This document shows positions 1 to 64,000 of a DNA stretch of 64,000 nucleotides, in pieces. The translations under genes were made by a program, and so were the position numbers. The notes beneath the pieces were generated by a model, which was not told where the DNA came from, did no database searches, and worked only from the letters and a program-made list of their open reading frames with translations. Numbering within the stretch: the first letter of the stretch is position 1; each line of letters starts with the position of its first letter. This DNA is from Candidatus Marinacidobacterales bacterium (GTDB lineage: Bacteria; Acidobacteriota; Vicinamibacteria; Marinacidobacterales; DATDRI01). The stretch spans positions 3,552,001 to 3,616,000 of the forward strand of contig OZ245365.1 of NCBI GenBank assembly GCA_965226495.1, given 5' to 3'.

Positions 1-1
1 C

Positions 2-1078
2 TTCCAAGACAACTATGGCGATTACCCGTTTCCGAACTTGACGGTCGTCGATCCCCGACGAGGCGCCGGCGGTTCGGGAGGCATGGAGTACCCCACGCTC
101 ATCACCGCCGGAACGAGATACAAGATGCCCGCCGGCATACGCATGCTCGAGAGGGTGATCACGCACGAGTTCGGACACAACTTCTGGTACCACCTCCTCG
201 CCAGCAACGAGTTCGAGGAAGCGTGGATGGACGAGGGCATCAATACCTACACCGACGGGCAGGCCGTCGACGCTCACTACCAAGGCTACCTCATCGATTT
301 TCTCGGATTCAAGGTCACAGATGAAGACCTGAACCGAGTAAGCTATATCCAAAGCCCAAAAGCGGACCCCGTCTATCTGAAAGCCTGGCAGTCGTACGAC
401 CGCTCGAGCTACTGGGCAAACTCTTACTCCAAGCCGGGGCTAATCCTGAAAACGCTTCGAAATTATCTCGGCTCGGAGACGATGAACGAAGCCATGCGCG
501 CCTACGTCGAACGGTGGCGCTTCAAGCATCCCAAGACCGAGGACTTCATCGACGTGATCAACGACGTCACGGGACAGGATCTCCATTGGTACTTCGACCA
601 AGCGATCTATTCAAATGCAGTGCTCGACTACTCGGTAGCTTCGATGGAAAGCGAAGAGATCAAGGAGGTCGGATACGACCTCGACAAATCGGTCGAGGAG
701 GCATGGAGCCCGCCCGAGGACAACGAAGACGAAGACTCCGGGGTGGTGGACGAAGGGCAAGACGACACGCTTTACCGGAGCGAGATCAGAATTCGCCGGT
801 TGGGGGAGTTCAAATTCCCCACCGCGATCGAGATCGTCTTCGACGACGGCGAGACGATTCGAGAACAATGGGACGGACAGAACGCCTGGACGAAACTCAC
901 ATTCGTAAGACCAGCAAAACTCGAATCCGCCACCGTCGACCCGGACCGAAACGTGCCGCTCGACGTGAACTACACCAACAACAGCCACACGCTTGAGCCA
1001 CAGAAGCTCGGCATCACCAAGGTTGCGACGCGCTGGATGTTCTGGTGGCAATTCATCTTGGACTTCGTAAGCCTGTAG
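2..1078 (+). CDS. M1-family zinc metallo-aminopeptidase, C-terminal part (5' end outside window)
   Basis: GGMEY exopeptidase motif, HEFGH zinc motif followed by DEG third ligand, YSKP catalytic Tyr region; frame open from position 2. Confidence 0.9.
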   Translation, partial: FQDNYGDYPFPNLTVVDPRRGAGGSGGMEYPTLITAGTRYKMPAGIRMLERVITHEFGHNFWYHLLASNEFEEAWMDEGINTYTDGQAVDAHYQGYLIDFLGFKVTDEDLNRVSYIQSPKADPVYLKAWQSYDRSSYWANSYSKPGLILKTLRNYLGSETMNEAMRAYVERWRFKHPKTEDFIDVINDVTGQDLHWYFDQAIYSNAVLDYSVASMESEEIKEVGYDLDKSVEEAWSPPEDNEDEDSGVVDEGQDDTLYRSEIRIRRLGEFKFPTAIEIVFDDGETIREQWDGQNAWTKLTFVRPAKLESATVDPDRNVPLDVNYTNNSHTLEPQKLGITKVATRWMFWWQFILDFVSL

Positions 1079-1096
1079 GCATTCGAGGTACCCATC

Positions 1097-2026
1097 ATGA
1101 TCTGGAATTCTTTCAAATCTGGCCTATGCCAAGCGTGGTCCACGAAACGATTGGTAGCACTTCTATACTTGGCATCGGCGATTCTTGGACTCCTGATTGC
1201 CCTGCCGGTACGTGCGGTCCTATTGGACTTCGCGGGCCGCTCCCTGGAAGGTGCGGCGCTTGTCAACGGAGTCAGTACGGGTTTCTTCTTCGAGTTGCTG
1301 CTGCACAACGAGGCGGGCCTGGCAGGCCTGCGCACGCCTGCCCTCTTCGCCTCGGTTGCTTACCTGCTGGCGTCTCTCTTTCTGTCCGCAGGGGCGTTTG
1401 CGATCTTGGCGAGCGGCCAGGGATACAGCGCCACCAATTTCTGGGGAGGCGCCGCACGGTTTTTCGGGCGGTTCCTAAGATTGACCCTTTGGAGCTCGCT
1501 ACTCCTCGCAGCCCTCTACTTATTGCCTCTAGCCTCGCGCGGGTTGCAGCGACTCTTTTTCGGCAGCGATCCTTACGAGTACGTTTCCTATTGGGGAGCG
1601 TGGATCCGAGCCGGACTCCTGCTGATCGCCTTCTTCTTCTACCGAATCTGCTTCGACTACGCGCGCATCCACGCCGTCGTCACCGACGAGCGCAGAATGA
1701 GGGTCTCCCTATGGCGCGGGATCGGTTTTGCGTTGCGAAACCCCCTGCCGTCGATCGGACTCGCCCTGCTGGTCGCCCTCGTCGGAAGCGGCGCGTTACT
1801 AATCTACCGCCCGCTCTCAGTTGCGGTGGATGGCTCGACGGTTGCCGCGATCGTTGCAGCGGTGGGTTTGCAACAGGCTTACATCATTTGGCGTGCAGTG
1901 ATCCGGCTGACTCGTTACGGGAGCCAGATCACGCTGTTTCGCGAGTTGGCGGGGGATCTATCCGAGGCATCTGTAACTGAGCCGCCCGCACCGGCGACGG
2001 AACCGGTGATCGCGGAAGCGACCTGA
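1097..2026 (+). CDS. Multi-pass membrane protein, co-operonic with the M1 peptidase
   Basis: 309 aa, ~6 hydrophobic segments, GAGG upstream, 18 bp after the peptidase stop. Confidence 0.75.
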   Translation: MIWNSFKSGLCQAWSTKRLVALLYLASAILGLLIALPVRAVLLDFAGRSLEGAALVNGVSTGFFFELLLHNEAGLAGLRTPALFASVAYLLASLFLSAGAFAILASGQGYSATNFWGGAARFFGRFLRLTLWSSLLLAALYLLPLASRGLQRLFFGSDPYEYVSYWGAWIRAGLLLIAFFFYRICFDYARIHAVVTDERRMRVSLWRGIGFALRNPLPSIGLALLVALVGSGALLIYRPLSVAVDGSTVAAIVAAVGLQQAYIIWRAVIRLTRYGSQITLFRELAGDLSEASVTEPPAPATEPVIAEAT

Positions 2027-2029
2027 GTT

Positions 2030-3496
2030 TTAGGAACCGTCCGTTGCGGCGCTCCCAGTTTTGCCGAAACAATAGAGCGCACCGCGGGTGCGAAGGTAAA
2101 TACGCCCGTCGGCGATCGCGGGAGTCGCATAACACAGATCGTCCATATCGTTGACCGCCAGCACCTGTAATTTTCCGTCTGGCTTCATCACCGCCACCTT
2201 GCCCGACTCGCTCACGAAGAAGATCTTGCCATCCGCGGCGACCGGCGATGCGTAATAGCTATCGACAGCTTCTTTTATGCGACCCTGGGCGATCACCTCG
2301 CCCGTTTGCGGCCGGAACGAGGTCACGATCCCTCCATCGTTGATCATGTGAAGCACGTCTTGATAAATGACGGGCGAAGGAAGCTGCGGCACGGCGCGAT
2401 GGTATTGCCAGCGCATGTTTTTCTCCGACATATCGCCGCGGCCCCCGAGCGCAATCCCTAGGATGCCGTTTTTTGACGCGAGCGCCGCACGGTAGAAGTC
2501 CCATTCATCCTCGTCGAGGAAACCGTCGACGTTCAGGTCGGTAAAAAACGACATCCATCCCTTGGCCCGCGGATCTTCCTCTAGTTCTTCGGAAGTGAAC
2601 CGGCCGTCTCCGTCAGCATCCATTTTCGCCCGGGCTTCCTGGTAAGTCGCGACTTCCACCTGACTGCCGGGCTGGTTGAGCGGAGACCCGTAACCGTTGA
2701 CGTAGACAGTGTCTTGGTGCATGACCGGCGTGGACTTCATTTCGAAGGATAGGCCGCTCACCCACCAAATCTTCTCGCCGGTATCAACCGAATAAGCGGT
2801 CAACAGAAAAGAGCCAGGCACGAGGATCTGGCGGGAGCCGTCGTCGGCTTCGTAAAGGATGGGTGTCGAATGCCCGCTCTTGGCTTCGGGGCGCTCCGTC
2901 TTCCAAAGCGTGCGTCCGTCTTGTTTCGCCACCGCGATGAGAAACGATCCCGTCTGCTGATCGCAAACGAGAATCACCTTGTCATCCACAAGGATGGGAG
3001 ACACCCCCATCCCGTAAACATTATCGAATGGGCCCAACGGGAAACGCCATTGCTCGTTCCCGTCGAAGTCGTAAGAAAGCATGCCGTAGTCGGGAAAGAA
3101 TACGTAGACACCCTCACCGTCGGTGACCGGGCTGGGAGAAGCAGGATTATTGCGCTTGTCGAGCTTTTCTTCCCTTTCCCGCGGAGCTTGCCTCTGCCAT
3201 AGGACCTCCCCCGTCGAACGATCGAGAGAAATCGTGAGGAGATTGTCATCCTCGACCGCGGTCAGGAAAATGCGATTTGCCCAAAGAATCGGAGACGAAT
3301 GTCCAGGCGGAAGAGGCGTCTTCCAGACGACGTTTTGATCCGGTCCGAACTCGACCGGTAGCCCCTGGGTGTCCACAACACCCGAGCCATTCGGCCCGCG
3401 AAAACGCGACCACTCGTTCGCGTCTACGGTTGGGAACGCGCAAAACACCAAGAAGATGGGAATCGCGCTTGCCCGCGCGAGTTGCCTTACTTTCAT
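2030..3496 (-). CDS. Exported PQQ-binding-like beta-propeller protein with EF-hand-like insertion
   Basis: Signal peptide, WSRFRGPNG N-motif, repeated SSP/ASP..G..W blades; DADGDGRFTSEE and DLNVDGFLDEDE loops. Confidence 0.85.
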   Translation of the reverse strand: MKVRQLARASAIPIFLVFCAFPTVDANEWSRFRGPNGSGVVDTQGLPVEFGPDQNVVWKTPLPPGHSSPILWANRIFLTAVEDDNLLTISLDRSTGEVLWQRQAPREREEKLDKRNNPASPSPVTDGEGVYVFFPDYGMLSYDFDGNEQWRFPLGPFDNVYGMGVSPILVDDKVILVCDQQTGSFLIAVAKQDGRTLWKTERPEAKSGHSTPILYEADDGSRQILVPGSFLLTAYSVDTGEKIWWVSGLSFEMKSTPVMHQDTVYVNGYGSPLNQPGSQVEVATYQEARAKMDADGDGRFTSEELEEDPRAKGWMSFFTDLNVDGFLDEDEWDFYRAALASKNGILGIALGGRGDMSEKNMRWQYHRAVPQLPSPVIYQDVLHMINDGGIVTSFRPQTGEVIAQGRIKEAVDSYYASPVAADGKIFFVSESGKVAVMKPDGKLQVLAVNDMDDLCYATPAIADGRIYLRTRGALYCFGKTGSAATDGS

Positions 3497-3595
3497 CGTC
3501 GATCCTTTCCTCTCTGGTCCTTTTCGACCAAACTGAGGCAGCTAGTCAATCATAATTTGGCATAATTTGACAGCGTTTGGAATCGCGACGCCTCT

Positions 3596-5062
3596 TCAAT
3601 CGGAGAAGAACTTCTCGATCACCGATTCGCTCGGCGCACGGGTGGATAGCGACACCAGTACCAGGACCAACGAAGCCCCTAAGACGACTACCACCACGGG
3701 GAGTAGTCCGGTCTGACCAATCGTGTAGTCTCCCCCAGCGCCCAACGACTGGATAAAAAAATACGTCCACAATCCGGCCACGGTGACGATGGCCGCCATG
3801 ACGCCTTCCTTGGTGCTTCGTTTCCAAAAGAGCGCCGCCAGGACAATCGGGAACAACCCGCTGTATCCTGTTAACGACCACACACCCATGTTGAAAATGG
3901 AGCGGGTCGTGAAAAGCGACAGCAAGAACGCCGCCGCCAACAGGACCATGACAAACGATCGGCCAAACAGAACCTGCTGCCTTTCCGACAGTTTGTCGTG
4001 AAAGCCGTAGTGACGGACGATGTCCTGCGTAAACATCGTTCCGGCAGCCAGCGCCTGGGAATCGAGAGACGACATGATGGCGGCGAACACACCGGCTCCT
4101 AGGCACCCGGCGAGAACGCCGCCCGCATTGCCGAGGATGAGTTTTACGAGAATCGGACCGTCCAGTGGGGCCTGGTAGTCGATGTTGCCTACGACCCCGA
4201 GCATGACGCTGGGAACCCACACCGCCGCGACGCAAAGTGGGTAAAAGACAATGCTATAGCGAAACGATCTCGCCTCACGGGCCGATAGCCAGTGACTGAA
4301 GATATGCGGAAAGGCTCCCACCGAAAACGGAAGAAAAAGAAACGAGAACATGCGTACGTGAGTGGCCCGTTCGCTTCCGACCACGAGTAAAGACGGGTGC
4401 GTTGCACGGACCGACTCCATGGCACCCTGAAGGCCGCCGTATTTCCCCAAGATCACTAAGAAGGTGATGCCGCCCACGATCATGAAAACGAGCGTTTGGA
4501 ATGTGTTCGCCCATGCCGTGCTGCGCATGCCTCCATAGGTGACGTAAACGAAGACCACGCTGCAGATGAGCAAGCTGCCGATCCAGGAATCGACACCCTC
4601 TCCCGCTCCGCCGGTGATGGCTTGCAGCGCGTCGCCTCCTCCTTTCACGCCGATCAAAACGTATGGAAGCATGAGGGAAACCAACACGACGAAGAGCATC
4701 AGCCCCAAGGTATCGGACTCGTACCTTTCCCGAAAGAATTGAACCTGTGTCAGATACCCTTCCTTCTTACCCAGCCACCACAAGCGCGTCCCGACGAAGT
4801 AAAAAACCAATGGAAGCATTATTGCGGAGCTCGAACCCATCAAGGCGAAGACGATGATGCCTTCCCGATACGCTTGACCGGAAGCTCCCAACATCGTGAA
4901 GGCGGTCATGTTGGTTCCGAAAAGAGTCATCAACAGGACAAAAGGGCCAATGGTGCGGCTTGCCAAGAAGTAATCCTCGCCGGTGCCGCGGAATGAGCGA
5001 TGCGCCAGCATGCCAACGAACAGCACCAGAGTGAGGTAGGCGAGGATGACTCCGAGGATCAT
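3596..5062 (-). CDS. Sodium:solute symporter (SSS family)
   Basis: EDYFLASR, GGMRSTAW, AAIMSSLDSQ motifs; ~13 TM helices. Confidence 0.92.
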   Translation of the reverse strand: MILGVILAYLTLVLFVGMLAHRSFRGTGEDYFLASRTIGPFVLLMTLFGTNMTAFTMLGASGQAYREGIIVFALMGSSSAIMLPLVFYFVGTRLWWLGKKEGYLTQVQFFRERYESDTLGLMLFVVLVSLMLPYVLIGVKGGGDALQAITGGAGEGVDSWIGSLLICSVVFVYVTYGGMRSTAWANTFQTLVFMIVGGITFLVILGKYGGLQGAMESVRATHPSLLVVGSERATHVRMFSFLFLPFSVGAFPHIFSHWLSAREARSFRYSIVFYPLCVAAVWVPSVMLGVVGNIDYQAPLDGPILVKLILGNAGGVLAGCLGAGVFAAIMSSLDSQALAAGTMFTQDIVRHYGFHDKLSERQQVLFGRSFVMVLLAAAFLLSLFTTRSIFNMGVWSLTGYSGLFPIVLAALFWKRSTKEGVMAAIVTVAGLWTYFFIQSLGAGGDYTIGQTGLLPVVVVVLGASLVLVLVSLSTRAPSESVIEKFFSD

Positions 5063-5074
5063 GTGTCCCTAGCC

Positions 5075-5308
5075 CTATTTCTTGTCCAGATAGCGAGGCC
5101 ACGCACGCCTGACGACGAGGAGCATGCTGACCGACCAGAGCACGCTCAAAACGATGTGATAGAGGAGATTGACCGGAAGACCCCCGATGAGGCGATCGTC
5201 ACTCCAAAGCCAAGAGATTTGGTGTAGCGAGACCCCGACCGGTAGCAACAAGACGACCCAGAGGGGATAGCGTCGGGATTTCAAGAGTGTCCGCGAAGAT
5301 CTATCCAT
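5075..5308 (-). CDS. Small two-TM partner of the SSS transporter (DUF3311-like)
   Basis: 77 aa from ATG 5308, W..D..LIGGLP..LLY pattern, directly upstream of the symporter. Confidence 0.7.
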   Translation of the reverse strand: MDRSSRTLLKSRRYPLWVVLLLPVGVSLHQISWLWSDDRLIGGLPVNLLYHIVLSVLWSVSMLLVVRRAWPRYLDKK

Positions 5309-5616
5309 CGGCGGGAGAATGTGTCGAAGCCATAGAGGAGCGTGATGATAATTCGAGGCCCTGCAATGATGCAATGGGCGTGCGCCGAAGCCATGTGGAG
5401 GCGGGTGGGGCGAAGGGCGGGTCTAACGCTCCGGCTCTTCAGCGGGGCGCGCTTGCCGGTCGCGATTCATTCGGATCTCGCCCGCGAGATCGTGAACCGC
5501 CATGGCGTAGTAGGAGCTTCGATTGTAGCGGGTAATGACGTAGAAATTGTTCAACCCGAGCCAATACTGCGGACCGGCGCGAGTTCGCAGGCTAAACAGC
5601 ATGGCGCGCTCGCTGT

Positions 5617-7016
5617 GGTGATGTCTTAAGATTCCTGTCAAAGAAAAACGATGTATGGTTCCCCAAGCTCAAACCCGTCCCCGTCATGGGGACAGAAAAG
5701 GAGAACCATACATCATGGGAAAGGTACTACCGAGTCAGCGATTGCTCAAGCAGTTCGAGGAACAACTGGTATTTGGGGAGATGAATCTCTCGGAGATCGT
5801 CCGGTCGGGAGCTCAGATGATGCTTCAATATGCGTTGGAGCGCGAGGTGACGGAGGCGTTGGGTCGAAACTACTATGAGAACGCTCCGGCAACGACGAAG
5901 GAGAAGGGACGACGCAACGGGTATGAGTCGCATCGGGTCCTCACGGGCGAGGGAGCGGTGACGGTGCAAGTGCCGCGGGTACGAGAAACAGAGAAGGTGT
6001 TTCAGTCAAAGATTCTCGACGCCTACGTGAGCCGGACCGAGAAACTCGATGAACTGATCGCGCGGATGTACGTCCACGGGATGTCGACGCGTGACATTGA
6101 GGCGACGTTCGCGGACGTGCTGAGCGGCACGGGTGTCTCGAAGTCGGTGGTGAGCCGGGTCACACGGTGTCTGTCGGAGGATTTCGAGGCGTTTCGAAAA
6201 CGGGATCTCTCGAACGAGAAGCTGTTGTATCTCGAGCTCGACGGCACGTACCTGCGCTACCACCAAGGAGCGGAGAGGAAAGAGCCCATCCTCGTTGCGA
6301 CCGGCTATCGCGCTGATGGGACGCGAGTTCTTCTTCATATCGGTGTCGGCAACCGAGAATCCTACGAGAACTGGAAGGGGTTCTTGCAGGAGATGGTGGC
6401 CCGAGGAATGAGGGAGCCGTTGCTCATCGTGACGGACGGGAATCCTGGAGTGCTCAAAGCGATCGCAGAGGTCTTCCCTCGAAGCCTCAAGCAACGTTGC
6501 CAGAAGCACCGCCTCGAGAACATCCTGGGCAAGGCTCCGAAGGAAGTGCGCGACGAACTCAAGGCGGCCATCCTTGAGTCGTTCCATGCGAACAGCTACG
6601 AGCAAGGGCTGAAGAAGGGTCGGGAGGTGATCGCTCGGTACCGTCAACGATTCCCGAGCGCGATGAAGTGCATGGAAGAGACCCTCGAAGCGTGTCTTCA
6701 GGCGCTACGCCTTCCTGCGGCGCATCACAAAAGGCTTCGCACGTCGAATCTACTTGAGCGCACGTTCGGAGAGCACAAACGTCGCACAAAGGTCATTCCT
6801 CACTTCTTCACCGAGGAGGCCGCGATGAAACTCTCGTTCGCTGTGCTCTTGGCCGTCGCAAACAAATGGCGCGGCGTGAGGATGGATGTCTTCGCCGCTA
6901 GGAAAGTCGAGGAGCTTCGCAACGAGCTTCTCCCGCAAGGCACGTCGGAGGAATCAGCAGCTTAACCGAGCGCGGGGAACCGTACGGAGATTTGACAGGA
7001 AAATTAAGACTTGACC
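5617..7016 (+). mobile_element. Complete IS256-family insertion sequence (1400 bp)
   Basis: IRL 5617-5642 GGTGATGTCTTAAGATTCCTGTCAAA vs reverse complement of IRR 6991-7016 GGTCAAGTCTTAATTTTCCTGTCAAA (22/26); 8-bp direct repeat CTCGCTGT at 5609-5616 and 7017-7024. Confidence 0.95.
5655..6965 (+). CDS. IS256-family (Mutator) DDE transposase
   Basis: [30 protein letters not shown] motifs; alternative start ATG 5715 after GGAG. Confidence 0.95.
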
Positions 7017-8117
7017 CTCGCTGTTCGGAACGTCCTCGGCCGGCGTCACTCCTAGCCACTTCCATTGGGCTACCACGTGATCGAGCTCCAGGCTGGAGTT
7101 TACGTATGCTTCATAGTGCTCTCCGCTAACTTGCGCTCTAACCACCAACGGTTCGCCGGCCAACCAGCCGTGTCGCTTGAGATAGTTTGCTACGCTTCCG
7201 ATGGCATCGTCGACGTTCTGGAACAAGTCTCTCCGGCCATCTCCGTCGAAATCGACCGCAAAGTAACGGTAGCTACCCGGCATGAACTGCGCGATACCCA
7301 TGGCGCCCGCATAGGAACCCCGTGCGTTAAACGCCCCAACGACCTCCTCTTCACGAGTGAGGAGAAGGTATTGCTCCAGCTCGGAGCTAAAGAAATCGGC
7401 GCGTGGAGGGTAGTCGAATGCGAGCGTCGTGAGAGCGTCGAGCACACGGAACGAGCCTGTGTTTTTCCCGTAATGCGTTTCGATTCCGAGGATAGAGATG
7501 ATGAGCTCCTCCGGGACCCCGAATTCGCGCCTCGCCTTCGCCAAAACCTCGGAGTGTTCGTTCCAAAACCGTACTCCGCCTTCCACTCGGGCGGGATTGA
7601 CGAACATCGGTCGGTAGTCGTCCCATGGCTTGCGCTTGGTGGCCTTGGACATCGCCTTGATGATGCGCGGCTGATGGGTCGCGCGGGCGAACAGAGTCTC
7701 GAGGGCGGCGGCATCGAAGCCGTGTTTCGAAGCCATCGCATCGATGAACAGCTTGAGCTCGGGGTTGCCGGTGTAGGTTTTCTTGGGTGTGCGTGCCAAT
7801 GCCAACGAGGCGATGCCGAAAATGACCAAGAGACCAAGCCCGAGCGGGACGAGTCGGCCCCGACCCTGGGCGAGGCGCCACGCCCTAAATCGTTGACGTG
7901 TCGCCTCTTGCCCGGAACTGGCTCTTTTCGACATCTTCATCACTTACGCATTCACACCACGTGCCAGGCACTTGGGGACTACAGTCCGTCCTCGGCGTTC
8001 CGAGAACCCCATTGAAGAGCGACCACTCGCAACAGCTGGGGCTGCCACAACCTCGGGATGGAAGAGATTATAACCGAGTGGCGTCTTACTTGGTAGATAG
8101 CAGCGACCTTGCCGAGG

Positions 8118-9506
8118 TCAATCGCCGGCAGAAGCCTCGATGCAGTAGAGGTGTTTCTCGCTGCGGATGAATATCTTGCCTCCGGCAATGGCGGGAGAGG
8201 CCCAGATCGACTCGTCGATGGAGTTCACGGCTAGCACCTCATGAACCGGCCCGCCCCTCACGACGAAGACGTCGCCATCCTCGCTCGCCAGCAGGATGTG
8301 CCCCTGGAACCCGACGGGCGAAGCTTTGAACATGCTGGGTACGGGAACTCTTCCGCCCTCGTAAACGATCTTGCCGCTGACGGCATCGATGCCAGTGAGA
8401 ATCCCTTTGTCCGACACGAGGTAGAGATAATCTCCATAGAGGAGATTGGATGGAACGTAGGCGGTTCCTTTCTCATATTCCCAGACTACTTTGGTAGTTC
8501 CGGTCAGGTCACCTGAACCGCCAAGCTTGATGGCTTTTGTAATCTTCCGAGGGTATCCGGCCGTAACGAAGACCATCCCGTGGCCTGCCACAGGAGTGTG
8601 AATGGCATTGCTCTCGACACCCTTGACACGCCAGAGCTCTTTGCCGCTATCGGGGTCGTAGGAAATGATCGCCTCGTTGCCGTTCGTAACCAGTTCGGTG
8701 CGGCCTTCGTCTTCGATGAGGAGCGGTGTCGAAAAGCTCGCCTGAACCCCACGAGGAACTCGCCACACCTCGTCGCCGGTCCCCTTATCCAGCGCGGTGA
8801 TGAACGAGCGCTCGCCATTGTTCTCGTCGACCTGAAGGATAACCATGTTCCGATAGAGAATCGGAGAAGTTCCGACGCCCATTCCAAAGGTAGCGACTCC
8901 GCCCAAATGCCTCTTCCAAACGAGGTTTCCATTCAAGTCGTAGCAATAGAGTCCCTCTGAGCCGAAATAAACGTACACCAGACGCCCGTCGGTAGCCGGC
9001 GTGGGAGACGCGTAGGAGCTCATCCTATGTCGATCGTCGTAGACGGTTCCTTCATAGGCGACTCGTTCCCACCGGACCTTCCCCGTCTCGGCGTCTAGGC
9101 AGAACACCTTGAAGGTATGACTATGGGTGGCGCCCACGCTGTCGGGATGGAGGAACACTTCGCCGTTCTCGATATGAACGACGGGCTTCGCTCCCGGGAC
9201 CACGGGACCTTCGATAGCGGTCGTCACGAACACGTCGTCCCCCCATACGGCCGGAGAGGAGTGTCCTCGCCCCTCGATGGCTGCCGCCCACCGAACGTTC
9301 GCCCTCTTACTCCACTCGATAGGTAGCCCTGCTTCAGACGAGATGCCCTGACCTCCGGGCCCCCGCCACTGAGGCCAGTTGGTCTCCTCCGCCGGGACGG
9401 CACCCGGCAGAAGAAGCGTCGAAAGAACTAGCATGAATGCCAGCTGGAGGTTTTCTCGAGACGTCATTCGCTCTCTTCTCATCACTTCTGTCCCCGTGGC
9501 CACCAT
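8118..9506 (-). CDS. Exported PQQ-binding-like beta-propeller protein
   Basis: Signal peptide, [34 protein letters not shown]; true start may be a few codons downstream. Confidence 0.87.
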   Translation of the reverse strand: MVATGTEVMRRERMTSRENLQLAFMLVLSTLLLPGAVPAEETNWPQWRGPGGQGISSEAGLPIEWSKRANVRWAAAIEGRGHSSPAVWGDDVFVTTAIEGPVVPGAKPVVHIENGEVFLHPDSVGATHSHTFKVFCLDAETGKVRWERVAYEGTVYDDRHRMSSYASPTPATDGRLVYVYFGSEGLYCYDLNGNLVWKRHLGGVATFGMGVGTSPILYRNMVILQVDENNGERSFITALDKGTGDEVWRVPRGVQASFSTPLLIEDEGRTELVTNGNEAIISYDPDSGKELWRVKGVESNAIHTPVAGHGMVFVTAGYPRKITKAIKLGGSGDLTGTTKVVWEYEKGTAYVPSNLLYGDYLYLVSDKGILTGIDAVSGKIVYEGGRVPVPSMFKASPVGFQGHILLASEDGDVFVVRGGPVHEVLAVNSIDESIWASPAIAGGKIFIRSEKHLYCIEASAGD

Positions 9507-9629
9507 GGGGAGGTTTGCTTGACGCGTCCGCTCGCGGCATTATATCGTCGTCGGCCTATGTTCTTCGAGCTTAGAGACTAACACCGTGGCAAGGCCCTCC
9601 GACCCTCTCCTAAAGGCATCCGAGCAAAG

Positions 9630-11840
9630 ATGATAACCAAGAGATTTTCCGAGATCGTGTTCTTGCTGACGGCGCTTCTGGTTTGCGGCGCTGCGGCATC
9701 TTTGACGACTCCTACTGCATCGAGCGGCGACTGGACCGATTGGCGTGGTCCGGCGCGGGACGGTCGATCCACAGAAAGCGGCCTCCCGACACGGTGGACG
9801 CTCGCCGGAGATAACCTCGCCTGGAAGGTTCCGTACGGAAGCCGCTCGACCCCCATCGTCCTCGGTGACCGACTTTATCTTCAGAATGCCGCGGGCGAGG
9901 GCGACACGATGCAAGAACGCGTGATGTGCTTCAACGCGAACACCGGAGAGCTGCTATGGGAGCACCGTTTCAACGTGTACCAGAGTGACGTCCCTCCGCA
10001 TCGTGTGGGATGGGCCTCGCCGGTGGGCGATCCCAAGACGGGGAACGTGTTTGCCTATGGCGTTGGGGGCACGCTGCTATCCCTCAGCAAAGAGGGCGAG
10101 CCCCTCTGGAGCCGCTCGCTGGGTGAGGACTTCGGTCTGGTAACCACCCACGGTGGGCGCACCGCGTCTCCCGTGATCGAAGGCGACATCTTAATTGTAA
10201 GCGGAGTTAATTCGGGCTGGGGCAATCAAGCACGAGGTGCACAGCGATTCTTTGCCTTCGACAAATCGACTGGAGAAACCGTCTGGGTAAGCTCACCCGG
10301 CGGTCGTCCCTTCGACACGACGTACTCCCCCCCCATCGGCGTCGACGTCAACGGCACGCGTTTGCTCATCGCAGGCGGTGGCGACGGCGCGGTACACGCC
10401 TTGAAGCCACAAACGGGTGAGCCGGTCTGGAAATACGAGTTCAGCAAACGCGGTGTCAATTCGGGGACGGTGCTAAAGGGAACGACGGCCATTGTCAGCC
10501 ACGGTGAGGAGAACCTAGCTAGCAGCGAGATGGGGTTCATCGCCGCGATCGACGCCGCCGCAACCGGACAGATCAGGCAAGACCAAGTGAAATGGCAGGA
10601 GTTCGGGTTCCTTGGTGGCTATTCTTCACCGGTGATCGACGGCGATCGCGTTTACCAGGTCGACAACGCCGCCAACCTCGTCGCCTTCGATATCGAGACC
10701 GGTAACCGGCTTTGGTTCCTCAACCTGGGAACCATCCAGCGAGCATCTCCGGTCCTGGCGGACGGAAAGCTCTACGTCGGCACGGTGAACGGAAAGTTCT
10801 ACATCATTCGACCCGGCGACGAATCCGCCGAGATCCTCAGCCAAGTGCAACTGGGCAGCGAGTCCGAGATAGAAGAGGTGTTCGCCTCGGCTGCCATCTC
10901 GCGCGGCCGGATCTACTTGGCGTCAACTCGCGCCCTCTACTGCATCGGTGAAGGGTCGAAATCCGATGGTGGCGAAGTAGCTCCTGCGCCCCCCTCGCCG
11001 GAAGCGGGCTCTCCGACTCATGTACAGGTAGTTCCAACCGAGTTGGTATTGGCCCCTGGCGACACCGTTCAATTCCAGGCTCGGCTTTTCGACGAGCGCG
11101 GTCTCTTTGTCGGCGTCGAAGAAGCGAGCTGGTCTCTCGATAGCCTCCAGGGCACGGTCGATACCGCAGGTACTTTTAGCGCAGGGACAGGAGAATATGG
11201 ACAGGCGGGACAGGTAAAAGCAACGGTCGGAGACATCGATGGCGTGGCTCGCGTTCGCGTCATTCCCCCTTTACCTTGGAAAGATAATTTCGAAGCCATC
11301 CCGGTGGACAAGGTGCCGCGACATTGGATCAACGCCACCGGCAAATACTTAGTGCGCGAGGAAGACGGAAACAAGGTCCTGGTCAAACGGGCCGACAATC
11401 CGTTTCTGAAACGCGCCCGCGCCTACCTCGGGGCTTCCGATTGGTCCGACTACACCGTCGCCGTCGATGTGAGGTCTTCGGAAAAGCGACGCCAGATGGG
11501 CGATGTGGGAGTCATCGCCCAACGATACGCACTCGTTCTCTTCGGCAACCACCAACGCCTAGAGCTCCACGCCTGGCAACCGGAAACGAGACGAAGCGTG
11601 CGAGCCCCATTCACGTGGAAGCCGGATGCCTGGTACCGCGTGAAGCTCGAAGTTCAGAACCTTTCGGACCGAACGACCCGAGCGCGCGGAAAAGCCTGGC
11701 TCGCCTCGGAACCGGAGCCGGCCGAATGGACGGTAGAGCGCATCGATCCCATCCCCAATCGCGAGGGGAGCCCCGGACTCTACGCCAACGCCATCAACGA
11801 AGTCTTCTTCGACAATCTCGAGGTCAAAGAAAATCCATGA
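9630..11840 (+). CDS. Exported PQQ-like beta-propeller with C-terminal Ig-like and beta-sandwich domains
   Basis: Signal peptide, DWTDWRGP, propeller blades to ~aa 440, Pro linker, then beta-rich tail ending FFDNLEV. Confidence 0.82.
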   Translation: MITKRFSEIVFLLTALLVCGAAASLTTPTASSGDWTDWRGPARDGRSTESGLPTRWTLAGDNLAWKVPYGSRSTPIVLGDRLYLQNAAGEGDTMQERVMCFNANTGELLWEHRFNVYQSDVPPHRVGWASPVGDPKTGNVFAYGVGGTLLSLSKEGEPLWSRSLGEDFGLVTTHGGRTASPVIEGDILIVSGVNSGWGNQARGAQRFFAFDKSTGETVWVSSPGGRPFDTTYSPPIGVDVNGTRLLIAGGGDGAVHALKPQTGEPVWKYEFSKRGVNSGTVLKGTTAIVSHGEENLASSEMGFIAAIDAAATGQIRQDQVKWQEFGFLGGYSSPVIDGDRVYQVDNAANLVAFDIETGNRLWFLNLGTIQRASPVLADGKLYVGTVNGKFYIIRPGDESAEILSQVQLGSESEIEEVFASAAISRGRIYLASTRALYCIGEGSKSDGGEVAPAPPSPEAGSPTHVQVVPTELVLAPGDTVQFQARLFDERGLFVGVEEASWSLDSLQGTVDTAGTFSAGTGEYGQAGQVKATVGDIDGVARVRVIPPLPWKDNFEAIPVDKVPRHWINATGKYLVREEDGNKVLVKRADNPFLKRARAYLGASDWSDYTVAVDVRSSEKRRQMGDVGVIAQRYALVLFGNHQRLELHAWQPETRRSVRAPFTWKPDAWYRVKLEVQNLSDRTTRARGKAWLASEPEPAEWTVERIDPIPNREGSPGLYANAINEVFFDNLEVKENP

Positions 11841-13300
11841 ACCGCAGATTGAATTTGCCCCGACTGCTACTACTAGGAAGCTTGCTCGTCCCTTCGCTGC
11901 TCATCGCTCTCGTCGGAATCGCCTCGACACGTCCGACGTCGGACGCCGCCGGAGACTGGCCGATGTGGGGCGGTACTCCGGACCGCAACATGATCTCCTC
12001 CATGACCGGTCTTCCCGAAACGTGGGATGTGGAAGAGAAGAAGAACGTCCGGTGGGTGGCCGCGCTGGGTTCACAGACCTATGGCAATCCGGTGGTTGCT
12101 GGCGGAAAAATCTTCGTGGGTACTAATAATGAAGCGCTCTATGATCCCAAGAGGACAGGAGACGCGGGGATCTTGCTGGCCTTCCGCGAATCCGACGGTG
12201 AATTCCTTTGGCAAGCGTTCTCCGAAAAGCTCGCTTCCGGTCGCGTCAATGACTGGCCATATCAGGGAATCTGCAGTTCGCCGCTCGTCGAGGGTGACCG
12301 CCTCTACTACGTGACCAACCGCGGGGAGGTTGCGGCCCTTGATACACAGGGTTTTCGAGACGGCGAGAACGACGGTCCGTTCAAAGAGGAGACGCATAAC
12401 AGCGAACAGGACGCCGATATCGTCTGGGTATTCGACATGATGGAGGAAGTTGGGACCTTCCAGCACAATATGGCCAACTCCTCACCGGTGGCCTACGGCA
12501 ATCTGATTTACGTCAGCACCTCGAACGGCCAAGACGAGAGTCACGTCAACATCCCTTCCCCACGCGCACCGGGCATCATCGCGCTCGACAAGAACACCGG
12601 GGAGCTAGTTTGGGAAGACAACTCAGTCGAAGACCGTATCCTTCATGGGCAATGGTCCTCGGCATCGGTGGCCGAGCTCGGGGGTGTGGTTCAGGTGGTG
12701 ATGGGCCAAGGCGACGGCTGGGTCCGAGGTTACGAGGCAATCACGGGCGAGAAGCTCTGGGAGTTCAATTCCAACCCTAAAGACTCCGAGTGGCCACGAA
12801 CCCGAAACAACGTGATCAGTACTCCCGTGCTCTACAACGACCGGGTCTACATCGGCAACGGGCAGGACCCCGAGCATGGCGAAGGTGTCGGCCACTTCTA
12901 CTCGATCGATCCCACTAAGAGAGGCGACATTACCGAGACCGGCCGCGTGTGGCACTACGACAAGATCCGCCGCACTATCTCGACCGCCGCCATCCAGGAC
13001 GGGTTGATCTACATCCCCGATTTCAGCGGCTTTCTCCATGCCCTCGACATCGAGACCGGGGAGCCAGTCTGGGTGCACGACACGTTCGCCGCCGTCTGGG
13101 CCTCCCCGCTCATCGCCGACGGCAAGATGTACCTGGGTGACGAAGATGGCGACATCGTGGTGTTGAAACCAGGGAGAGAAGAGGTCGTTCTTCAGGAGAT
13201 GAACCTCGGCAGCTCGGTCTACTCTACCGCCGTTCCCGCCAACGGTTCGCTCTACATCGCCAGCCGCAACAAGCTATTCGCCCTGGCCAGACAACCTTAG
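11837..13300 (+). CDS. Exported PQQ-binding-like beta-propeller protein
   Basis: ATG 11837 overlaps the upstream stop (ATGA); signal peptide, DWPMWGG, repeated blades. The 11324 start in the ORF track is an overextension. Confidence 0.87.
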   Translation: MNRRLNLPRLLLLGSLLVPSLLIALVGIASTRPTSDAAGDWPMWGGTPDRNMISSMTGLPETWDVEEKKNVRWVAALGSQTYGNPVVAGGKIFVGTNNEALYDPKRTGDAGILLAFRESDGEFLWQAFSEKLASGRVNDWPYQGICSSPLVEGDRLYYVTNRGEVAALDTQGFRDGENDGPFKEETHNSEQDADIVWVFDMMEEVGTFQHNMANSSPVAYGNLIYVSTSNGQDESHVNIPSPRAPGIIALDKNTGELVWEDNSVEDRILHGQWSSASVAELGGVVQVVMGQGDGWVRGYEAITGEKLWEFNSNPKDSEWPRTRNNVISTPVLYNDRVYIGNGQDPEHGEGVGHFYSIDPTKRGDITETGRVWHYDKIRRTISTAAIQDGLIYIPDFSGFLHALDIETGEPVWVHDTFAAVWASPLIADGKMYLGDEDGDIVVLKPGREEVVLQEMNLGSSVYSTAVPANGSLYIASRNKLFALARQP

Positions 13301-13336
13301 TTGGCCTGGTCAGCCTGACGGGCCTGATTGATCTAG

Positions 13337-14464
13337 ATGGAGCCTTTCGACTTCCAGCCCCAAACCCGCGTGGTTTTCGGAAAAGGGGCGCTCACGAGTT
13401 TGGGCGCTCTTGCCCAAGAGCTGGGATTTCGTCGTACCCTCATCGTGTCTGATCCCGGCGTAGTGCGCTCGGGCCATTTCGAATCCACGAACAAAGAGCT
13501 TCGCGACGTTGGGATCGAGACGTTCGGCTTTCACGACTTCGGCGAGGATCCCGATACACACATGGTCGAATCGGGGCGTGACGTAGCCGCAAAGAAAGAG
13601 ATCAACTCTTTGGTCGGGCTCGGGGGCGGAAGCTCGATGGATTGTGCCAAGGGTATCAACTTCCTGTTCACCAACGGCGGCAGCATGAAGGACTACTGGG
13701 GGATTGGGAAAGCCTCGAAGCCCATGCTTCCGTCGATCGGCATCCCCACCACGGCGGGCACTGGCAGTGAGGCGCAATCCTTTGCCCTTATCTCCGATGC
13801 GGAGACTCACGCCAAGATGGCTTGCGGTGATCTAAAAGCCGCGTTCCGCGTCGCGCTTCTCGATCCCGAGCTCACCGTATCGCAGCCGAAGCGGGTGACC
13901 GCCGCCACCGGCTTCGACGCCATCGCGCACGCCGTCGAGACCTATGTCACCCGGAAGCGCAACCAACTCTCCGACACATTCTCGTATCAGGCGTGGCGTC
14001 TACTGGAAGCAAATTATGAACGAGCTCTCTCTCATCCAAACGACATCGAGGCTCGGGCCGCCATGCAACTCGGTGCCTACTACGCGGGAGTCGCGATCGA
14101 AAACTCGATGCTGGGTGCGACGCATGCTTGTGCCAACCCACTAACCGCCCGTTATGGGACTGTGCACGGTGTGGCGCTCGCCATTCTCTTACCGCAGGTG
14201 GTCCGTTGGAACGCCAAGGTCGCCGGTTTCCGATACGCGGAGCTCGTGGGATCGAGCGAGGGTGACGCAGGCGATAAACTGGCAAAGAGACTCGCGCAAC
14301 TGGCGGCGGCCGGCGATTTGTCGGCTCGCCTGAGCTCGATTGGTGTGCCCGAGGGGGACCTGGAGATGCTTGCCGAGGAGGCGGCACTCCAATGGACCGG
14401 CAGTTTCAACCCGCGCGTTTTCGACGCCTCCGGGGCGCTTGAGGTTTACCGTTGGGCGTATTGA
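13337..14464 (+). CDS. Iron-containing (type III) alcohol dehydrogenase
   Basis: [36 protein letters not shown] motifs. Confidence 0.93.
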
Positions 14465-15585
14465 TCTTCCTGCTTCTAAGCATCGGCGCCTCGAGCATGA
14501 CGTCGGGCACGCCGACTAGCCAGGAAAGTTGGAATCAATTCCGGGGAAGTCCGGGGCTAACCGGCATTGCACACTCCAAGCTTCCCGAGACCTTGGAGCT
14601 CCTCTGGAGCTACGAAGGCGAAGATTCCATTGACTCGTCGGCGGCTATCGTGGATGGCGTCGTATATGTCGGCACGTTTTCTGGCGACTTGTTGGCCCTG
14701 TCTTTGGAAGACGGATCTCTTCGATGGAAATACTCGGTCGGAGAGGAGGGAATCGGCGAATCCTCCCCCGCGGTGTCGAACGGTATCGTCTACGTCGGCG
14801 ATTTGGCAGGTGTCGTTCACGCTGTTGACGCCGTCAGTGGCGACGCCGTTTGGACGTTCCAAACACTTGGCGAGATCAAATCGTCGCCGGTCATCATCGA
14901 AGAAAAACTGCTCATCGGTTCCTACGACGAACATGTGTACTCCCTTTCCGCCAGGACCGGAGAGCTGCTGTGGAAGCTCAGAAGCAACGGTTTCATACAC
15001 GGAACGCCGGCGACGAGCAAAGGGCTCACCTACGTCACGGGGTGTGATTCGATGCTTCGGGCCGTCCGCATCACCGATGGCAAGGAGATGCATCAGATCG
15101 ACTCCGGCTCCTATACCGCCGCATCCCCCGCTCTCATTGGGGGCTTCGCCTACTACGGGACCTTCGACAATCAAGTGATTGCGGTGGACCTCGCCAAGCT
15201 GGAGATCGCTTGGCGCTACGAACATCCGGTCCGCCATTTCCCATTTTATTCCTCGGCCGCGGTGGTCGATGGCCGCGTCGTCTTGGGTGGACGGGACAAG
15301 ATGGTGCACTGCCTCGACGCCCAATCCGGGGAAGCGTTGTGGACTTTCCGCACCGGTGCTCGGGTGGATTCTTCACCCGTCGTGACGGGTGGCCGAGTCT
15401 ACATTGGATCGAACGACGGACGTCTCTACGTCTTGGATCTCGAGAGCGGCGAGAAACTCTGGGAGTTCGACGCCGGCGCTCCCTTTTCGGCTTCACCGGC
15501 CGTAGCCGAGGGCCGTTTGGTGATAGGCTCCCAGGACGGGATTATTTACTGCTTTGGCTCGGCCACTGAAAACATAAACGACTAA
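14452..15585 (+). CDS. Exported PQQ/BamB-like eight-bladed beta-propeller protein
   Basis: WNQFRG, regular SSP(A/V)V.DG.VY.GS..G..Y.L..G..W repeats; overlaps ADH stop. Confidence 0.87.
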
Positions 15586-15609
15586 CTCACTGATTGGAGC
15601 TCATCTCAC

Positions 15610-16059
15610 ATGCAATGGTTAACATGGGTCTTGGGGGCAGTTCTAGCTTGGGGGATGTATGGCGTCGCCTTGCACCGAGGGCAGGTACTCCTCGGCAACC
15701 CGATGCGCGCCTTACTTTGTGTCGGGTTCGCGTACTTCCTCATCGGGATTCTGGTGCCGGTTGTGGCTCTTTCCTATGAAGGCGGCCTCGGCGGCTTCAA
15801 CTGGAACGGCACCGCGTTCGCAACGCTCGGAGGAGCATTGGGTGCGGTGGGCGCCGCGTTCATCATCTGGGCTTTCAAGGCGGGGGGACTCCCCACCTAT
15901 GTGATGCCGCTAGTCTTCGCGGGCGCGCCGCTCGTCAACGTCGTCGTCTCGATGGTGGTACATCCACCCAAGACCGCACCAAGTCCCCTGCTCTACCTTG
16001 GCTTCGTCCTCGCCGCAGCGGGCGCGGGGATGGTGCTGTACTTCCGGCCCACCTCTTGA
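15610..16059 (+). CDS. Small five-TM membrane protein (DMT/EamA half-domain-like)
   Basis: 149 aa, five Gly-rich TM segments, WG.YG motif; GGAG RBS. Confidence 0.7.
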   Translation: MQWLTWVLGAVLAWGMYGVALHRGQVLLGNPMRALLCVGFAYFLIGILVPVVALSYEGGLGGFNWNGTAFATLGGALGAVGAAFIIWAFKAGGLPTYVMPLVFAGAPLVNVVVSMVVHPPKTAPSPLLYLGFVLAAAGAGMVLYFRPTS

Positions 16060-16085
16060 GGTAGACGGTCGGCAAGGAAAACTCC

Positions 16086-16454
16086 GTGAAATCGGCGGCG
16101 TTGGGCTTGGCGTTCGCTCTGGCCGCGATCGTTCTTTCCCGTCTTTTCTCGGTGACCCAGAGCCGTCGCTTGTTCGCTATTCTTCTTGGAGCGGCGGCCG
16201 GCGTCTACGTCGGCGCAGCCTTATCTGCGGCGGGGTCGTCACTGGGGTTTCAAGTCGCGGGTTTCGCGGCGTTCGGCAGCATGGCGATGCTGAAGGCACC
16301 GTGGGTGCTGGGTGCGGCCTGGTTGATCCACGGAGGCTGGGATCTGCTCCATTTACTCCAAGTGATCCCGACGACCTTACCGGAGGCTTACCAACTGGCC
16401 TGCCTCACTGCCGATTTAGTTTGGGGAGTATTCCTTCTCCGTTTGCCGAAGTAG
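16086..16454 (+). CDS. Small membrane protein (DUF6010-like)
   Basis: Hydrophobic, with W..HG.WD.LH and Y...C...D pattern. Confidence 0.6.
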   Translation: MKSAALGLAFALAAIVLSRLFSVTQSRRLFAILLGAAAGVYVGAALSAAGSSLGFQVAGFAAFGSMAMLKAPWVLGAAWLIHGGWDLLHLLQVIPTTLPEAYQLACLTADLVWGVFLLRLPK

Positions 16455-16489
16455 ATGGTGCGCTTCGAATGGTCTCGTCGCCGGCTTTG

Positions 16490-17797
16490 TCATCGTCCTG
16501 TTGTTGAAGAAGTAGTAGTACCCTTCTCGGCTCCCGCGGCGCGCTCGCCGATGCAATAGAGATACTCGCCGGTGCGGATGAAGATCTGACCGTCCGAGAT
16601 GGCCGGGGAGCTCAGACAGTAATCGTCGAGCGAGTTTTCCGCCAGAATTTCGAATTCCGGTCCCGCCTTCACCACCGTCGTCACTGCATCTTCGTTGGTG
16701 ACGTAGATCTTCCCATCCGCCAGCACTGCGGAAGAGCTGTAAGTGCCAGATGCGACCCGCTGCTCTCCCCAGATCTCCTCGCCGGTCTGCGCGTCGAGGC
16801 ACCACATCACGCCCTTGTCGTTCACTATGTAGAGATACTTGCCATCGGTAACTGGGGTCGGAACGTCTGGACCATGCTTGGTAGACCAAACACGGTGGGT
16901 CTCGGTGATATCCCCGCGCCCGCCGGCTCTGATGGCCAGCAGAGGGGAAACGCGTGACGGCACATAGATGATGTCGTCGTTGATCACGGGGGATGCCACG
17001 ATGCGATAGTAGGGCTCGTTGTCCGGATTCAGACCATTCGCCCGCCACAGCTCCTCGCCAGTTTCGGGATCGTGCCCGGTGACGCAATCGCCGCCGGTGA
17101 TGACGATCTCGGTCTTGCTGCCGTACCTCAAAAGGCCGGGCGTCGTGTAGGAGTCCGGTGATTCACGTATCGCATCCGTCGCCCGTTCGACTCGCCACAG
17201 CGTTTCTCCCGTCATCTTGTCGATCCGCAACACATAGGATGGATCGTCGGTCTTCATACCGTGTAAGACTTGAACGTATAAAACGTCCCCGTGCAAAAGC
17301 GGTGACGAGGCATAACCCCAGTTAAGCCCGAAGGTTCCGTAGTCTCTTTGGATGTCGCGCGACCAAATTTCCTTGCCGGCGAAGTCGAAGGCCTTCAGAA
17401 TTCCGGTTCCGGTCATGACCCAGATGTGTTTGCCGTCGGTCACCGGCGAGGGGGACGACATGTTCTGCTTTCGCTGCTTCTGATCCCCATCGCTCAAGAA
17501 GCGCTTCCAAAGAACGCTTCCGTCGGAGCGACCGACCGACCACAGATACAAATTCCCGCTGTCCGCTACGTTGAGGAAGATCCGCTCTCCCCAAACGATA
17601 GGCGTCGAACCACTCCAGGCAGGCATCGGGAGCTTCCACGTAACGCCCTCGCTGGTACTCCAACGAACCGGGAGGTTACTCTCTTGGCTCACACCGTCCA
17701 GGGTCGGCCCTCGCCACTGCGGCCAGTTGTCGGCGAGTGCCTGCGTCACCACGATTGAAATGATGAAGGCCAAGACGAGAGTAAAGCTGTTCCGCAC
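16490..17797 (-). CDS. Exported PQQ-binding-like beta-propeller protein
   Basis: GTG 17797 preceded by AAGGAGG; signal peptide, [26 protein letters not shown]. Confidence 0.87.
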
Positions 17798-17927
17798 GAC
17801 TTTCCTCCTTGCTCCCTCGGTGTTCGGCCACCAGGTGCAATTTCCACATAGCAATCGCCGCGCCTGGGACGACTACGGTACAACAATCCGCCGGTCCAAT
17901 TCCACTGATACTGTCGCGGTGCGCCTT

Positions 17928-20900
17928 TTACTCGGCACGAAGGGATTCGAGGAGTGGAGAGCGCACCGAAGCGGCTACCGCCAGAAGAGAGGCGACCGCC
18001 CCGCTCGCCAGCACGGCGAGCAACAGCAGGATTAGAGAAGGGAGCGAAAAGCCTCCACCTCTCGAAACCAACGCCGGAGCGATCGCAACTAGGGCGCACA
18101 GCGTGCCGATAGCAAGTCCCCAGAAGAGCATCACCGCGTTCTCCGAAAGAACCATAAGCGAGAACGCTCGGGAGTCGTATCCGACCGCGCGCAGCAACGC
18201 AAGCTCCCGGCGCCGCTCCAAGACGTTTCGTAACAACACCGCCCCTAGCCCCAACGTGCCGAGTACCAGGCCCAGTCCGCCGAGAGCCTGGAACGTGGAG
18301 AGGTAGGTGTTCTCGACGCGATGAAATCCAGCCAGACGCTCTGCAGTGCCGGCAACGTCGAAGCCGAAATCGGAGAGTCCTTGCTCGAGCGCCTCCGTCA
18401 CACGTTCCGTTTCCTTCGCTGGCACATCGAGCAGAAAGAATCGAAAGCCCTCTTGATCGGGGAAAGCGCGCAGGAAGTTCCGCTCCGACATGAGAAGCTC
18501 GCCCTGAAAGACACTGTCCTTGAGCATGGCGACCAAACGCAGACGAAGGGGCTCTTCCCCCGCACGTTCGAGCAGGAAGTCCTCACCGAGCTTGAGGTGA
18601 AGGACGTAGGTCATCGAGTTGGCATCGCCGATGACCGGTATCGCTCGGTCTGTCTCTTCCCTATCGAGGAGCAACCACGGATTGTCTTTGTCCTCTTGAG
18701 AGTCGGCAAGTGTTCCGGCGAAGGCGAAGCGGGCGCTCTCGACGAACTCTCGGCTAGGGGCGAGTATCCGCGGGTTTTGCGGGCGATAGAGATTCAGACA
18801 GCTCGCGTCTTCTCCTGGACGCACTCGCAGTGCCGAGAACCGTACGTTGGCGAGAATTGGTTCATCATCGATCCCCAGGGATTCTTTTCCTTCGACGGCA
18901 TTGGGATCCCAGGTCAGCGGAATGAGCGACTCCGCCAGGAGTGAAAATCCTCCCGTCCCGGACTTCGGATCCATGGAAGCTTGGCGGTCGTCGCGTCGGA
19001 AAGCATCGACCGCCACGATGATAAAGGTGGCAAAGGCGATCAACGCCACGCACAAGAGGCTGCGCCCGGGACGGTAGGAGACGTTGCGGAACCCGAGACG
19101 GGAGACGGCCCAGTTTCCGGTCCCCGCGATGAGGTGCGCACTTCTATTGGCCAAACGCGTCCAAAGGTAGCCGAGCGACGCCACGAGGAGGAGCGTGCCA
19201 GCTCCAAAGAAACCTGCTACCTGGCTGAGGGAGCCAGACCAGGCTCCGATGAGTAGCGCGGACGCCGCCAACGCGCTACCGATACTGAGCAGCATGGCCT
19301 TGCGTCGCTTGCCAGGCGTGGTGGCCGAGTCGAGCGCCGTCCCGGTCAGCAGACTCCGGGGCGTCATGGGTTTCACGCCGCGGAGTGTCCAGGCGATTCC
19401 CAGAATGGCGGCGAGGATGCCCCCGAGTCCACCAAGTGCCAACCACTTGGTGGACGCGTGTAGGGTCAAGAGCTCGGTGCCTACCGCATCAACCCACCAG
19501 GTCCTGAGTCCCAACATGATGAGCTCCGCATAGGCTACGGCCCCGACTGCCCCAATCAGGCTTCCCAAGGCTGCTAAGAGCAGGCCCTCGCTCAAGAAGA
19601 GTCTGCGGATCCTGGCTGAGGTGAAACCCAAAGCGAACAAAATGCCGATCTCGGGGAGTCGCTGTTCGACACCCAACCGAAAGAAAAGCCCCGCCAGCAA
19701 GAGCGCGGATACCACGAGGAAGAAGCTGAAGTAGACGAAGTACTGGCCAAAATCCGTCGCCCCACGCGAGGCACGAAGGCCTTGGGCGCGAGCCGGGTAG
19801 ATCGACAAACCCGATTCGATGGGGTCGATGGTGTCTCGGAGACCACTCCTGAAGGAATTGAGCGTGGATTCGAGGTCCTCCATCCCAACCGATGGAAAGA
19901 TGCGGATCGAAGTCAGCGCGCCGAAACGACTCCGCCACAACCTTTGCCCAGCAGCAAGCGGGATGAACGCCTTCGGGGTCGTGCCATAGAGGTCCCAGTA
20001 CTCTTCGTCCCGGTCACGAATCCGTTCGAGATCGAGGGGAAAAGGTGGATCCCAATCGGAAAGGGCATCCGACTCGGTGATGCCCGGGTAGGTCGGGGCC
20101 AGATCCGGATCACCGGCCGCCCCTTCGATCGGCACGATACCTACGATTTGGAAATCCGCGTTCCGGATCTCGAGCCGACCCTCGTCCTTCCAGAAGTAAT
20201 ACTCGAGCGTCAGGGGGTCGCCGAGCCGCACCGCTAAGTCACGGGCCACCCAATCGTTGATGACGATCGGTCGTTCGGTTGACCCTTCGGGTAAGGGTAG
20301 TCTCTCCAGACCTGCTTGAAGACTGTCGAACGCTTCCGGGTCGAGGGCGCTCACCAGCGAATAAGGAACCTCTTTGGATCCCGAGAGGATGCTATTGGCC
20401 AGATAGGTATAGATGAAGGACGTGTCCAGGCCAAGATCGCTGGATGCCTTTTGCGCAGCAACCGCCAAAGGATCGCTGATGAGAATTTGCCCACTTTCGA
20501 GGGAAAGGCAGTGCGCTGCTTCGAGGGCGCGAAGCTGGATGCCCACATCTGCGAGCCGGAAAGTCTCCTTGAGAATCCCAGCCAGGACCGCGTCTCTATT
20601 TGTCGAAGCGGACGTGTCGTCGTGGCCCGAGACCAGCAAAGTGTTGACCTTACCTTCCTGGTCGAGGTCTCTCTGGAGCCGCTCCAGAGGGACGAAGAGC
20701 GCGCGCACCGCCCCTTGTTGCGGGTAGAGGGCGAAATCCTTGGTGCCGGAGCTGGGAAGCCCTTCGCTGGCCCTCAGCCGGATGGTTCGTCCCTTTTGCC
20801 CCCTTCGACCGTGGAGGAACTCCCCCGGCACTTCGTATGGTTGCTCGACTCTTAGAAGAATCGTGTCCCCGGGGGTGCTATTCAACTCAAGTGCCAGGCG

Positions 20901-21317
20901 CTTGGTGAGAACAGCATCCCGGCCAGACGGGGGGGCGGGAGAGCTAGGATCGAGGTCGTGGAAAGCCCGGAAGCGCTCGTCGATGCCGTACACCTGGACC
21001 CGGGAGCTCCGCAGGCCGCTCTTCTCGTGTATGACGAACCCTTCGAGAACAATCAGAGGGCTGGCTTCTCGGAATGTAGCGCGAAAGTCTTGATGGGCCT
21101 GGATCTCGTCCGCCAGGTCCTCCGTGAAGAAGTCGAGTGCTGAGACAACGTACTCGACGTTGCCAAGCCGGCCAAGGAATAGGCTCCGGAGGCTCTCCCG
21201 GACGGACTCCCCGACGAGTAACGCACCCGCCAAGACTGCCACCGCCGTCGCCACTCCCCAGACGACGGCGAGGTGAGTCCGCCAGTAATACGTGAGGCTG
21301 CGCTTCAGGATCGTCAT
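17928..21317 (-). CDS. Large ABC transporter permease with two FtsX/MacB-type modules
   Basis: Start MTILKR at 21317; two FtsX signatures (EQRLPEIGILFALGF, ERRRELALLRAVGY) with large periplasmic loops. Confidence 0.88.
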   Translation of the reverse strand: MTILKRSLTYYWRTHLAVVWGVATAVAVLAGALLVGESVRESLRSLFLGRLGNVEYVVSALDFFTEDLADEIQAHQDFRATFREASPLIVLEGFVIHEKSGLRSSRVQVYGIDERFRAFHDLDPSSPAPPSGRDAVLTKRLALELNSTPGDTILLRVEQPYEVPGEFLHGRRGQKGRTIRLRASEGLPSSGTKDFALYPQQGAVRALFVPLERLQRDLDQEGKVNTLLVSGHDDTSASTNRDAVLAGILKETFRLADVGIQLRALEAAHCLSLESGQILISDPLAVAAQKASSDLGLDTSFIYTYLANSILSGSKEVPYSLVSALDPEAFDSLQAGLERLPLPEGSTERPIVINDWVARDLAVRLGDPLTLEYYFWKDEGRLEIRNADFQIVGIVPIEGAAGDPDLAPTYPGITESDALSDWDPPFPLDLERIRDRDEEYWDLYGTTPKAFIPLAAGQRLWRSRFGALTSIRIFPSVGMEDLESTLNSFRSGLRDTIDPIESGLSIYPARAQGLRASRGATDFGQYFVYFSFFLVVSALLLAGLFFRLGVEQRLPEIGILFALGFTSARIRRLFLSEGLLLAALGSLIGAVGAVAYAELIMLGLRTWWVDAVGTELLTLHASTKWLALGGLGGILAAILGIAWTLRGVKPMTPRSLLTGTALDSATTPGKRRKAMLLSIGSALAASALLIGAWSGSLSQVAGFFGAGTLLLVASLGYLWTRLANRSAHLIAGTGNWAVSRLGFRNVSYRPGRSLLCVALIAFATFIIVAVDAFRRDDRQASMDPKSGTGGFSLLAESLIPLTWDPNAVEGKESLGIDDEPILANVRFSALRVRPGEDASCLNLYRPQNPRILAPSREFVESARFAFAGTLADSQEDKDNPWLLLDREETDRAIPVIGDANSMTYVLHLKLGEDFLLERAGEEPLRLRLVAMLKDSVFQGELLMSERNFLRAFPDQEGFRFFLLDVPAKETERVTEALEQGLSDFGFDVAGTAERLAGFHRVENTYLSTFQALGGLGLVLGTLGLGAVLLRNVLERRRELALLRAVGYDSRAFSLMVLSENAVMLFWGLAIGTLCALVAIAPALVSRGGGFSLPSLILLLLAVLASGAVASLLAVAASVRSPLLESLRAE

Positions 21318-21366
21318 TTTCGTACAAGTGCCACCCACTTGGTGACCGGGTCCGATCGACAGCCAA

Positions 21367-22068
21367 TTACACCGGGGTGAGCTTCCCCCCGACAAGTTGC
21401 AGCCGCTGGGGGAACCGTGCAGCCAGCTCGGCGCTATGGGTGACGACGACTAGAATCCTCCTGTCTCGAGCACCAAGCTCTAGCAGCAAAGAAGCCACGT
21501 TCTCCGCTGAACGTGGATCCAGGTTTCCTGTCGGCTCATCGCAAAGCAGCAAGTTCGGGTCTCGGATCAACGCACGCGCAACCGCGATCCGCTGTTTTTC
21601 TCCCCCCGACAGCTCGGATGGGCGATGGTCGATGCGAGCGGTGAGGCCCACCTGCTCGACAAGATGTCTCGCCCGCGCCGGATAGTCCTCCCCAGGCGGA
21701 GCAACCAGAGTGGGAGTCAAAACGTTCTCGAGGACCGAACATTGGGGCAGCAAGTGATGGTCTTGGAATACGAAACCCACCTCTTCGTTTCGAAAGGAGG
21801 CGATCCCCGTGGCGTCGAGATCATAAGGATTGCGGCCTCCGAGTCGAACCGTTCCCGAAGTGGGCGGCTCCAACGCACCGACAATATAAAGGAACGTGCT
21901 CTTCCCGCCTCCGGATGGTCCCATGATCGAAACCGCGTCGCCCAGAGACAGCGAAAGGTCCACCCCCGCAAGCACAGAAAGTTCTCCCCGCGGCGTGGGA
22001 TATTCTTTCCTCAGATCCTTGACTTCGAGAATCGGGGACGTCTGATCTCGGTGAGGGTTGGAGCTCAA
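21367..22068 (-). CDS. ABC transporter ATP-binding protein (LolD/MacB-like)
   Basis: GPSGGGKST, GFVFQ, LSGGEKQR, CDEPTGNLD, VVTH; TTG 22068 overlaps the upstream stop. Confidence 0.92.
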   Translation of the reverse strand: MSSNPHRDQTSPILEVKDLRKEYPTPRGELSVLAGVDLSLSLGDAVSIMGPSGGGKSTFLYIVGALEPPTSGTVRLGGRNPYDLDATGIASFRNEEVGFVFQDHHLLPQCSVLENVLTPTLVAPPGEDYPARARHLVEQVGLTARIDHRPSELSGGEKQRIAVARALIRDPNLLLCDEPTGNLDPRSAENVASLLLELGARDRRILVVVTHSAELAARFPQRLQLVGGKLTPV

Positions 22069-23498
22069 GGTTGCGCTTCCTGAAACGCACGGGCTCGATA
22101 CAAGAAGTCGATGATGTTTCCCTCGTGAGGCTGGAGCCAATTGAGGCGGATGGTGGGAATCGGACCGAGGTTCAAGCGGTCGATCTGTGTAGCGTCCAGC
22201 AACGCGCGCCGAAAACCAGTATCCTCGGTAATGACGCTGCCCACCAACGTCCCTCCCATCGAAGAAAGCATTTTCTCCTGCGGGCATTTCACAACCGACA
22301 CGAACGGAAACATGTACTCCTTGTTTGCCAACGGGTTTTCTACCGACTCGCAATGTATGACGGTGGGGCGGAGATAATCACAGCGCTCACGCTTGACGAG
22401 ACGGCCATCGCCTCCGTCTCGGTATCTAGCCGTTAGGTCCTCCGCTCCCGGAGTCTCCAGGCCGCGGTCGATCTCGTTGGAGATCGCTTGAGCAACTCCC
22501 GGCACAGTGAAGGCCGCGAGTAAGCTTTCCGGGTCGCCTGACGGCCGGGGCGCGACGGGGCCGAGACGTTTGGCGAGGGCCTCCGCGATCTCCTTCGTAT
22601 GTCTGGAGGCCCAAATGCCGGAACAACTGATGCAGCTGCGGCCGCTGTTAGCCAACACGCTGTCCACCATCACATCCAGGTATCTCTCCCACTCGTCCAC
22701 CTTGTCGTCGCCGAGAAAGATCTTGCTGAATCCTGGCCCGTGTACTTGCACCCCCGGGTTCCCCTTGTATCGGTCTACGGTCGACGTGCCACCAAAGATC
22801 AAACTTCGGGAACAGCTGGCCACCACCGCCGCCCCAACGTCTCCGAGGCCTGGATAGATCGAGATGGCTTCCTTTGGGATCCCTGCCTCGAAAAAAGCCT
22901 GTGACATGCGATAGGGAGTCCAGGGTTCTTGAGGCCCCGGCTTGAACACTAGGCCGATTTGAAGAGGGATCACCGGCAGCCACAAAGTGTGGACACCCGG
23001 GGAGTTCGAAGGAAGTACCAAACCGAGAACGGGTGACTCGGCCTGATAACTCAGCAGAACACCGCGTTCAGAGGCTCCGTACCCCTGACTCAGAATCGAG
23101 AGATCTAATCCCCGGGTCAGGGCATCCAAAATCTCTTCCATATGGGTAAGAACGAAGTAATTCTTCTCCATGTTGGACCGACACATGTGCTCAGGGAGGC
23201 CGGTGGTCGCGGATTGGTAGTAGACAAACTGCTCGGGCGTTTGGCTTCCATCCCCCAACGGAAGTTCCGCCGACTGGTAAAGCTCGGCGGCCTTTTTCAC
23301 CATCGAGATCAAATCGCCAATAGGGATCTCCCTCAGTACGTCCCGCGCACGTTGCGCTCGACGCATATCGCGCTGCACCAGACCGGGGTTCGCTTGGCTC
23401 ACCTTCGCGAGCTCTTCACCCGTTTGAAAGTGGACAACCGTGTCCACCTCGAGACTGGTGTACGGCTTGCCCCAACGAATTATCGGGATGTTGATCAT
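22065..23498 (-). CDS. Aldehyde dehydrogenase-fold protein, probably acyl-reductase type (LuxC/EhpG-like)
   Basis: LPSNSP (PxN), FKP, FGG, NSGRSC catalytic Cys, EYMFP; HGPG replaces ELGG. Confidence 0.8.
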   Translation of the reverse strand: MINIPIIRWGKPYTSLEVDTVVHFQTGEELAKVSQANPGLVQRDMRRAQRARDVLREIPIGDLISMVKKAAELYQSAELPLGDGSQTPEQFVYYQSATTGLPEHMCRSNMEKNYFVLTHMEEILDALTRGLDLSILSQGYGASERGVLLSYQAESPVLGLVLPSNSPGVHTLWLPVIPLQIGLVFKPGPQEPWTPYRMSQAFFEAGIPKEAISIYPGLGDVGAAVVASCSRSLIFGGTSTVDRYKGNPGVQVHGPGFSKIFLGDDKVDEWERYLDVMVDSVLANSGRSCISCSGIWASRHTKEIAEALAKRLGPVAPRPSGDPESLLAAFTVPGVAQAISNEIDRGLETPGAEDLTARYRDGGDGRLVKRERCDYLRPTVIHCESVENPLANKEYMFPFVSVVKCPQEKMLSSMGGTLVGSVITEDTGFRRALLDATQIDRLNLGPIPTIRLNWLQPHEGNIIDFLYRARAFQEAQP

Positions 23499-23511
23499 AC
23501 GGCGCTCTACC

Positions 23512-24612
23512 TCAATAGACCCCGACCGTCGTGGTGGCTGCTAGCTTCTGGAAAGGGCGGACTCCGCTTACTCCATCCCAAGGATAGAGGGCATACGGTG
23601 CCTCCCTCTCCCCCTCGTCACGTTCGAGAAACCCGGGGACGAAAAACTCTTTCGTCAAGGTCGTGAGCTTCACGCGGCCCGTCTCTCCGTAATCAACCAC
23701 TCGCTCGGGGTCGTCCGGATCCACCACCTCGATGACGGCTCGCGGCTGCGGTGGATAATATGTGATCTTATAGTTATCGTCCGGTCCAACTGGCTTGGAA
23801 GCAGCCAGTCCCATCAATGTGTTCCCGTACGTTGGTGTGATGTACACTCCGTCGAGAAGCTCCTCCACGGCAAACCGTGTCCACTGCGGGGTGAACTCGG
23901 TGCCTCCCGAAAAGATGCCGGTGATACCCGTTTCTTTGACGCTCGACCCTTGTTCTTCCAGCGCCAACGCGAGTGTTTCCAAAAGCTTCGGTGTCGTAAA
24001 GAGACATCGGATGTCGTGACCGGCACTCAAGGTCGTGAGCGCCTGTTGAATCACATGCGCCTTGTAGGCTTCGAGTTGGTCCGTCCAACCTTTGTCAATC
24101 AGTTTAATGACCCATCGCGGATCGAGATCGACACAGAAACAAATGCCGCCCCGATACTGCGCCAAGTGCTCCACGGCTAGGCGCAGTCGACGTGGACCCG
24201 AGGGGCCGAGCATCAACCAGTTGGCACCCCTGGGGAAGTACTCCTCCGGAAGAGACTCACTGAACAGCTCGTAGTCGATACGAAAATCATCGATGGCGAT
24301 CCGGCTCTTCGGGATCCCAGTAGTGCCCCCGGTCTCGAAAACAAAGATGGGCCGACTGGCAAAAGCCTTGGGCACCCAACGGCGAACCGGCCCCCCCCGG
24401 AGCCATTCGTCCTCGAAAGACGGGAAGCGACGGAGATCCTCGAAGACCTCGATATCGCTCCTCGGATCGAATTCCAATTTTCCGGCGAATTCGAGCCAGA
24501 ACGGAGATCCCGTCTCTGGGTTGAAATGCCACTCTACGATCTCCCTCACGTGGAGGTCGAGCGCCTGCTTTGCCTCTCTTGCTCTCGCGTCAATCGGTAA
24601 CCCCTGACTCAC
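23512..24612 (-). CDS. Short adenylate-forming enzyme (EhpF/LuxE/PaaK-like)
   Basis: ETGGTTGIPK P-loop, YGNT, ERD; only 366 aa; WHF.PETGSPFW N-terminal motif. Confidence 0.75.
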   Translation of the reverse strand: MSQGLPIDARAREAKQALDLHVREIVEWHFNPETGSPFWLEFAGKLEFDPRSDIEVFEDLRRFPSFEDEWLRGGPVRRWVPKAFASRPIFVFETGGTTGIPKSRIAIDDFRIDYELFSESLPEEYFPRGANWLMLGPSGPRRLRLAVEHLAQYRGGICFCVDLDPRWVIKLIDKGWTDQLEAYKAHVIQQALTTLSAGHDIRCLFTTPKLLETLALALEEQGSSVKETGITGIFSGGTEFTPQWTRFAVEELLDGVYITPTYGNTLMGLAASKPVGPDDNYKITYYPPQPRAVIEVVDPDDPERVVDYGETGRVKLTTLTKEFFVPGFLERDEGEREAPYALYPWDGVSGVRPFQKLAATTTVGVY

Positions 24613-24613
24613 T

Positions 24614-25963
24614 TCATTCGACTCCTATTCCGCTCGAAGAGCCTGCTCTTGCAGATCGGCTTGGCGCCGGTCCGATTCCGGAAGAATGGTTTACGTACAC
24701 CTCGAGAGTGCGTCGTGCTTCCTGCTCGACACTGTAATGCTCGTAAACGCCGTTACGCCCGTTGCGGCCCAATTCGTCCGCCAAGCCGGGATCCTCCCAG
24801 ATAGAGACAATCCCCGCGGCCACGTCGGTGCCGTGTTCGGAGTCGACCAAGAGCCCACCCCTTGTTTTCTCGATGATCTCCGGGAAAGCCCCGTGGCGGG
24901 GCTGTACGACCGGAACACCGCAAGCCATTGCCTCCAACAGGTACATACCCTTTGGTTCTTTGTAGCTGCTGGGGACAGACAAGACGTCCAAACCCTGGAG
25001 GAATTTAACCTTGGCCGCGCGATCGAGAGTTCCACGATATCGGAGCTCCCCGTCGAGCCCGGAGTCACTCATTTGCTGCTGGATGCCACGGAGATAGGCT
25101 CGGTGCTCCGACGCCATGTAACCCGCGACCTCGAGTCGCGCGCCGGTCAAGCCTTTGTTTTTGCGGAGGTGACGGTAGGCGTCGACGAGGTTGTGCAATC
25201 CTTTTTCGGGCGCCACTCGCGCAAAATATCCAATGGTGAAAGGCTCCCTGCGAGAAGTTGGCCGAGCCTCATAGCCCTTGAGATTGATACCCAAGGGAAC
25301 TACGTACATTTTCTCCTCGGGAACGTGGAGGTAGTCGGCCATAAATCCCGCGTAGTAGTCGCTCACCGCGACAAATGCGTCTACGTGCTGGATGCTCTGT
25401 CTAATCAACTCGAGCGCTCTCGCCTTGTACGGCTCTTGCAGGCCCTCGAGAAAAAGATCCTCGCCTTGAAGAGTGCAAAACACCGGGCGGTTCACCGCCT
25501 TCTTGATCGGCGCAGCCAGCCCGATGAGGAGCGAGTTAGGAAGATTGACGACGTCGGGCGTGGGTTGGCTCTCGAGCCAATGAAGGAGTTTCTGCAGTTC
25601 CTTACCGTGGACGCCCGCTTCGCCCTCAAGCATGGAGATGGTGAGATCTCCCAGAAGAGCGGGGGCGGTTGATAAGGAAAAGTGCATGGCGGTTTTGATG
25701 GCGAAGGAAGAATCCCAGAGGCGATCGAGCAGCCATGGCGTCTTGCGGAATATCGGCACGTACTGCTGAAGGTAGACGCTCACTCCGCCGAAGAGGACCT
25801 TGTTCTCGCTGACGTTGGGCTCGTCAGTCAGAGTCGGCGTGTAGACCGGCAGCAGAACAACGTCGTGGCCCAGAGTCTTGAGCTCCGCGGCTAGTGCGTT
25901 GTCGCGGAGGCAACTACCGCAGTACATGCCGCCCGCACCGGCGGTTATGAAAAGAATCTTCAT
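24614..25963 (-). CDS. Glycosyltransferase family 4 (GT-B)
   Basis: Start MKILFI at 25963; ARVAPEKG, EPKGMYLLEAMACGVPVV (E-x7-E), GAFPEII. Confidence 0.9.
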   Translation of the reverse strand: MKILFITAGAGGMYCGSCLRDNALAAELKTLGHDVVLLPVYTPTLTDEPNVSENKVLFGGVSVYLQQYVPIFRKTPWLLDRLWDSSFAIKTAMHFSLSTAPALLGDLTISMLEGEAGVHGKELQKLLHWLESQPTPDVVNLPNSLLIGLAAPIKKAVNRPVFCTLQGEDLFLEGLQEPYKARALELIRQSIQHVDAFVAVSDYYAGFMADYLHVPEEKMYVVPLGINLKGYEARPTSRREPFTIGYFARVAPEKGLHNLVDAYRHLRKNKGLTGARLEVAGYMASEHRAYLRGIQQQMSDSGLDGELRYRGTLDRAAKVKFLQGLDVLSVPSSYKEPKGMYLLEAMACGVPVVQPRHGAFPEIIEKTRGGLLVDSEHGTDVAAGIVSIWEDPGLADELGRNGRNGVYEHYSVEQEARRTLEVYVNHSSGIGPAPSRSARAGSSSGIGVE

Positions 25964-26079
25964 CTTTGAAAGGAATCCTACTGTGCCCAATCCATCCGCG
26001 CAATTCCGCCAAGTGCCAGCCGTTTGGTAGCTGGCGGCTACACTTCGCAGATTCTATACTGCTCGAGACGAGGACCTGG

Positions 26080-26407
26080 ATGGTCAGAAGAACCGCCTGT
26101 TTCGTGATTGCCCTCGTCTGGCTGTCCGGAACTGCCCTCGCAGGCACGCAAGGCCACCGAGAAGGACGGCGAGAAGAAAAAGTCCCTGAAACGGTTCCTC
26201 CACGTCTATAACTACGACCCCCGGGAACTTCACGAGATCTGGCAACAATCAGAGCAGAGGAAGCACCTAGCTGGTCCCATCTGGCTTGGTGGCTACTACA
26301 TCCCCCCGAGCCAACAGCCAGGCCCGGGCCCTCCCCTGCAGATCTGGGGTCGCGGGTTTGGAACCAGCCTCTGGAGGGACCCGGTTACTGGTTGGCCCAT
26401 CCGGTAA
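26080..26407 (+). pseudogene. Probable small exported protein, frameshifted near 26145
   Basis: GAGG + ATG 26080 gives signal peptide MVRRTACFVIALVWLSGTALA; a protein-like continuation (KDGEKKKSLKRFLHVYNY...WRDPVTGWPIR) lies in the +1 frame. Confidence 0.45.
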
Positions 26408-26476
26408 ACCAGCGTCACACCCCGTGCCACCCTTTTTGAGGGAGGCCGCTTCTCGCTTTTTTCGTCTTCTGTAGCT

Positions 26477-27400
26477 GTGGCAAGAAGGCTTCGCTTCATA
26501 CCAGAGGGGCACATGGTTGAGGTGGGGAATCGGACCATCCAGGGACGCTACCTGCTCCGTCCAACCCCTGAGCTCCGCAACGTCCTCCTTGGCATCCTCG
26601 GCCGGGCCCAGCGGCTCTATGGCATGTGCATTCACGCGTTTGTGTTTCTATCCAACCACTACCATATGCTCCTGTCACCGACGAGCGCCAAACAACTAGC
26701 CGAATTCATGTGTTTCGTGGACACGAACATCGCTAAGGAGGCCGGGAAGCTGGCCAACTGGAAAGGCAGGTTCTGGGCCGATCGCTATAGCGCGATCGTT
26801 GTAAGCAATGAAGAGCAAGCCCAAGTTGGACGGCTCCAATACGTTCTTTCTAACGGGTGCAAGGAAGGTCTCGTCGCAAGACCCCACGAGTGGCCTGGAG
26901 CCAGCACCACATCGGCCCTTCTAGAGGGCACGCCAACACTCTCCGGCCACTGGTGCGACCGCACCAAAGAGTACCGGGCCAGGCAGGCGGGAAGAACCGA
27001 GCTCTTTGTCGTCCCCGAAACAATCACGCTCTCCCCCTTACCATGTTGGGCTGACCTCGCGGAGAATGAGCGCAGGCTTTGCGTGAGACGAACAGTTCGA
27101 GAAATTGAGGATGCCACGGAGAAAATGCACCGAGAAAACGATTCTTCGCCACTGGGCATAAAGGAGATTTTGCAAAGGCGTCCCCACTCCCATCCAAAGG
27201 ATTTCCAACCTTCACCTGCCCCTCTTTTCCATACGGCTTCCCAGCAGGTACGCCGCTTGCTTAGGGACGCGTATTCCACCTTCGTGATGAACTATCGCCA
27301 CGCTGCTGAACGTTTGAAGGCTGGCGATCTCCAGGTTTGTTTTCCCGCGGGAAGTTTTCCTCCTGCTTGCCCGTACGTACCAGCATCAGGGTTCGGATAG
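26477..27400 (+). CDS. HUH (Y1) transposase, RAYT/IS200-like
   Basis: MARRLR N-terminus, FVFLSNHYHML, GRFWADRY, YVLSN..KEGLV..PHEWPG. Confidence 0.85.
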   Translation: MARRLRFIPEGHMVEVGNRTIQGRYLLRPTPELRNVLLGILGRAQRLYGMCIHAFVFLSNHYHMLLSPTSAKQLAEFMCFVDTNIAKEAGKLANWKGRFWADRYSAIVVSNEEQAQVGRLQYVLSNGCKEGLVARPHEWPGASTTSALLEGTPTLSGHWCDRTKEYRARQAGRTELFVVPETITLSPLPCWADLAENERRLCVRRTVREIEDATEKMHRENDSSPLGIKEILQRRPHSHPKDFQPSPAPLFHTASQQVRRLLRDAYSTFVMNYRHAAERLKAGDLQVCFPAGSFPPACPYVPASGFG

Positions 27401-27444
27401 CACAAAACGCCGGTCGCTATTTCCTCGAACATGGCCGCTAGACA

Positions 27445-29621
27445 TCAGTGCATCGAAAATTGAACGCTGGCGTACGCCGCGAAAGGATCCGCGGGAATTA
27501 CTGCAAAATTGCCAAAACCGCGAGTCTCGAAGTCGCGGTTCGTTAGGTTCTTCAAATTCAGGCTCAGCTTCCATTGGCCAACTCGATAGTAGACGTTCGC
27601 GCCAAGCGTGAAGTATCCAGGGATCTCGAACGCGTTGTCGGGGGCGATGAACTGCCCGCTAACATAACGCACGCCCCCTCCCAGTCCCAAGCCGCTTGCG
27701 AACTCCTGCGTTGTCCATACGTTAAAGATATGCCGCGGGGCGAAAGGAGCTACATTTCCCGACCGCTCGAGGGTGACGAACGGAGGAATTGCACCCGTGA
27801 ACACGCTCTCCGCGAAGTCAGTCAACTCGGAGTCATTGAGCGCGTAGGTAATGAATGAGAACCAAGTGCCTGACACCTGAGTGGCAACCTCCACCTCTAA
27901 GCCTCGGGATCGCTGGTTGCCCGCCTGCTGGGTAATACCACTCGCATCAGGGATTGCGATTTTGTCTCTCTCCAAATTGTAGAACGCCACCGTGGCGTTG
28001 CTGCGGCCGCCGGCAAACTGCTTCTTCAACCCCAGTTCGAACTGCCAAGCTTCCTCGGGCTCTCTCTCCCCGATGACGCGGCTCGAGGGTGGAGCGAAGG
28101 CCTCGCTGTAGCTCGCGTAGATAGAAACGCTCGGGCGCGGCATGAAGACCCCACCCAACATCGGACTAAACGCGGTCGTGTCTCTCGCCGTGTCCGTGAC
28201 CGCATCCTCATAATCAATTGAGTCCCACCGCCCGCCAACGAAGACCTCCACCCGAGAAGAAAAAGCGATATGGTCCAGGAAATACGGCGCGAGCGTGACG
28301 CTCTGCGCGTCGGCGGCCGTGGACAGCCCCGGAATCAGGAAAACCGGCTCGGCAGCCGTCTCAACAGGGTCGAAGAGATCGATGGTCGGCAGGAACCCCA
28401 CATCGAGCGTAAACTCGTCCGTCAGTCGTGTCGCCTCGAAACCCACCAGCGCACGGTGCTCGATCGCTCCCGTCCTGAAACTCACGAGCGCCTCGAGTTG
28501 GTTCCCCAGCAGTTTCTGGCGATCGTCCAGCAGCGTTAGGTTCCGAAATACATCGACACTCCCGGCGGCATTGGGAAACGCGCCCACCAGCAGCGTCCCG
28601 GCGGTCTGCCAATCCAAGTCGGTCAAATAGAACTTGTCCCGCAGTGTCACGTGCGCATTGAGCTCGGAACGAACGTCCGCGCGCAACCGGTAGATCCCCT
28701 GCTCCGAGGCGTCCAACGGGGATTGATAGGATCGTGTCCGCGGAACCTCCGGCACCTCGTTGAAGAGTAGCGGCAGCCCGGAGTCCGGCTTGTATTCGTT
28801 GTTCACATACTCGAAGTTGACGTTCACGTTCGTTTTTCAGTGACCTCGAAATAGACAACGGGATTGACCGCGAACTGCCGGTTGTCCTTATCATCCCGAT
28901 AAAACTCCGAGCTCGTGTAGGCTGCATTCACACGCAATGCCGCGCGGCCATCGGAGCGAGAGACGTTGACATCCGCCGTCCCCTGCAAAGACTGGAAAGA
29001 GCCCAGATTCAGCTTGAAGTCGGCGGTATTCTTCGCCACCGGTGCCTTGCGAATGAGGTTCACTGTGCCGGACAAAGGATTCCCACCGTATAGGAACGCC
29101 GCCGGCCCCTTGAGCACCTCGACGCGCTCCACGTTGTAAAGCTGATAAAAAGTACTCTCCGGCTCGAAAGCGCCATCGGTCATGACCAGGCCGGTATCGA
29201 GAGAATCGAAGCCCCGGACCGTAAAGAAATCGAAAACACCGAACCCGGTGGCCACGTTCACTCCGCTGACGTTCTGCAGAGCCTCGCCGAGGATCGTCGC
29301 ATTTTGACGCTCGAAAACGAATCGGGGAACGACTCCAACACTTGCCGGCGTCGATTGCCGCGAGACCGGGATCTTTGCGAAGGTGCTTTCCATCGTCGGA
29401 ATCGCATCCACGCTTCCCTCCACGAGAACACGTTCCTCGAACCGGGGCGGCGCGGTCTCCTCGGCAGACTGCTCCTTCGATTTCTCGTCGGGCGCTTGTT
29501 CCACCCTTTCTTCCGATTCGGCCTGGTTGGTGTCCTGAGGGCCCCACAACCCGGAGGCCGGCGCCCCCCAGAGCAATACGCCGATGCTGACTCCTACCAG
29601 TCGGACGCAAACAAGGTTCAT
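27445..29621 (-). pseudogene. TonB-dependent receptor, split by a frameshift at ~28833-28837
   Basis: N-part has signal peptide and plug (ALQNVSG, VRGF, VERVEVLKGP..LYG..G.VNL); C-part is a beta-barrel with NL.NLTNR; one extra A in the A5 run rejoins the frames. Confidence 0.88.
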
Positions 29622-29727
29622 CTCTTCGTCAAGCCTTTCTCAAGCTCCAAGAGCCGGCATTATAACCCGCCCCGACACAAAGATCCATGGCGGCTTGCAC
29701 GCAAGGTCAATACAATGGGACGGAGAT

Positions 29728-31443
29728 ATGAAAAAACAGGAACCGGAAGCCCCCAACGCGGTGCCATCGCTGGACTTCATCCGGGCCAAGGTCGCGGAAG
29801 ATCTAAAGGCCGGCAAGAACGGCGGGCGTGTGGTGACACGATTCCCTCCCGAACCCAACGGTTACCTGCACATCGGCCACGCCAAGTCCATCTGCCTCAA
29901 CTTTGGCGTCGCCGCAGAGAACAAAGGCGTCTGCAACTTGCGCTACGACGACACGAATCCAGCAAAAGAAGATGTCGAATACGTGGAATCGATCAAGGAG
30001 GACGTACGCTGGCTCGGCTTCGACTGGGGCGACCGAGAATTCTATGCTTCCGACTACTTCGACAGGCTCTACGAGTACGCCCTGCAACTCATCAAAGATG
30101 GGAAGGCTTACGTCGACAGCCTCGCGGCGGACGAGATCCGACAGTACCGGGGCACCTTGACCGAACCCGGCAAAGATAGCCCCCACCGAAAACGCTCGGT
30201 CGAAGAGAACCTCGACCTGTTCGAGCGAATGAAAGCCGGCGAGTTCGAAGACGGAACGCACGTCCTGCGCGCCAAGATCGATATGGCATCGGGCAACATC
30301 AACATGCGTGACCCCACGCTCTACCGGATCCGCCGCGTGCCACACCACCGGACCGGCGACAGATGGTTGATCTACCCGATGTACGACTTCACGCACGCAC
30401 TGTCGGACTCCATCGAAGGGGTCACACACTCGCTGTGCACACTGGAATTCGAAGATCACCGACCCCTATACGACTGGACGCTCGACGAAACAAGTGTCGA
30501 GTGCCACCCTCAACAGATCGAGTTTGCGCGACTCAACCTCAGCTACACGGTGATGAGCAAGCGGAAACTCTTGGAGCTCGTCGAGGGAGGCCACGTCTCG
30601 GGCTGGGACGATCCCCGCCTCCCCACCATCGGTGGGTTGCGTAGGCGAGGCTATACGCCGGAGTCCATTCGAGATTTTTGCACGCGCATTGGTGTGGCAA
30701 AAAAGAGCAGCGTCGTCGACATGGCGCAACTCGAACACGCGGTGAGGGAAGACCTGAACAAACGCGCACCGCGAGTGATGGCGGTGCTGCGTCCACTACG
30801 AATCGTGCTCGAGAATTATCCCCAAGAGCAAGTCGAGGAACTGGAGGCAGTAAACAATCCGGAAGACCCCGAGGCAAGCACCAGAAAGGTCCCCTTTTCG
30901 CGTGTCCTCTACATCGAACGTGAGGATTTCCAAGAAGACCCGCCGAAGAAGTTCTTCCGTCTAGCACCCGGCCGCGAGGTCCGCCTCCGTTACGCGTATC
31001 TCATCACCTGCCAGAATGTCGTTAAAGATGACCGCGGGGAGATCGTCGAGCTTCGTTGCACCTACGACCCGGAAACACGTGGAGGCTCGGCGCCCGATGG
31101 ACGTCGCGTGAAGGGCACACTGCATTGGGTCTCGGCTGCTCACGCGATCCCCGCGGAAGTCCGCCTCTACGATCGGCTCTTCACCGTAGAAGATCCGGGA
31201 GACGTCGAAGACGGCGAAGACTACAAATCCTACCTGAACCCGAATTCTCTCGAGATCCTTACCACATGCCAGGTCGAGCCCAGCCTCGCGGAAGCCACGC
31301 CAGGATACCGATGTCAGTTCGAGCGACAGGGCTACTTTTCCGTCGACCCCGACTCCTCGAACAACTCCCTGGTCTTCAACCGAACGGTGAGCCTCAGGGA
31401 TAGCTGGGCCAAGATCGAAAAAGCGCAGAAGATCAAGCCCTAA
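29728..31443 (+). CDS. glnS: Glutamine--tRNA ligase
   Basis: [45 protein letters not shown]; ATG 29728 after GGAG. Confidence 0.97.
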
Positions 31444-32948
31444 TCCTGACCTCCGTAACTAGCCGCATATTCTTTCTCCAACGCCTTCACCTTCTTGGAC
31501 GAAATCCCCCCAAGAGCGTCGATCGCGCGCCGGAGCCGCATCCGGACTATGTCCAAGCCCAGAATCTCCATGGACTGAAAGAGTGGTGTGGAGGCCTTAA
31601 CACCCGTGATCGCGACGTAAAAGGGTCGCGACAAGTCACGAAGAGAAATTTCGAACCGCTCCGAGAGATCACGGAAAACTTTCTCGATAGCGTTGCCCGT
31701 GAAGCGCTTCTCCTGCTCCAGACGCCAGGTTGCGAACTGTAGAAGTTCCTTCAACTCATCGGGCGTCTTGCCTTTCAGCTGAAGAGCATCGGCCTCGTAT
31801 GGCACCGCGTCGGAGAAGAAGAAGGCGGTCAGGTATCCCCAATCGGAAAGTGTTTCCATCCGCGGTCGAGCCAACGGAATGATCCGGTCGAGCGAGTCCT
31901 CACCAAGGCCCCAATTCTGGAGGGCCGTACGGAGCGAGGCGGTGTCATAGTCTTCCCGGATATACCGGCCGTTCAGCCACCGAAGTTTCTCTACGTCGAA
32001 AACAGGACCGCCGAGCGTAATGCGGTCGAGCTGAAAATTGTCGACCATTTTCTCGGTCGTGAACTTCTCCTCGCCATCGATGGGCCACCAACCCATCAGC
32101 CCCATGAAGTTCCGCATCGCCTCGGGGAGGAAACCGGCGCGGCGAAAATAGTTAATCGATGTCGGGTTCTTCCGCTTCGAGAGCTTCGACTTGTTCTTGT
32201 CGTTGTTCCTCAGAAGCGGCAGGTGACAAAAGACGGGCGGCTCCCAGCCGAAAGACTCGTAGAGCTTCAGGTGTTTGGGCACCGAGTTGATCCATTCCTC
32301 ACCCCGGATCACATGACTCACCGCCATCAGATGGTCGTCGACGACGTTGGCCAGGTGGTAAGTCGGAAACCCGTCCGACTTCAGGATGACTTGGTCGTCC
32401 ACCGTCGCCCAATCTTTTCGGATCTCGCCACGAAGCAGATCCTGCATCACGCACTCGCCTTCTACCGGAACTTTCATTCGAACGACGAAAGGCTCCCCGG
32501 CGGCGGCGCGGCGAGCCGATTCCTCGGGCGCAATCTCTCGACAGGTGCGATCGTAGCCAGGAAAGAGTTTCTTGTCCCGGTTGTCGGCTCGCATCTTGTC
32601 GAGCCGCTCCTTGGTGCAGAAGCAACGGTAGGCGTCTCCGGCCTCGAGCAGCTGACCGACGTGCTGACGATAGATCTCCGTCCGCTCGCTCTGCCGGTAC
32701 GGACCGTGAGGTCCCCCGATATCCGGCCCCTCATCCCACTGAAGGCCGAGCCATTTCAGCGATGCGAGTATGGCGTCCTCGGATTGCTGGGTGGAGCGGG
32801 CTCGGTCGGTATCCTCGATGCGCAAGATGAAAACACCGCGCTGCTGCTTGGCGAAGACGTAGTTGAAGAGCGCTTGGTAAGCGGTACCGACATGCGGATC
32901 GCCGGTCGGTGACGGTGCGACTCGAACTCGAACCGGGCGCTCGGTCAT
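31440..32948 (-). CDS. gltX: Glutamate--tRNA ligase
   Basis: [42 protein letters not shown]. Confidence 0.97.
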
Positions 32949-33232
32949 GAGGCCACATTGTAGCCCAGCCGACGCGTTCCGTCCTCGGACATCAACGTAT
33001 CCGCACCTAGATCGAGGACCTCGGTCCCCGCCGGGATCACGTCCGGACCACCGACCGCGACGATGCGGTCGCCCTCTATCAAAACTGCTGCGTTCTTGAT
33101 CGGCTGCTCGCTCCTGCCATCGATGAGCTGACCGCAGAGAAGGCCCGTGCGTTTTCCCTCCGCGCCGGCAGGCCCGAGGCTCGCCACTAGCAGAGGTATC
33201 GTGAGGACTGCAAAGCGCTTGAATATGAGCAA
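32945..33232 (-). pseudogene. Truncated N-terminal remnant of an exported amidohydrolase
   Basis: GGGAGG + TTG 33232, signal peptide, LIDG...AAVLIEGDRIVAVG...VLDLG..TL; ends where PGLIDxHxH is expected. Confidence 0.65.
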
Positions 33233-33297
33233 TGCCTCCCCTAGCGAGGTTTTATTACAGATCGCTACGTCGCCGCAAAATTTGCTATAACGCGAGA

Positions 33298-34260
33298 GTG
33301 AGTCAACTCTCCCTATTCGACGAAGGGGATACGCCGCCCACTGTGCGGGGTGTCGCTCCCTCGCCCACCCACCAAGCACTCGCCAGGAAGCTACCCAAAA
33401 ACCTCTATCTTGGCTGCTCATCCTGGTCCTTCCCGGGCTGGGAGGGTTTGGTCTACGAAGACCGGGGAAAGAAGACGGATCTGGCGCGACACGGACTCGC
33501 CGCCTACGCCACACATCCCTTGCTCACGAGTGTGGGAATCGATCGAACCTATTACTCACCTCTGTCCGCCGACGATTTCACCGACTACCGCGAAGCGGTG
33601 CCGGAGGCGTTCCGCTTCCTCGTCAAGGCCCATCAACTCTGCACGATGGCCACCTTCAAGTCTCCGACGGGGCAGTCGACCGAGAATCCGTCCTTTCTCG
33701 ATCCCAGCTATGCACGGGATGAAGTCGTCGGCCCGTACGCCGAAGGACTGAAGCAGAAGGCCGGCGTGTTGGTCTTCCAGTTCCCGCCCCAGTCGGTTGC
33801 CACCATGGGTGGCCGCGACGGCTTCGCAGAAAAGTTACACGCCTTCCTCGGGGGACTGCCCTCCGGGTTTTCTTACGCGACCGAAATCCGCAACCCGGAG
33901 CTCATGACACCGCGGTATTTCCAAGCGCTCTCGGACCAGAACGCGAGCCACTGCTATAACGTACACCCCACGATGCCGCCGCTCGACGAGCAACGGCGAC
34001 TCGCCGAAGCCTCTCGGGGCCCGGCGGTCGCGGTACGCTGGATGCTGCGACGGGATCGGGAGTACGAGACGGCCAAGGAAGAGTTCGCGCCTTTCAACCG
34101 TCTCGCGGCCGAGGACACCTCCTCGCGGCGGCAGGTGGCTGATACGATCCAGGCCTCCCCGAGGAGCCAGCCGGTGTTCGTGATCGTCAACAACAAAGCC
34201 GAAGGCTCCGCTCCGCTGAGCATATTCCGGCTCGCCGAATATCTCGCCGACTCCCAGTGA
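33298..34260 (+). CDS. DUF72 (YecE-like) protein
   Basis: LGCSSWSFPGW.G..Y, D.TYY, FLVKA, FQFPP, EIRN, VNNKAEG.A. Confidence 0.9.
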   Translation: MSQLSLFDEGDTPPTVRGVAPSPTHQALARKLPKNLYLGCSSWSFPGWEGLVYEDRGKKTDLARHGLAAYATHPLLTSVGIDRTYYSPLSADDFTDYREAVPEAFRFLVKAHQLCTMATFKSPTGQSTENPSFLDPSYARDEVVGPYAEGLKQKAGVLVFQFPPQSVATMGGRDGFAEKLHAFLGGLPSGFSYATEIRNPELMTPRYFQALSDQNASHCYNVHPTMPPLDEQRRLAEASRGPAVAVRWMLRRDREYETAKEEFAPFNRLAAEDTSSRRQVADTIQASPRSQPVFVIVNNKAEGSAPLSIFRLAEYLADSQ

Positions 34261-34411
34261 TTTACGTCACAGAGCCCAATCGAGTATCCGTCCTATCATC
34301 CTGCCACCCTCGGTCGACGCCGATCGAGGTGGAGCCAGGTCTTGGCTCTGTGATATGTTCTGAGGCGCGCCCGGTTCGAGGTTGGGACAAACGCAACTTA
34401 GAGAGGCGCCC

Positions 34412-34615
34412 ATGGTCGTTTATTGTAGCTGGTGCGACCGCGAGATTCTCCCGAGCGATGGGAGCCCCAGCGCACAGCGCGAGGGGTTATGTTTAGACTG
34501 CACTCTTAATTTCATTAGTGGTCAGCCATCGGAGAGAAGACGCGGAGAGCGCCGCCGGTACTCCGCCAAGCCGGTCAGCGAAAGACGCAGCGTTAGCGAG
34601 CGCCGACGCGACTAG
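34412..34615 (+). CDS. Small Cys4 protein with C-terminal ERR repeats
   Basis: GAGAGG + ATG 34412; CSWC...CLDC and four ERR motifs. Confidence 0.55.
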   Translation: MVVYCSWCDREILPSDGSPSAQREGLCLDCTLNFISGQPSERRRGERRRYSAKPVSERRSVSERRRD

Positions 34616-34779
34616 CTTGACCTGGAGTTCGACTGTCATTCGCCCGCTGGAGGTGTACCCACCCTCAAATTCCCACCCCGTCTGATATAGGCCTGATCTA
34701 GCTTGACCGGGGCCCGCCCGGTGTCGTTGGACTGGACGCTCGGGCCCCCAAACAGGATAAGACCGGGACAGTGGGAACG

Positions 34780-35633
34780 ATGACCGAAACCGAACAAATA
34801 AAGGCCCTCGGTCTGAAGAACGGGGCGTTGGTCATCGAACATGTGTCGCTGCCGCCGATGCCTTCAACGAGTACGTCCCCGAAGGGCATCGGCCTGCCGA
34901 CATTCTGCTGGGCGCCAAGTCCGTCGTCGTCGCAGGCAACCCAGGGCCGACCGCCGGGGGGTGGCGATCTCCCGATCATCGAGTCATGGAAATCACCGGC
35001 TACGACTTCCGGGAGAACGTCGCGGTCCACGTCATGGCCGACTTCATCGAGAGCGAGCTTGGCTATCAAGCCATTCAAGCCCCCTCGCTCCCGACCGCTG
35101 GGCACAAGCCGCCGATGAGCATGATGCTGTCCGCGGTATTGGCAGGCTTGGGAACGCGGTCGCTGGCCGCCAACATCATCCTTCACCCGGAGTACGGGCT
35201 ACTCTACTACGCCGCCCTTATCACGACGATGCCCCTCACGCCCGATCACCGTTTGGAAAAGGACGTTTGTCCTTCTCCACCGTGCATTGAGATGTATAAG
35301 AAGCTGGGCACGACGCCCTGCATCGCAGCGTGCCCGGCGTCCGAGGAGGGGTGCCTCGACGGAAAGATTGACGAGGAAGGTCGCATCTCCTATTCCTATT
35401 ACGATCGTGAACGATGCACGTCCCGCGCTATGAACTTCGGCGTGGGCGGGCTCCAGAAGGCTCTCGTTCAAATCGTCACCGAGGATGATCGGGAAAAGAG
35501 GAAGGCCATGATTCACTCCGACTTCTTCACCCAGTCTCTGTCCTCACTTGGTTTCTACAAAGAGAGCGTTGCTCAGTGTTTCGAATGCATGCGGGTGTGC
35601 CCCGTCGGGCAACCGCATCGGAAACTCAGTTGA
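34780..35633 (+). CDS. QueG/reductive-dehalogenase-like 2x[4Fe-4S] protein, copy 1 (frameshift at ~34838-34842)
   Basis: RPADILLGAKSVVV, AVLAGLG...ILHPEYG...ALITTMPL, C..C..CIAACP and RC...CFECMRVCP; the N-terminus MTETEQIKALGLKNGA lies in another frame. Confidence 0.75.
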
Positions 35634-36505
35634 AGACTACCGACAAGCCGGACGTTCTTGACTTAGTTGTCGCGAAGCAAGAACTCGGAACCTTCGCGCA
35701 GAAGAACGGCGCTCTCTCATTCGGCGTCGCGGCTATCGACGGTTTTGAAGATGCCCCGGAGGGTTTTCGTCCCGCCGACCTACTCCCGGGCGCCCAGAGC
35801 GTCGTGGTGGTTGGAGGTAACCCACCCCGGGCCGGCGATTGGTTGAGCCCACTCGTCGAACTCCAAGAAACGATGGGCACAAGCGAACGCACGAACGCCC
35901 TGGGTTTGAAGATCGCAAAGTTCATCGAAGCGCACTACGGCTACTACGCCTTGTTCGTGCCCCCGGGAGTTAACAAAGGAAACCGCCCTTTCTTGAGCGT
36001 CATGATGGCGGCTGAGTTAGCCGGCTGCGGCTCACGAAGTTTGGCGGGCCCGATTCTGAACACCGAATACGGCATGCTCTTCTATTCCGCCATCATCACG
36101 ACACTCCCACTTTCTCCCGATGGCCCGCTCGAAACGCCTGCTTGCCCCGCGCCGGAGTGCCTCGAGATGTGGGAAGAGCAAGCCACGACACCTTGCCTCA
36201 ATGTGTGTCCCATCGACCAGGGGGGTTGCCTTGGAGGTGAGGTGGCGGATGGCAAATTCACAGCCCGCCGATACGACCGGGCACGCTGCACGACCCGGGT
36301 TCATACCCACTGGATGCCCGGTTTCCAGAAGGCCCTGGGGGCTGCGCTCGACGAAGGCGACAAAGACAAGCGTAAGATGATCCTCTACAGCAGTTTTTTC
36401 ACTCGCTCGCTGTGGTCGCTGACCTATTCAGCGCAGAGCCAAGGTCAGTGCTACGAGTGTATTCGCGTCTGTCCCGTCGGCAAGGAATACCGGACAAAGA
36501 AGTAA
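35630..36505 (+). CDS. QueG/reductive-dehalogenase-like 2x[4Fe-4S] protein, copy 2
   Basis: TTG 35630 overlaps the upstream TGA; GVA..D...P..LLP.AQSVVV, AELAG.G, IITTLPL, CLNVCP, CYECIRVCP. Confidence 0.8.
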   Translation: MKTTDKPDVLDLVVAKQELGTFAQKNGALSFGVAAIDGFEDAPEGFRPADLLPGAQSVVVVGGNPPRAGDWLSPLVELQETMGTSERTNALGLKIAKFIEAHYGYYALFVPPGVNKGNRPFLSVMMAAELAGCGSRSLAGPILNTEYGMLFYSAIITTLPLSPDGPLETPACPAPECLEMWEEQATTPCLNVCPIDQGGCLGGEVADGKFTARRYDRARCTTRVHTHWMPGFQKALGAALDEGDKDKRKMILYSSFFTRSLWSLTYSAQSQGQCYECIRVCPVGKEYRTKK

Positions 36506-36540
36506 GGAAAAAGAGAGAAGTAGGAAAATAGGAGGCCGCC

Positions 36541-36855
36541 GTGGGGTTCTTTTTCGTCGATCCGGAAACATACAAACGGTACAAGGACGAGGTTCTCCGG
36601 CTGAGCGACTCGTTCCAGGTGAACATTCAGGAACATCTCCCCACCGAGACCCGCCGGAGGGGGCTATCCGACAAGGAGATCGCAGCCAAGCTCAACCTCG
36701 ACGAACGGGTGGTTCGAGAGGTCAGGGTTGTCGCCGAGCGCGACTATTACGATCTCGACGAATGGGAAAAGGCCATCGAGTTCAAAGACAAGGCCTGCCG
36801 CGCCTTCTCCAAAAGCGGCCTGTCCTACGTTTTCAAGAAGAGAAAGTCGAACTGA
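36541..36855 (+). CDS. Small protein with HTH-like segment
   Basis: AGGAGG RBS; GLSDKEIAAKLNLDERVVRE. Confidence 0.7.
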   Translation: MGFFFVDPETYKRYKDEVLRLSDSFQVNIQEHLPTETRRRGLSDKEIAAKLNLDERVVREVRVVAERDYYDLDEWEKAIEFKDKACRAFSKSGLSYVFKKRKSN

Positions 36856-37048
36856 GCCCAGCCGTAGAGTCTGCAGAGGTGTAGGGTTCCGCGCCCTGAC
36901 TGAGGGGAAAACACAACGCCCGATGGGAGCCAGTCGCCAATCCCTCCCTCTATGAGCAAGATAGACAGTGGAGATGTGTGCCAGAGTCCGGCACAAGTCT
37001 TGCTATTTCCGAGGCGGGATCCAAATATCTACGGAGAGAAAGCCGGAA

Positions 37049-38083
37049 ATGTCCGACAAACCATCGCCCGACCCGACGAAACACGAGATCCTGCTCCTCG
37101 CGACCGAGAGTCAGGCCTACGCCTTCGATCTTTCTGAGACCTTCCGCATCGCGATTGGACGGCACGAAACCAACGACATCCAACTGCAATCTCGCAACGT
37201 CTCGAATCACCACGCGGAGCTATTGAGTGAGGCGGACGGTGTCCATTTGCATGACCTTCGCAGCACCAACGGAACGCACCTAAACGGGGACAAGATCCGC
37301 GAACGGGTCATCTCCAGTGGCGACAACATCCGGGTCGGCAGTCACGTCCTAACGGTGCACCTCAAACCGCGGAAAGTGGCGTGGGAAGGGGCGTCCAGGC
37401 TTTACAGCAAAGGGGCTTTCGAGATCGGTACTTCCGGCACTTTGGTTCCCGTGCGCGATAGTTCCCAACAGCCCCGAAAGACACACCCTTCGGGGAGCCC
37501 AACCGACCTGCCGCTCGCCGATCTCCTCAAGATCTTGACCTCGCTCGAACGGCTGACTCTGCTGGTCGTCCGAAACGGCGGAGCGGATGAGGCAAAGATC
37601 GTCGTGGGTAAGGGCGGGCTCCTCCACGCCGAGTGCGCTGCCGCCAAGGGGGAGAAGGCCCTTTATCGGGTTTTCCGATGGGCTCGCGCCACGTACCACA
37701 TACAAGAAGTCCCCCCCGGCTCGGACTCGATGCGCACGATAGCTCTACCCACGGATACGCTCATCGCGGAGGGTGTCCAACAGGCCGAGGGAGTGGACAG
37801 GCTCCTCGCTCAACTGCCAGAACCGAACGCCGCGCTCACGCTGAAAGAAGATTGTCCGCTCCCGCTTGCAGCCCTCTCCCCGGCGGAGATCAGCATTTAT
37901 CAAAGCCTGATCCGTTACGAAACGATCGAAAAGGTACTCGAAGCGTCTCAGCTTCCCGACTACAAGGCCCTTGGCCTCATCGAGGCGCTCGTCAGAAAGG
38001 GCGTCTTCGAAAACGCGGAAACTGCGGACGGCATGTTGGAAGGAACCAGCGTTTCCCTACCCAAAATGACCGGCTCGGCCTAG
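37049..38083 (+). CDS. FHA + DUF4388-like domain protein
   Basis: IGR...ND...SNHHA...DLRSTNGT.LNG; L.DLL..L, GEKALYRVFRW. Confidence 0.82.
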   Translation: MSDKPSPDPTKHEILLLATESQAYAFDLSETFRIAIGRHETNDIQLQSRNVSNHHAELLSEADGVHLHDLRSTNGTHLNGDKIRERVISSGDNIRVGSHVLTVHLKPRKVAWEGASRLYSKGAFEIGTSGTLVPVRDSSQQPRKTHPSGSPTDLPLADLLKILTSLERLTLLVVRNGGADEAKIVVGKGGLLHAECAAAKGEKALYRVFRWARATYHIQEVPPGSDSMRTIALPTDTLIAEGVQQAEGVDRLLAQLPEPNAALTLKEDCPLPLAALSPAEISIYQSLIRYETIEKVLEASQLPDYKALGLIEALVRKGVFENAETADGMLEGTSVSLPKMTGSA

Positions 38084-38246
38084 CCCGAGCCTTCCGCGCC
38101 CCTGCGGGAATACTCATCCCGCAAATTTTGAGCAGTCAAAGTTACGTGTCCGCCTGCGCTTGGAGTCGTCCCACTTGGCCGACCATCCCAACAATCAGTA
38201 TGCTTGAGAGCGAAGCATAATAAGAACCAACATCCTCGGCTACTAC

Positions 38247-38940
38247 GTGCTCGGCGTCTCGATGCTCGTCGCTGGCTGCGAGGGCGGCTCCGCCCCAGGC
38301 CCCACGCCGCCTCAGACTCCCGGCCAGGTCACACTTGCTCACGTCATCGAGGCGATGTTCCTGGGCCAGGGACCGGCGTCATCGGCAAACACCTCATGCC
38401 CGGTGCGAGGAGCCTGGGCCCCCTTCGCGCGTGGAGGCGTCGTTCGAGTCATCGTCGGATCGAGTGTCACGCAACCGCAAAGAAGAGCGATGGAGCGCGA
38501 GCTGCGAGCCTTCGAGCTTGCCAGCGGTGGCTTCTTCAGGATCGTTGTCGAGGGTAGCGGCAACCCGAACCCCTGCCCCAATCCTTTCGAGGTCACGTCC
38601 GCCACTTCGAGCGACGAGGAAGTCGCAACCCTATGCGGAGCGGGTGCAGCCGGCTGTCTCGTTGCCATCCAGGCAAGCGGTCACGAGCGGATCGGTGGAA
38701 GGACCGTTCAGGGCAATCAGTTTCGCGGGCACGGTGCACGTCCACGAGTTGGGGCACGCACTCGGCCTCTGCCACGTCAACGGAGCAAGCCTGCCCAACG
38801 CGGTCATGGCCATTCCACAGCGAGGCTCTTCCGACAGCTTTGTCACCATGGAGCTTCAGGCGATCGAGGCCGTCTACGCCTCCGGCCTGGAGCCCGGGGC
38901 GACAGGAGTGGAGTTTCAGCAAGCCGGGCTCATTGACTAG
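38247..38940 (+). pseudogene. Lipoprotein zinc metalloprotease (metzincin), frameshifted near 38700
   Basis: Lipobox LVAGC in one frame; HELGHALGLCH and Met-turn AVM in the next frame. Confidence 0.65.
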
Positions 38941-39018
38941 ACTCGACAACGTGGCTTCCCTGCCTGCCACCGTCGGCGACAAGGGCCCCAGCAACGTCCT
39001 GGCGCTAGTGGCGCGCTT

Positions 39019-39408
39019 TTACGCAAGAAACTTTTGGAGCGGTTCCCAGTACATCTTTGGCCAGCCCGCTTCGAGATGGCCCTTCTCGTGCTCGGGAAAA
39101 CCCGACTGGTCGAAGACGAGCCGTGTCCCCTTGTCGTCCTCCTGGAGCTCGAATCGAACCACCGAATAAACTCCATCTTCCCAGTTCGCTGTCCGCCAGG
39201 CTTGAACGATGCGGCGATCGGGGACGAGTTCTACGTGTCGCCCAACGACCTTGTCTCCGAAGCAAGAGAAGGGCCCGCCTTCGTCTCGACTGATTTCGGC
39301 CGGCGCCCCTCCGGTTACTTCGCTAAACTGCGCGGCGTCGGTCAAAGCCTGGTAGACCCGCTTCGCCGGCGCGGGGAGCACGACTTCCTGGTGGATACGA
39401 TCGGACAT
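39019..39408 (-). CDS. SRPBCC/AHSA1-like protein
   Basis: RVYQALTD, ELVPDRRIVQAW, GW..YW..L pattern. Confidence 0.85.
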   Translation of the reverse strand: MSDRIHQEVVLPAPAKRVYQALTDAAQFSEVTGGAPAEISRDEGGPFSCFGDKVVGRHVELVPDRRIVQAWRTANWEDGVYSVVRFELQEDDKGTRLVFDQSGFPEHEKGHLEAGWPKMYWEPLQKFLA

Positions 39409-39432
39409 TTCGGTTCTCCTTTGCGTTTGTTG

Positions 39433-39460
39433 AAATAGTTAACCATTTGGTTTACTATTT
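39433..39460. promoter_or_regulatory. Palindromic operator between divergent SRPBCC and arsR genes
   Basis: AAATAGTTAACCA-TT-TGGTTTACTATTT, 12/13 symmetric, AT-rich in a GC-rich context. Confidence 0.75.
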
Positions 39461-39470
39461 TCTTTCGACC

Positions 39471-39848
39471 ATGGTACGGATGTCAAGCGGCGCGGAGAGG
39501 ACGGCGAAAGCGGAAGACCGGCTAGACCGAGTCTTCCAAGCGCTCTCCGATAGAACCCGGCGCACGATGCTGGTGCGGCTGTCGAAGGGGCCAGCGATCG
39601 TGCGAGAGCTCGGAGAGCCTTTCGATATCTCCATGCCCGCCGTGTGCAAACACCTGCGAGTGCTCGAGGAGGCCAGGCTCGTGGAGCGCACCGTCGACGG
39701 GAGGGTCCACCGGTGCGTTCTCGACGCCGAGCCCTTGCGGCAGGTCGAGAAGTGGCTCGCCCACTACCGGCCGTTCTGGGCGGAGACTCTCGACGCCCTA
39801 GCGCGTTACGTGGAGCGGGGCCCGAAGAAAAGGCGGAGGCCGAAGTGA
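39471..39848 (+). CDS. ArsR/SmtB-family transcriptional regulator
   Basis: FQALSD.TRR, ISMPAV.KHLRVLEEA.LV, GR. Confidence 0.9.
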   Translation: MVRMSSGAERTAKAEDRLDRVFQALSDRTRRTMLVRLSKGPAIVRELGEPFDISMPAVCKHLRVLEEARLVERTVDGRVHRCVLDAEPLRQVEKWLAHYRPFWAETLDALARYVERGPKKRRRPK

Positions 39849-40276
39849 GTCGAACGCTGAGCCTCGTCGTGCGACGGACGATTGCTGCGTCCGCTGAACG
39901 CTTGTTCGGCGCCTGGACCGACCCCAAGCAGCTCGCCGATTGGTGGGGCCCGCTAGGAGTCACCTGCGAAGGCGCGGAAGTCGACCTGCGGGTGGGCGGG
40001 AGCTATCGCATTTCGAACCGACTCCCGGATGGCCGTGTCGTCTGGATCTCGGGCACCTACGAGATCGTGGACCCACCCAGGAAGCTCGTCTACAGTTGGC
40101 GGCTCGCTGACGCCACCGGGTCGGTAGAGCGGGTCACCGTGCGGTTCGATCCAAAGAAAGACGGTACCGAGGTAACCGTCCTTCACGAGCGCGTCGCCGA
40201 TGCCGAGACGAAGACGCAGCACGAACAGGGATGGCACGGCTGCCTCGACTCCCTCGCCAAACACCTCTCGAGCTAG
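39845..40276 (+). CDS. SRPBCC/AHSA1-like protein
   Basis: GTG 39845 overlaps arsR stop; LFGAWTDP..L..WWGP, DLRVGG, HEQGW..CLD.L. Confidence 0.87.
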   Translation: MSRTLSLVVRRTIAASAERLFGAWTDPKQLADWWGPLGVTCEGAEVDLRVGGSYRISNRLPDGRVVWISGTYEIVDPPRKLVYSWRLADATGSVERVTVRFDPKKDGTEVTVLHERVADAETKTQHEQGWHGCLDSLAKHLSS

Positions 40277-40646
40277 CCATATGGAAACCCATCCCTTGGA
40301 TTAGCGATGAGCATCGTGAACGCACTCAGCTGCGAAATACGACATTCACTCTTGACGGTTAATGACGATGACAAGCGACGCCCCAAGTTAGAGCGCCCCC
40401 AGAAACGCCCGACCCGGCTATACAGCCACCTAGCATAGTTGTAGTAGAAGCCCCCGCATTCGGCTCGATAGGCTCTCCCGCAGATTGAAAAAACGAGTCA
40501 GATTCGCTGCTCCAACTCCCATTGCGCCCCTACCTGGGGCGTCGGACAGACCTCGCTGGGGTTCTGTTCCCTGAGAGAACTCGGGCTTGGGAAAGTGTAG
40601 TTGCATACACGAAATGGGATGAATAACATCCCTTTTTGCATACTCA

Positions 40647-40676
40647 TTGCATATTTGTCGGCTACGGGGGTATAAT
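40647..40676 (+). promoter_or_regulatory. Sigma70-type promoter of the abiE locus
   Basis: TTGCAT-18 bp-TATAAT, 44 bp upstream of ATG 40721. Confidence 0.55.
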
Positions 40677-40720
40677 TATCTCGCGTCAAATAATCAAAAA
40701 GGGCCAAAAAGTGTCCCCTT

Positions 40721-41525
40721 ATGCATACTAAACTGCGAATTCGTGGCGGCAAGCTCTCCGATCTGGTCGATTCCCACCAAGCCAGAGGCCAGTACGTCCT
40801 GACCCGCGAACAGGCACTCGGAGCGCTGGGGGTCTCGGATGAAGAAGGCGGTGCAACGCCTAGTCGTCAAGGGCCGAATCGCGGTCCCGCGCCGTGGTTT
40901 TTTTGTAATCGTGCCCGTGGAGTACCGACAATCTGGAGCGCCGCCACCGAGCTGGTTCATCGACGACCTGATGAATTTCCTCGGCCAGCCCTACTATGTC
41001 GGGCTCCTCAGTGCGGCCGCCCTTCACGGGGCGGCACACCAGCAACCGCAGGAGTTCCAGGTTGTCACGAACAAGCAACTCCGAAGCGTGGTTGCGGGGC
41101 GCGCGCGCATCCGGATTTTCCGCAAGCTCCGTTTCGAACGTACGCCTACGATGGAAATGAAGACGGAGACCGGCGCCATGCGCGTGTCCACACCGGAGGC
41201 GACGGCACTCGATCTGCTGCGCTACCTCGAGCGAGTGGGCCATCTCAGCCACGTGGCCACGGTGCTGGCCGAGCTCCTCGAAAAAATAGAGCCCGACCGC
41301 CTCGCCCAGGTCGCAAGAATCGAAAGCGAGTTGCCGACCGCGCAACGACTGGGCCACCTCCTCGAACAGGTCGGCGCCGGTAAGTCCGCTAGCTCCCTGG
41401 CGGCATGGATCGAGGAGTGTCGCCCGAGATTCGTGGCTCTCAGATCCGATCGTTCGGTGAGGCGCGGGAAGAAGGACACTCGCTGGCGGGTGATCGCGAA
41501 CGAGAAGGTTGAGGCCGAGACTTGA
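40721..41525 (+). pseudogene. Type IV TA antitoxin AbiEi, frameshifted at ~40838
   Basis: N-part ...QARGQYVLTREQA...LGVSD; main part RGFFVIVP.EY, YYVGLLSAAALHGA.HQ, STPEATALDL. Confidence 0.8.
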
Positions 41526-41773
41526 TCCCGCGGGCGCATATCACAGCCTGGCGCTCGAAGGCGCCTTGGTTGACCGATGCTCAAGTCGAGCAGGACCTCG
41601 TCATTTCCCGCGCGATCGTCGAGCTCTTCTCGGACGAACTCCTCGCGCGCGAGGTCGCGTTCCGTGGAGGCACGGCACTGCATAAGCTTCACTTCGAACC
41701 ACCGAGCCGCTATTCGGAGGACATTGATCTCGTGCAGGTGAACGCGGGACCGATTGGACCCCCGCATCGCTGA
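41522..41773 (+). pseudogene. AbiEii nucleotidyltransferase toxin, truncated after ~80 aa
   Basis: VEQDL, FRGGTAL.KL, RYSEDIDL, then premature stop. Confidence 0.85.
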
Positions 41774-42520
41774 CATTGGTACTCGACGAACTTCTCCTTC
41801 AAGGAGACGTACACCTCCCGCCATCGGTGTTCGACGCGCACAGGTTCTAAGGCTTTGCAGTCCGCTTCGTTGACAGCCTTCAAGACGTCGTTCGGGTCTG
41901 CGGGGGCACTAAGGGCTTCTCGCCGAACTGTGGCGGGTTCTTCCAGTTGACGCCGACCATCACCTGCCTTGCTGTCGAATCCCGGACTTCGCGATGTGGA
42001 TGAGGCTCTCGATTACTTTCCCTTGAATGTCGGTGCCTCGCGCCTGCTGGGCCGAGTAGGCATCCGACTTTGATGATGACGCTTTCCGATAGCCGAGTGT
42101 CCGTGTTGCCGGGAGCGTCTTCTGGCCGGTCACCGCAGTTGTCGCTTCCGCGCTTTCGGCTTTGGCTTTTTGACGATCTTGCGTGGATGCCCCTTTCAGC
42201 GGCGCCCCCGCGCTCCACGTGGCGCGGCAGCGCGATTCCGAGGCGAGGCCGTGGTGCCCCGAGCGCTTCCCAAAAAAGCATGATATTATCCGCTGGCGGC
42301 GCAAACGAGAGTCTGTCGTGGCTTCCAATTAGGCCAATCGCTCGCAAGTTCCCAAGCCTGTTGTCGGTGTAGTTACTTCTCCGCGTAGCAGCGGACGACA
42401 GCCTCCCTATGAGCGAGCCATGGCCAGAACAGCACGTTTAGTCCCCGGCTCCCAATTGGGGGTTCTCCGTTTGTAGCTTGAAAATGGGCTAGGAGACGGA
42501 GTCTATCCGCTAAAGGGCTG

Positions 42521-43405
42521 GTGAAGGAAATGGAATGGGTCAGTGGCAGGATTCAGGACGGGGGGCGTTCAGACCCGTTCCTCCCATTTGAATCCGCCGT
42601 CCCCGGAATCCTTGCCATTTTACATGGCGAGCTCCTACAGGAGCTTCAGGCATGGAAAGACAGGCCCGACCCCGGGCGGAGGAATGCCAAGGGAGACCTC
42701 CAACGCTCCTTTGACCTCGCCGCCGACGAGTACGTGCGGAGCTATCTCGAACGGGCGTTCCCCGCTGGAGTGCTGCTCTCGGAGGAAAGCAGCGAAAGAA
42801 GATTCGGCAGAGGGAAGCTCCAATACCGTTTTGTAGTCGATCCGGTGGATGGCTCGGATAACTACTCCCGGAGGTTGCCGCTGGCAGCACTCAGCATCGC
42901 GGTGCTTCCAGCCGAAGCGCCTCTTTCACCGGAGCAGGTCCTCTTTAGCATGGTGGGAGATCTTCTTCGAGACGAAAGCCCTATTCTGGCCGCACGGAGA
43001 GAGGGCGCATATCGTGGCAGCACTAGGTTAAAGACCTCATCGGTTGGACGTCTTTCCGAAGCTTTCGTTTCCTGCGAGCTCAATCATTTCGCACCTCCAC
43101 CGCTGCTTGGACAGCTGCTGAGCCGGGCGCGCGGCGTGCGGGTTTACGGGTGCTGCTCGCTTGCCCTGGGCCTCGTGGCCTCTGGAGCAATAGACGCGCA
43201 CGTGGATGTGCGGGATCGGTTAACGTTGGAGAGCTTTCTGGCCGCTTCACTTGCCGTGGAAGAGGCTGGAGGTTCTGTCGTGGACCGGAAAGGCAATCCG
43301 CTCGGTGCTTTGACGGGGCTCGAGCAACGTACCAGCTTGATCGCGGCGGCAAGCCTTGAGCTCGCTATGGAGATCGTTGATGTCCTCGATAATACCGATT
43401 ACTGA
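42521..43405 (+). CDS. Inositol monophosphatase-family (FIG) phosphatase
   Basis: D..AD, SEE, VDPVDGSDN, VASGAIDA, VEEAGG. Confidence 0.88.
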   Translation: MKEMEWVSGRIQDGGRSDPFLPFESAVPGILAILHGELLQELQAWKDRPDPGRRNAKGDLQRSFDLAADEYVRSYLERAFPAGVLLSEESSERRFGRGKLQYRFVVDPVDGSDNYSRRLPLAALSIAVLPAEAPLSPEQVLFSMVGDLLRDESPILAARREGAYRGSTRLKTSSVGRLSEAFVSCELNHFAPPPLLGQLLSRARGVRVYGCCSLALGLVASGAIDAHVDVRDRLTLESFLAASLAVEEAGGSVVDRKGNPLGALTGLEQRTSLIAAASLELAMEIVDVLDNTDY

Positions 43406-44831
43406 CGCTAAGAAAAACAATTCCGGCAGCCTCCCTGTCGTCGTGTTGGCGGCCGGCAAGGGTTCCCGTGTAGCTTCGCTGGGCAATGGCCGCCCCAAGC
43501 CAACGCTTCGTTTGCTCGGCCTGTCCCTTGCCGAACGGATCATCCTCTCCTACCAGGCAGCGGGTATTCAACGCTTCGTAGTGGTCCTGGGCGACCGTGC
43601 AGACGAGGTGCGTGAACACTTCCTGGATGTAGCGGTGCGGCGCGGCTGCGAGGTGGAGTGCGTCGTTGCCACCGACTGGCAGCTGGGAAACGGGGCCAGT
43701 GCTCTCGCCGCGTTTCGCATGGTGGAGGAGGAGCCCTTTCTGCTAACGATGGCCGACCATCTGATCGATCCCTCGCTGTTGGAGCAAGTTTTGGCCGCCC
43801 CTCCTGGCGAGGACGAGATTTGCCTGGCAGTGGATTCGAACAAAGAGAATCTCCTCGATCTCGAGGACGTGATGAAGGTGGACGTCGCAAACGGTCGGGT
43901 GGCCCGGATTGGAAAAGGCCTGAGGGATTGGGACGTAGCGGACACGGGAGTTTTCTACTGCACGCAGGTCCTTTTCGAGGGTATCCGGCAGGCATCGGCC
44001 AAGGGACAGTATGGGCTTTCGGACGCGGTCAGGGAGCTAGCGGCTGAGCGTCGGGTTCGCGTGGTCGACGTCACGGGGAAGCGATGGATTGATATGGACA
44101 ACGCATTGGCATTCCGCCATGCGAAGCGGTGGCTTCTTTCCTCGGTCGTCAAGAACACGGACGATGGCTATGTTTCGGCGTATCTCAACCGTCCTCTCTC
44201 CTTACGGCTCTCGAGTCTGCTGGCCGAGGCGCGGATCTCTCCCAACCTCATTACCCTTGTCAGCTTCTTGCTTGCCCTGGGCGGCGCAGTGCTTTTCTCT
44301 CTACAGGGTTACATGGCGGGGCTGATGGGGGGACTCTTGGTTCAGTTCTCCTCGGTAGTGGACGGCTGTGATGGTGAGGTGGCTCGTCTCAGACAGATTG
44401 CCAGCCCCAGAGGAGGTTGGCTCGATACGATACTCGACCGCTACGCGGAGCTTGCGGTGGTGCTGGCCATCACCTTTTCTTACTCCACCTCCCATCCGGG
44501 CCCTCTCGCCTGGATGGGGGGTCTCCTTTCCATTTCCGGGTACTACATGGCAAGCTACGTGACCAAGGAGTTTGCCCTCCGGCACGGCAAAGCCTACCCG
44601 CCCAACTTCCTAAACCGCATTAAACGCCGGGACCTCCGCCTGTTAGGGATTTCGGTGGGGGCCGTATTGGGCATCGCGTTTGAAGCTATGGTTGGCCTTG
44701 GCGTGCTCAGCCACCTTTGCGTGGTGGGAATCTTGGTCCGCGGCTGGCGGCAAGGGAGCCGTTTCCGCCCAGCCGTACTACACAGACGCGCTCTCGGCCA
44801 GAAAAAGGCACCGGGCGCGGCGGTCATCTAG
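43380..44831 (+). CDS. Bifunctional NTP-transferase / CDP-alcohol phosphotransferase (IPCT/DIPPS-like)
   Basis: LAAGKGSR...PKP, GNG.S, MADH, DTG.F, WIDMD; DG.VS.YLNRP.S linker; DGCDGEVAR..GGWLDTILDR. Confidence 0.88.
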   Translation: MSSIIPITDAKKNNSGSLPVVVLAAGKGSRVASLGNGRPKPTLRLLGLSLAERIILSYQAAGIQRFVVVLGDRADEVREHFLDVAVRRGCEVECVVATDWQLGNGASALAAFRMVEEEPFLLTMADHLIDPSLLEQVLAAPPGEDEICLAVDSNKENLLDLEDVMKVDVANGRVARIGKGLRDWDVADTGVFYCTQVLFEGIRQASAKGQYGLSDAVRELAAERRVRVVDVTGKRWIDMDNALAFRHAKRWLLSSVVKNTDDGYVSAYLNRPLSLRLSSLLAEARISPNLITLVSFLLALGGAVLFSLQGYMAGLMGGLLVQFSSVVDGCDGEVARLRQIASPRGGWLDTILDRYAELAVVLAITFSYSTSHPGPLAWMGGLLSISGYYMASYVTKEFALRHGKAYPPNFLNRIKRRDLRLLGISVGAVLGIAFEAMVGLGVLSHLCVVGILVRGWRQGSRFRPAVLHRRALGQKKAPGAAVI

Positions 44832-45070
44832 ACTGTCTTTCTAGTCCGTCTCCTTTCGAAAGATGACTGTTGAGCTCGCACAGTCAGAACAAACTTGGCC
44901 TAGCCGTCCGCCCGGAACAGACGAGGGGCCCTCGATTTAAGAGGCCGCCGGGTTTGCGGCCGAGACGCTGCCCGATGGGAAGAAATGGTGAAGCAGTTGA
45001 CTTGTCCGAGCGGACGCGGCACAAAGAAAGGGGAATCCCAAGAGCGTTTTTGGAAGGCCACGAAGATGCC

Positions 45071-45334
45071 ATGAATCGCGACACCCTGATTCGCCAGATA
45101 CAAAGGGCCCAAAAGGAGCAAACCGGAGAGGATTACCCGATCGACTTTCCCGAACTATCGGATCGAACCCTAGAAAGGCTTGCCGTGTTGCTCCGCGAGC
45201 TTGAAGGCCGGAGCAAGACAGCCGTGCGAAGCGCGTGCGATGCTTTCTTACAGGAGGCCGAGCGCCAGGAGTGCTTGTGCTTCGGTCCGCCCGTGGCCGA
45301 TTGCCCTATTTACGGTTGGCGTACTACGACGTAG
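45071..45334 (+). CDS. Small hypothetical protein
   Basis: ATG 45071 MNRDTLIRQIQ..., helical, Cys-rich tail; no family recognised. Confidence 0.35.
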   Translation: MNRDTLIRQIQRAQKEQTGEDYPIDFPELSDRTLERLAVLLRELEGRSKTAVRSACDAFLQEAERQECLCFGPPVADCPIYGWRTTT

Positions 45335-46279
45335 CGCCATCAGAAACGGCTACACGCGAGCGGCCAGGGGCCGAGTGGGGGGGAAACATAATCCAACGTG
45401 GCCTTTGCTTCAAGTGTTGAATGTCCTGAGAGTTCCGGCGCGCTCGGGAAACAGGTCTGAAACCAGAAGCCCGGAGTGAGCCCAGCAGAAAAGAGAATTC
45501 TAATCGAGCTGGTGAACTATTGGGATGGCAAGACACCGAAATATACGAACGGCCCGATGCCGCCGCGTGGAGACTGGGGTCAGCGAGACCGAGTTGGGCC
45601 GAAAGCTGAGGTACGAGGTCCATGGGAGTGAGGTTTTAGATCACGAATTCCGTTGGGCCACGCCGCCCCATTCTGCCAGCAGGTCCATGATGTCCTTTTG
45701 AAGGTCCCTGGGCAAACCCTCTTTGAACAGCAACGGGCCGGCAGGGTGCTTAACGGTCACTGTTTTTCGCCCTTGCTTGACTTCATGAAAGCCGCAGTTA
45801 CACTGTCTTGCAGAGAGCCGTGTCTCTCCAGTTCCACATGTTGCGGTCGCTGGCATGAACGTCGGTCCCTTCGCGCTTCAGAGCTCGAGCGTGTTCGGAT
45901 AGAGCGGCTTCAAAGTCCTCGATCATAGACTTTTTCTTCAATGGGTTTTCCGTAGACTTTCCGCTCTTCACTGGCTCTCGTGTCCCTCCTCTTGGGGCAG
46001 GAAGTCATAAGCCGCGCACTGGGGCAGAGCGAAACAAGCGGCCACACGGTTGGGAGATCGGCCAGGGTGGCAGGATCGAAGTTCTCTTCGGTCGGGGGTG
46101 AGGAAATGATAGACCAGACGGCGCAGCTCAGCAACTTCCTAGACGAAGACTCCCGGGCAGGTTGGCGCGGCGGCTGGCCGTTCGGTTGGCCAAACGGAGC
46201 AGAAGGAGCAGGTTCCAGCGAGCGCCCTGGATTGATCGGGGTCATCTCTCAACTCTCGTCTCCCAAGTGATGTGATATG

Positions 46280-47234
46280 TCACGAGACGAGGTCGGCGAG
46301 AAACCAGTCGTAGAGTTCCCGGGGCGCTTGGTCTACTCGGAATAGCTGTCGGAGTTTAGCTGCGTGCGAGTACGCAGCGGTCCAAGCGTCATGGTGATGG
46401 ACAGTGGTTCGGTATTGCCGCCAGCGGAAACGCCGGCGGTCAATAGGCGGCAGCTCTGCCATCCAATCATCAAGCTCCTGTTGCCCGCAGGCATGCCCCT
46501 TCTGTGGCAGCTTGGCATGGACAAGGAAGTCTGCTTCACATGGGTTCTTGGCGCCTCTCAGAGCATCGAGCAACTTCAACGCGTATTCCTCCACCTTCGC
46601 AATGCCGTCGAAGACGTTTTGGTAGATTCTGACTGGGCAACCGCCAATTCGCATAGCATCAGCGAGATGTGAGCTCTTCGTTCCCGTCGAAAATTTTGGA
46701 CACACCAGAGCGACTTTGCTCCAGCGTCCCACGTTTGATGGCGGATGAGCCGCCAGAAACCACGCACCACCGCCTCCATAGCTCGTGCCGCAGAGATAAA
46801 CAGGCTGGTTGGTCCAGTTCGGGGTCCCCCCGTTCGTCTGACCAAGTACTTGCCTGAGCTCAGCCCCACCGACTGAGCTCACGAGCCTCCTGCGAAACTC
46901 CACTATGGTTCCGTCAATCACATCAGCGCAGTCCTTCCATCCATTCCAGGCCGTCCCGATTGTTGCGTATTACCTGAGGAGCCAGGACAACCATTGGAAT
47001 ATCGGGAGCGTGACTCGGCGGCCAGTTGTCCGCCGGCGTGCCTTTTCGGTCCCGGTATTCCCCATACCCACATAGGAAAATGAGGAGCGGCCATTTTTTG
47101 TCTTTCAACTCCTCCGAGTTGAGTGCTCCCCCTGTGTACACAAGAACTTTCTCAGTGAAGTTCCCCGTCGAGGCCCCATGAGTGATTTCTTCGTACACCA
47201 ATGCTATTGCCCCTTCTGTCTGACGCACGCCCAC
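46280..47234 (-). pseudogene. Alpha/beta-hydrolase (predicted peptidase/esterase), frameshifted near 46925
   Basis: WPLLIFLCGYGE and VVLAPQ in the first ORF; VYLCGTSYGGGGAW nucleophile elbow and HDAW..AY in the second. Confidence 0.65.
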
Positions 47235-47529
47235 CCGTTCTAGCCTGATAGATTCTATCCCATTCGGTTGAGGGTCAAACCGAGATGCTGTACACAGGGG
47301 CAGTGCTCCCGGCCAGCTCCAGCGTCCAACGGACGTCGCTATTGCTGCAGACGCCGCTCCCTCTCCGTCGTCGACTTCAGCAACAATCGCATCCAGAAGT
47401 TCGCGCCGTTGCCGGACCAGCCCCAGTCCGGGGAAAACAGGTCCCGAACTTCACCATCATCCGAACGGCATCGATGATCACCCAGAAAAGACTCTACCCC
47501 AACTGGGAGTTTCGGAGGAGAGATCCGAC

Positions 47530-47720
47530 AGATTACTAGTCTTCCTCTGGCGAGTGAATTTCTTGTTTACAGCCAGTTGGGACCTACTCCTGCCACGCTG
47601 CTACCACCCCGGTCCTGGTCTTCCGAGACGGAAAGCACCGCTAGATTTCTAATCTTCCTCTGGACGGTAAGGTTCTTGTTTATGGTTAGTTAGGATTAGT
47701 GCTACCACGGTGCTACCACC
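47530..47720 (+). repeat. Two imperfect ~78-bp direct repeats
   Basis: 47530-47608 and 47643-47720 share AGATT.CTA.TCTTCCTCTGG, TTCTTGTTTA and CCACG.TGCTACCACC. Confidence 0.8.
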
Positions 47721-47958
47721 ATGGCCCGGGCACACTCGCCGTAAGCGTCTCAATCCACGTTAGATGCTGCACACTAACACAGCCCGTGTAGGTTGAATTG
47801 CGGTTTGTGGGGCGCTTGTTGATCTTTTTCTGAAGCGCACCGAGAGGAAACCAATGCCTAGGAGCGAACGTTCGCCTCCTGACGGGCTTTCGGGACTCGG
47901 ACTGACTGGAAACCCTCCAAGGCTCCGTTCTTTATTGCCTGTAGATTACTGATTCTAT

Positions 47959-48035
47959 TGGTGGACGGCACCGGGCTCGAACCGGCGACCTCGGCGTTGC
48001 GAACGCCGCGCTCTCCCAGACTGAGCTAGCCGCCC
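47959..48035 (-). tRNA. tRNA-Ala (anticodon CGC)
   Basis: GGGCGGC/GCCGTCC acceptor stem with G3-U70, anticodon arm CGGCG-TTCGCAA-CGCCG, GGTTCGA T-loop, encoded CCA. Confidence 0.96.
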
Positions 48036-48120
48036 ATGTATTGGGTGGGATGCTACCATTTGTCGAAACGGCCGGCAACAGCGCGGTTGCGGGGCTTTCG
48101 TAGTACAATGGGCCTAACTC

Positions 48121-48798
48121 ATGTGGAGTGTGATGGTTGCCCTCGCCGTCGCGGGAGGTCCCCCGAGCCCGCTTCCCGCAGTGGATGCCGCTCTCGTCCA
48201 GCGGATTCAGGCGCACTACGATCGACTCCAGGACTTCGAAGCTCATTTCATCCAGCGCGTGGTGCACCGAATCGTTCACAAGGTCATCGAGGAAAGCGGC
48301 ACGATGGCGTTCAAGCGACCGGGGCTGATGCGATGGGAGTACCAGAAGCCGGAGACCAAGCTCTTCGTGACTGATAGCAAGAAGAGCTATTTTTACGTAC
48401 CTGAAGACCACCAAGTCATCGTAAGCCATACGCCGGGGGGGGCGATGGGTCTTGCCGCGGGCTCGCCGTTTTCTGTCATCATGGGCGAGGAGCGCCTCCT
48501 GGATGCCTTTGAAGTCAAGAATTCAGACTCGGAGCCCCAAAGGGGAGGTGAGGTGTTGCTTCTCATCCCACGCCGCGCCCAGGAGGGTTTCGAAGAGGCC
48601 GAAATCGAAGTCCGGCCCGAGGACGGGCAAGTCATGCGTGTGAGTCTCCTGGACGGCCAGGGTAATCGCACCGAGTTCCTTTTCGACGAAATCCGAGAGA
48701 ACCGCGGACTCGTGGATTCCATGTTTCGCTTCACCGTACCTTCCGGGGTGGATATTTTGATCGCTTCCGAGAGCGCCCCAACGTCTCCACCCCAATAA
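48121..48798 (+). CDS. lolA: Outer-membrane lipoprotein carrier LolA family protein
   Basis: A.F.Q, G...FKRPG.MRWEY..P...LFVTD, F.F.VPSGVDI. Confidence 0.85.
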   Translation: MWSVMVALAVAGGPPSPLPAVDAALVQRIQAHYDRLQDFEAHFIQRVVHRIVHKVIEESGTMAFKRPGLMRWEYQKPETKLFVTDSKKSYFYVPEDHQVIVSHTPGGAMGLAAGSPFSVIMGEERLLDAFEVKNSDSEPQRGGEVLLLIPRRAQEGFEEAEIEVRPEDGQVMRVSLLDGQGNRTEFLFDEIRENRGLVDSMFRFTVPSGVDILIASESAPTSPPQ

Positions 48799-48820
48799 GA
48801 GCCTAATAAGAGAAAAACCA

Positions 48821-50542
48821 ATGACTCGACCAATTGGTTCATCCCTTCTCCTTTGCTTGCTCCTAGTCTCGGCCGGCTGTCGCACCTCCTCCGATTTCAA
48901 AGCGGGAGAAGTTGCGGAAAGCAATGGCCGTTTCGACGAAGCGGTGAGCTATTACACGCGAGCCGTCAAAAAAGATCCGAACAATTCCAACTACCAGAGC
49001 AACCTGAAGCGAGCCAAGTTGCGGGCGGCGGAGGCTCACGCTCTCCAGGCGACGAGACACAAGAACGCGGGTGAGCTCGACGCCGCGCAAAGGGAATTGC
49101 AGCTCGCACTCGCCATGAACCCAACCGACTCGAATCTGGTGCAGGAACTGGCTAAGATCGATCCTGCTATCCAAGAAAAAAACGCGCAGGTGGCGCTTAC
49201 CAACATCGACCGGCTAAAGGAACAGGCTCGTGAGACGCCGCTCGGCAGGCTGGAGCTCGCCCCCGGCAGCGAGGAACCGGCGGGTTTCCTCTTTCGTGAG
49301 GCGAGCCTAAGGGACGTGTTCTTGTCGCTCGGCAAGATGGCCGGCGTCAACATGGTCTTCGACGGAGCATTCACCGACCAGACGATTTCCATCGAGCTCC
49401 ATGACACCTCCTTCGAAGAGGCGCTCCGCTCTCTTTGCCAAGTCAGCCAGAACTTCTTTTACGTGCAGAGTGAGAACATCGTAACCATCGTTCCCGACAC
49501 ACCCATCAAACGACGAGAGTACGAGAAGCAGATTATGAAGACCTTCTATCTGTCTTCTGCGGACGTCAAGGAAACCATCGATCTACTGCGAATCGTGTTG
49601 GGAGCGCGTCGCGTAGCGCCGCACACGGCAACGAATGCTCTTACCATTGTCGACACGCCCGAAAAGGTCGCCGCCGCCGAACGTATCATCACGACCATCG
49701 ACAAGAGCCGAGCGGAAGTCGTAGTCCACCTGGAGCTACTGGAGGTGAACCGGACCAGCTTGGAGGAGTACGGGATCCAGCTTCGCTCCGGGATCGAGGG
49801 AGTCGAGGGCATCACGGTCGGCGTGTTTCCTCAACAAAGCACGACCTTGGACGGGTCACCCTACGACGCCTCGAATGTTTCTGTCGCTGGTCTTCCGGGA
49901 GCCGTCGTCCAACTCTTGCGCATGGACGGAGATACGAGGATCCTAGCGAATCCACGGCTCCGTGTGATCGACGGCCAGACCGCGACGGCTCAGTTCGGCG
50001 AGCGTGTCCCCATTCCCATCACCACGTTCACGCCCATCGCGCAGGGGGGCATCGCTCAGCAGCCGGTCACAACGTTCGAGTACCAAAACATCGGAGTGAA
50101 CATCGAGGTCACACCAAGGACGCACCACAACGACGAGGTGAGCTTGCAACTCCGCGTGCAACTCGACAACATTTCCGGAACGACGCTGCAGGGTCTACCG
50201 ACATTCGGTAACCGATTCGTGGACACGCTGCTCCGCTTGCACGACGGTGAAACTTCCCTCCTCGCAGGACTCATCCTGACCGAGGAAAGAACCAGCATGA
50301 CCGGCATACCGGGATTGGCGAGCGTGCCGGTTCTAGGACGCCTCTTCGCCGCAAACAAGGATGAAGCCAGAGAAACGGACATCGTCTTGATCCTTACTCC
50401 ACGGGTCGTGAGGCGTGCCAATCTGACATTGGATGACCTTCGGTCCTATATCGTCGAAGGTGGCACGAGCGGTGGACTTCTCTACGAAGCGCCGGTGCCA
50501 GCGCCGAGGAATCCGCGCCCCGACGAGGAGAAGAACCCCTGA
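48821..50542 (+). CDS. TPR-containing secretin (GspD/PilQ family), lipoprotein-type
   Basis: Lipobox SAGC, TPR helices, LANPRL..DG, G.N.EVTP, L.DGET.L.GL, IPGL..VP.LG.LF, LTPRVV. Confidence 0.88.
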   Translation: MTRPIGSSLLLCLLLVSAGCRTSSDFKAGEVAESNGRFDEAVSYYTRAVKKDPNNSNYQSNLKRAKLRAAEAHALQATRHKNAGELDAAQRELQLALAMNPTDSNLVQELAKIDPAIQEKNAQVALTNIDRLKEQARETPLGRLELAPGSEEPAGFLFREASLRDVFLSLGKMAGVNMVFDGAFTDQTISIELHDTSFEEALRSLCQVSQNFFYVQSENIVTIVPDTPIKRREYEKQIMKTFYLSSADVKETIDLLRIVLGARRVAPHTATNALTIVDTPEKVAAAERIITTIDKSRAEVVVHLELLEVNRTSLEEYGIQLRSGIEGVEGITVGVFPQQSTTLDGSPYDASNVSVAGLPGAVVQLLRMDGDTRILANPRLRVIDGQTATAQFGERVPIPITTFTPIAQGGIAQQPVTTFEYQNIGVNIEVTPRTHHNDEVSLQLRVQLDNISGTTLQGLPTFGNRFVDTLLRLHDGETSLLAGLILTEERTSMTGIPGLASVPVLGRLFAANKDEARETDIVLILTPRVVRRANLTLDDLRSYIVEGGTSGGLLYEAPVPAPRNPRPDEEKNP

Positions 50543-51186
50543 GCCGACGCCGGCGAAGGAGGGGCCGGCGAAGCGCTTCTAATAAAGGGACCGCTGCCGG
50601 CGACGCACCGGCTCCGACCGAATCCGAGCCGGGAAACGGTCCAAGTACAGTCGGCCGCCTCGTCCGCTTTCTCGTTCCCACTCTCATCATGGCCGGCGCT
50701 CTAGCCGGTATTTGGTACGTCTCCCAGCAATCGGGGACTTCCGACTGGTCGGCGCCCCCCGCCTCCGACCTCAAGGCCGCGCCCGACTTCACGCTGAACG
50801 ATCTGGACGGCCAAGCGGTAACCCTGTCGAGTTACGCCGGCAAGGTGGTGATTTTGGACTTCTGGGCCACTTGGTGTGCGCCGTGCCGCTACGAAGTACC
50901 TCACCTCGTGGAGCTCCAAGAACGTTTCGGCGCTCGAGGGCTTCAGGTACTCGGTGTTACGCTGGATCGCGCGCAGACAGCGGGGGACGTGATTCCGTTC
51001 AGCCGCAGATACTCTATGAACTACCCTATCCTGTGGGCGGAGATACCTGTTCTAGAAACCTACGGCGTCCTCTCAATTCCCGTCACCTTGCTCATTACGC
51101 GGGACGGAAAAATCTATCGGCGTTTCACGGGGTTCGGTGGGAATACCGCCGACGAGATGACGAGGTCCCTGCAGGAACTTTTCTAA
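50539..51186 (+). CDS. TlpA/ResA-like thiol:disulfide oxidoreductase
   Basis: APDFTL.DLDG, FWATWCAPC..E.P, YGV.SIP; frame open from CTG 50539, first ATG at 50689. Confidence 0.85.
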   Translation: MSRRRRRRGRRSASNKGTAAGDAPAPTESEPGNGPSTVGRLVRFLVPTLIMAGALAGIWYVSQQSGTSDWSAPPASDLKAAPDFTLNDLDGQAVTLSSYAGKVVILDFWATWCAPCRYEVPHLVELQERFGARGLQVLGVTLDRAQTAGDVIPFSRRYSMNYPILWAEIPVLETYGVLSIPVTLLITRDGKIYRRFTGFGGNTADEMTRSLQELF

Positions 51187-51190
51187 GCCG

Positions 51191-51228
51191 CCTTCGCCGC
51201 GGGAGTCGAACAGCGACTCGGGGCGAGG
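51191..51228. terminator. GC-rich hairpin between convergent genes
   Basis: CCTTCGCC..GAGTCG-AACAG-CGACTC..GGCGAGG stem-loop; no U-tract. Confidence 0.4.
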
Positions 51229-51235
51229 TAACGGG

Positions 51236-52024
51236 TCAAGTGGCAAGCTTGAAGGTGAGTGGGACCCGGCAGAGAAGCAGTTCGTCTCCATCTTGAATTG
51301 GAGAGAGCACGCCGGTGGAGAGTTTCTTTCCGTTGACATAGGTGCCATTCATACTGCCGATCTCTTCGGCGATGTAAAAGGAACCCTGTTTGTTCACCAG
51401 CCGTGCGTGGCGCCGGCTGACATTGCGATTGACATCCTCTTCGGTGAGATCCACTTCGGGACGGTGCCCGGTAACCGAATCGTATCGACCGAGTAGCACT
51501 TCATCTTTATAGACGTGATACATCTTGCCGCTGTTCTTCGCGACGAAGTAAGCGCGGGCCGTCTCCTTCGAAGGTATGGTCGGCGTGGGCGGTGCTTTGG
51601 AAATTCCCTCTCCGGTTGGGACCTCCGACTGTGCTCCATCCCGAGAAACCATCATGAGCTCGAGTTGCTCGGAAAACTCCCGCATCCTCATGGAGTACTT
51701 GCGGAGCATCCGAACCGCGATCTCCGGGTTGGACCGAATCATCTCCCCGAAGGTCTGGCTGTTGATAGTAATCAGGTCCGCATCTTCGAGAGCTTCGGCG
51801 TCCGCGGTCCTTGGAAGGCGCTCGAGGACCGACATCTCGCCAAAGAAATCGCCCTTTTCTAGAACGGAGATCGGAGCCTTCTTCCCGGCGATGACCTTCT
51901 GGATAGACACCCTTCCCGTTTGGATGATGTACATCTCGTCGCCCTCATCTCCCTCTCGGAAGATGTAGTCCCCCTTACCGTAGTGAGAGAGGAACTTGGC
52001 GAACGGGTTCGCCTTCTCCGACAT
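51236..52024 (-). CDS. Cyclic-nucleotide-binding + FHA domain protein
   Basis: IFREGDEGD.MY.I..G, GDFFGEMS...PRTA; LGR.D, VSRRHA, SMNGTYVNG. Confidence 0.9.
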   Translation of the reverse strand: MSEKANPFAKFLSHYGKGDYIFREGDEGDEMYIIQTGRVSIQKVIAGKKAPISVLEKGDFFGEMSVLERLPRTADAEALEDADLITINSQTFGEMIRSNPEIAVRMLRKYSMRMREFSEQLELMMVSRDGAQSEVPTGEGISKAPPTPTIPSKETARAYFVAKNSGKMYHVYKDEVLLGRYDSVTGHRPEVDLTEEDVNRNVSRRHARLVNKQGSFYIAEEIGSMNGTYVNGKKLSTGVLSPIQDGDELLLCRVPLTFKLAT

Positions 52025-52262
52025 AAAACCTTCGCCGCCTCGTTGGAATGAGCCCTAGACCCTTAGCTGTGAGCAAGATAGCACGAGGCCCCCGCCTTGT
52101 CAACCAGAGGCGTTGAGCAGTTGCCAGGGCGGCATGCCGATTTGACGTCGGAACCATCCCATGATATCCTCCGCGGATTGTTTTGAGCTAACAGAGTCCT
52201 TCCACCGGGGCTTTATCAGCAAAAAGGCGCCGCAGCGATGCAGCTCTGGTCGAATTGAAACC

Positions 52263-53366
52263 ATGGCTCAGGACACTCAGTCAGACTACAACCAAAGATT
52301 GAGAAGGGTCTTGGATGTTACCAAGGCCTTCCGTTCCATCATCCACCTGGACGTGTTGCTCGACACGATCGTCCAGACTGCTGCAGAGACGGTGGGTACC
52401 GAAGCAGGATCTATCCTGCTCATGGACGAGCATCAGAAACTCTGCTTCCACAGCGCCTACGGGACCAAAGCCTCCAAGGTCAAGCCCCTGGTCGTGACGC
52501 CGGGGGAAGGGATCGCCGGTTGGACCGCTAAGACGAGACGCGCCGCCCTGGTCAACGACGTCACTAACGACTCTCGGTTCGACCACCGTTTCGACGAATC
52601 CACCGGCTTCACCACGCGCTCCGTACTGTGTGTGCCACTACTAATCGAGCATCGTGTCATCGGCGTGCTGGAGCTGGTCAACAAATGCGACAACGCCCCC
52701 TTCGGCGAGCAGGACCAGAACATTCTCTTCAACCTTGCCGACCAGGCCGCCATCTCCATCGAGCACGTGCGCCTTCGGGACGCGCAGAACAACTACTCGA
52801 CGCACGTCATCGAAATTCTAATCGGGGCGATGGATACCCATGTGCCGGCAAAAGCAGGGCACGCCCGCCGTGTCGCTCGCTACGCCAACTTGGTTGGACA
52901 AGGCCTGGGACTCAACGAGGGAGGGCTCAAGACTCTCTATTTCGCTGGCCTTCTGCACGACATCGGTTTGCTCAAACTAGATGCTTTCGGGGAATGGACT
53001 CGCGAGCGAATCGAGCTTCACCCGGTGTTCGGCTATGAGCTGGTCAAGGACATCATTTTTTGGAAAGAGATGGCGCCGTTCATCCTGCACCACCACGAAC
53101 GCTGGGATGGACGCGGCTATCCAGCAAAGCTGGAGGGCGCGGCGATTCCGCTCGGGGCCCGGATTATCGGCGCGTGCGAGGCCTTTGACATCATCACCAG
53201 CAAGTTCTCGTACAAATCACCCCTGCCTTACGAAATGGCGCTCCGCGAAATGGATGCTCACTCGGGAACTCAGTTCGACCCTGAAGTGGTCGGAGCCATC
53301 AAGGCTCAGGTTCAGGAAAAGGACACCATCGAGAAAACGCCCTCCCCTCCGCCAACCAAGGATTGA
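52263..53366 (+). CDS. GAF + HD-GYP c-di-GMP phosphodiesterase
   Basis: GEGIAGW, TGF.TRS.LCVPL, NK; HARRVA, LHDIG, HHERWDGRGYP, GTQFDP. Confidence 0.9.
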   Translation: MAQDTQSDYNQRLRRVLDVTKAFRSIIHLDVLLDTIVQTAAETVGTEAGSILLMDEHQKLCFHSAYGTKASKVKPLVVTPGEGIAGWTAKTRRAALVNDVTNDSRFDHRFDESTGFTTRSVLCVPLLIEHRVIGVLELVNKCDNAPFGEQDQNILFNLADQAAISIEHVRLRDAQNNYSTHVIEILIGAMDTHVPAKAGHARRVARYANLVGQGLGLNEGGLKTLYFAGLLHDIGLLKLDAFGEWTRERIELHPVFGYELVKDIIFWKEMAPFILHHHERWDGRGYPAKLEGAAIPLGARIIGACEAFDIITSKFSYKSPLPYEMALREMDAHSGTQFDPEVVGAIKAQVQEKDTIEKTPSPPPTKD

Positions 53367-53387
53367 CCGGGTCCAGACTAGACCAGT

Positions 53388-54749
53388 CTAGAAATGCGGC
53401 TTGGTGGTGCCTTCGGACGGCACCACTTGCAGAACGTCGCGCTTACTCACCTCCTGCAGCAGGGTTACCAGGTAGGCGTCGAAGCGGTGGGCAATCTGTA
53501 TTAAGCCGGGGATACTTTCGCACTTGAGGATCTCTACGAAGAAGAGCTCGAAGCCCGCCCAGTCTCGATACATCAGATACTTCAGCGAAGTCTCGTAGAA
53601 GTCCGCAACAATTTGCTTGAGCTCCTGCGCCAACTTCTCCTCTCGCGTCTGCTGAAAGGCGTGAACTGTCCTCAACATGTTCACCAACGAATCTCGCAGC
53701 GCGCGCGATTGTTCGAGCTTATTCGCGAAGTGATCGAAAACCGTCTTCCCCTCTAGTTCCGGATCGAAGACCTGTGCCAATTGAATCACCGACTGCTGGA
53801 AGCAATCGCGGAGAATGCCGTGGGAGTTCTCGATACGCATGTAGACAGTGTCCGCCTGGTTGTAGAAATAGAGATCGGAAAGCTCGGAGTGAATGACCTT
53901 TCTGAGCTCCAAGGGTATGCAGTAAACGAAACTATCGAGCGTTTCTTGCAGGGTGGTGTTTAGAAGAAGGGTCGGTGCGGTGCGTTGGATCGATTCTAGC
54001 ATGGTGCGCGCTTCGGAAGTGATTAAGGAGAAGATGAGCATCGTCATCCTGAGCTCAGCAGGTTTTCGCTTCTTGGGATCGGCGAACTCCAAGTAGTGGA
54101 TTAACCGGAAGAACTCCAGACACGCCTTGGCGACGAGGCGGCGCACGTCCTTATCCTCGATTCGGTAGATGAGCTCGGAAACGGCTTCGCTGGGAATACG
54201 GTCGTAGGCAGGCTTGAACTTCTTGTCCATCAGAAGGGACAGGTGCTCGTCTCGCCGGATCTCACGGTAGATCAGGCGGCCGACGCTTTGAAACGTGGCA
54301 TAGGGTACCCGAGACAGCTTGGTCAGCTCGGAGAGGATGACGTAGAGGTCCTCGAAACCTTCTCGCAAAAGTGTGAGGCCCGCTTGGGGACTGCTTTGGT
54401 GAAGCAGCCGCGCGATATAGGGATCGGTAACGTCGTCCGCACGCAGGAAGTTCTCCACGTACTTGTCGAAGCGCTCCTGGTTGACCCGGTCCTCGCTCGC
54501 CAGAAGGGTGCACAGCTGCGTGACGCGGTGAACGGCGGCGGCCACCAACGATACCTCCTCATAGAAACTCCGAAGGGTGAGGGCGTTGCCGGAATCGGGG
54601 AACTGGGGTTGGTTGCTCACCCGAAAATAACGCTCGAAGCTCTTGAGCCACATCTCGAGCTCGAAGAGGTACTCGAGCCGCTCCGACCGGCCGAGGTCCT
54701 CGATCCAGTGGGACATCTGGCCGATCAGGAACTCTGACCTATCGGACAC
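53388..54749 (-). CDS. Hypothetical alpha-helical protein
   Basis: 453 aa, GGAGG RBS, no TM or signal peptide; no family recognised. Confidence 0.75.
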   Translation of the reverse strand: MSDRSEFLIGQMSHWIEDLGRSERLEYLFELEMWLKSFERYFRVSNQPQFPDSGNALTLRSFYEEVSLVAAAVHRVTQLCTLLASEDRVNQERFDKYVENFLRADDVTDPYIARLLHQSSPQAGLTLLREGFEDLYVILSELTKLSRVPYATFQSVGRLIYREIRRDEHLSLLMDKKFKPAYDRIPSEAVSELIYRIEDKDVRRLVAKACLEFFRLIHYLEFADPKKRKPAELRMTMLIFSLITSEARTMLESIQRTAPTLLLNTTLQETLDSFVYCIPLELRKVIHSELSDLYFYNQADTVYMRIENSHGILRDCFQQSVIQLAQVFDPELEGKTVFDHFANKLEQSRALRDSLVNMLRTVHAFQQTREEKLAQELKQIVADFYETSLKYLMYRDWAGFELFFVEILKCESIPGLIQIAHRFDAYLVTLLQEVSKRDVLQVVPSEGTTKPHF

Positions 54750-54974
54750 ACTACCCTCCCGCGGGGTGAGGCGCTAAGCTCCTTCAGTATGGATACTTAC
54801 CTTGGATTTTATCATGGCCAGTAGGCCCACGAAAGTGGCGGCGGGGAGCATGGACGGTGTAGCCGAAATCGGGTAAAATAGTTATGTAATCCTGAAAAAA
54901 TCGGAGATTCCCGGACAGGGATGATGAGCGACGACGCGTGAGAGCGTCCTCACCGTCTCCGTCCAAGTCAGGAA

Positions 54975-56585
54975 ATGTCGAAACCCTGTATTGTCTGCGT
55001 GGACGAAGAGCCGGCGCGGCTCGGGCGTTTGGCCACCCTCGTCGAGCAAAAGTTCGGAGAAACCTACCAGCTTCGGTGTTATTCCTCGTCCGAGGAATGC
55101 CTGGAGGGACTGGTCGCGAGGGCAGAAGGGAATCCCTCCGTTGCCTCCGTTGCCTCCGTTCCTCTCGTCTTGTGTGACGAGTCGCTGCACGCCCTCATTG
55201 TCCAGCTCGAGCAGCATCCCGTGCCCGTAGCTAACGTCGTCCTGGTTCGCAGTGGCTGGGAATTCGGGCCGCTCGTTGATGCCATCGAGCGCCAGCTGAC
55301 GCGGCAAGACGAATCCGCCGTAGGCTCGGCGGCCCATCAACACGCAGTAGAAAAGAAAAATGCTTCGCTCGAAGCCTTACATCAAATCGGCGTGGCGCTC
55401 GCTTCCAGCTTCGATATCGATTCGATCCTACGCCAAATTACGCGAGCCGCCTTGTTGCTGCTGGGCAACGTCCCGGTGGACGTCTTCTATGCAGGGTCCC
55501 GTAAGATTAACTCGCAGCCGAGATGGCTCCCGCCTACGCCCACCGCGGGACACCTGTCACAAGACGACCGGACAGCGCTCGAACAAAGGGTCACCGCCTT
55601 GGCCGATGATGATACGGCTCATGATTCAGCGACGGAGGCCTTCGAGTCTCGACGCCCTGACGGGCGCATCGATATGGGACAGATCATCCCCATCGCCCAG
55701 CAGGAGAACGTCCTCGGACTGATCGTCGTCGAGTCCAGTCGGTCACTAAGTCCAGAGGACTTGGGGCTCCTTTCCATCCTTAGCCTGCAAGCCGCCACCG
55801 CACTCCACAACATCCACATCACCCAAGAACGCATACACTTCGAGCGACTGTCGGCGGTGGGTCGCATGATCGGGTCGGTCGTTCACGATTTCAGAAGCCC
55901 TCTGACCGCCGTGCGCGGCTACGCGGGAATGCTAGCCTCGCTCACCGTCTCAGAAGAACACCGAAAAGAGTACGCGCGCCTCATCGTCGAAGAATGCGAT
56001 CGTCTGGGAGGCCTGACCGACGAGCTGTTGGAGCTTACCCGGGGAAGCCGGACCAAACCGGTAATCCGGAGAGTGGATCTGGCAGATTTCTTCCGGGACC
56101 TCGAACCGTCCCTCGAGGCTCAGTTCATGGACAGCGAGGTCCGCCTAAAGGTCGAGCTCGGATACCGAGGCCCGGTGTCCCTGGACTCGGCTCGCATGAC
56201 CCGGGCGATCCTAAACGTGGCCGCCAATGCTCGTCAGGCGATCGATGGCGAGGGGTCGTTCGCCATCCGCTCCAAGCAAGATCTCGAGCACGTGGTTTTG
56301 GAATTCGAGGACACCGGCTGCGGTATTCCAGACGACGTCCGCCACCGGATCTTCGAGCCCTTCTTCTCCTATGGCAAAGCGCAAGGCATCGGGCTGGGGA
56401 TGTGCATCATCCAGCGAATCGTACAAGAGCACGGCGGTCAGACGGTACTGAGCAGTCAACCGGGAGTCGGAACGGTCGTGAAGTTCTTACTTCCTCTCGA
56501 AAGGGTTGGTGAGGCAGAGTCTTCGAAAAACATAGCGGACGTTGAGCATTCCACGGCCGCGATGACTCGTGGCCGCCGTTCATAG
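54975..56585 (+). CDS. GAF sensor histidine kinase with degenerate N-terminal receiver-like region
   Basis: HDFRSPL H-box, N..NA, DTGCGI, FEPFF, GIGLG; N-terminal IVCVDEE. Confidence 0.88.
   Translation: MSKPCIVCVDEEPARLGRLATLVEQKFGETYQLRCYSSSEECLEGLVARAEGNPSVASVASVPLVLCDESLHALIVQLEQHPVPVANVVLVRSGWEFGPLVDAIERQLTRQDESAVGSAAHQHAVEKKNASLEALHQIGVALASSFDIDSILRQITRAALLLLGNVPVDVFYAGSRKINSQPRWLPPTPTAGHLSQDDRTALEQRVTALADDDTAHDSATEAFESRRPDGRIDMGQIIPIAQQENVLGLIVVESSRSLSPEDLGLLSILSLQAATALHNIHITQERIHFERLSAVGRMIGSVVHDFRSPLTAVRGYAGMLASLTVSEEHRKEYARLIVEECDRLGGLTDELLELTRGSRTKPVIRRVDLADFFRDLEPSLEAQFMDSEVRLKVELGYRGPVSLDSARMTRAILNVAANARQAIDGEGSFAIRSKQDLEHVVLEFEDTGCGIPDDVRHRIFEPFFSYGKAQGIGLGMCIIQRIVQEHGGQTVLSSQPGVGTVVKFLLPLERVGEAESSKNIADVEHSTAAMTRGRRS
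55135..55160 (+). repeat. 9-bp tandem repeat within the kinase gene
   Basis: CCTCCGTTG x ~3, encoding SVASVASV. Confidence 0.7.
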
Positions 56586-56657
56586 GGCGCTGCCGCGGTC
56601 TGTTTTCTTGCAACTCCGTGTTCTGGCGCCCCTCACTAGTTCCCGTTGTAGCAACTC

Positions 56658-58085
56658 TCAGGAAGCTTCACTCAACTTCTGGAGGAGTTTCTGATGAAAA
56701 CCCCCGAAGCTGCCGTTCGACATCCCCAAGACGACATCTCCGTCGCCGAGCCGTTGACTCAGGAAGTCCACGATCTCCTCGACCTCGGGGATGAACCAAG
56801 CCTCGACCCCTCCGGCACTCAGCGCTTTCACCACGTCTTCCTCCGAAAGCTCTTGCTCCGACGTCAGGCGCCTACTCGAGTAGACGGCTGCCAAAACCAC
56901 TCGGTCCGCAAGACCCAGAGCTCCGGCGAACTCGTCCTGGAAAACCTGGCTCCGGGCCGTGTAAGACCGCGGCTCGAAAACCGCCCATACCTTCCGGCCC
57001 GGCCAGCGCTGCCGAGCAGACTCCACAGTGTGGCGGATCGCCGTCGGGTGATGGGCGAAATCGTCGACGACGGTGACGCCCCGCTGTTTTCCGCGAACTT
57101 GCAGGCGTCGGGCGACGCCCTGGAAAGAGTGCAAACCGGCCGCGACCTCCTCCGCACTCAAGCCCAGGCGATGGGCGACCGCAATAACAGCGAGGGGGTT
57201 TTTCAACGCGGACGCCCCCCAGAAGGGACCGGCCATGGACGCGTACCGCTTACCCTCGTGCCATACTTCGAAACGGCTTCCCCCTTCATCGACCTTAATC
57301 TCACGTGTCTCCCAAGTGGCGGCACGACCCACCGCGAAGGTCTCCACCGGACAAAAAGCGCGCTCGGCGATCTCTAGCGCGGTCCGACTCTCCGCTCCGA
57401 CTACCAACAAACCGCCCCGGGGAATCAGATTGACCAATCGGCTAAAGACAGTCACGACCGAATCGAGATCGGGGTAGATGTCGGCGTGGTCATACTCGAC
57501 GTTACCGAGTACAACTAACTGAGGAAGGTAGTGAAGAAACTTCGGCCCTTTATCGAAGTAGGCGGTATCGTACTCATCTCCTTCGATGACGAAGTTCTCT
57601 CCGGGCGCCAGTTGGTAGCTCTTACCGAAGTTGAGCGGGATGCCACCCACTAAGAAACTGGGATCACGCTTGGCGCTTTGAAGGACCCAAGCCATTAACG
57701 ACGTTGTCGTGGTCTTACCGTGTGTTCCCGCCATCACCACCGGGGACCGCTCCTGCAAAAATAAGTCCTTCAAGACAGCCGGCATCGAGGTGTAAGGCAG
57801 ATTCCGATCCAGAACTTCTTCGAGCTCAGGGTTACCTCGAGAGACGGCGTTTCCGACCACGACCAGGTCGACGTCGGCGGCAAGGTTGTCCGAACGGTAT
57901 GGAGAGTGAACGGGTATCCCGAGCTCGGCCAGCATCTCGGACATCGGTGGGTAGATGTCTTCGTCGGAACCCGACACCCGGCAGCCCTTCTCTTTGAGCA
58001 TGCCGGCGAGAGACGCCATCGCCGTGCCGCAGATACCGAGTAGGTGTATCCGGGCTCCATCAGGCATCGGGGAGCCGATGCTCAA
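56658..58085 (-). CDS. mpl: Murein tripeptide ligase
   Basis: GICGTAM, YPPMS, GTHGKTTT, EGDEYDTAYFDK.PKF, DDFAHHPTA, FEPRS.T, MSNG.FGG. Confidence 0.93.
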   Translation of the reverse strand: MSIGSPMPDGARIHLLGICGTAMASLAGMLKEKGCRVSGSDEDIYPPMSEMLAELGIPVHSPYRSDNLAADVDLVVVGNAVSRGNPELEEVLDRNLPYTSMPAVLKDLFLQERSPVVMAGTHGKTTTTSLMAWVLQSAKRDPSFLVGGIPLNFGKSYQLAPGENFVIEGDEYDTAYFDKGPKFLHYLPQLVVLGNVEYDHADIYPDLDSVVTVFSRLVNLIPRGGLLVVGAESRTALEIAERAFCPVETFAVGRAATWETREIKVDEGGSRFEVWHEGKRYASMAGPFWGASALKNPLAVIAVAHRLGLSAEEVAAGLHSFQGVARRLQVRGKQRGVTVVDDFAHHPTAIRHTVESARQRWPGRKVWAVFEPRSYTARSQVFQDEFAGALGLADRVVLAAVYSSRRLTSEQELSEEDVVKALSAGGVEAWFIPEVEEIVDFLSQRLGDGDVVLGMSNGSFGGFHQKLLQKLSEAS

Positions 58086-58993
58086 ACGACCGCCCCCTCC
58101 AAGAGACTGAGTCCGTTCTCGTCGACTCGAGCTCGGACCCCGAAGGGTAGAGTCTGGGCGGCAGAAACGGAGTGCCCGGAGGGAAAACCGGATAGCACCG
58201 GTACCCCCAATTGCTGGGTGGCATCCTTGAGCACTTCATCCAATTCGTACCCTTGTGAAGGGTGCTGTTCACAATTGGGCATCTCGCCAAAAACCAAGCC
58301 CCGAACACCCTCCAACTTTCCAGCCAACCGGAGCTGCTGCAACATGCGGTCGATTTGATAAGGCTTGACCGACGTGTCCTCGAGAAAAACGATGGTGTCA
58401 GAGAAGCTGGGTAGATACGGTGTACCGACCAAAGCGGCAACCAGCGAAAGACAACCTCCCAATAATATTCCCTCTCCGGCACCGGGGTGGAGAACTCGCA
58501 CCGACGCGGAGAGCCGTCCTGCAGGTTCCGAATTACCGAGGATTCCGAGAAGGTTTTCGACGTCGTATGCGGACTCCCCTCTCGCCATCTGCTGCGCCAC
58601 CATCGGGCCGTGGAAGGAGACCATGCCAGCCTGTCCCGCCAAGAAGCACAGCAGGGCGGTGGGATCGCTGGCACCGAGAAGGATCTTTGGATTGGCCTTC
58701 AGACGATTCGGGTCCAACCGTTCCAGCAACTCCAGGCTGCCATATCCACCGCGCGCACAAAAAATGGCGGCCACCTCCGGATCTTCCCAGAGCTCGACGA
58801 AATCGGCCGTGCGCTGGGAGGCATCGCCCGCTGTGAATCGGGAGCGAGCATAAAGCGAGCTCCCGAGCCGAGTACGAAACCCAAGCCGGGCGAGCTCCTC
58901 CAAGCCCCTCTCCATGAACTCGGCCCGCACCGGACTTGCCGGCGCGATGACGCCGATTGTTGCCGGCGGCTTCAGAGCAGGTGGTTTAAGCAT
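58082..58993 (-). CDS. ldcA: LD-carboxypeptidase (S66)
   Basis: APAS, RGGYG, GASD.T, HGP, GG.L, FLED, GH. Confidence 0.9.
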   Translation of the reverse strand: MLKPPALKPPATIGVIAPASPVRAEFMERGLEELARLGFRTRLGSSLYARSRFTAGDASQRTADFVELWEDPEVAAIFCARGGYGSLELLERLDPNRLKANPKILLGASDPTALLCFLAGQAGMVSFHGPMVAQQMARGESAYDVENLLGILGNSEPAGRLSASVRVLHPGAGEGILLGGCLSLVAALVGTPYLPSFSDTIVFLEDTSVKPYQIDRMLQQLRLAGKLEGVRGLVFGEMPNCEQHPSQGYELDEVLKDATQQLGVPVLSGFPSGHSVSAAQTLPFGVRARVDENGLSLLEGAVV

Positions 58994-59056
58994 GGATTCG
59001 TCGAACGGTTTCGTGAAAACGGCGTGCAGCTTTGAGGCGGTCGAAATCGGCGGAGC

Positions 59057-59554
59057 CTATTTTGTCTCCTCCGTGCCATCTCTTGCATTGGCTTGGACAA
59101 GGGCCTGCAGTTTGTGGCGAACGCGAGCGTTCACGGCCTTGCCGTCCACGATCTTTCCCGTAGCCTGGAGGCGGGCCATCGTTCCTTTCATGACCGCTCC
59201 CATGTCCTTCGGTCCCTGAGCCTCGAGTTCCTCGATGACTCCCGCCACAGCCGTTTCTATCTCACCTGCTGAAACGGGCTCTGGCAAGTAGGACTCGATC
59301 CACACCTTCTCCTGCCGCTCTTTTTCGGCAAGATCGGCTCGGCCACCTTTTTCGAATTGCTCGATAGCCTCCGCGCGTTGCTTGAGTTGAGTCTTGAGCA
59401 CCAGGATGGCATCTTCTTCAGAAAGAGCGGACCTTTTTTCGATTTCCTTATTCTTGAGGGCGGCCTTCATCATGCGGAGAACCGACAGCCGAGCTGGCTC
59501 CTTGGCCTTCATGGCCTGAACCATATCCTTTTGGATTTGCTCGACTAGATCCAT
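59057..59554 (-). CDS. GatB/YqeY domain protein
   Basis: AMKAK...LRM, KQR.E.I..F..GGR.DL, YLP, KDMG.VM. Confidence 0.9.
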   Translation of the reverse strand: MDLVEQIQKDMVQAMKAKEPARLSVLRMMKAALKNKEIEKRSALSEEDAILVLKTQLKQRAEAIEQFEKGGRADLAEKERQEKVWIESYLPEPVSAGEIETAVAGVIEELEAQGPKDMGAVMKGTMARLQATGKIVDGKAVNARVRHKLQALVQANARDGTEETK

Positions 59555-59683
59555 GGAGCACGAAACCTCTTGTTATTGTTGCGGGCTTCTTAGACATTAC
59601 CACAGATGTGAATGCCTCGGCACATTATGGGCGCGGGCCGTTTATAATGTGCGCCACGCTGTAGGCATCCTCAGGAGGTCACG

Positions 59684-61123
59684 ATGAAACAATGTTCCGT
59701 CGTCATGGCTCTTACGGTGGCGCTCGCCACCTTTGGGCTACCAAGCGGAGCTCGGTCCGCTCCCGTCCAAGCCAAGGAGCTCGATTCCCCTCGTTCCGCT
59801 TGGCTGAGAACCACCGGCCCCCTCCGCGAGACGGTCGAAGGCCACGTCGGGGAATACAAGGCTTTCATGAACCTGGCCAAGACCGAGCTGAGTTTCGTCT
59901 CCGAGGCGATCAAGATCGCGCGACAAGCCGGCTATCGGGAGCTACGAGAGGACTCCGATCTCGTTCCCGGCGCGCGTCTCTACGATGTGAATCGTGACCG
60001 GACTCTCGCACTGATCGTCGTCGGGCAGGAGGATATGCGTAACGGATTTAGAATCGTGGGTGCGCATATCGACTCCCCGCGGATCGAGGTAAAACCACGT
60101 GCCCTCTATGCGGCCGAGGAGTTCGCGCTCTTTCAAACCAACTACCACGGTGGCATCAAGACATACCAGTGGACCAACATCCCATTGGCGCTCATGGGCA
60201 GAGTCGACAAGAAAGACGGCACGACGGTTCAGATCTCGTTGGGAAACGAGCCGGGAGAACCGATCTTCATCATCCCTGATCTCTCACCCCACGTCGACCG
60301 AGATCTGCGGGAGCGTAAGAACCGTGACGTGATCGCTCACGAGGAACTGGATCCATTGGTGGGTCACGTACCCAAAGAAGGCGAAGACCTGAAAGCGGTG
60401 ATCAGCTCATTTCTCAAATCGACCTACGACATTGACGAAGATGACTTCGTCTCAGCAGAACTGGCATTGGTTCCGGCGTACCCGGCCCGCGATGTCGGCT
60501 TCGACAGAGGCTTGATGGCGATTTACGGCCAAGACGATCGTCTATCAGCCTATGCGGCGCTCCGCGCCATCATAGACACCGACGCCCCTCGCTTTACAGG
60601 AATCGCCTTCCTCGTCGACAAAGAGGAGACCGGGAGCTTCAACAACACCGGCGCCAGGTCAACCTACCTCGTGGATCTCATGAGCCGCCTCATGGCGACG
60701 AAGATGGCCGACGCATATCGGGAACGTTGGCTTCGCCAGTCGCTGCGAGCCACCAAGGCGATCTCGTCGGACGTGAATCCTGGGATCAACCCCCTTTGGC
60801 CTTCGGTTTGGGAGCCAACCAATGCTCCGCGGCTCGGCTACGGCGTCAACCTCAAGCTGTACGGTAGAGGGTTCAACGCGAACTCGGAATACATTGCCTG
60901 GATGAGAGACCTGCTCGATGGCGGACAGATCCCTTGGCAGACGGCTACTTACAAGGTCGGACGGGCCGGTGGGGGGACGATCGGCGTATTCCTTTCGGAC
61001 GATAACATGGAGGTCATCGACCTCGGCGTCCCGGTGCTATCGATTCACACGCCATACTCCATCAGCTCCAAAATAGATGTTTACTACCTCTACCGTGCAA
61101 TGCTGGCTTTCTTCTCCAAGTGA
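59684..61123 (+). CDS. M18-family aminopeptidase with N-terminal signal-like peptide
   Basis: KTE, GAHIDSPR, YHGGIK.YQW, YGQDDR, DKEE.GS, GGGTIG, D.G.P.LS.H.P. Confidence 0.88.
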   Translation: MKQCSVVMALTVALATFGLPSGARSAPVQAKELDSPRSAWLRTTGPLRETVEGHVGEYKAFMNLAKTELSFVSEAIKIARQAGYRELREDSDLVPGARLYDVNRDRTLALIVVGQEDMRNGFRIVGAHIDSPRIEVKPRALYAAEEFALFQTNYHGGIKTYQWTNIPLALMGRVDKKDGTTVQISLGNEPGEPIFIIPDLSPHVDRDLRERKNRDVIAHEELDPLVGHVPKEGEDLKAVISSFLKSTYDIDEDDFVSAELALVPAYPARDVGFDRGLMAIYGQDDRLSAYAALRAIIDTDAPRFTGIAFLVDKEETGSFNNTGARSTYLVDLMSRLMATKMADAYRERWLRQSLRATKAISSDVNPGINPLWPSVWEPTNAPRLGYGVNLKLYGRGFNANSEYIAWMRDLLDGGQIPWQTATYKVGRAGGGTIGVFLSDDNMEVIDLGVPVLSIHTPYSISSKIDVYYLYRAMLAFFSK

Positions 61124-61237
61124 GGCAAGCGGCTCGGAGCTAGCGCGAAGGCGCGTGTTGGCCGCCAAAATAGGTTGTTGCCAATCCGGAGCTAGCCAGG
61201 CGGCGGGGTGGAGTCCCCGCGAGCACTGGCAGATACT

Positions 61238-62503
61238 CTACTCGGAGTCCGAGTCGCTTGCGTTCGAGTCGATGGAATCCGAGACGCCGGAATCGGTCGA
61301 CACCGCGGACGACTGCGCCAGACCTATCAGGCGACCGATCCCCTTCGATAATTTGTCCAACTCCGGGTAATCCTTTCGGTAGAGAAGGGGTGGCTTCTCA
61401 CCCCGCCCAAAAGCCTTCACATCTCGAGCGAGCTCAGACACTGGTCTTACGGTCAGGTGCCTCGCCAGAACCACAGCGGTATAAGCCCACCCCACAATAA
61501 GTGGCAAGCCAGCAAGAACTGCGACCAGCGCAGAGTTGGTTCTCAGGGCGATGATCGCCAGAATGGACGTCACGATCAATCCAACGCCGGAAAGAACTAG
61601 GATGAATTTCGTCTCCCAGCTGAGCAAAGCATACTGCTCCGCTGCTCGAGACATGAATGCCTCCGCGGCACGGCGGGAATTCGCCAATTGGGCCAGTCGG
61701 CCCCTGACGGAACTGGCGAACGGCTCCGGCTCGGGAACCAACAGCGGTGCCTCCGCGACCGGAGCCAAGGTAGCTGCTTCTCCCGCGAAGTATCGAGTTT
61801 CGTCTACTTCACCCTCACCCGCGGGTGACTTTCCACTACCACTCAACACGACGGTGGCGGAGCTTTCCTCCGATTCGGCCAACTCAGTAGGCCCCTTGGC
61901 CAGAACGACCGTCCCCGAGCTTTCCTCTGACTCGGCAAAATCAGTAGGCTTGGCAAGGTCCTTGGCCAACACAACAGTCTGGGAGCCGTCATTGACGTCG
62001 GGCGAACCTGGCGAGTCTGGGGCTAGCATGACGGTCTGGTCCGCCGTGGGTTCGCCTTCAGCCAGAACCACGGTCGCATCGTCGTGACTCACGCTGGCTT
62101 CACCTTGGGCCGGCTCACCGGTTCCGGGCGCGACGGTCTTGTCTGTTTGGTGAGCCGGCAAGATGATGGTTGGATCTTCACTCTCCAAGGTTTCCGGCTC
62201 GAGATCCGCCGGTGAGCCGTCTTCTTGGAACGCGATCTCGAGGCCACCCAACCGGATGGCGTCACCGGCTCGGAGCAAACGCTCGTCGACCTTCTCCTCG
62301 TTCACCCACATCCCGTTGCGACTTCCCAAGTCGACGAGCCTTACGCCATCCGGGCCAGGCTCGATGCGGGCGTGCCGGCGGGAGAGCTTCTGGTTCACGA
62401 AGAACAGATCACAGTTGGGGTCGCGGCCGATGACGATCGCCGAATCGCCGATCTCGTGACTCGTCGTCCAGTCACCGTTGGTGATGATAATTCGTTTTCC
62501 CAC
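61238..62503 (-). CDS. Membrane-anchored FHA protein with acidic Thr-motif linker and HAMP-like tail
   Basis: GGAG + GTG 62503; IGRD, LSRRHA, DLGSRNG; two TMs; RPVSELA...EL..L. Confidence 0.82.
   Translation of the reverse strand: MGKRIIITNGDWTTSHEIGDSAIVIGRDPNCDLFFVNQKLSRRHARIEPGPDGVRLVDLGSRNGMWVNEEKVDERLLRAGDAIRLGGLEIAFQEDGSPADLEPETLESEDPTIILPAHQTDKTVAPGTGEPAQGEASVSHDDATVVLAEGEPTADQTVMLAPDSPGSPDVNDGSQTVVLAKDLAKPTDFAESEESSGTVVLAKGPTELAESEESSATVVLSGSGKSPAGEGEVDETRYFAGEAATLAPVAEAPLLVPEPEPFASSVRGRLAQLANSRRAAEAFMSRAAEQYALLSWETKFILVLSGVGLIVTSILAIIALRTNSALVAVLAGLPLIVGWAYTAVVLARHLTVRPVSELARDVKAFGRGEKPPLLYRKDYPELDKLSKGIGRLIGLAQSSAVSTDSGVSDSIDSNASDSDSE
61860..61949 (-). repeat. 57-bp-period internal repeat in the FHA protein linker
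   Basis: GAGCTTTCCTC.GA.TCGGC.AA.TCAGTAGGC at 61860 and 61917, encoding PT(D/E).AESEESS.TVVL. Confidence 0.75.
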
Positions 62504-62695
62504 ACCGAGATCTCCGGCTGCCCGGACCGCCGAAGCAAGCTCGCGGTACGGTACTCGATTGAGGCACGGTGGATCTAAACCGAAGCGAGGCACGAAATCA
62601 ACCGACGCCTGGCGGGTCCTCTCGTGGCAACCACCTATTTGGGCGTCCAGCACGGTGGGAAGTAACGCCTGGCAAGGGGGCGCCAGGCTAAGCCG

Positions 62696-64000
62696 TCACT
62701 GGCCGAGTTCGCGGAGTTTCCACTCCGCCAGCGGCGTCACCCGCGGGCCGTCGTTCGATTGGACGGTCGCCTCGGGAAATTGAAGCGCCTCTCGGAACAT
62801 ACGGGCAGCCTCGGCTTTCTCCTCGAGCCGCTGATAGCAAACCCCGGTATAATAGTAGACCGTCCCCTGTGATATCCCCGGCTCGGCAGGGAGCGTTATC
62901 CGAGGCAGGTGCTCCTTGAGGGCCGTTTCGTAGTTTCCCAGCGCCATGTGACAAAGCGCCAGATTGAGGCGCGCCAGTGGCTCGCTCGACGGCTCCACAA
63001 CCAGCCGATGCCTGAGATCGATGATCGCCTTGTTGTAGAGGAACCCAGCTCGTTTCATAGGAATCTCCAACGGCGTCGTGCCCACGGAGATTTGCGCATC
63101 CCGAGAAGCCCCCTGCCTCTGGAATCTTATCGACAAGGTGTCACCCGGCTCTTTCGCCGCGACTTTCTGCAATAGTGTCAGCGTATCCTCGATCGGGTCG
63201 CCGTCGACATCCACGATCATATCCCCGAGTTCGACACCAGCTTGAGCGGCCGGTCCGTTGGAACCAACCTTGAGTACGGTGGGCCCGCCGCTGAGGAGAG
63301 TGTCTACGCTTTGAAGACCGATCCAGCTACCGTGGATTGGAGTCGAGCCGGACAGCAACTCCACGAAAGCGGGCATCGCTGCACGATCGAGATAGTTGAG
63401 AGCATAGGTATCCGGCGCGGTGGACCCCGTGGCCAGCAGGTTGAAGACGACGTCCTTCGTTAACTTTTGTGCTGGGACGTAACCAACCAACAAGGCTTCT
63501 ACTTCGAGCGACTCGCCGACCTTGTCCGACAGATCGCGAACCCGCTCCGGGTCTGCCTGTGAATGATCCCCGGCGACCTCTTTGGACACGAACGTCATGA
63601 GCCCGTCCCGCCCCAGGAGGTCCATCGCCTGTTCAGTCGACACCTGTATGAGATTCATCGCCGTGAGCTTCTGAAGCTCTACTGTTACATTCTTCCGAAC
63701 GTCGTCCAGATCTCGGTCCGAAACTCCGGGTTCGGCGACTATGCCGAAAAAGGCGAGGCTCGGGCGAATCGGGCATTCCAGTGACAAGTCCTCGTCCTTG
63801 CTCAGGTCGATGTCTTCGACGTACTTACCGGTCGGGTGCTTGACCTCTACGCGATGAGGACCGGAACAGACCCGGCTGAGGTCGAGGGGCGTGTTGCCCT
63901 TGTACTCTCCATCGATGAATACGCGCGCGCCGTCCGGGTTGCTGGTCAGCCTCAACTGCCCAATCGAATCCTCCAGCCGGATGATCTGAGCCGTATAGTC
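62696..64000 (-). CDS. PEGA + PDZ + TPR domain protein (5' end outside window)
   Basis: SNPDGARVFIDG...G.TP (PEGA), GPAAQAG...GD.I..VDG (PDZ), C-terminal TPR helices. Confidence 0.82.
   Translation of the reverse strand, partial: DYTAQIIRLEDSIGQLRLTSNPDGARVFIDGEYKGNTPLDLSRVCSGPHRVEVKHPTGKYVEDIDLSKDEDLSLECPIRPSLAFFGIVAEPGVSDRDLDDVRKNVTVELQKLTAMNLIQVSTEQAMDLLGRDGLMTFVSKEVAGDHSQADPERVRDLSDKVGESLEVEALLVGYVPAQKLTKDVVFNLLATGSTAPDTYALNYLDRAAMPAFVELLSGSTPIHGSWIGLQSVDTLLSGGPTVLKVGSNGPAAQAGVELGDMIVDVDGDPIEDTLTLLQKVAAKEPGDTLSIRFQRQGASRDAQISVGTTPLEIPMKRAGFLYNKAIIDLRHRLVVEPSSEPLARLNLALCHMALGNYETALKEHLPRITLPAEPGISQGTVYYYTGVCYQRLEEKAEAARMFREALQFPEATVQSNDGPRVTPLAEWKLRELGQ

Follow-up and report, generated by a model that had tools for sequence, protein, structure and literature searches.

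The window analysed here, the whole stretch of 64,000 nt, contains two convergent gene runs (Table 1), and gene calls together with Pfam and NCBIfam searches recovered every gene listed in the initial annotation, with the strands and order given there. Neighbours are as tightly packed as described, with overlaps or spacings of 1–13 nt: in the plus run, two propeller genes overlap by ATGA at 11837–11840 and the iron-type alcohol dehydrogenase (Fe-ADH) gene overlaps propeller gene 14452 by 13 nt; in the minus run, 1 nt separates the genes for the GT4 glycosyltransferase and the adenylating enzyme (adenylase), 13 nt separate the latter from the ALDH-fold gene, and this one and the ABC ATPase gene probably overlap by TTGA. 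These genes are real, and they form one group. The boundaries first proposed for the group (8118..25963) were too narrow, since a TonB receptor (27445–29621) and an SSS importer (3596–5374) are also members. Two small membrane proteins had been placed at the end of the plus run; that at 15610–16059 recurs in related clusters, whereas the DUF6010 protein is apparently a bystander, because the related loci screened gave no match to it. From one RNA run, a few short contigs overlap parts of the receptor, GT4 and one propeller gene, which does not demonstrate transcription.

Table 1. Features of the locus, with positions in the window.
Feature	Positions	Strand	Evidence
Sodium:solute symporter (SSS)	3596..5062	-	Pfam SSF
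DUF3311 small symporter subunit	5075..5374	-	Pfam DUF3311, E 1e-8
Exported propeller, divergent from the plus run; membership uncertain	8118..9506	-	
Exported propeller carrying additional C-terminal domains; forms a conserved pair with 11837–13300	9630..11840	+	
Exported propeller with invariant GQDPEHGEG stretch	11837..13300	+	
Iron-type alcohol dehydrogenase	13337..14464	+	Pfam Fe-ADH
Core exported 8-bladed propeller	14452..15585	+	Structure model
Four-helix membrane protein, recurrent accessory	15610..16059	+	No Pfam/NCBIfam match
DUF6010 protein	16086..16454	+	Pfam
Exported propeller behind the permease, accessory	16490..17854	-	
Double-FtsX type VII ABC permease, ca. 1130 aa	17928..21317	-	Pfam FtsX (twice), MacB_PCD
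LolD/YbbA-like ABC ATPase	ca. 21367..22068 (start approximate)	-	NCBIfam LolD, E 5e-69, under cut-off
Putative ALDH-fold acyl-reductase, EhpG/GriD type	22065..23498	-	Pfam Aldedh, E 3e-15
Short adenylating enzyme, EhpF/GriC type, putative aryl-carboxylate activating half, single copy	23512..24612	-	PDB 3L2K/3HGU
GT4 retaining glycosyltransferase with N-terminal CxxC	24614..25963	-	Pfam Glycos_transf_1
Dedicated TonB-dependent receptor with a reading frame split in the window	27445..29621	-	48–50 % identity to cluster receptors

The sole strong structural-sequence match of the adenylase, a short enzyme of ca. 360 aa, was EhpF (3L2K/3HGU, E 1.3e-43 over residues 5–355 in a PDB sequence search), and its best 120 homologues all share a GVY C-terminus (120/120). 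Identity within its clade is 60–80 %, across two phyla, and ca. 35 % to EhpF-like proteins; plasmid homologues carry the annotation 'arylcarboxylate reductase'. Homologues of the ALDH-fold protein conserve Cys289 and Asn165 (81/81), and the position of the general-base Glu of the ALDH motif LELGGK is taken by His253, invariant in 50 of 50, which speaks against a hydrolytic aldehyde dehydrogenase and bears out the acid-to-aldehyde direction proposed initially. The best plasmid matches of this protein lie 0.2–2 kb from EhpF-like genes; with the EhpF match, this upholds the suggested analogy with EhpF/EhpG. The kinship with LuxE/LuxC suggested alongside found no support: no Lux family or structure appeared among the Pfam, NCBIfam and PDB matches, and a Lux fatty-acid reductase (LuxCDE) was rejected. 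Judged from its sequences, the pair is of the arylcarboxylate-reductase type. Very probably, judged by homology, the adenylase would form an acyl-AMP, and its partner would take the acyl group on Cys289 and release the aldehyde with NAD(P)H.

EhpF-O convert phenazine dicarboxylate to AGA (PMC3175449) and, according to the accessible part of the grixazone report, GriC/GriD reduce 3-amino-4-hydroxybenzoate, GriC forming the acyl-AMP and GriD carrying out its reduction (PMC10179220). EhpF/EhpG (D-alanylgriseoluteic acid, Pantoea agglomerans) and GriC/GriD (grixazone, Streptomyces griseus) are likewise a short ANL adenylase plus an ALDH-fold partner. Unlike them, the window pair belongs to a separate, far more conserved clade, is not accompanied by phenazine or AHBA genes (no phz core or griH/griI among the window genes or the recurrent neighbours of 80 adenylase loci), and is coupled to a GT4, a type VII ABC transporter, a radical SAM enzyme, importers and a cyclase operon.

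The Fe-ADH, found in nine of the ten fetched Acidobacteriota clusters, keeps among relatives the GGGS and Asp/His/His/His motifs, which we take to have a role in the enzyme, and would probably reduce the aldehyde to the alcohol. Homologues of the GT4 conserve C15 (49/49) and C18 (48/49) and retain EX7E; look-alikes were found by an Atlas search in Acidobacteriota, Planctomycetota and Bacteroidota clusters. The MacB/LolCDE-type transporter of the initial annotation can be specified as LolCDE-like, since LolE was the best structural match to a model of the permease periplasmic domain (pLDDT 91). LolCDE/YbbAP type VII transporters share the LolD-like ATPase and the LolE-like periplasmic fold with the window, but here the permease is a single fused protein of ca. 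1130 aa whose periplasmic domain is much larger (TM-score to the query ca. 0.3). No separate LolC/LolE of ca. 400 aa was found, the fused permease scoring 31.9 bits against a cut-off of 362, and no LolA was recognised alongside this ABC system.

All five propellers inside 8118..25963 have a single N-terminal hydrophobic stretch. Propeller 14452 was modelled (pLDDT 97) as a bare ring of 349 residues, with BamB as the nearest natural fold. The pair 9630/11837 has orthologues in 6 of the 10 fetched Acidobacteriota clusters as well as in planctomycete clusters; propeller 16490–17854 has orthologues with 64–68 % identity in L053, L061 and L077, and another in G061, and relatives of propeller 8118–9506 in other clusters reach merely 35–46 %. 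The four-helix protein, present in 4 of 10 Acidobacteriota clusters and several planctomycete clusters, may be a small transporter.

Orthologues of the TonB receptor occur in 21 of 31 adenylase-positive Acidobacteriota genomes. Its split reading frame was rejected as a pseudogene and reflects a one-base assembly error, because contigs of three runs from three studies (3/3) contain, at full depth, one extra base after 28832. The symporter has orthologues in eight of the ten fetched Acidobacteriota clusters, plus planctomycete clusters, and small ORFs similar to the DUF3311 subunit lie upstream of it in relatives. A TRAP transporter is situated immediately left of the window.

We examined 121 genomes of the same phylum (Acidobacteriota) and 121 of Planctomycetota; for Fe-ADH, for the ALDH and for both large propellers, the counts are at locus level and cover the fetched loci. 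The adenylase clade was present in 31 of the 121 Acidobacteriota, spread over 17 families. All 31 contain the permease, the GT4 and propeller 14452, and most a radical SAM (28) and a halogenase-like gene (26), versus 1, 1, 2, 0 and 0, respectively, at orthologue level in the 90 adenylase-negative genomes. One of these 90, G023, showed one weak halogenase match. Among Planctomycetota, the adenylase core clade occurs in 25 genomes, the radical SAM in the same 25, and the GT4 in those plus eight. Fisher tests of co-occurrence ignore kinship, and their values overstate because kin are not independent. The linkage is not due to chance, because, across 80 GTDB loci, the neighbours recur at up to 10 kb from the adenylase (ALDH 71, permease 36, ABC 33, Fe-ADH 19, GT4 17, propeller 14452 14); 32 of these loci are shorter than 20 kb, and in the 48 full ones the ALDH gene is the adenylase neighbour in 46 and the permease is present in 35. 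The neighbourhood comparison advised in the initial annotation thus showed for two phyla that Fe-ADH, GT4, ABC and propeller genes are conserved along with the adenylase. No characterised pathway matched, and a literature search (subscription journals sparsely covered, bioRxiv supplements outside) found no description of the gene set.

Additional genes accompany the pathway outside the window. A HemN-like radical SAM, encoded elsewhere in the source genome, clusters with pathway genes in relatives; it has the CxxxCxxC motif and HemN C-terminal domain of class C (HemN-like) enzymes and scores under every named family cut-off. Relatives also contain a halogenase-like flavoenzyme, with which a 4HBT thioesterase and a PaaK-like ligase cluster, a chorismate-lyase-like protein and a 'SHC-like' terpene-cyclase operon. 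The top structural matches of the flavoenzyme are halogenases of the PltA/CmlS type; it also matches QhpG, LodB and geranylgeranyl-reductase models and is absent from the source genome, and both points count against our preferred reading. The lyase-like protein gave no Pfam match and a single weak one to PDB 2NWI, a 'hypothetical protein' (E 9e-5) whose fold we take to be chorismate-lyase-like; its profile matched in the cyclase-positive genomes G106, G048 and G159 and in neither G000 nor five receptor-bearing genomes. In the linked cyclase, both SQHop domains and a DxDD motif are present, and a polyprenyl synthase gene lies next to the cyclase gene. Cyclase, lyase-like protein and polyprenyl synthase are absent from the source genome, and none of the clustered genes was recognised as coding for a UbiA-type prenyltransferase, so that the joining of ring and tail lacks an explanation, a point against our preferred reading. 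The halogenase-like, thioesterase, lyase-like and cyclase genes suggest an aromatic, probably prenylated, substrate.

In Planctomycetota, the cyclase occurs in 27 of 33 GT4-positive genomes versus 2 of the 88 others, and those two carry the permease. Of the 27 cyclase loci, 13 have window-module genes on the same fetched stretch (up to 20 kb), with several gene orders and both phyla represented; 12 have no window-module gene there, which counts against the link. The adenylase–ALDH pair lies tail to tail with the cyclase in G048, the order is cyclase–propeller–ABC–permease in G201, and in G122 and G218 lyase-like and halogenase-like genes come directly after those for cyclase and polyprenyl synthase. 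The cyclase-positive G131 has no adenylase, radical SAM or lyase-like gene, and therefore the terpene and aromatic modules are separable.

Available portions of two reports state that no function has been demonstrated for 'SHC-like' cyclases and that their products are probably polycyclic terpenes, neither hopanoids nor sterols (PMC7306690, PMC12324236). The linked cyclase shares with that class II clade its taxa (PVC, FCB, Spirochaetota, Acidobacteriota), domains, DxDD motif and polyprenyl synthase, and would be of this type, a likeness drawn from the published description and not from a tree; in those portions, however, the clade is tied solely to the polyprenyl synthase and not to a reductase, GT4 or exporter. 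A class II cyclase is also common to the relatives' clusters, where UbiA was not recognised, and to the merosterol pathway of Scytonema, in which, according to the part of the report available, MstE cyclises a prenyl-dihydroxybenzoate, and the acid so formed undergoes further processing (PMC9401909). MstE is monodomain, whereas the linked cyclase has two domains, and MstE was not among the matches of the latter; a small alpha/alpha toroid protein was rejected as an MstE orthologue (E 0.07 only). The baa locus of Planctomycetales 10988 (3,5-dibromo-p-anisic acid), likewise from a planctomycete, has a chorismate-lyase-like gene beside a flavin halogenase, but BaaB is described as 44 % similar to Bmp5 (bioRxiv 10.1101/723874), and the flavoenzyme here instead matches halogenases of the PltA/CmlS type. 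The accessible baa text names no reductase or exporter, its assignment is without a genetic test, and it does not support baa as the same system, a comparison made by description and not by sequence.

Cyclase and dedicated receptor are nearly mutually exclusive in Acidobacteriota, like producer/scavenger pairs. Among the 31 system-bearing genomes, 24 of 26 cyclase-negative ones have a receptor (19 an orthologue of the window receptor and five more one of a second receptor, found in-cluster in G061, G084 and G033), versus one of five cyclase-positive ones; the exceptions are G102, with both, and G070 and G118, with neither. For the first receptor and Acidobacteriota alone, a Fisher test gave p 0.04, a value overstated because kin are not independent. 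The window-type receptor was absent from 37 of 37 planctomycetes, which may be a lineage trait, and six of the 33 GT4-positive planctomycetes have neither it nor the cyclase. The source genome is of the importer type.

We tentatively propose that the locus imports, reduces, methylates, glycosylates and exports a cyclised prenyl-aromatic lipid or cofactor. It may represent one form of a conserved pathway, a form that imports, finishes and delivers an amphipathic aromatic compound; the most likely candidate is an envelope lipid or lipid-anchored cofactor of meroterpenoid type, built on a cyclised polyprenyl-hydroxybenzoate. In producers, the chorismate-lyase-like protein, polyprenyl synthase and 'SHC-like' class II cyclase would supply the acid, which the source genome may take up through the TonB receptor and symporter. 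We infer the order acid, aldehyde, alcohol, glycoside and export. The radical SAM may add a C1 unit and, in most relatives, the flavoenzyme may decorate the ring; the GT4, likely active, would add a sugar to the resulting acceptor, and the LolCDE-like ABC would lift the product from the inner membrane for propellers to receive or use. Rather unlikely as a whole is a broader picture in which both phyla share one undescribed glycosylated, ring-modified meroterpenoid, the 'SHC-like' cyclase product: some species would make it, many others would use dedicated TonB receptors to acquire its acid precursor and complete it much as they would a vitamin, and a dedicated LolCDE-like machine would pass it on to a family of periplasmic propellers.

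About a quarter of the sampled genomes in these two abundant soil and ocean phyla keep the system, in single copy, without known product. The cyclase link joins two enzyme families without known products and offers, for 'SHC-like' cyclases, a set of genes to test, a likely aromatic head group, an exporter and a prediction of cross-feeding. If our proposal is true, part of the large 'BamB/PQQ-like' propeller expansion would acquire its first function, as would a fused type VII ABC transporter. Products of 'SHC-like' cyclases bear on biomarkers, according to the available portions of PMC7306690 and PMC12324236.

The same chemistry might act on a small terpene-free aromatic, such as a hydroxybenzyl glycoside that is halogenated or methylated; the cyclase operon would then make a separate lipid that shares only the GT4/ABC/propeller delivery. 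The EhpF/GriC substrates known so far are small aromatics, as far as the accessible text goes (PMC3175449, PMC10179220), and the missing UbiA, the 12 unlinked cyclase loci, and eight planctomycetes and G086 having a GT4 without adenylase or radical SAM all favour this; but it leaves the receptor/cyclase exclusion unaccounted for, gives no reason for a LolE-like membrane extractor, and does not explain the gene order in G122 and G218. We consider it unlikely. Less likely still, the product would be a periplasmic redox cofactor or electron carrier, with the PQQ-like propellers as apo-enzymes or docking proteins. Uptake-versus-synthesis patterns are typical of cofactors, the source genome has 22 propeller loci, propellers 11837 and 14452 carry invariant surface-type motifs, and in adenylase-less genomes the GT4/propeller/ABC block lies beside NuoE/F-like, Fe-S flavoprotein, membrane ferredoxin and one more propeller gene. 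Nevertheless, all propellers are far under PQQ-dependent dehydrogenase cut-offs (at most 95 bits versus 480), and the model of 14452 is a bare BamB-like ring with no PQQ dehydrogenase among its listed fold matches. The chemistry is compatible with the prenyl-aromatic pathway preferred here; the role alone differs.

It is improbable that the locus is catabolic or detoxifying and takes up an environmental aromatic either to oxidise or reduce it as a carbon source or to conjugate and expel it. The TonB receptor, the symporter and the TRAP transporter would fit such a role, and Fe-ADH and ALDH folds are frequent in catabolism; however, the hydrolytic Glu is missing from the ALDH, a reduction driven by ATP is anabolic, as are the radical SAM, GT4 and exporter, the system is single copy with 60–80 % identity in two phyla, and receptor-less genomes have synthesis genes instead. 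Very improbable, and strongly disfavoured, is a loose co-inheritance of genes that are shared by the same lineages but make up no common pathway: presence tracks families and the genes are scattered in several planctomycetes, but at least ten of them are gathered in single co-directional clusters, which occur in both phyla and differ in gene order, and the radical SAM, unlinked in the source genome, is clustered in relatives.

All genes, strands and close junctions that the initial annotation gives for this locus were confirmed in the sequence. The source genome is a single contig (6.34 Mb, 94.8 % complete), and the closest homologs of the window genes are from Vicinamibacteria, other Acidobacteriota and Planctomycetota. 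The component genes are of known kinds, while the pathway that they form, which is real and well conserved, is undescribed: no description of it as a whole was found in the literature searched. The lyase-halogenase pair with a Bmp5-like enzyme in the available part of bioRxiv 10.1101/723874 probably differs from this system, and the available part of bioRxiv 10.1101/2025.07.29.667474 makes no mention of ABC, FtsX or TonB.

Features of the window; † marks labels given by sequence judgement
Feature	Coordinates	Strand	Remark
SSS symporter and small subunit	3596–5374		orthologous to cluster symporters
Transposase-like ORF†	5655–6965		between importers and core
Lytic transglycosylase	6954–7943		between the transposase-like ORFs
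Propeller	8118–9506	minus	divergent from plus run
Fe-ADH	13337–14464	plus	
Propeller-14452	14452–15585	plus	
Permease	17928–21317	minus	double-FtsX
ABC ATPase	~21367–22068	minus	
ALDH	22065–23498	minus	
Adenylase	23512–24612	minus	
GT4	24614–25963	minus	
Transposase-like ORF	26477–27400		Pfam Y1_Tnp; between importers and core
TonB receptor	27445–29621		orthologous to cluster receptors
Glutaminyl- and glutamyl-tRNA-synthetase-like genes†	29584–32948		convergent, ends overlapping
Inositol-monophosphatase-like gene, then nucleotidyltransferase/CDP-alcohol phosphotransferase fusion	42521–44831		
LolA-like gene†	48121–48798		
Secretin-like protein†	48821–50542		TPR N-terminus; adjoins LolA-like gene

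In a structure-database search the adenylase matched EhpF across residues 5–355 (E = 1.3e-43), the second structure reaching E = 0.006, and the best plasmid matches of the ALDH adjoin EhpF-like genes. The analogy first drawn with EhpF/EhpG is thus supported; a kinship with LuxE/LuxC is not, the pair matching no Lux family. As outlined in the available parts of each source, EhpF-O convert phenazine dicarboxylate to AGA (PMC3175449), ehpF/ehpG lie in a phenazine operon (PMC11278526), and GriC makes the acyl-AMP of 3-amino-4-hydroxybenzoate, which GriD reduces (PMC10179220). The adenylase belongs to a strongly conserved clade (76–97 % among the best 120 of 8000 scored matches; 1530 representatives at E 0.001), ca. 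35 % identical to Streptomyces proteins annotated as AMP-binding protein or arylcarboxylate reductase. The ALDH nucleophile Cys289 and Asn165 are kept in 81/81 orthologs, with an invariant His at the position of the ALDH hydrolytic Glu. From their sequences, the pair is best read as a putative arylcarboxylate reductase. Among loci L031–L080, a DUF4399 lipoprotein gene is inserted between adenylase and ALDH in 15, and a pterin-4a-carbinolamine dehydratase gene lies upstream in 20; in the fusion proteins P0208 and P0221 an EhpF-like domain follows a class III aminotransferase or zinc alcohol dehydrogenase. A divergent EhpF-like clade (30–38 %), without ALDH, occurs in loci L108–L115 (e.g., L108:5818–16188), from several planctomycetes and one acidobacterium, beside U32 peptidase-like, class III aminotransferase, MMPL, NAD-dependent reductase, SCP2 and cytochrome-like genes; this is a second, different system.

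The ten Acidobacteriota clusters fetched, often a single run, contain two large propellers, adenylase, ALDH, Fe-ADH, propeller, radical SAM, TonB receptor, flavoenzyme, SSS symporter with its small subunit, GT4, 4HBT thioesterase, ABC and permease; the related loci screened showed no DUF6010. Planctomycete clusters add a PaaK-like ligase and a protein weakly matching PDB 2NWI (E = 9e-5), presumably a chorismate-lyase fold, which had no match in a Pfam search. A TRAP transporter, found in four clusters, lies directly left of the window. The receptor frameshift in the window is an assembly error: contigs of three studies all show one extra base, one of them spanning 19715–29895 and otherwise identical. 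For the permease, the first periplasmic domain gave a good model with LolE as nearest structure, in agreement with the MacB/LolCDE-type ABC originally proposed. Propeller-14452 was modeled as a bare 8-bladed ring, nearest to designed propellers and BamB, and GT4 retains EX7E and an N-terminal CxxC.

Within 10 kb of the adenylase in 80 GTDB loci we found ALDH (71), permease (36), ABC (33), Fe-ADH (19), GT4 (17), propeller-14452 (14) and a HemN-like radical SAM (9). Of 121 Acidobacteriota genomes, 31 belonging to 17 families carry the adenylase clade, and there is one further, divergent copy; permease, GT4 and propeller-14452 are each present in all 31, and elsewhere in this sample only in G086 (all three) and G094 (propeller), counts that include related, non-independent genomes. 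Radical SAM is found in 28/31 versus 0/90 of the others (1.8 Mb from the window in the source genome), and a halogenase-like flavoenzyme in 26/31 (E < 1e-90), with three weaker matches among the other 90; a search of the source genome did not find it. Among 121 Planctomycetota, 25 carry the core adenylase clade and 12 a divergent one; radical SAM occurs in exactly those 25, and GT4 in the same 25 plus eight, again with related genomes that are not independent. GT4, Fe-ADH, ABC and propellers co-occur with adenylase homologs in both phyla.

Those eight genomes with GT4 but no adenylase match were fetched, together with G086. In six (G086, G131, G133, G139, G164, G184) the GT4/propeller/ABC block lies beside NuoE/F-like, Fe-S and ferredoxin genes; several also have a DUF116-polyprenyl synthase, a small prenyltransferase toroid and a two-domain cyclase with DxDD. 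In the adenylase-less loci L128, L130 and L132–L135 the block shows a fusion with a NuoE/F-like protein, Fe-S flavoprotein, membrane 4Fe-4S protein, Tat-type ferredoxin and NHL protein, which in anaerobes may stand in for the reductive module. The cyclase occurs in 27/33 GT4-positive versus 2/88 other Planctomycetota, both exceptions having the permease. In 13 of its 27 loci the fetched stretch also holds window-module genes; twelve lack such a gene there, one is indirect and one contig is too short. By description (DxDD, two domains, polyprenyl synthase neighbor) it resembles the published SHC-like enzymes, which keep catalytic residues, have a polyprenyl synthase as neighbor and probably yield other polycyclic terpenes (PMC7306690 and supplement, available parts), their function being undemonstrated according to the available part of PMC12324236. 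Cyclase operons (L166–L179, L148, L150) also contain cysteine desulfurase-like, GcvH-like, CobW-like GTPase, ferredoxin and radical SAM genes, labels that are partly judgements from sequence reading and that hint at sulfur insertion.

Among 31 system-bearing Acidobacteriota (G090 left out), five have the cyclase. The 26 cyclase-negative genomes carry the window receptor (19), an ortholog of a second receptor (5; 55–87 %) or neither (G070, G118); among the five positives the first receptor occurs in G102 alone, and the second was absent in the three tested. A lyase-like profile matched G106, G048 and G159, with no match in the source genome, five receptor-bearing genomes or G131, and a genome search found no orthologs of cyclase, polyprenyl synthase or toroid in the source genome. 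The simplest reading is that producers make an acid that importers take up and finish. The most likely order would be substrate uptake, adenylation of the acid, reduction to aldehyde and then alcohol, C1 addition, glycosylation and extraction of the product to the periplasm; this keeps the order first proposed, acid to aldehyde, alcohol, glycoside and delivery, now with uptake and C1 addition.

Against this pathway stand the weak lyase assignment, the failure to recognize UbiA in the clusters, the separability of the modules, the exceptions in the receptor pattern, the missing flavoenzyme in the source genome and the generally low number of TonB receptors in planctomycetes. A terpene-free aromatic glycoside is an unlikely though possible product, and a redox cofactor serving the propellers is somewhat more doubtful. 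Catabolism is improbable, and loose co-inheritance very improbable.

Elsewhere in the window, the arrangement of the inositol-monophosphatase-like gene and the fusion after it resembles that of di-myo-inositol-phosphate synthesis.

Follow-up and report, generated by a model that had tools for sequence, protein, structure and literature searches.

A conserved three-gene cassette of uncultured bacteria, a candidate operon for a new family of corrinoid/iron-sulfur reductases

Introduction

To our knowledge, the enzyme class that joins B12 to iron-sulfur clusters has only two established activities, dehalogenation and epoxyqueuosine reduction. The described systems closest to the locus reported here are QueG (TIGR00276; PDB 5D08/5D0A from B. 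subtilis and 5D6S from S. thermophilus), the respiratory dehalogenases RdhA/PceA (TIGR02486; PDB 4UQU, 8Q4H) and the soluble enzymes NpRdhA/BhbA (PDB 4RAS, 6ZXX). QueG is cytoplasmic and, according to PMC5175355, a monomer whose clusters are held by eight Cys ligands and whose B. subtilis form carries a C-terminal HEAT-like domain (Leu257-Leu385), which binds tRNA. Its cluster ligands are arranged as Cys188-x2-Cys-x2-Cys-x3-Cys, Cys214 and Cys-x2-Cys-x3-Cys, and its catalytic residues are Asp134 (and His106). Respiratory RdhAs possess a Tat leader and an RdhB anchor. NpRdhA and BhbA come from aerobes or facultative marine bacteria and act on aromatic acids; NpRdhA is a single chain of ~700 aa with a duplicated core and is not known to be linked to CoA ligases; it takes its substrate as the free acid (PMC7565698). 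Here we compare these systems with a cassette of three genes, A, B and S.

Results

Layout of the cassette

The cassette lies in a window (the whole 64,000-nucleotide stretch of DNA that was analysed) and comprises the following features:

34780..35633, + strand: gene A, a paralogue with the QueG/RdhA fold; relatives encode 282 aa, the window copy is split between two frames
34838..34842, + strand: 5 additional bases inside gene A; a gap in L005, L006 and the contigs of four runs
35630..36505, + strand: gene B, a 291-aa paralogue with the QueG/RdhA fold, starting at TTG
36530..36535, + strand: AGGAGG ribosome-binding site, 5 nt upstream of the GTG of gene S
36541..36855, + strand: gene S, GTG start, 104 codons, all-helical product, no family

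A first-pass annotation of this stretch had described two paralogues coupled by a TTGA overlap, each with a non-canonical first Cys motif, an extra GCL and a long helical insert before the second motif, followed by a 104-aa gene with a strong ribosome-binding site. Its account of genes, motifs and overlap stood, and its reading of gene A as one intact frame did not (see below). As read from the sequence, the stop of A and the start of B share TTGA at 35630-35633; a 4-nt A/B overlap recurs in 52 of the 76 loci with an intact A, and across the cassette loci S follows B at a spacing of 9-182 nt (median 20 nt). The A and B products are 47% identical (123/259) and share the motifs C-x4-C-x11-C-x3-CP, an additional G-C-L and then C-x2-C-x3-CP. 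All nine Cys are invariant in 29/29 A and 29/29 B orthologues, and the first motif, as C-x4-C-x11-C-x3-C, was present in every one of these sequences. A helical insert of ~50 residues is predicted at B 217-269, ahead of the final Cys motif.

Inspection by eye found no twin-arginine leader at the N-termini of A and B, and the window neighbours of the cassette (GlnRS, GluRS, DUF72 and FHA-DUF4388) include neither a membrane anchor gene nor a que gene, just as the annotation had stated. These observations support its prediction that the A, B and S products are cytoplasmic and carry no anchor, and they distinguish A and B from respiratory RdhAs. In the region 34200-37200, terminator-like sites were not in excess over shuffles, and no riboswitch or other RNA family of Rfam was detected at E ≤ 1 in 33000-38500. 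In RNA runs X18-X20, 6-8% of sampled words were present.

The three genes occur together in scattered hosts

Among 80 loci from many phyla, B was present in 80/80, A in 80/80 (76 intact) and an adjacent S in 79/80. The order was A-B-S in 79/80 loci; in the remaining genome S sits on another contig. Within the phylum sample, S and A/B were confined to the identical 5 of 301 genomes, and the cassette was found in 1/151 genomes of one order. The three-gene co-occurrence proposed as a check by the first-pass annotation was thereby borne out. Hosts of the cassette are scattered uncultured bacteria of marine, sponge-associated, sediment and groundwater origin, the majority of them also with the aerobic benzoate (box) pathway, and the cassette has spread among them by transfer. 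Sequence identity between phyla is at least 57% for B and 51-76% for S, and A and B are much more conserved than typical RdhAs.

Gene S and its possible role as a regulator

Gene S has 163 homologues, with 20 invariant columns among 29 sequences, and its model is all-helical (pLDDT 81.5). If S were an ordinary helix-turn-helix (HTH) transcription factor regulating the A-B operon, the enzyme would consist of the A/B pair alone. We regard this as the less probable reading, at perhaps one chance among a few. The best weak matches of S are all of HTH type, namely Homeodomain in Pfam (E 0.14), sigma region 4, GntR and LuxR-type domains in the top Foldseek rows (E 0.7-3), and Sigma70_r4, HTH_28 and HTH_23 as the nearest named Atlas clusters (0.76-0.77); its homologues are labelled 'aMBF1' by one source, and its C-terminal tail is Lys-rich. 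However, every one of these matches is below significance: there were zero Foldseek matches at E ≤ 0.001 (best 0.72), the Atlas values lie under the Atlas lead threshold and NCBIfam gave none. An HTH fold of S is not supported statistically. In addition, S is as conserved as the enzymes, which is unusual for a repressor with a drifting operator, and its would-be recognition helix contains the invariant acidic residues Glu60 and Glu66. It is also the final gene, closely following B, and no inverted-repeat operator was seen for the cassette and no sigma-70-like promoter in 34200-37200. Complex prediction with A, B and S of L005 gave 0.69 for S as partner, and 0.68 for the control in which B was replaced, two scores too close to count either way on binding.

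A and B have the fold of B12-dependent reductases

The best Foldseek matches of the B model (AF2 pLDDT 85) were QueG, PceA, NpRdhA and MMACHC, with E from 6e-9. QueG was its closest structure: VIA aligned model residues 11-290 onto QueG chain residues 2-256 (5d0a/5d08) with Z 17.1, rmsd 2.9, 204 aligned positions and 26% identity, followed by NpRdhA (Z 13-14.9), PceA (13.7-13.9) and MMACHC (about 10). Profile comparison by hhalign likewise connected A (prob 98.1, E 7.9e-14) and B (prob 95.9) to QueG, and a PDB sequence search with the B profile returned QueG alone, at a marginal E of 0.025. The predicted architecture of A and B is a CblC-like alpha/beta domain of the B12-binding type, then a 2x[4Fe-4S] ferredoxin domain. 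The agreement of Foldseek, VIA and hhalign supports the QueG/RdhA-like fold claimed in the first-pass annotation and the membership of both proteins in the QueG/RdhA/CblC fold superfamily.

The comparison with QueG shows clear differences within this common core. Both A and B share its Cbl-binding and ferredoxin domains, its eight cluster Cys can be mapped onto them and they too appear cytoplasmic. In contrast to QueG, they lack the HEAT-like domain (B stops after the ferredoxin domain), the first Cys motif is re-spaced while the second is kept, and they contain an additional invariant Cys together with the helical insert; two paralogous subunits and S take the place of a monomer. NpRdhA has the same core fold in one long chain, whereas the cassette encodes two ~285-aa paralogues plus S.

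The active-site loops of A and B appear to have diverged. In the hhalign alignment, which is of low confidence in this loop, QueG Asp134 corresponds to B position 115 (variable: Asp in 15/29 and Asn in 10/29, the window copy having Asn) and to the invariant Gly106 of A, beside His107. Gene A has an invariant Tyr73-Asp74 and His82, with His107 mostly kept; B keeps Arg87. QueG Arg141 is not retained. Given this divergence, the two sites are probably not equivalent.

The lack of conservation of Arg141 and, as aligned, of Asp134, the re-spaced first cluster motif and the fact that neither protein reached the thresholds of the Pfam/NCBIfam models of B12 families would also fit proteins that kept the fold and lost the corrinoid, acting in electron transfer or redox chemistry with Fe-S or another cofactor but no B12. 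We consider this improbable. Every VIA neighbour with a Z over 7 binds B12 (QueG, PceA, the RDH complex, NpRdhA, MMACHC and CblD), whereas FMN nitroreductases reach at most 6.2; the most conserved stretch, A-x-L-A-G-L/C-G-S/T-R-S, aligns with A-E-R-A-G-I-G-F within QueG's Cbl-binding domain; and corrinoid pockets across the QueG/RdhA superfamily are known to have few side chains in common.

A and B are neither QueG nor RdhA

Against the QueG model TIGR00276, B scored 19.5 bits and A 12.4 bits (cut-off 200), while the same genome encodes its own QueG elsewhere, at 376.6 bits. The annotation was right in not treating the pair as bona fide QueG, and 'QueG' labels on A/B proteins in public annotation are wrong. 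A role of the cassette as QueG substitute was ruled out by the presence of this QueG together with QueA; QueH was not found in this genome. The RdhA family matched the A/B core weakly (E 1e-5 to 1e-8), with TIGR02486 scores of 35.0 bits for A and 25.4 bits for B (cut-off 160.35), as compared with 157.9 bits (171.1 with neighbours in frame) for an RdhA-like gene elsewhere in the genome.

A phylogeny placed A and B in separate sister clades (98 each; A+B 100) with mirrored topologies, apart from the RdhA-like genes of the genome. A and B are ancient paralogues of each other, distinct from the QueG and RdhA-like genes found elsewhere in the genome, and probably a new family within the corrinoid/Fe-S reductase superfamily. 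On the whole, the parts of the earlier interpretation that found support were the fold superfamily, the separation from QueG, the cytoplasmic location and the co-occurrence of the three genes.

Nearest to A and B in the tree are other tandem QueG/RdhA-like pairs or triples of the same superfamily, whose function is undescribed: a second pair in this genome (G000:C1:5997795-6000012) and triples adjoining the cassette in L040 and L021. They match B at E ~1e-4, and differ from the cassette in carrying C-x4-C-x2-C-x3-CP and in lacking an S gene. For the second-pair type a naturally fused protein of 670 aa (P0319) occurs as well, in line with the idea of such tandem pairs acting as one unit. For the A/B family itself, three long candidates yielded no credible fusion: P0393 and P0244 have garbled middles and are frame-shifted read-throughs, and P0394 is a fused pair from a distant family (26% identity). 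Our literature search found no paper on the A/B/S family; RdhA catalogues in supplements, e.g. of PMC12219181, could list members.

Genomic neighbourhood and a possible substrate class

An AMP-binding acyl-CoA ligase gene lies within 3.4 kb of the cassette in 25/80 loci, where it may be upstream of the cassette, downstream of it or on the opposite strand; none is near in the window and the other loci (55/80). These ligases belong to several subfamilies with 24-38% mutual identity, and fall under PRK06187, the generic fatty-acid type, rather than among benzoate-CoA ligases. Enoyl-CoA hydratase is another recurrent neighbour, and boxB (20/80 loci) and boxC (18/80) occur at 2-5 kb, all in one clade. 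A ferredoxin gene follows S in L040 only, and the cassette encodes no reductase partner.

BoxB exceeded the cut-off in 22/30 cassette genomes vs 48/296 others (the latter from the phylum sample), counts that overstate the signal because related genomes are not independent. Within the phylum sample the figures were 5/5 vs 48/296. In other lineages BoxB was over the cut-off in 17/25 cassette genomes, none with boxB in the cassette flank examined, and in the order with 151 genomes it was over the cut-off in two, one being the sole cassette genome. It fell under the cut-off in 8/30 cassette genomes, MAG completeness figures being available for 5/30 only. In the genome studied here, boxB lies ~640 kb from the cassette, and BoxA had no match. 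A cassette standing in for a missing BoxA reductase was ruled out: BoxA was over the cut-off in 0/301 genomes of the phylum while BoxB was in 53/301, and so the absence of BoxA is not specific to cassette genomes.

The neighbourhood also bears on the idea that the complex modifies nucleic acid (a base of tRNA or another RNA) as QueG does, with S replacing the binding surface of the HEAT domain. Among known structures QueG comes closest (Z 17.1 vs 13-15 for the dehalogenases), B is more alike across phyla than catabolic enzymes usually are, the weak matches of S are HTH-like and its tail is basic, and tRNA synthetase genes adjoin the cassette (GlnRS and GluRS in the window, PheS in 24/80 loci of a single clade). 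Nevertheless, we give this idea little credence, as QueG and QueA are already encoded in the genome, the patchy spread (5/301, 1/151) is unlike that of a translation-related function, the synthetase neighbours are limited to single synteny blocks, and the recurrence of genes for acyl-CoA ligase, enoyl-CoA hydratase and box proteins nearby suggests a place in small-molecule metabolism.

The frameshift in gene A

The span of gene A in the window, 854 nt, is not divisible by 3. Residues 1-19 and residues 21-282 are encoded in different frames, a shift that the first-pass annotation missed when it read straight across it. Alignment with L005 and L006 located a 5-base insertion at 34838-34842; the frame 0 portion matches the A of L005 at 247/262 positions, and the other-frame portion at 16/19. 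Contigs of runs X1, X3, X12 and X15, from four studies, span 34838 at full depth, with 0-1 further differences from the window; the assembly itself may derive from one of them. Because the contigs of all four public runs are without the 5 bases, these bases are most likely an assembly error, and gene A is intact in those samples. That A is instead a true pseudogene in this strain, leaving B and S alone functional, is hardly credible: the insertion is present in the window and some further long-read assemblies also have a broken A (G190/L017, L020, L035, L057), but the remainder of A is 94% identical to its L005 orthologue and free of stops, the same assembly type has broken frames in unrelated genes, e.g. 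DUF72 in L005, and the four runs speak against it. The broken gene is best interpreted as an assembly artefact rather than gene decay.

Discussion

We think it fairly probable that A-B-S is an operon for a soluble multi-subunit reductase that represents a new family in the corrinoid/iron-sulfur reductase superfamily. Their paralogy, the conserved 4-nt overlap and the mirrored trees suggest that A and B form a heterodimer, which would contain one or two corrinoids in addition to four [4Fe-4S] clusters; base-off binding of the corrinoids is suggested by the neighbours in fold space. S would be a third subunit or adaptor, not a repressor. In this reading a ferredoxin-type donor would supply electrons, which would run through the clusters to Co(I), and the cobalt would take a substituent off a small molecule, either a halide or, as in QueG, an epoxide oxygen. 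The substrate would most likely be a CoA-activated aromatic acid that feeds or protects the aerobic benzoyl-CoA (box) pathway.

More speculatively, and with rather long odds, A/B/S could be the first QueG-type enzyme acting on a small molecule, i.e. a B12-dependent aromatic acyl-CoA reductase that either deoxygenates epoxybenzoyl-CoA or dehalogenates halobenzoyl-CoA. If true, the toxic, self-inhibiting 2,3-epoxybenzoyl-CoA would be deoxygenated back to benzoyl-CoA by the first route, and brominated or chlorinated benzoates, which are abundant in sponges and marine sediments, would enter the box pathway as halobenzoyl-CoA is dehalogenated by the second. That the cassette is statistically linked to acyl-CoA ligases and benzoyl-CoA epoxidase genes provides a concrete, testable substrate class, of relevance to the ways in which aerobes deal with reactive epoxy-CoA intermediates or with organohalogens of natural origin. 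A third family, highly conserved and made up of three genes in uncultured bacteria, would broaden B12 enzymology.

Arrangement of the cassette and the frame break in gene A

Three successive plus-strand reading frames lie within 34780-36855 of the window sequence:

34780-35633, +, gene A within the limits of the first-pass annotation (854 nt, not a multiple of three)
35630-36505, +, gene B (291 aa, TTG start)
36530-36535, +, AGGAGG, five bases before the start of gene S
36541-36855, +, gene S (104 aa, GTG start)

The TTGA at 35630-35633, where the start of gene B overlaps the stop of the gene A frame, and the strong ribosome-binding site of the 104-aa gene were as first annotated. Gene A, however, had been taken as one frame, and it is split over two. 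Read from the ATG at 34780, the frame agrees with the orthologues for 19 residues only (16/19 identical to L005, a 90%-identity relative), while residues 21-282 lie in another frame (247/262 identical to L005). On DNA alignment with L005 and the Entotheonella locus L006, the window carries five extra bases at ∼34838-34842; removing them fuses both frames into a single one that stays in register with the relatives.

The stretch 34300-37000 is present near word-for-word in 17 public sequencing runs (share 0.89-0.98; the 20 matches listed come from nine studies). Contigs from all four runs compared, which represent four studies, left out five bases at 34838, and the depth lacking these bases equalled the full contig depth (5.94/5.94, 9.28/9.28, 16.1/16.1 and 15.9/15.9). 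Contigs spanning the whole stretch differed otherwise by 0 letters (run X1, possibly the sample that the assembly was made from) or 1 letter (X12). Gene A is likewise in three frames in another genome, G190 (locus L017, 1091-2082), and broken in L020, L035 and L057; the otherwise conserved DUF72 gene is split over three frames in L005 (3629-4662). Such breaks in conserved genes of L005 and G190 suggest indel errors in this type of single-contig assembly. Given the run contigs and the similar breaks in comparable assemblies, gene A is therefore very probably intact in nature, the break being an assembly artefact.

The gene order in the window is GlnRS, GluRS, DUF72, a 77-aa ORF, A-B-S, FHA-DUF4388, AHSA1-type proteins, ArsR and AbiEi. 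No anchor, reductase or que gene is found among the A-B-S neighbours in the window, in agreement with the reported lack of an RdhB-like anchor and que genes. The 77-aa ORF (34382-34615, +), between DUF72 and gene A, encodes two CxxC pairs and an Arg-rich tail, has no Pfam match and is kept only in L005 among 80 loci (84% over 62 aa). The FHA + DUF4388 gene (36968-38083, +), directly 3′ of S, is syntenic in L005 and in no other locus. An AbiEi-type antitoxin gene (40839-41525, +; PF09407, E 2e-36) is followed by an overlapping ORF from 41522 that may encode the toxin partner.

A and B share the fold of the QueG core

A and B are paralogues, as first proposed, with 47% identity over 259 residues. 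Both carry C-x4-C-x11-C-x3-CP, then a Cys in G-C-L, an extra invariant Cys ∼20 residues later and finally C-x2-C-x3-CP; all nine Cys are conserved in 29/29 orthologues of A and 29/29 of B. AlphaFold (B model: pLDDT 85.0, pTM 0.82, 31-row alignment) predicts three helices over residues 217-269, a stretch that lies after the fifth Cys region and before the last motif; these are the long helical insert described earlier. By eye, neither N-terminus has a twin-arginine leader, again as annotated.

Pfam returned nothing above threshold for A and B. NCBIfam matches were weak, to the core only of RDH (B, E 1e-5, 25 bits; A, E 1e-8, 35 bits; cut-off 160) and to QueG (19.5 and 12.4 bits respectively; cut-off 200). 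Compared profile to profile with 19 QueG sequences from the phylum, B reached a probability of 95.9% (E 6e-9) and A one of 98.1% (E 8e-14). Foldseek matched the B model to QueG, PceA, NpRdhA and MMACHC (E from 6.3e-9), and VIA-align ranked QueG first (Z 17.1, rmsd 2.9 Å, 204 aligned, 26% identity), ahead of PceA (13.7-13.9), a membrane RDH complex (13.7), NpRdhA (13-14.9), MMACHC (∼10), CblD (∼7.5) and FMN nitroreductases (≤ 6.2). The alignment to QueG pairs B 11-290 with chain 2-256, exactly the Cbl-binding and ferredoxin domains, whereas the HEAT-like tRNA domain of QueG (257-385) has no counterpart in B (domain limits from PMC5175355). By analogy with the QueG ligand list in the same source, the cluster beside the corrinoid would be held by B C193, C220 (or C200), C274 and C277, and the distal cluster by C172, C177, C189 and C281; this assignment leaves one invariant Cys per subunit.

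In a low-confidence active-site alignment of 29 orthologues each, the QueG catalytic loop V-D134-T-G aligns to G-V-(D/N)-x-G in B, where the residue at 115 varies (Asp 15/29, Asn 10/29, others 4/29; Asn in the window), and to T-A-G106-H107 in A, with His in 26/29. QueG Arg141 aligns to a non-conserved hydrophobic position. A has an invariant G72-Y73-D74-F75 and H82, the corresponding stretch of B being T84-S85-D/E86-R87. The differing loop residues thus point, at the low confidence of this alignment, to differentiated pockets, and we infer from sequence that A and B are not equivalent.

The three genes are inherited together

A word-indexed search found at least 510 B homologues (E ≤ 0.001; the best 120 are 58-91% identical), named 'hypothetical' or, in one source, 'epoxyqueuosine reductase QueG'. 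A 50%-clustered library held 825 representatives at E ≤ 0.001 and 56 at 1e-30. A species-genome scan gave 217 stretches encoding a relative, and the best 80 of these were analysed. All 80 are titled MAG or 'Candidatus' draft; they cover Acidobacteriota (many sponge-derived bins), Tectomicrobia/Entotheonella, Myxococcota, Gamma- and Alphaproteobacteria, Burkholderiales, Anaerolineales, Planctomycetota and Rokubacteria.

A and B were present in 80/80 loci, A being intact in 76 (frame breaks in L020, L035 and L057; contig end in L061), and S lies immediately 3′ of B in 79/80. At L029, S was not found within 12.8 kb at E ≤ 10; S is encoded on a different contig of that genome (E 6e-48), where the 1.5-kb flanks contain neither A nor B. 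With starts set by heuristic, the 4-nt A/B overlap recurs in 52/76 intact loci, and B and S are separated by 9-182 nt (median 20). Among 301 genomes sampled evenly from the phylum, five carried A and B, always paired, and S occurred in exactly these five (E ≤ 1e-5).

The search with S yielded 163 homologues (69-92% identity among the best 120), none with a Pfam domain; one source names some of them 'aMBF1'. An alignment of 29 orthologues has 20 invariant columns, including Cys86 and the acidic E60, E66 and E74. The S model comprises five helices (pLDDT 81.5). The 104-aa gene of the first-pass annotation is real; its description as an HTH protein is a lead, since Foldseek gave no match at E ≤ 0.001, its best rows (E 0.7-3) being HTH domains, sigma region 4 among them, and the Atlas listed HTH families only at 0.76-0.77. 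Because S is co-inherited with A/B and conserved like an enzyme, we favour a structural subunit or adaptor as its likely role. A regulator ranks lower and is rather unlikely.

A and B are separate from QueG and RdhA

The source genome, G000, is one 6.34-Mb contig with its own QueG (376.6 bits) and QueA (394 bits); QueH was not found in it. Other superfamily members on this contig are:

G000:C1:888412-889008, RdhA-like gene, 157.9 bits to TIGR02486 (the best; 171.1 with neighbours)
G000:C1:4484331-4484864, RdhA-like gene, 120.3 bits to TIGR02486
G000:C1:3101166-3101684, RdhA-like gene, 116.4 bits to TIGR02486
G000:C1:5997795-6000012, second tandem pair (locus L003, 991-2181 and 2192-3208), distant QueG/RdhA-like paralogues behind another ORF, motif C-x4-C-x2-C-x3-CP

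G000 thus has at least eight members: three RdhA-like, QueG and two tandem pairs. A natural 670-aa fusion of the second-pair type (P0319) is 54% and 50% identical to the halves of that pair.

We built a quick maximum-likelihood tree (short search; long branches flagged by the tool) of 47 rows, namely 17 A, 17 B and 13 other sequences from G000, L021, L040 and L059, the references being G000's own genes rather than characterised enzymes. Each of A and B formed a single clade (SH-aLRT 98 in both cases); the two clades united with a support of 100 on a long stem, and their subtrees mirrored each other. A+B was placed apart from the QueG and RdhA-like proteins of G000, and its nearest relatives were other tandemly arranged pairs and triples. 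L040 has three additional QueG/RdhA-like paralogues in tandem upstream of its cassette (1496-4449), and L021 has three downstream (7078-10123); the two triples are pairwise orthologous in the tree.

Genomic neighbourhood and co-occurrence with BoxB

Only A-B-S is common to all 80 loci, and two contexts recur. The first, a synteny block of sponge-type Acidobacteriota, has LLM-class oxidoreductase (30 loci) and PNPOx (28) genes after S, boxB (20) and boxC (18) 2-5 kb downstream and PheS (24) upstream. The second comprises 25 loci, four from Acidobacteriota and the others from Gamma-, Alpha- and Betaproteobacteria, in which an AMP-binding acyl-CoA ligase gene lies ≤ 3.4 kb from the cassette, either on the same strand on one or the other side, or downstream on the opposite one. 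The ligases belong to the generic PRK06187 type and form several groups only 24-38% identical to one another; enoyl-CoA hydratases (nine loci), carboxyltransferases (three) and a UbiD decarboxylase (one) also occur. In L059 (1043-5093; Woeseiaceae MAG), genes for an RdhA-like protein (530 aa; RDH E 1e-27), an enoyl-CoA hydratase and an acyl-CoA ligase lie directly upstream on the strand of A-B-S. L040 has a 101-aa 2x[4Fe-4S] ferredoxin gene after S (7256-7561).

BoxB, the epoxidase of the aerobic benzoyl-CoA (box) route, exceeded the TIGR03225 cut-off in 5/5 cassette genomes of the phylum sample, which represent three lineages, versus 48/296 others. It did so in 17 of 25 further cassette genomes chosen for taxonomic spread, none with boxB in the analysed flank (3/5, 5/5, 4/5, 3/5 and 2/5). 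The total is 22/30, a count in which related genomes are not independent and completeness is unknown for 25; one genome of the phylum count and one of the 25 are flagged unpublished. Of 151 genomes in the order to which one gammaproteobacterial carrier belongs, one had the cassette and two had BoxB over cut-off, the carrier being among these two. Cassette and BoxB may both simply mark versatile aromatic degraders; two same-genus genomes had BoxB without the cassette, and in G000 boxB (G000:C1:4223857-4225245) lies ∼640 kb from it. BoxA, the canonical BoxB reductase, was over cut-off in 0/301 phylum genomes (BoxB in 53/301), and none was found in G000 at E ≤ 1e-10.

Proposed mechanism

We propose that A and B would form a soluble heterodimer with S attached, in which electrons from an external donor of ferredoxin type would travel through four [4Fe-4S] clusters to one or two base-off corrinoids. 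Co(I) would attack a substituent of a CoA-activated, probably aromatic, acid, with net two-electron removal of a halide or, as in QueG, an epoxide oxygen. The analysis establishes the fold, the cluster ligands, the paralogy, the operon, the co-inheritance and the separateness from QueG and RdhA, and the corrinoid, the contacts between subunits, the donor and the class of substrate are inferred. In this general form the mechanism is reasonably probable. In the box pathway, benzoate is first activated to its CoA ester, the BoxAB product 2,3-epoxybenzoyl-CoA inhibits BoxB, and the related PaaABCE is able to deoxygenate its own toxic epoxide, as described in PMC4498308; a suggestion of deoxygenation by BoxB is mentioned in PMC5489048. 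The link to aromatic CoA esters is tentative, and action on epoxybenzoyl-CoA or halobenzoyl-CoA specifically is improbable.

A literature search, supplementary material being outside its scope, found no paper on the A/B/S family, which also lies outside Pfam and NCBIfam model coverage. A/B/S is a variant inside a known enzyme class rather than a class of its own; specific to the family are its putative third subunit, the altered spacing of the cluster motif and the association with BoxB.
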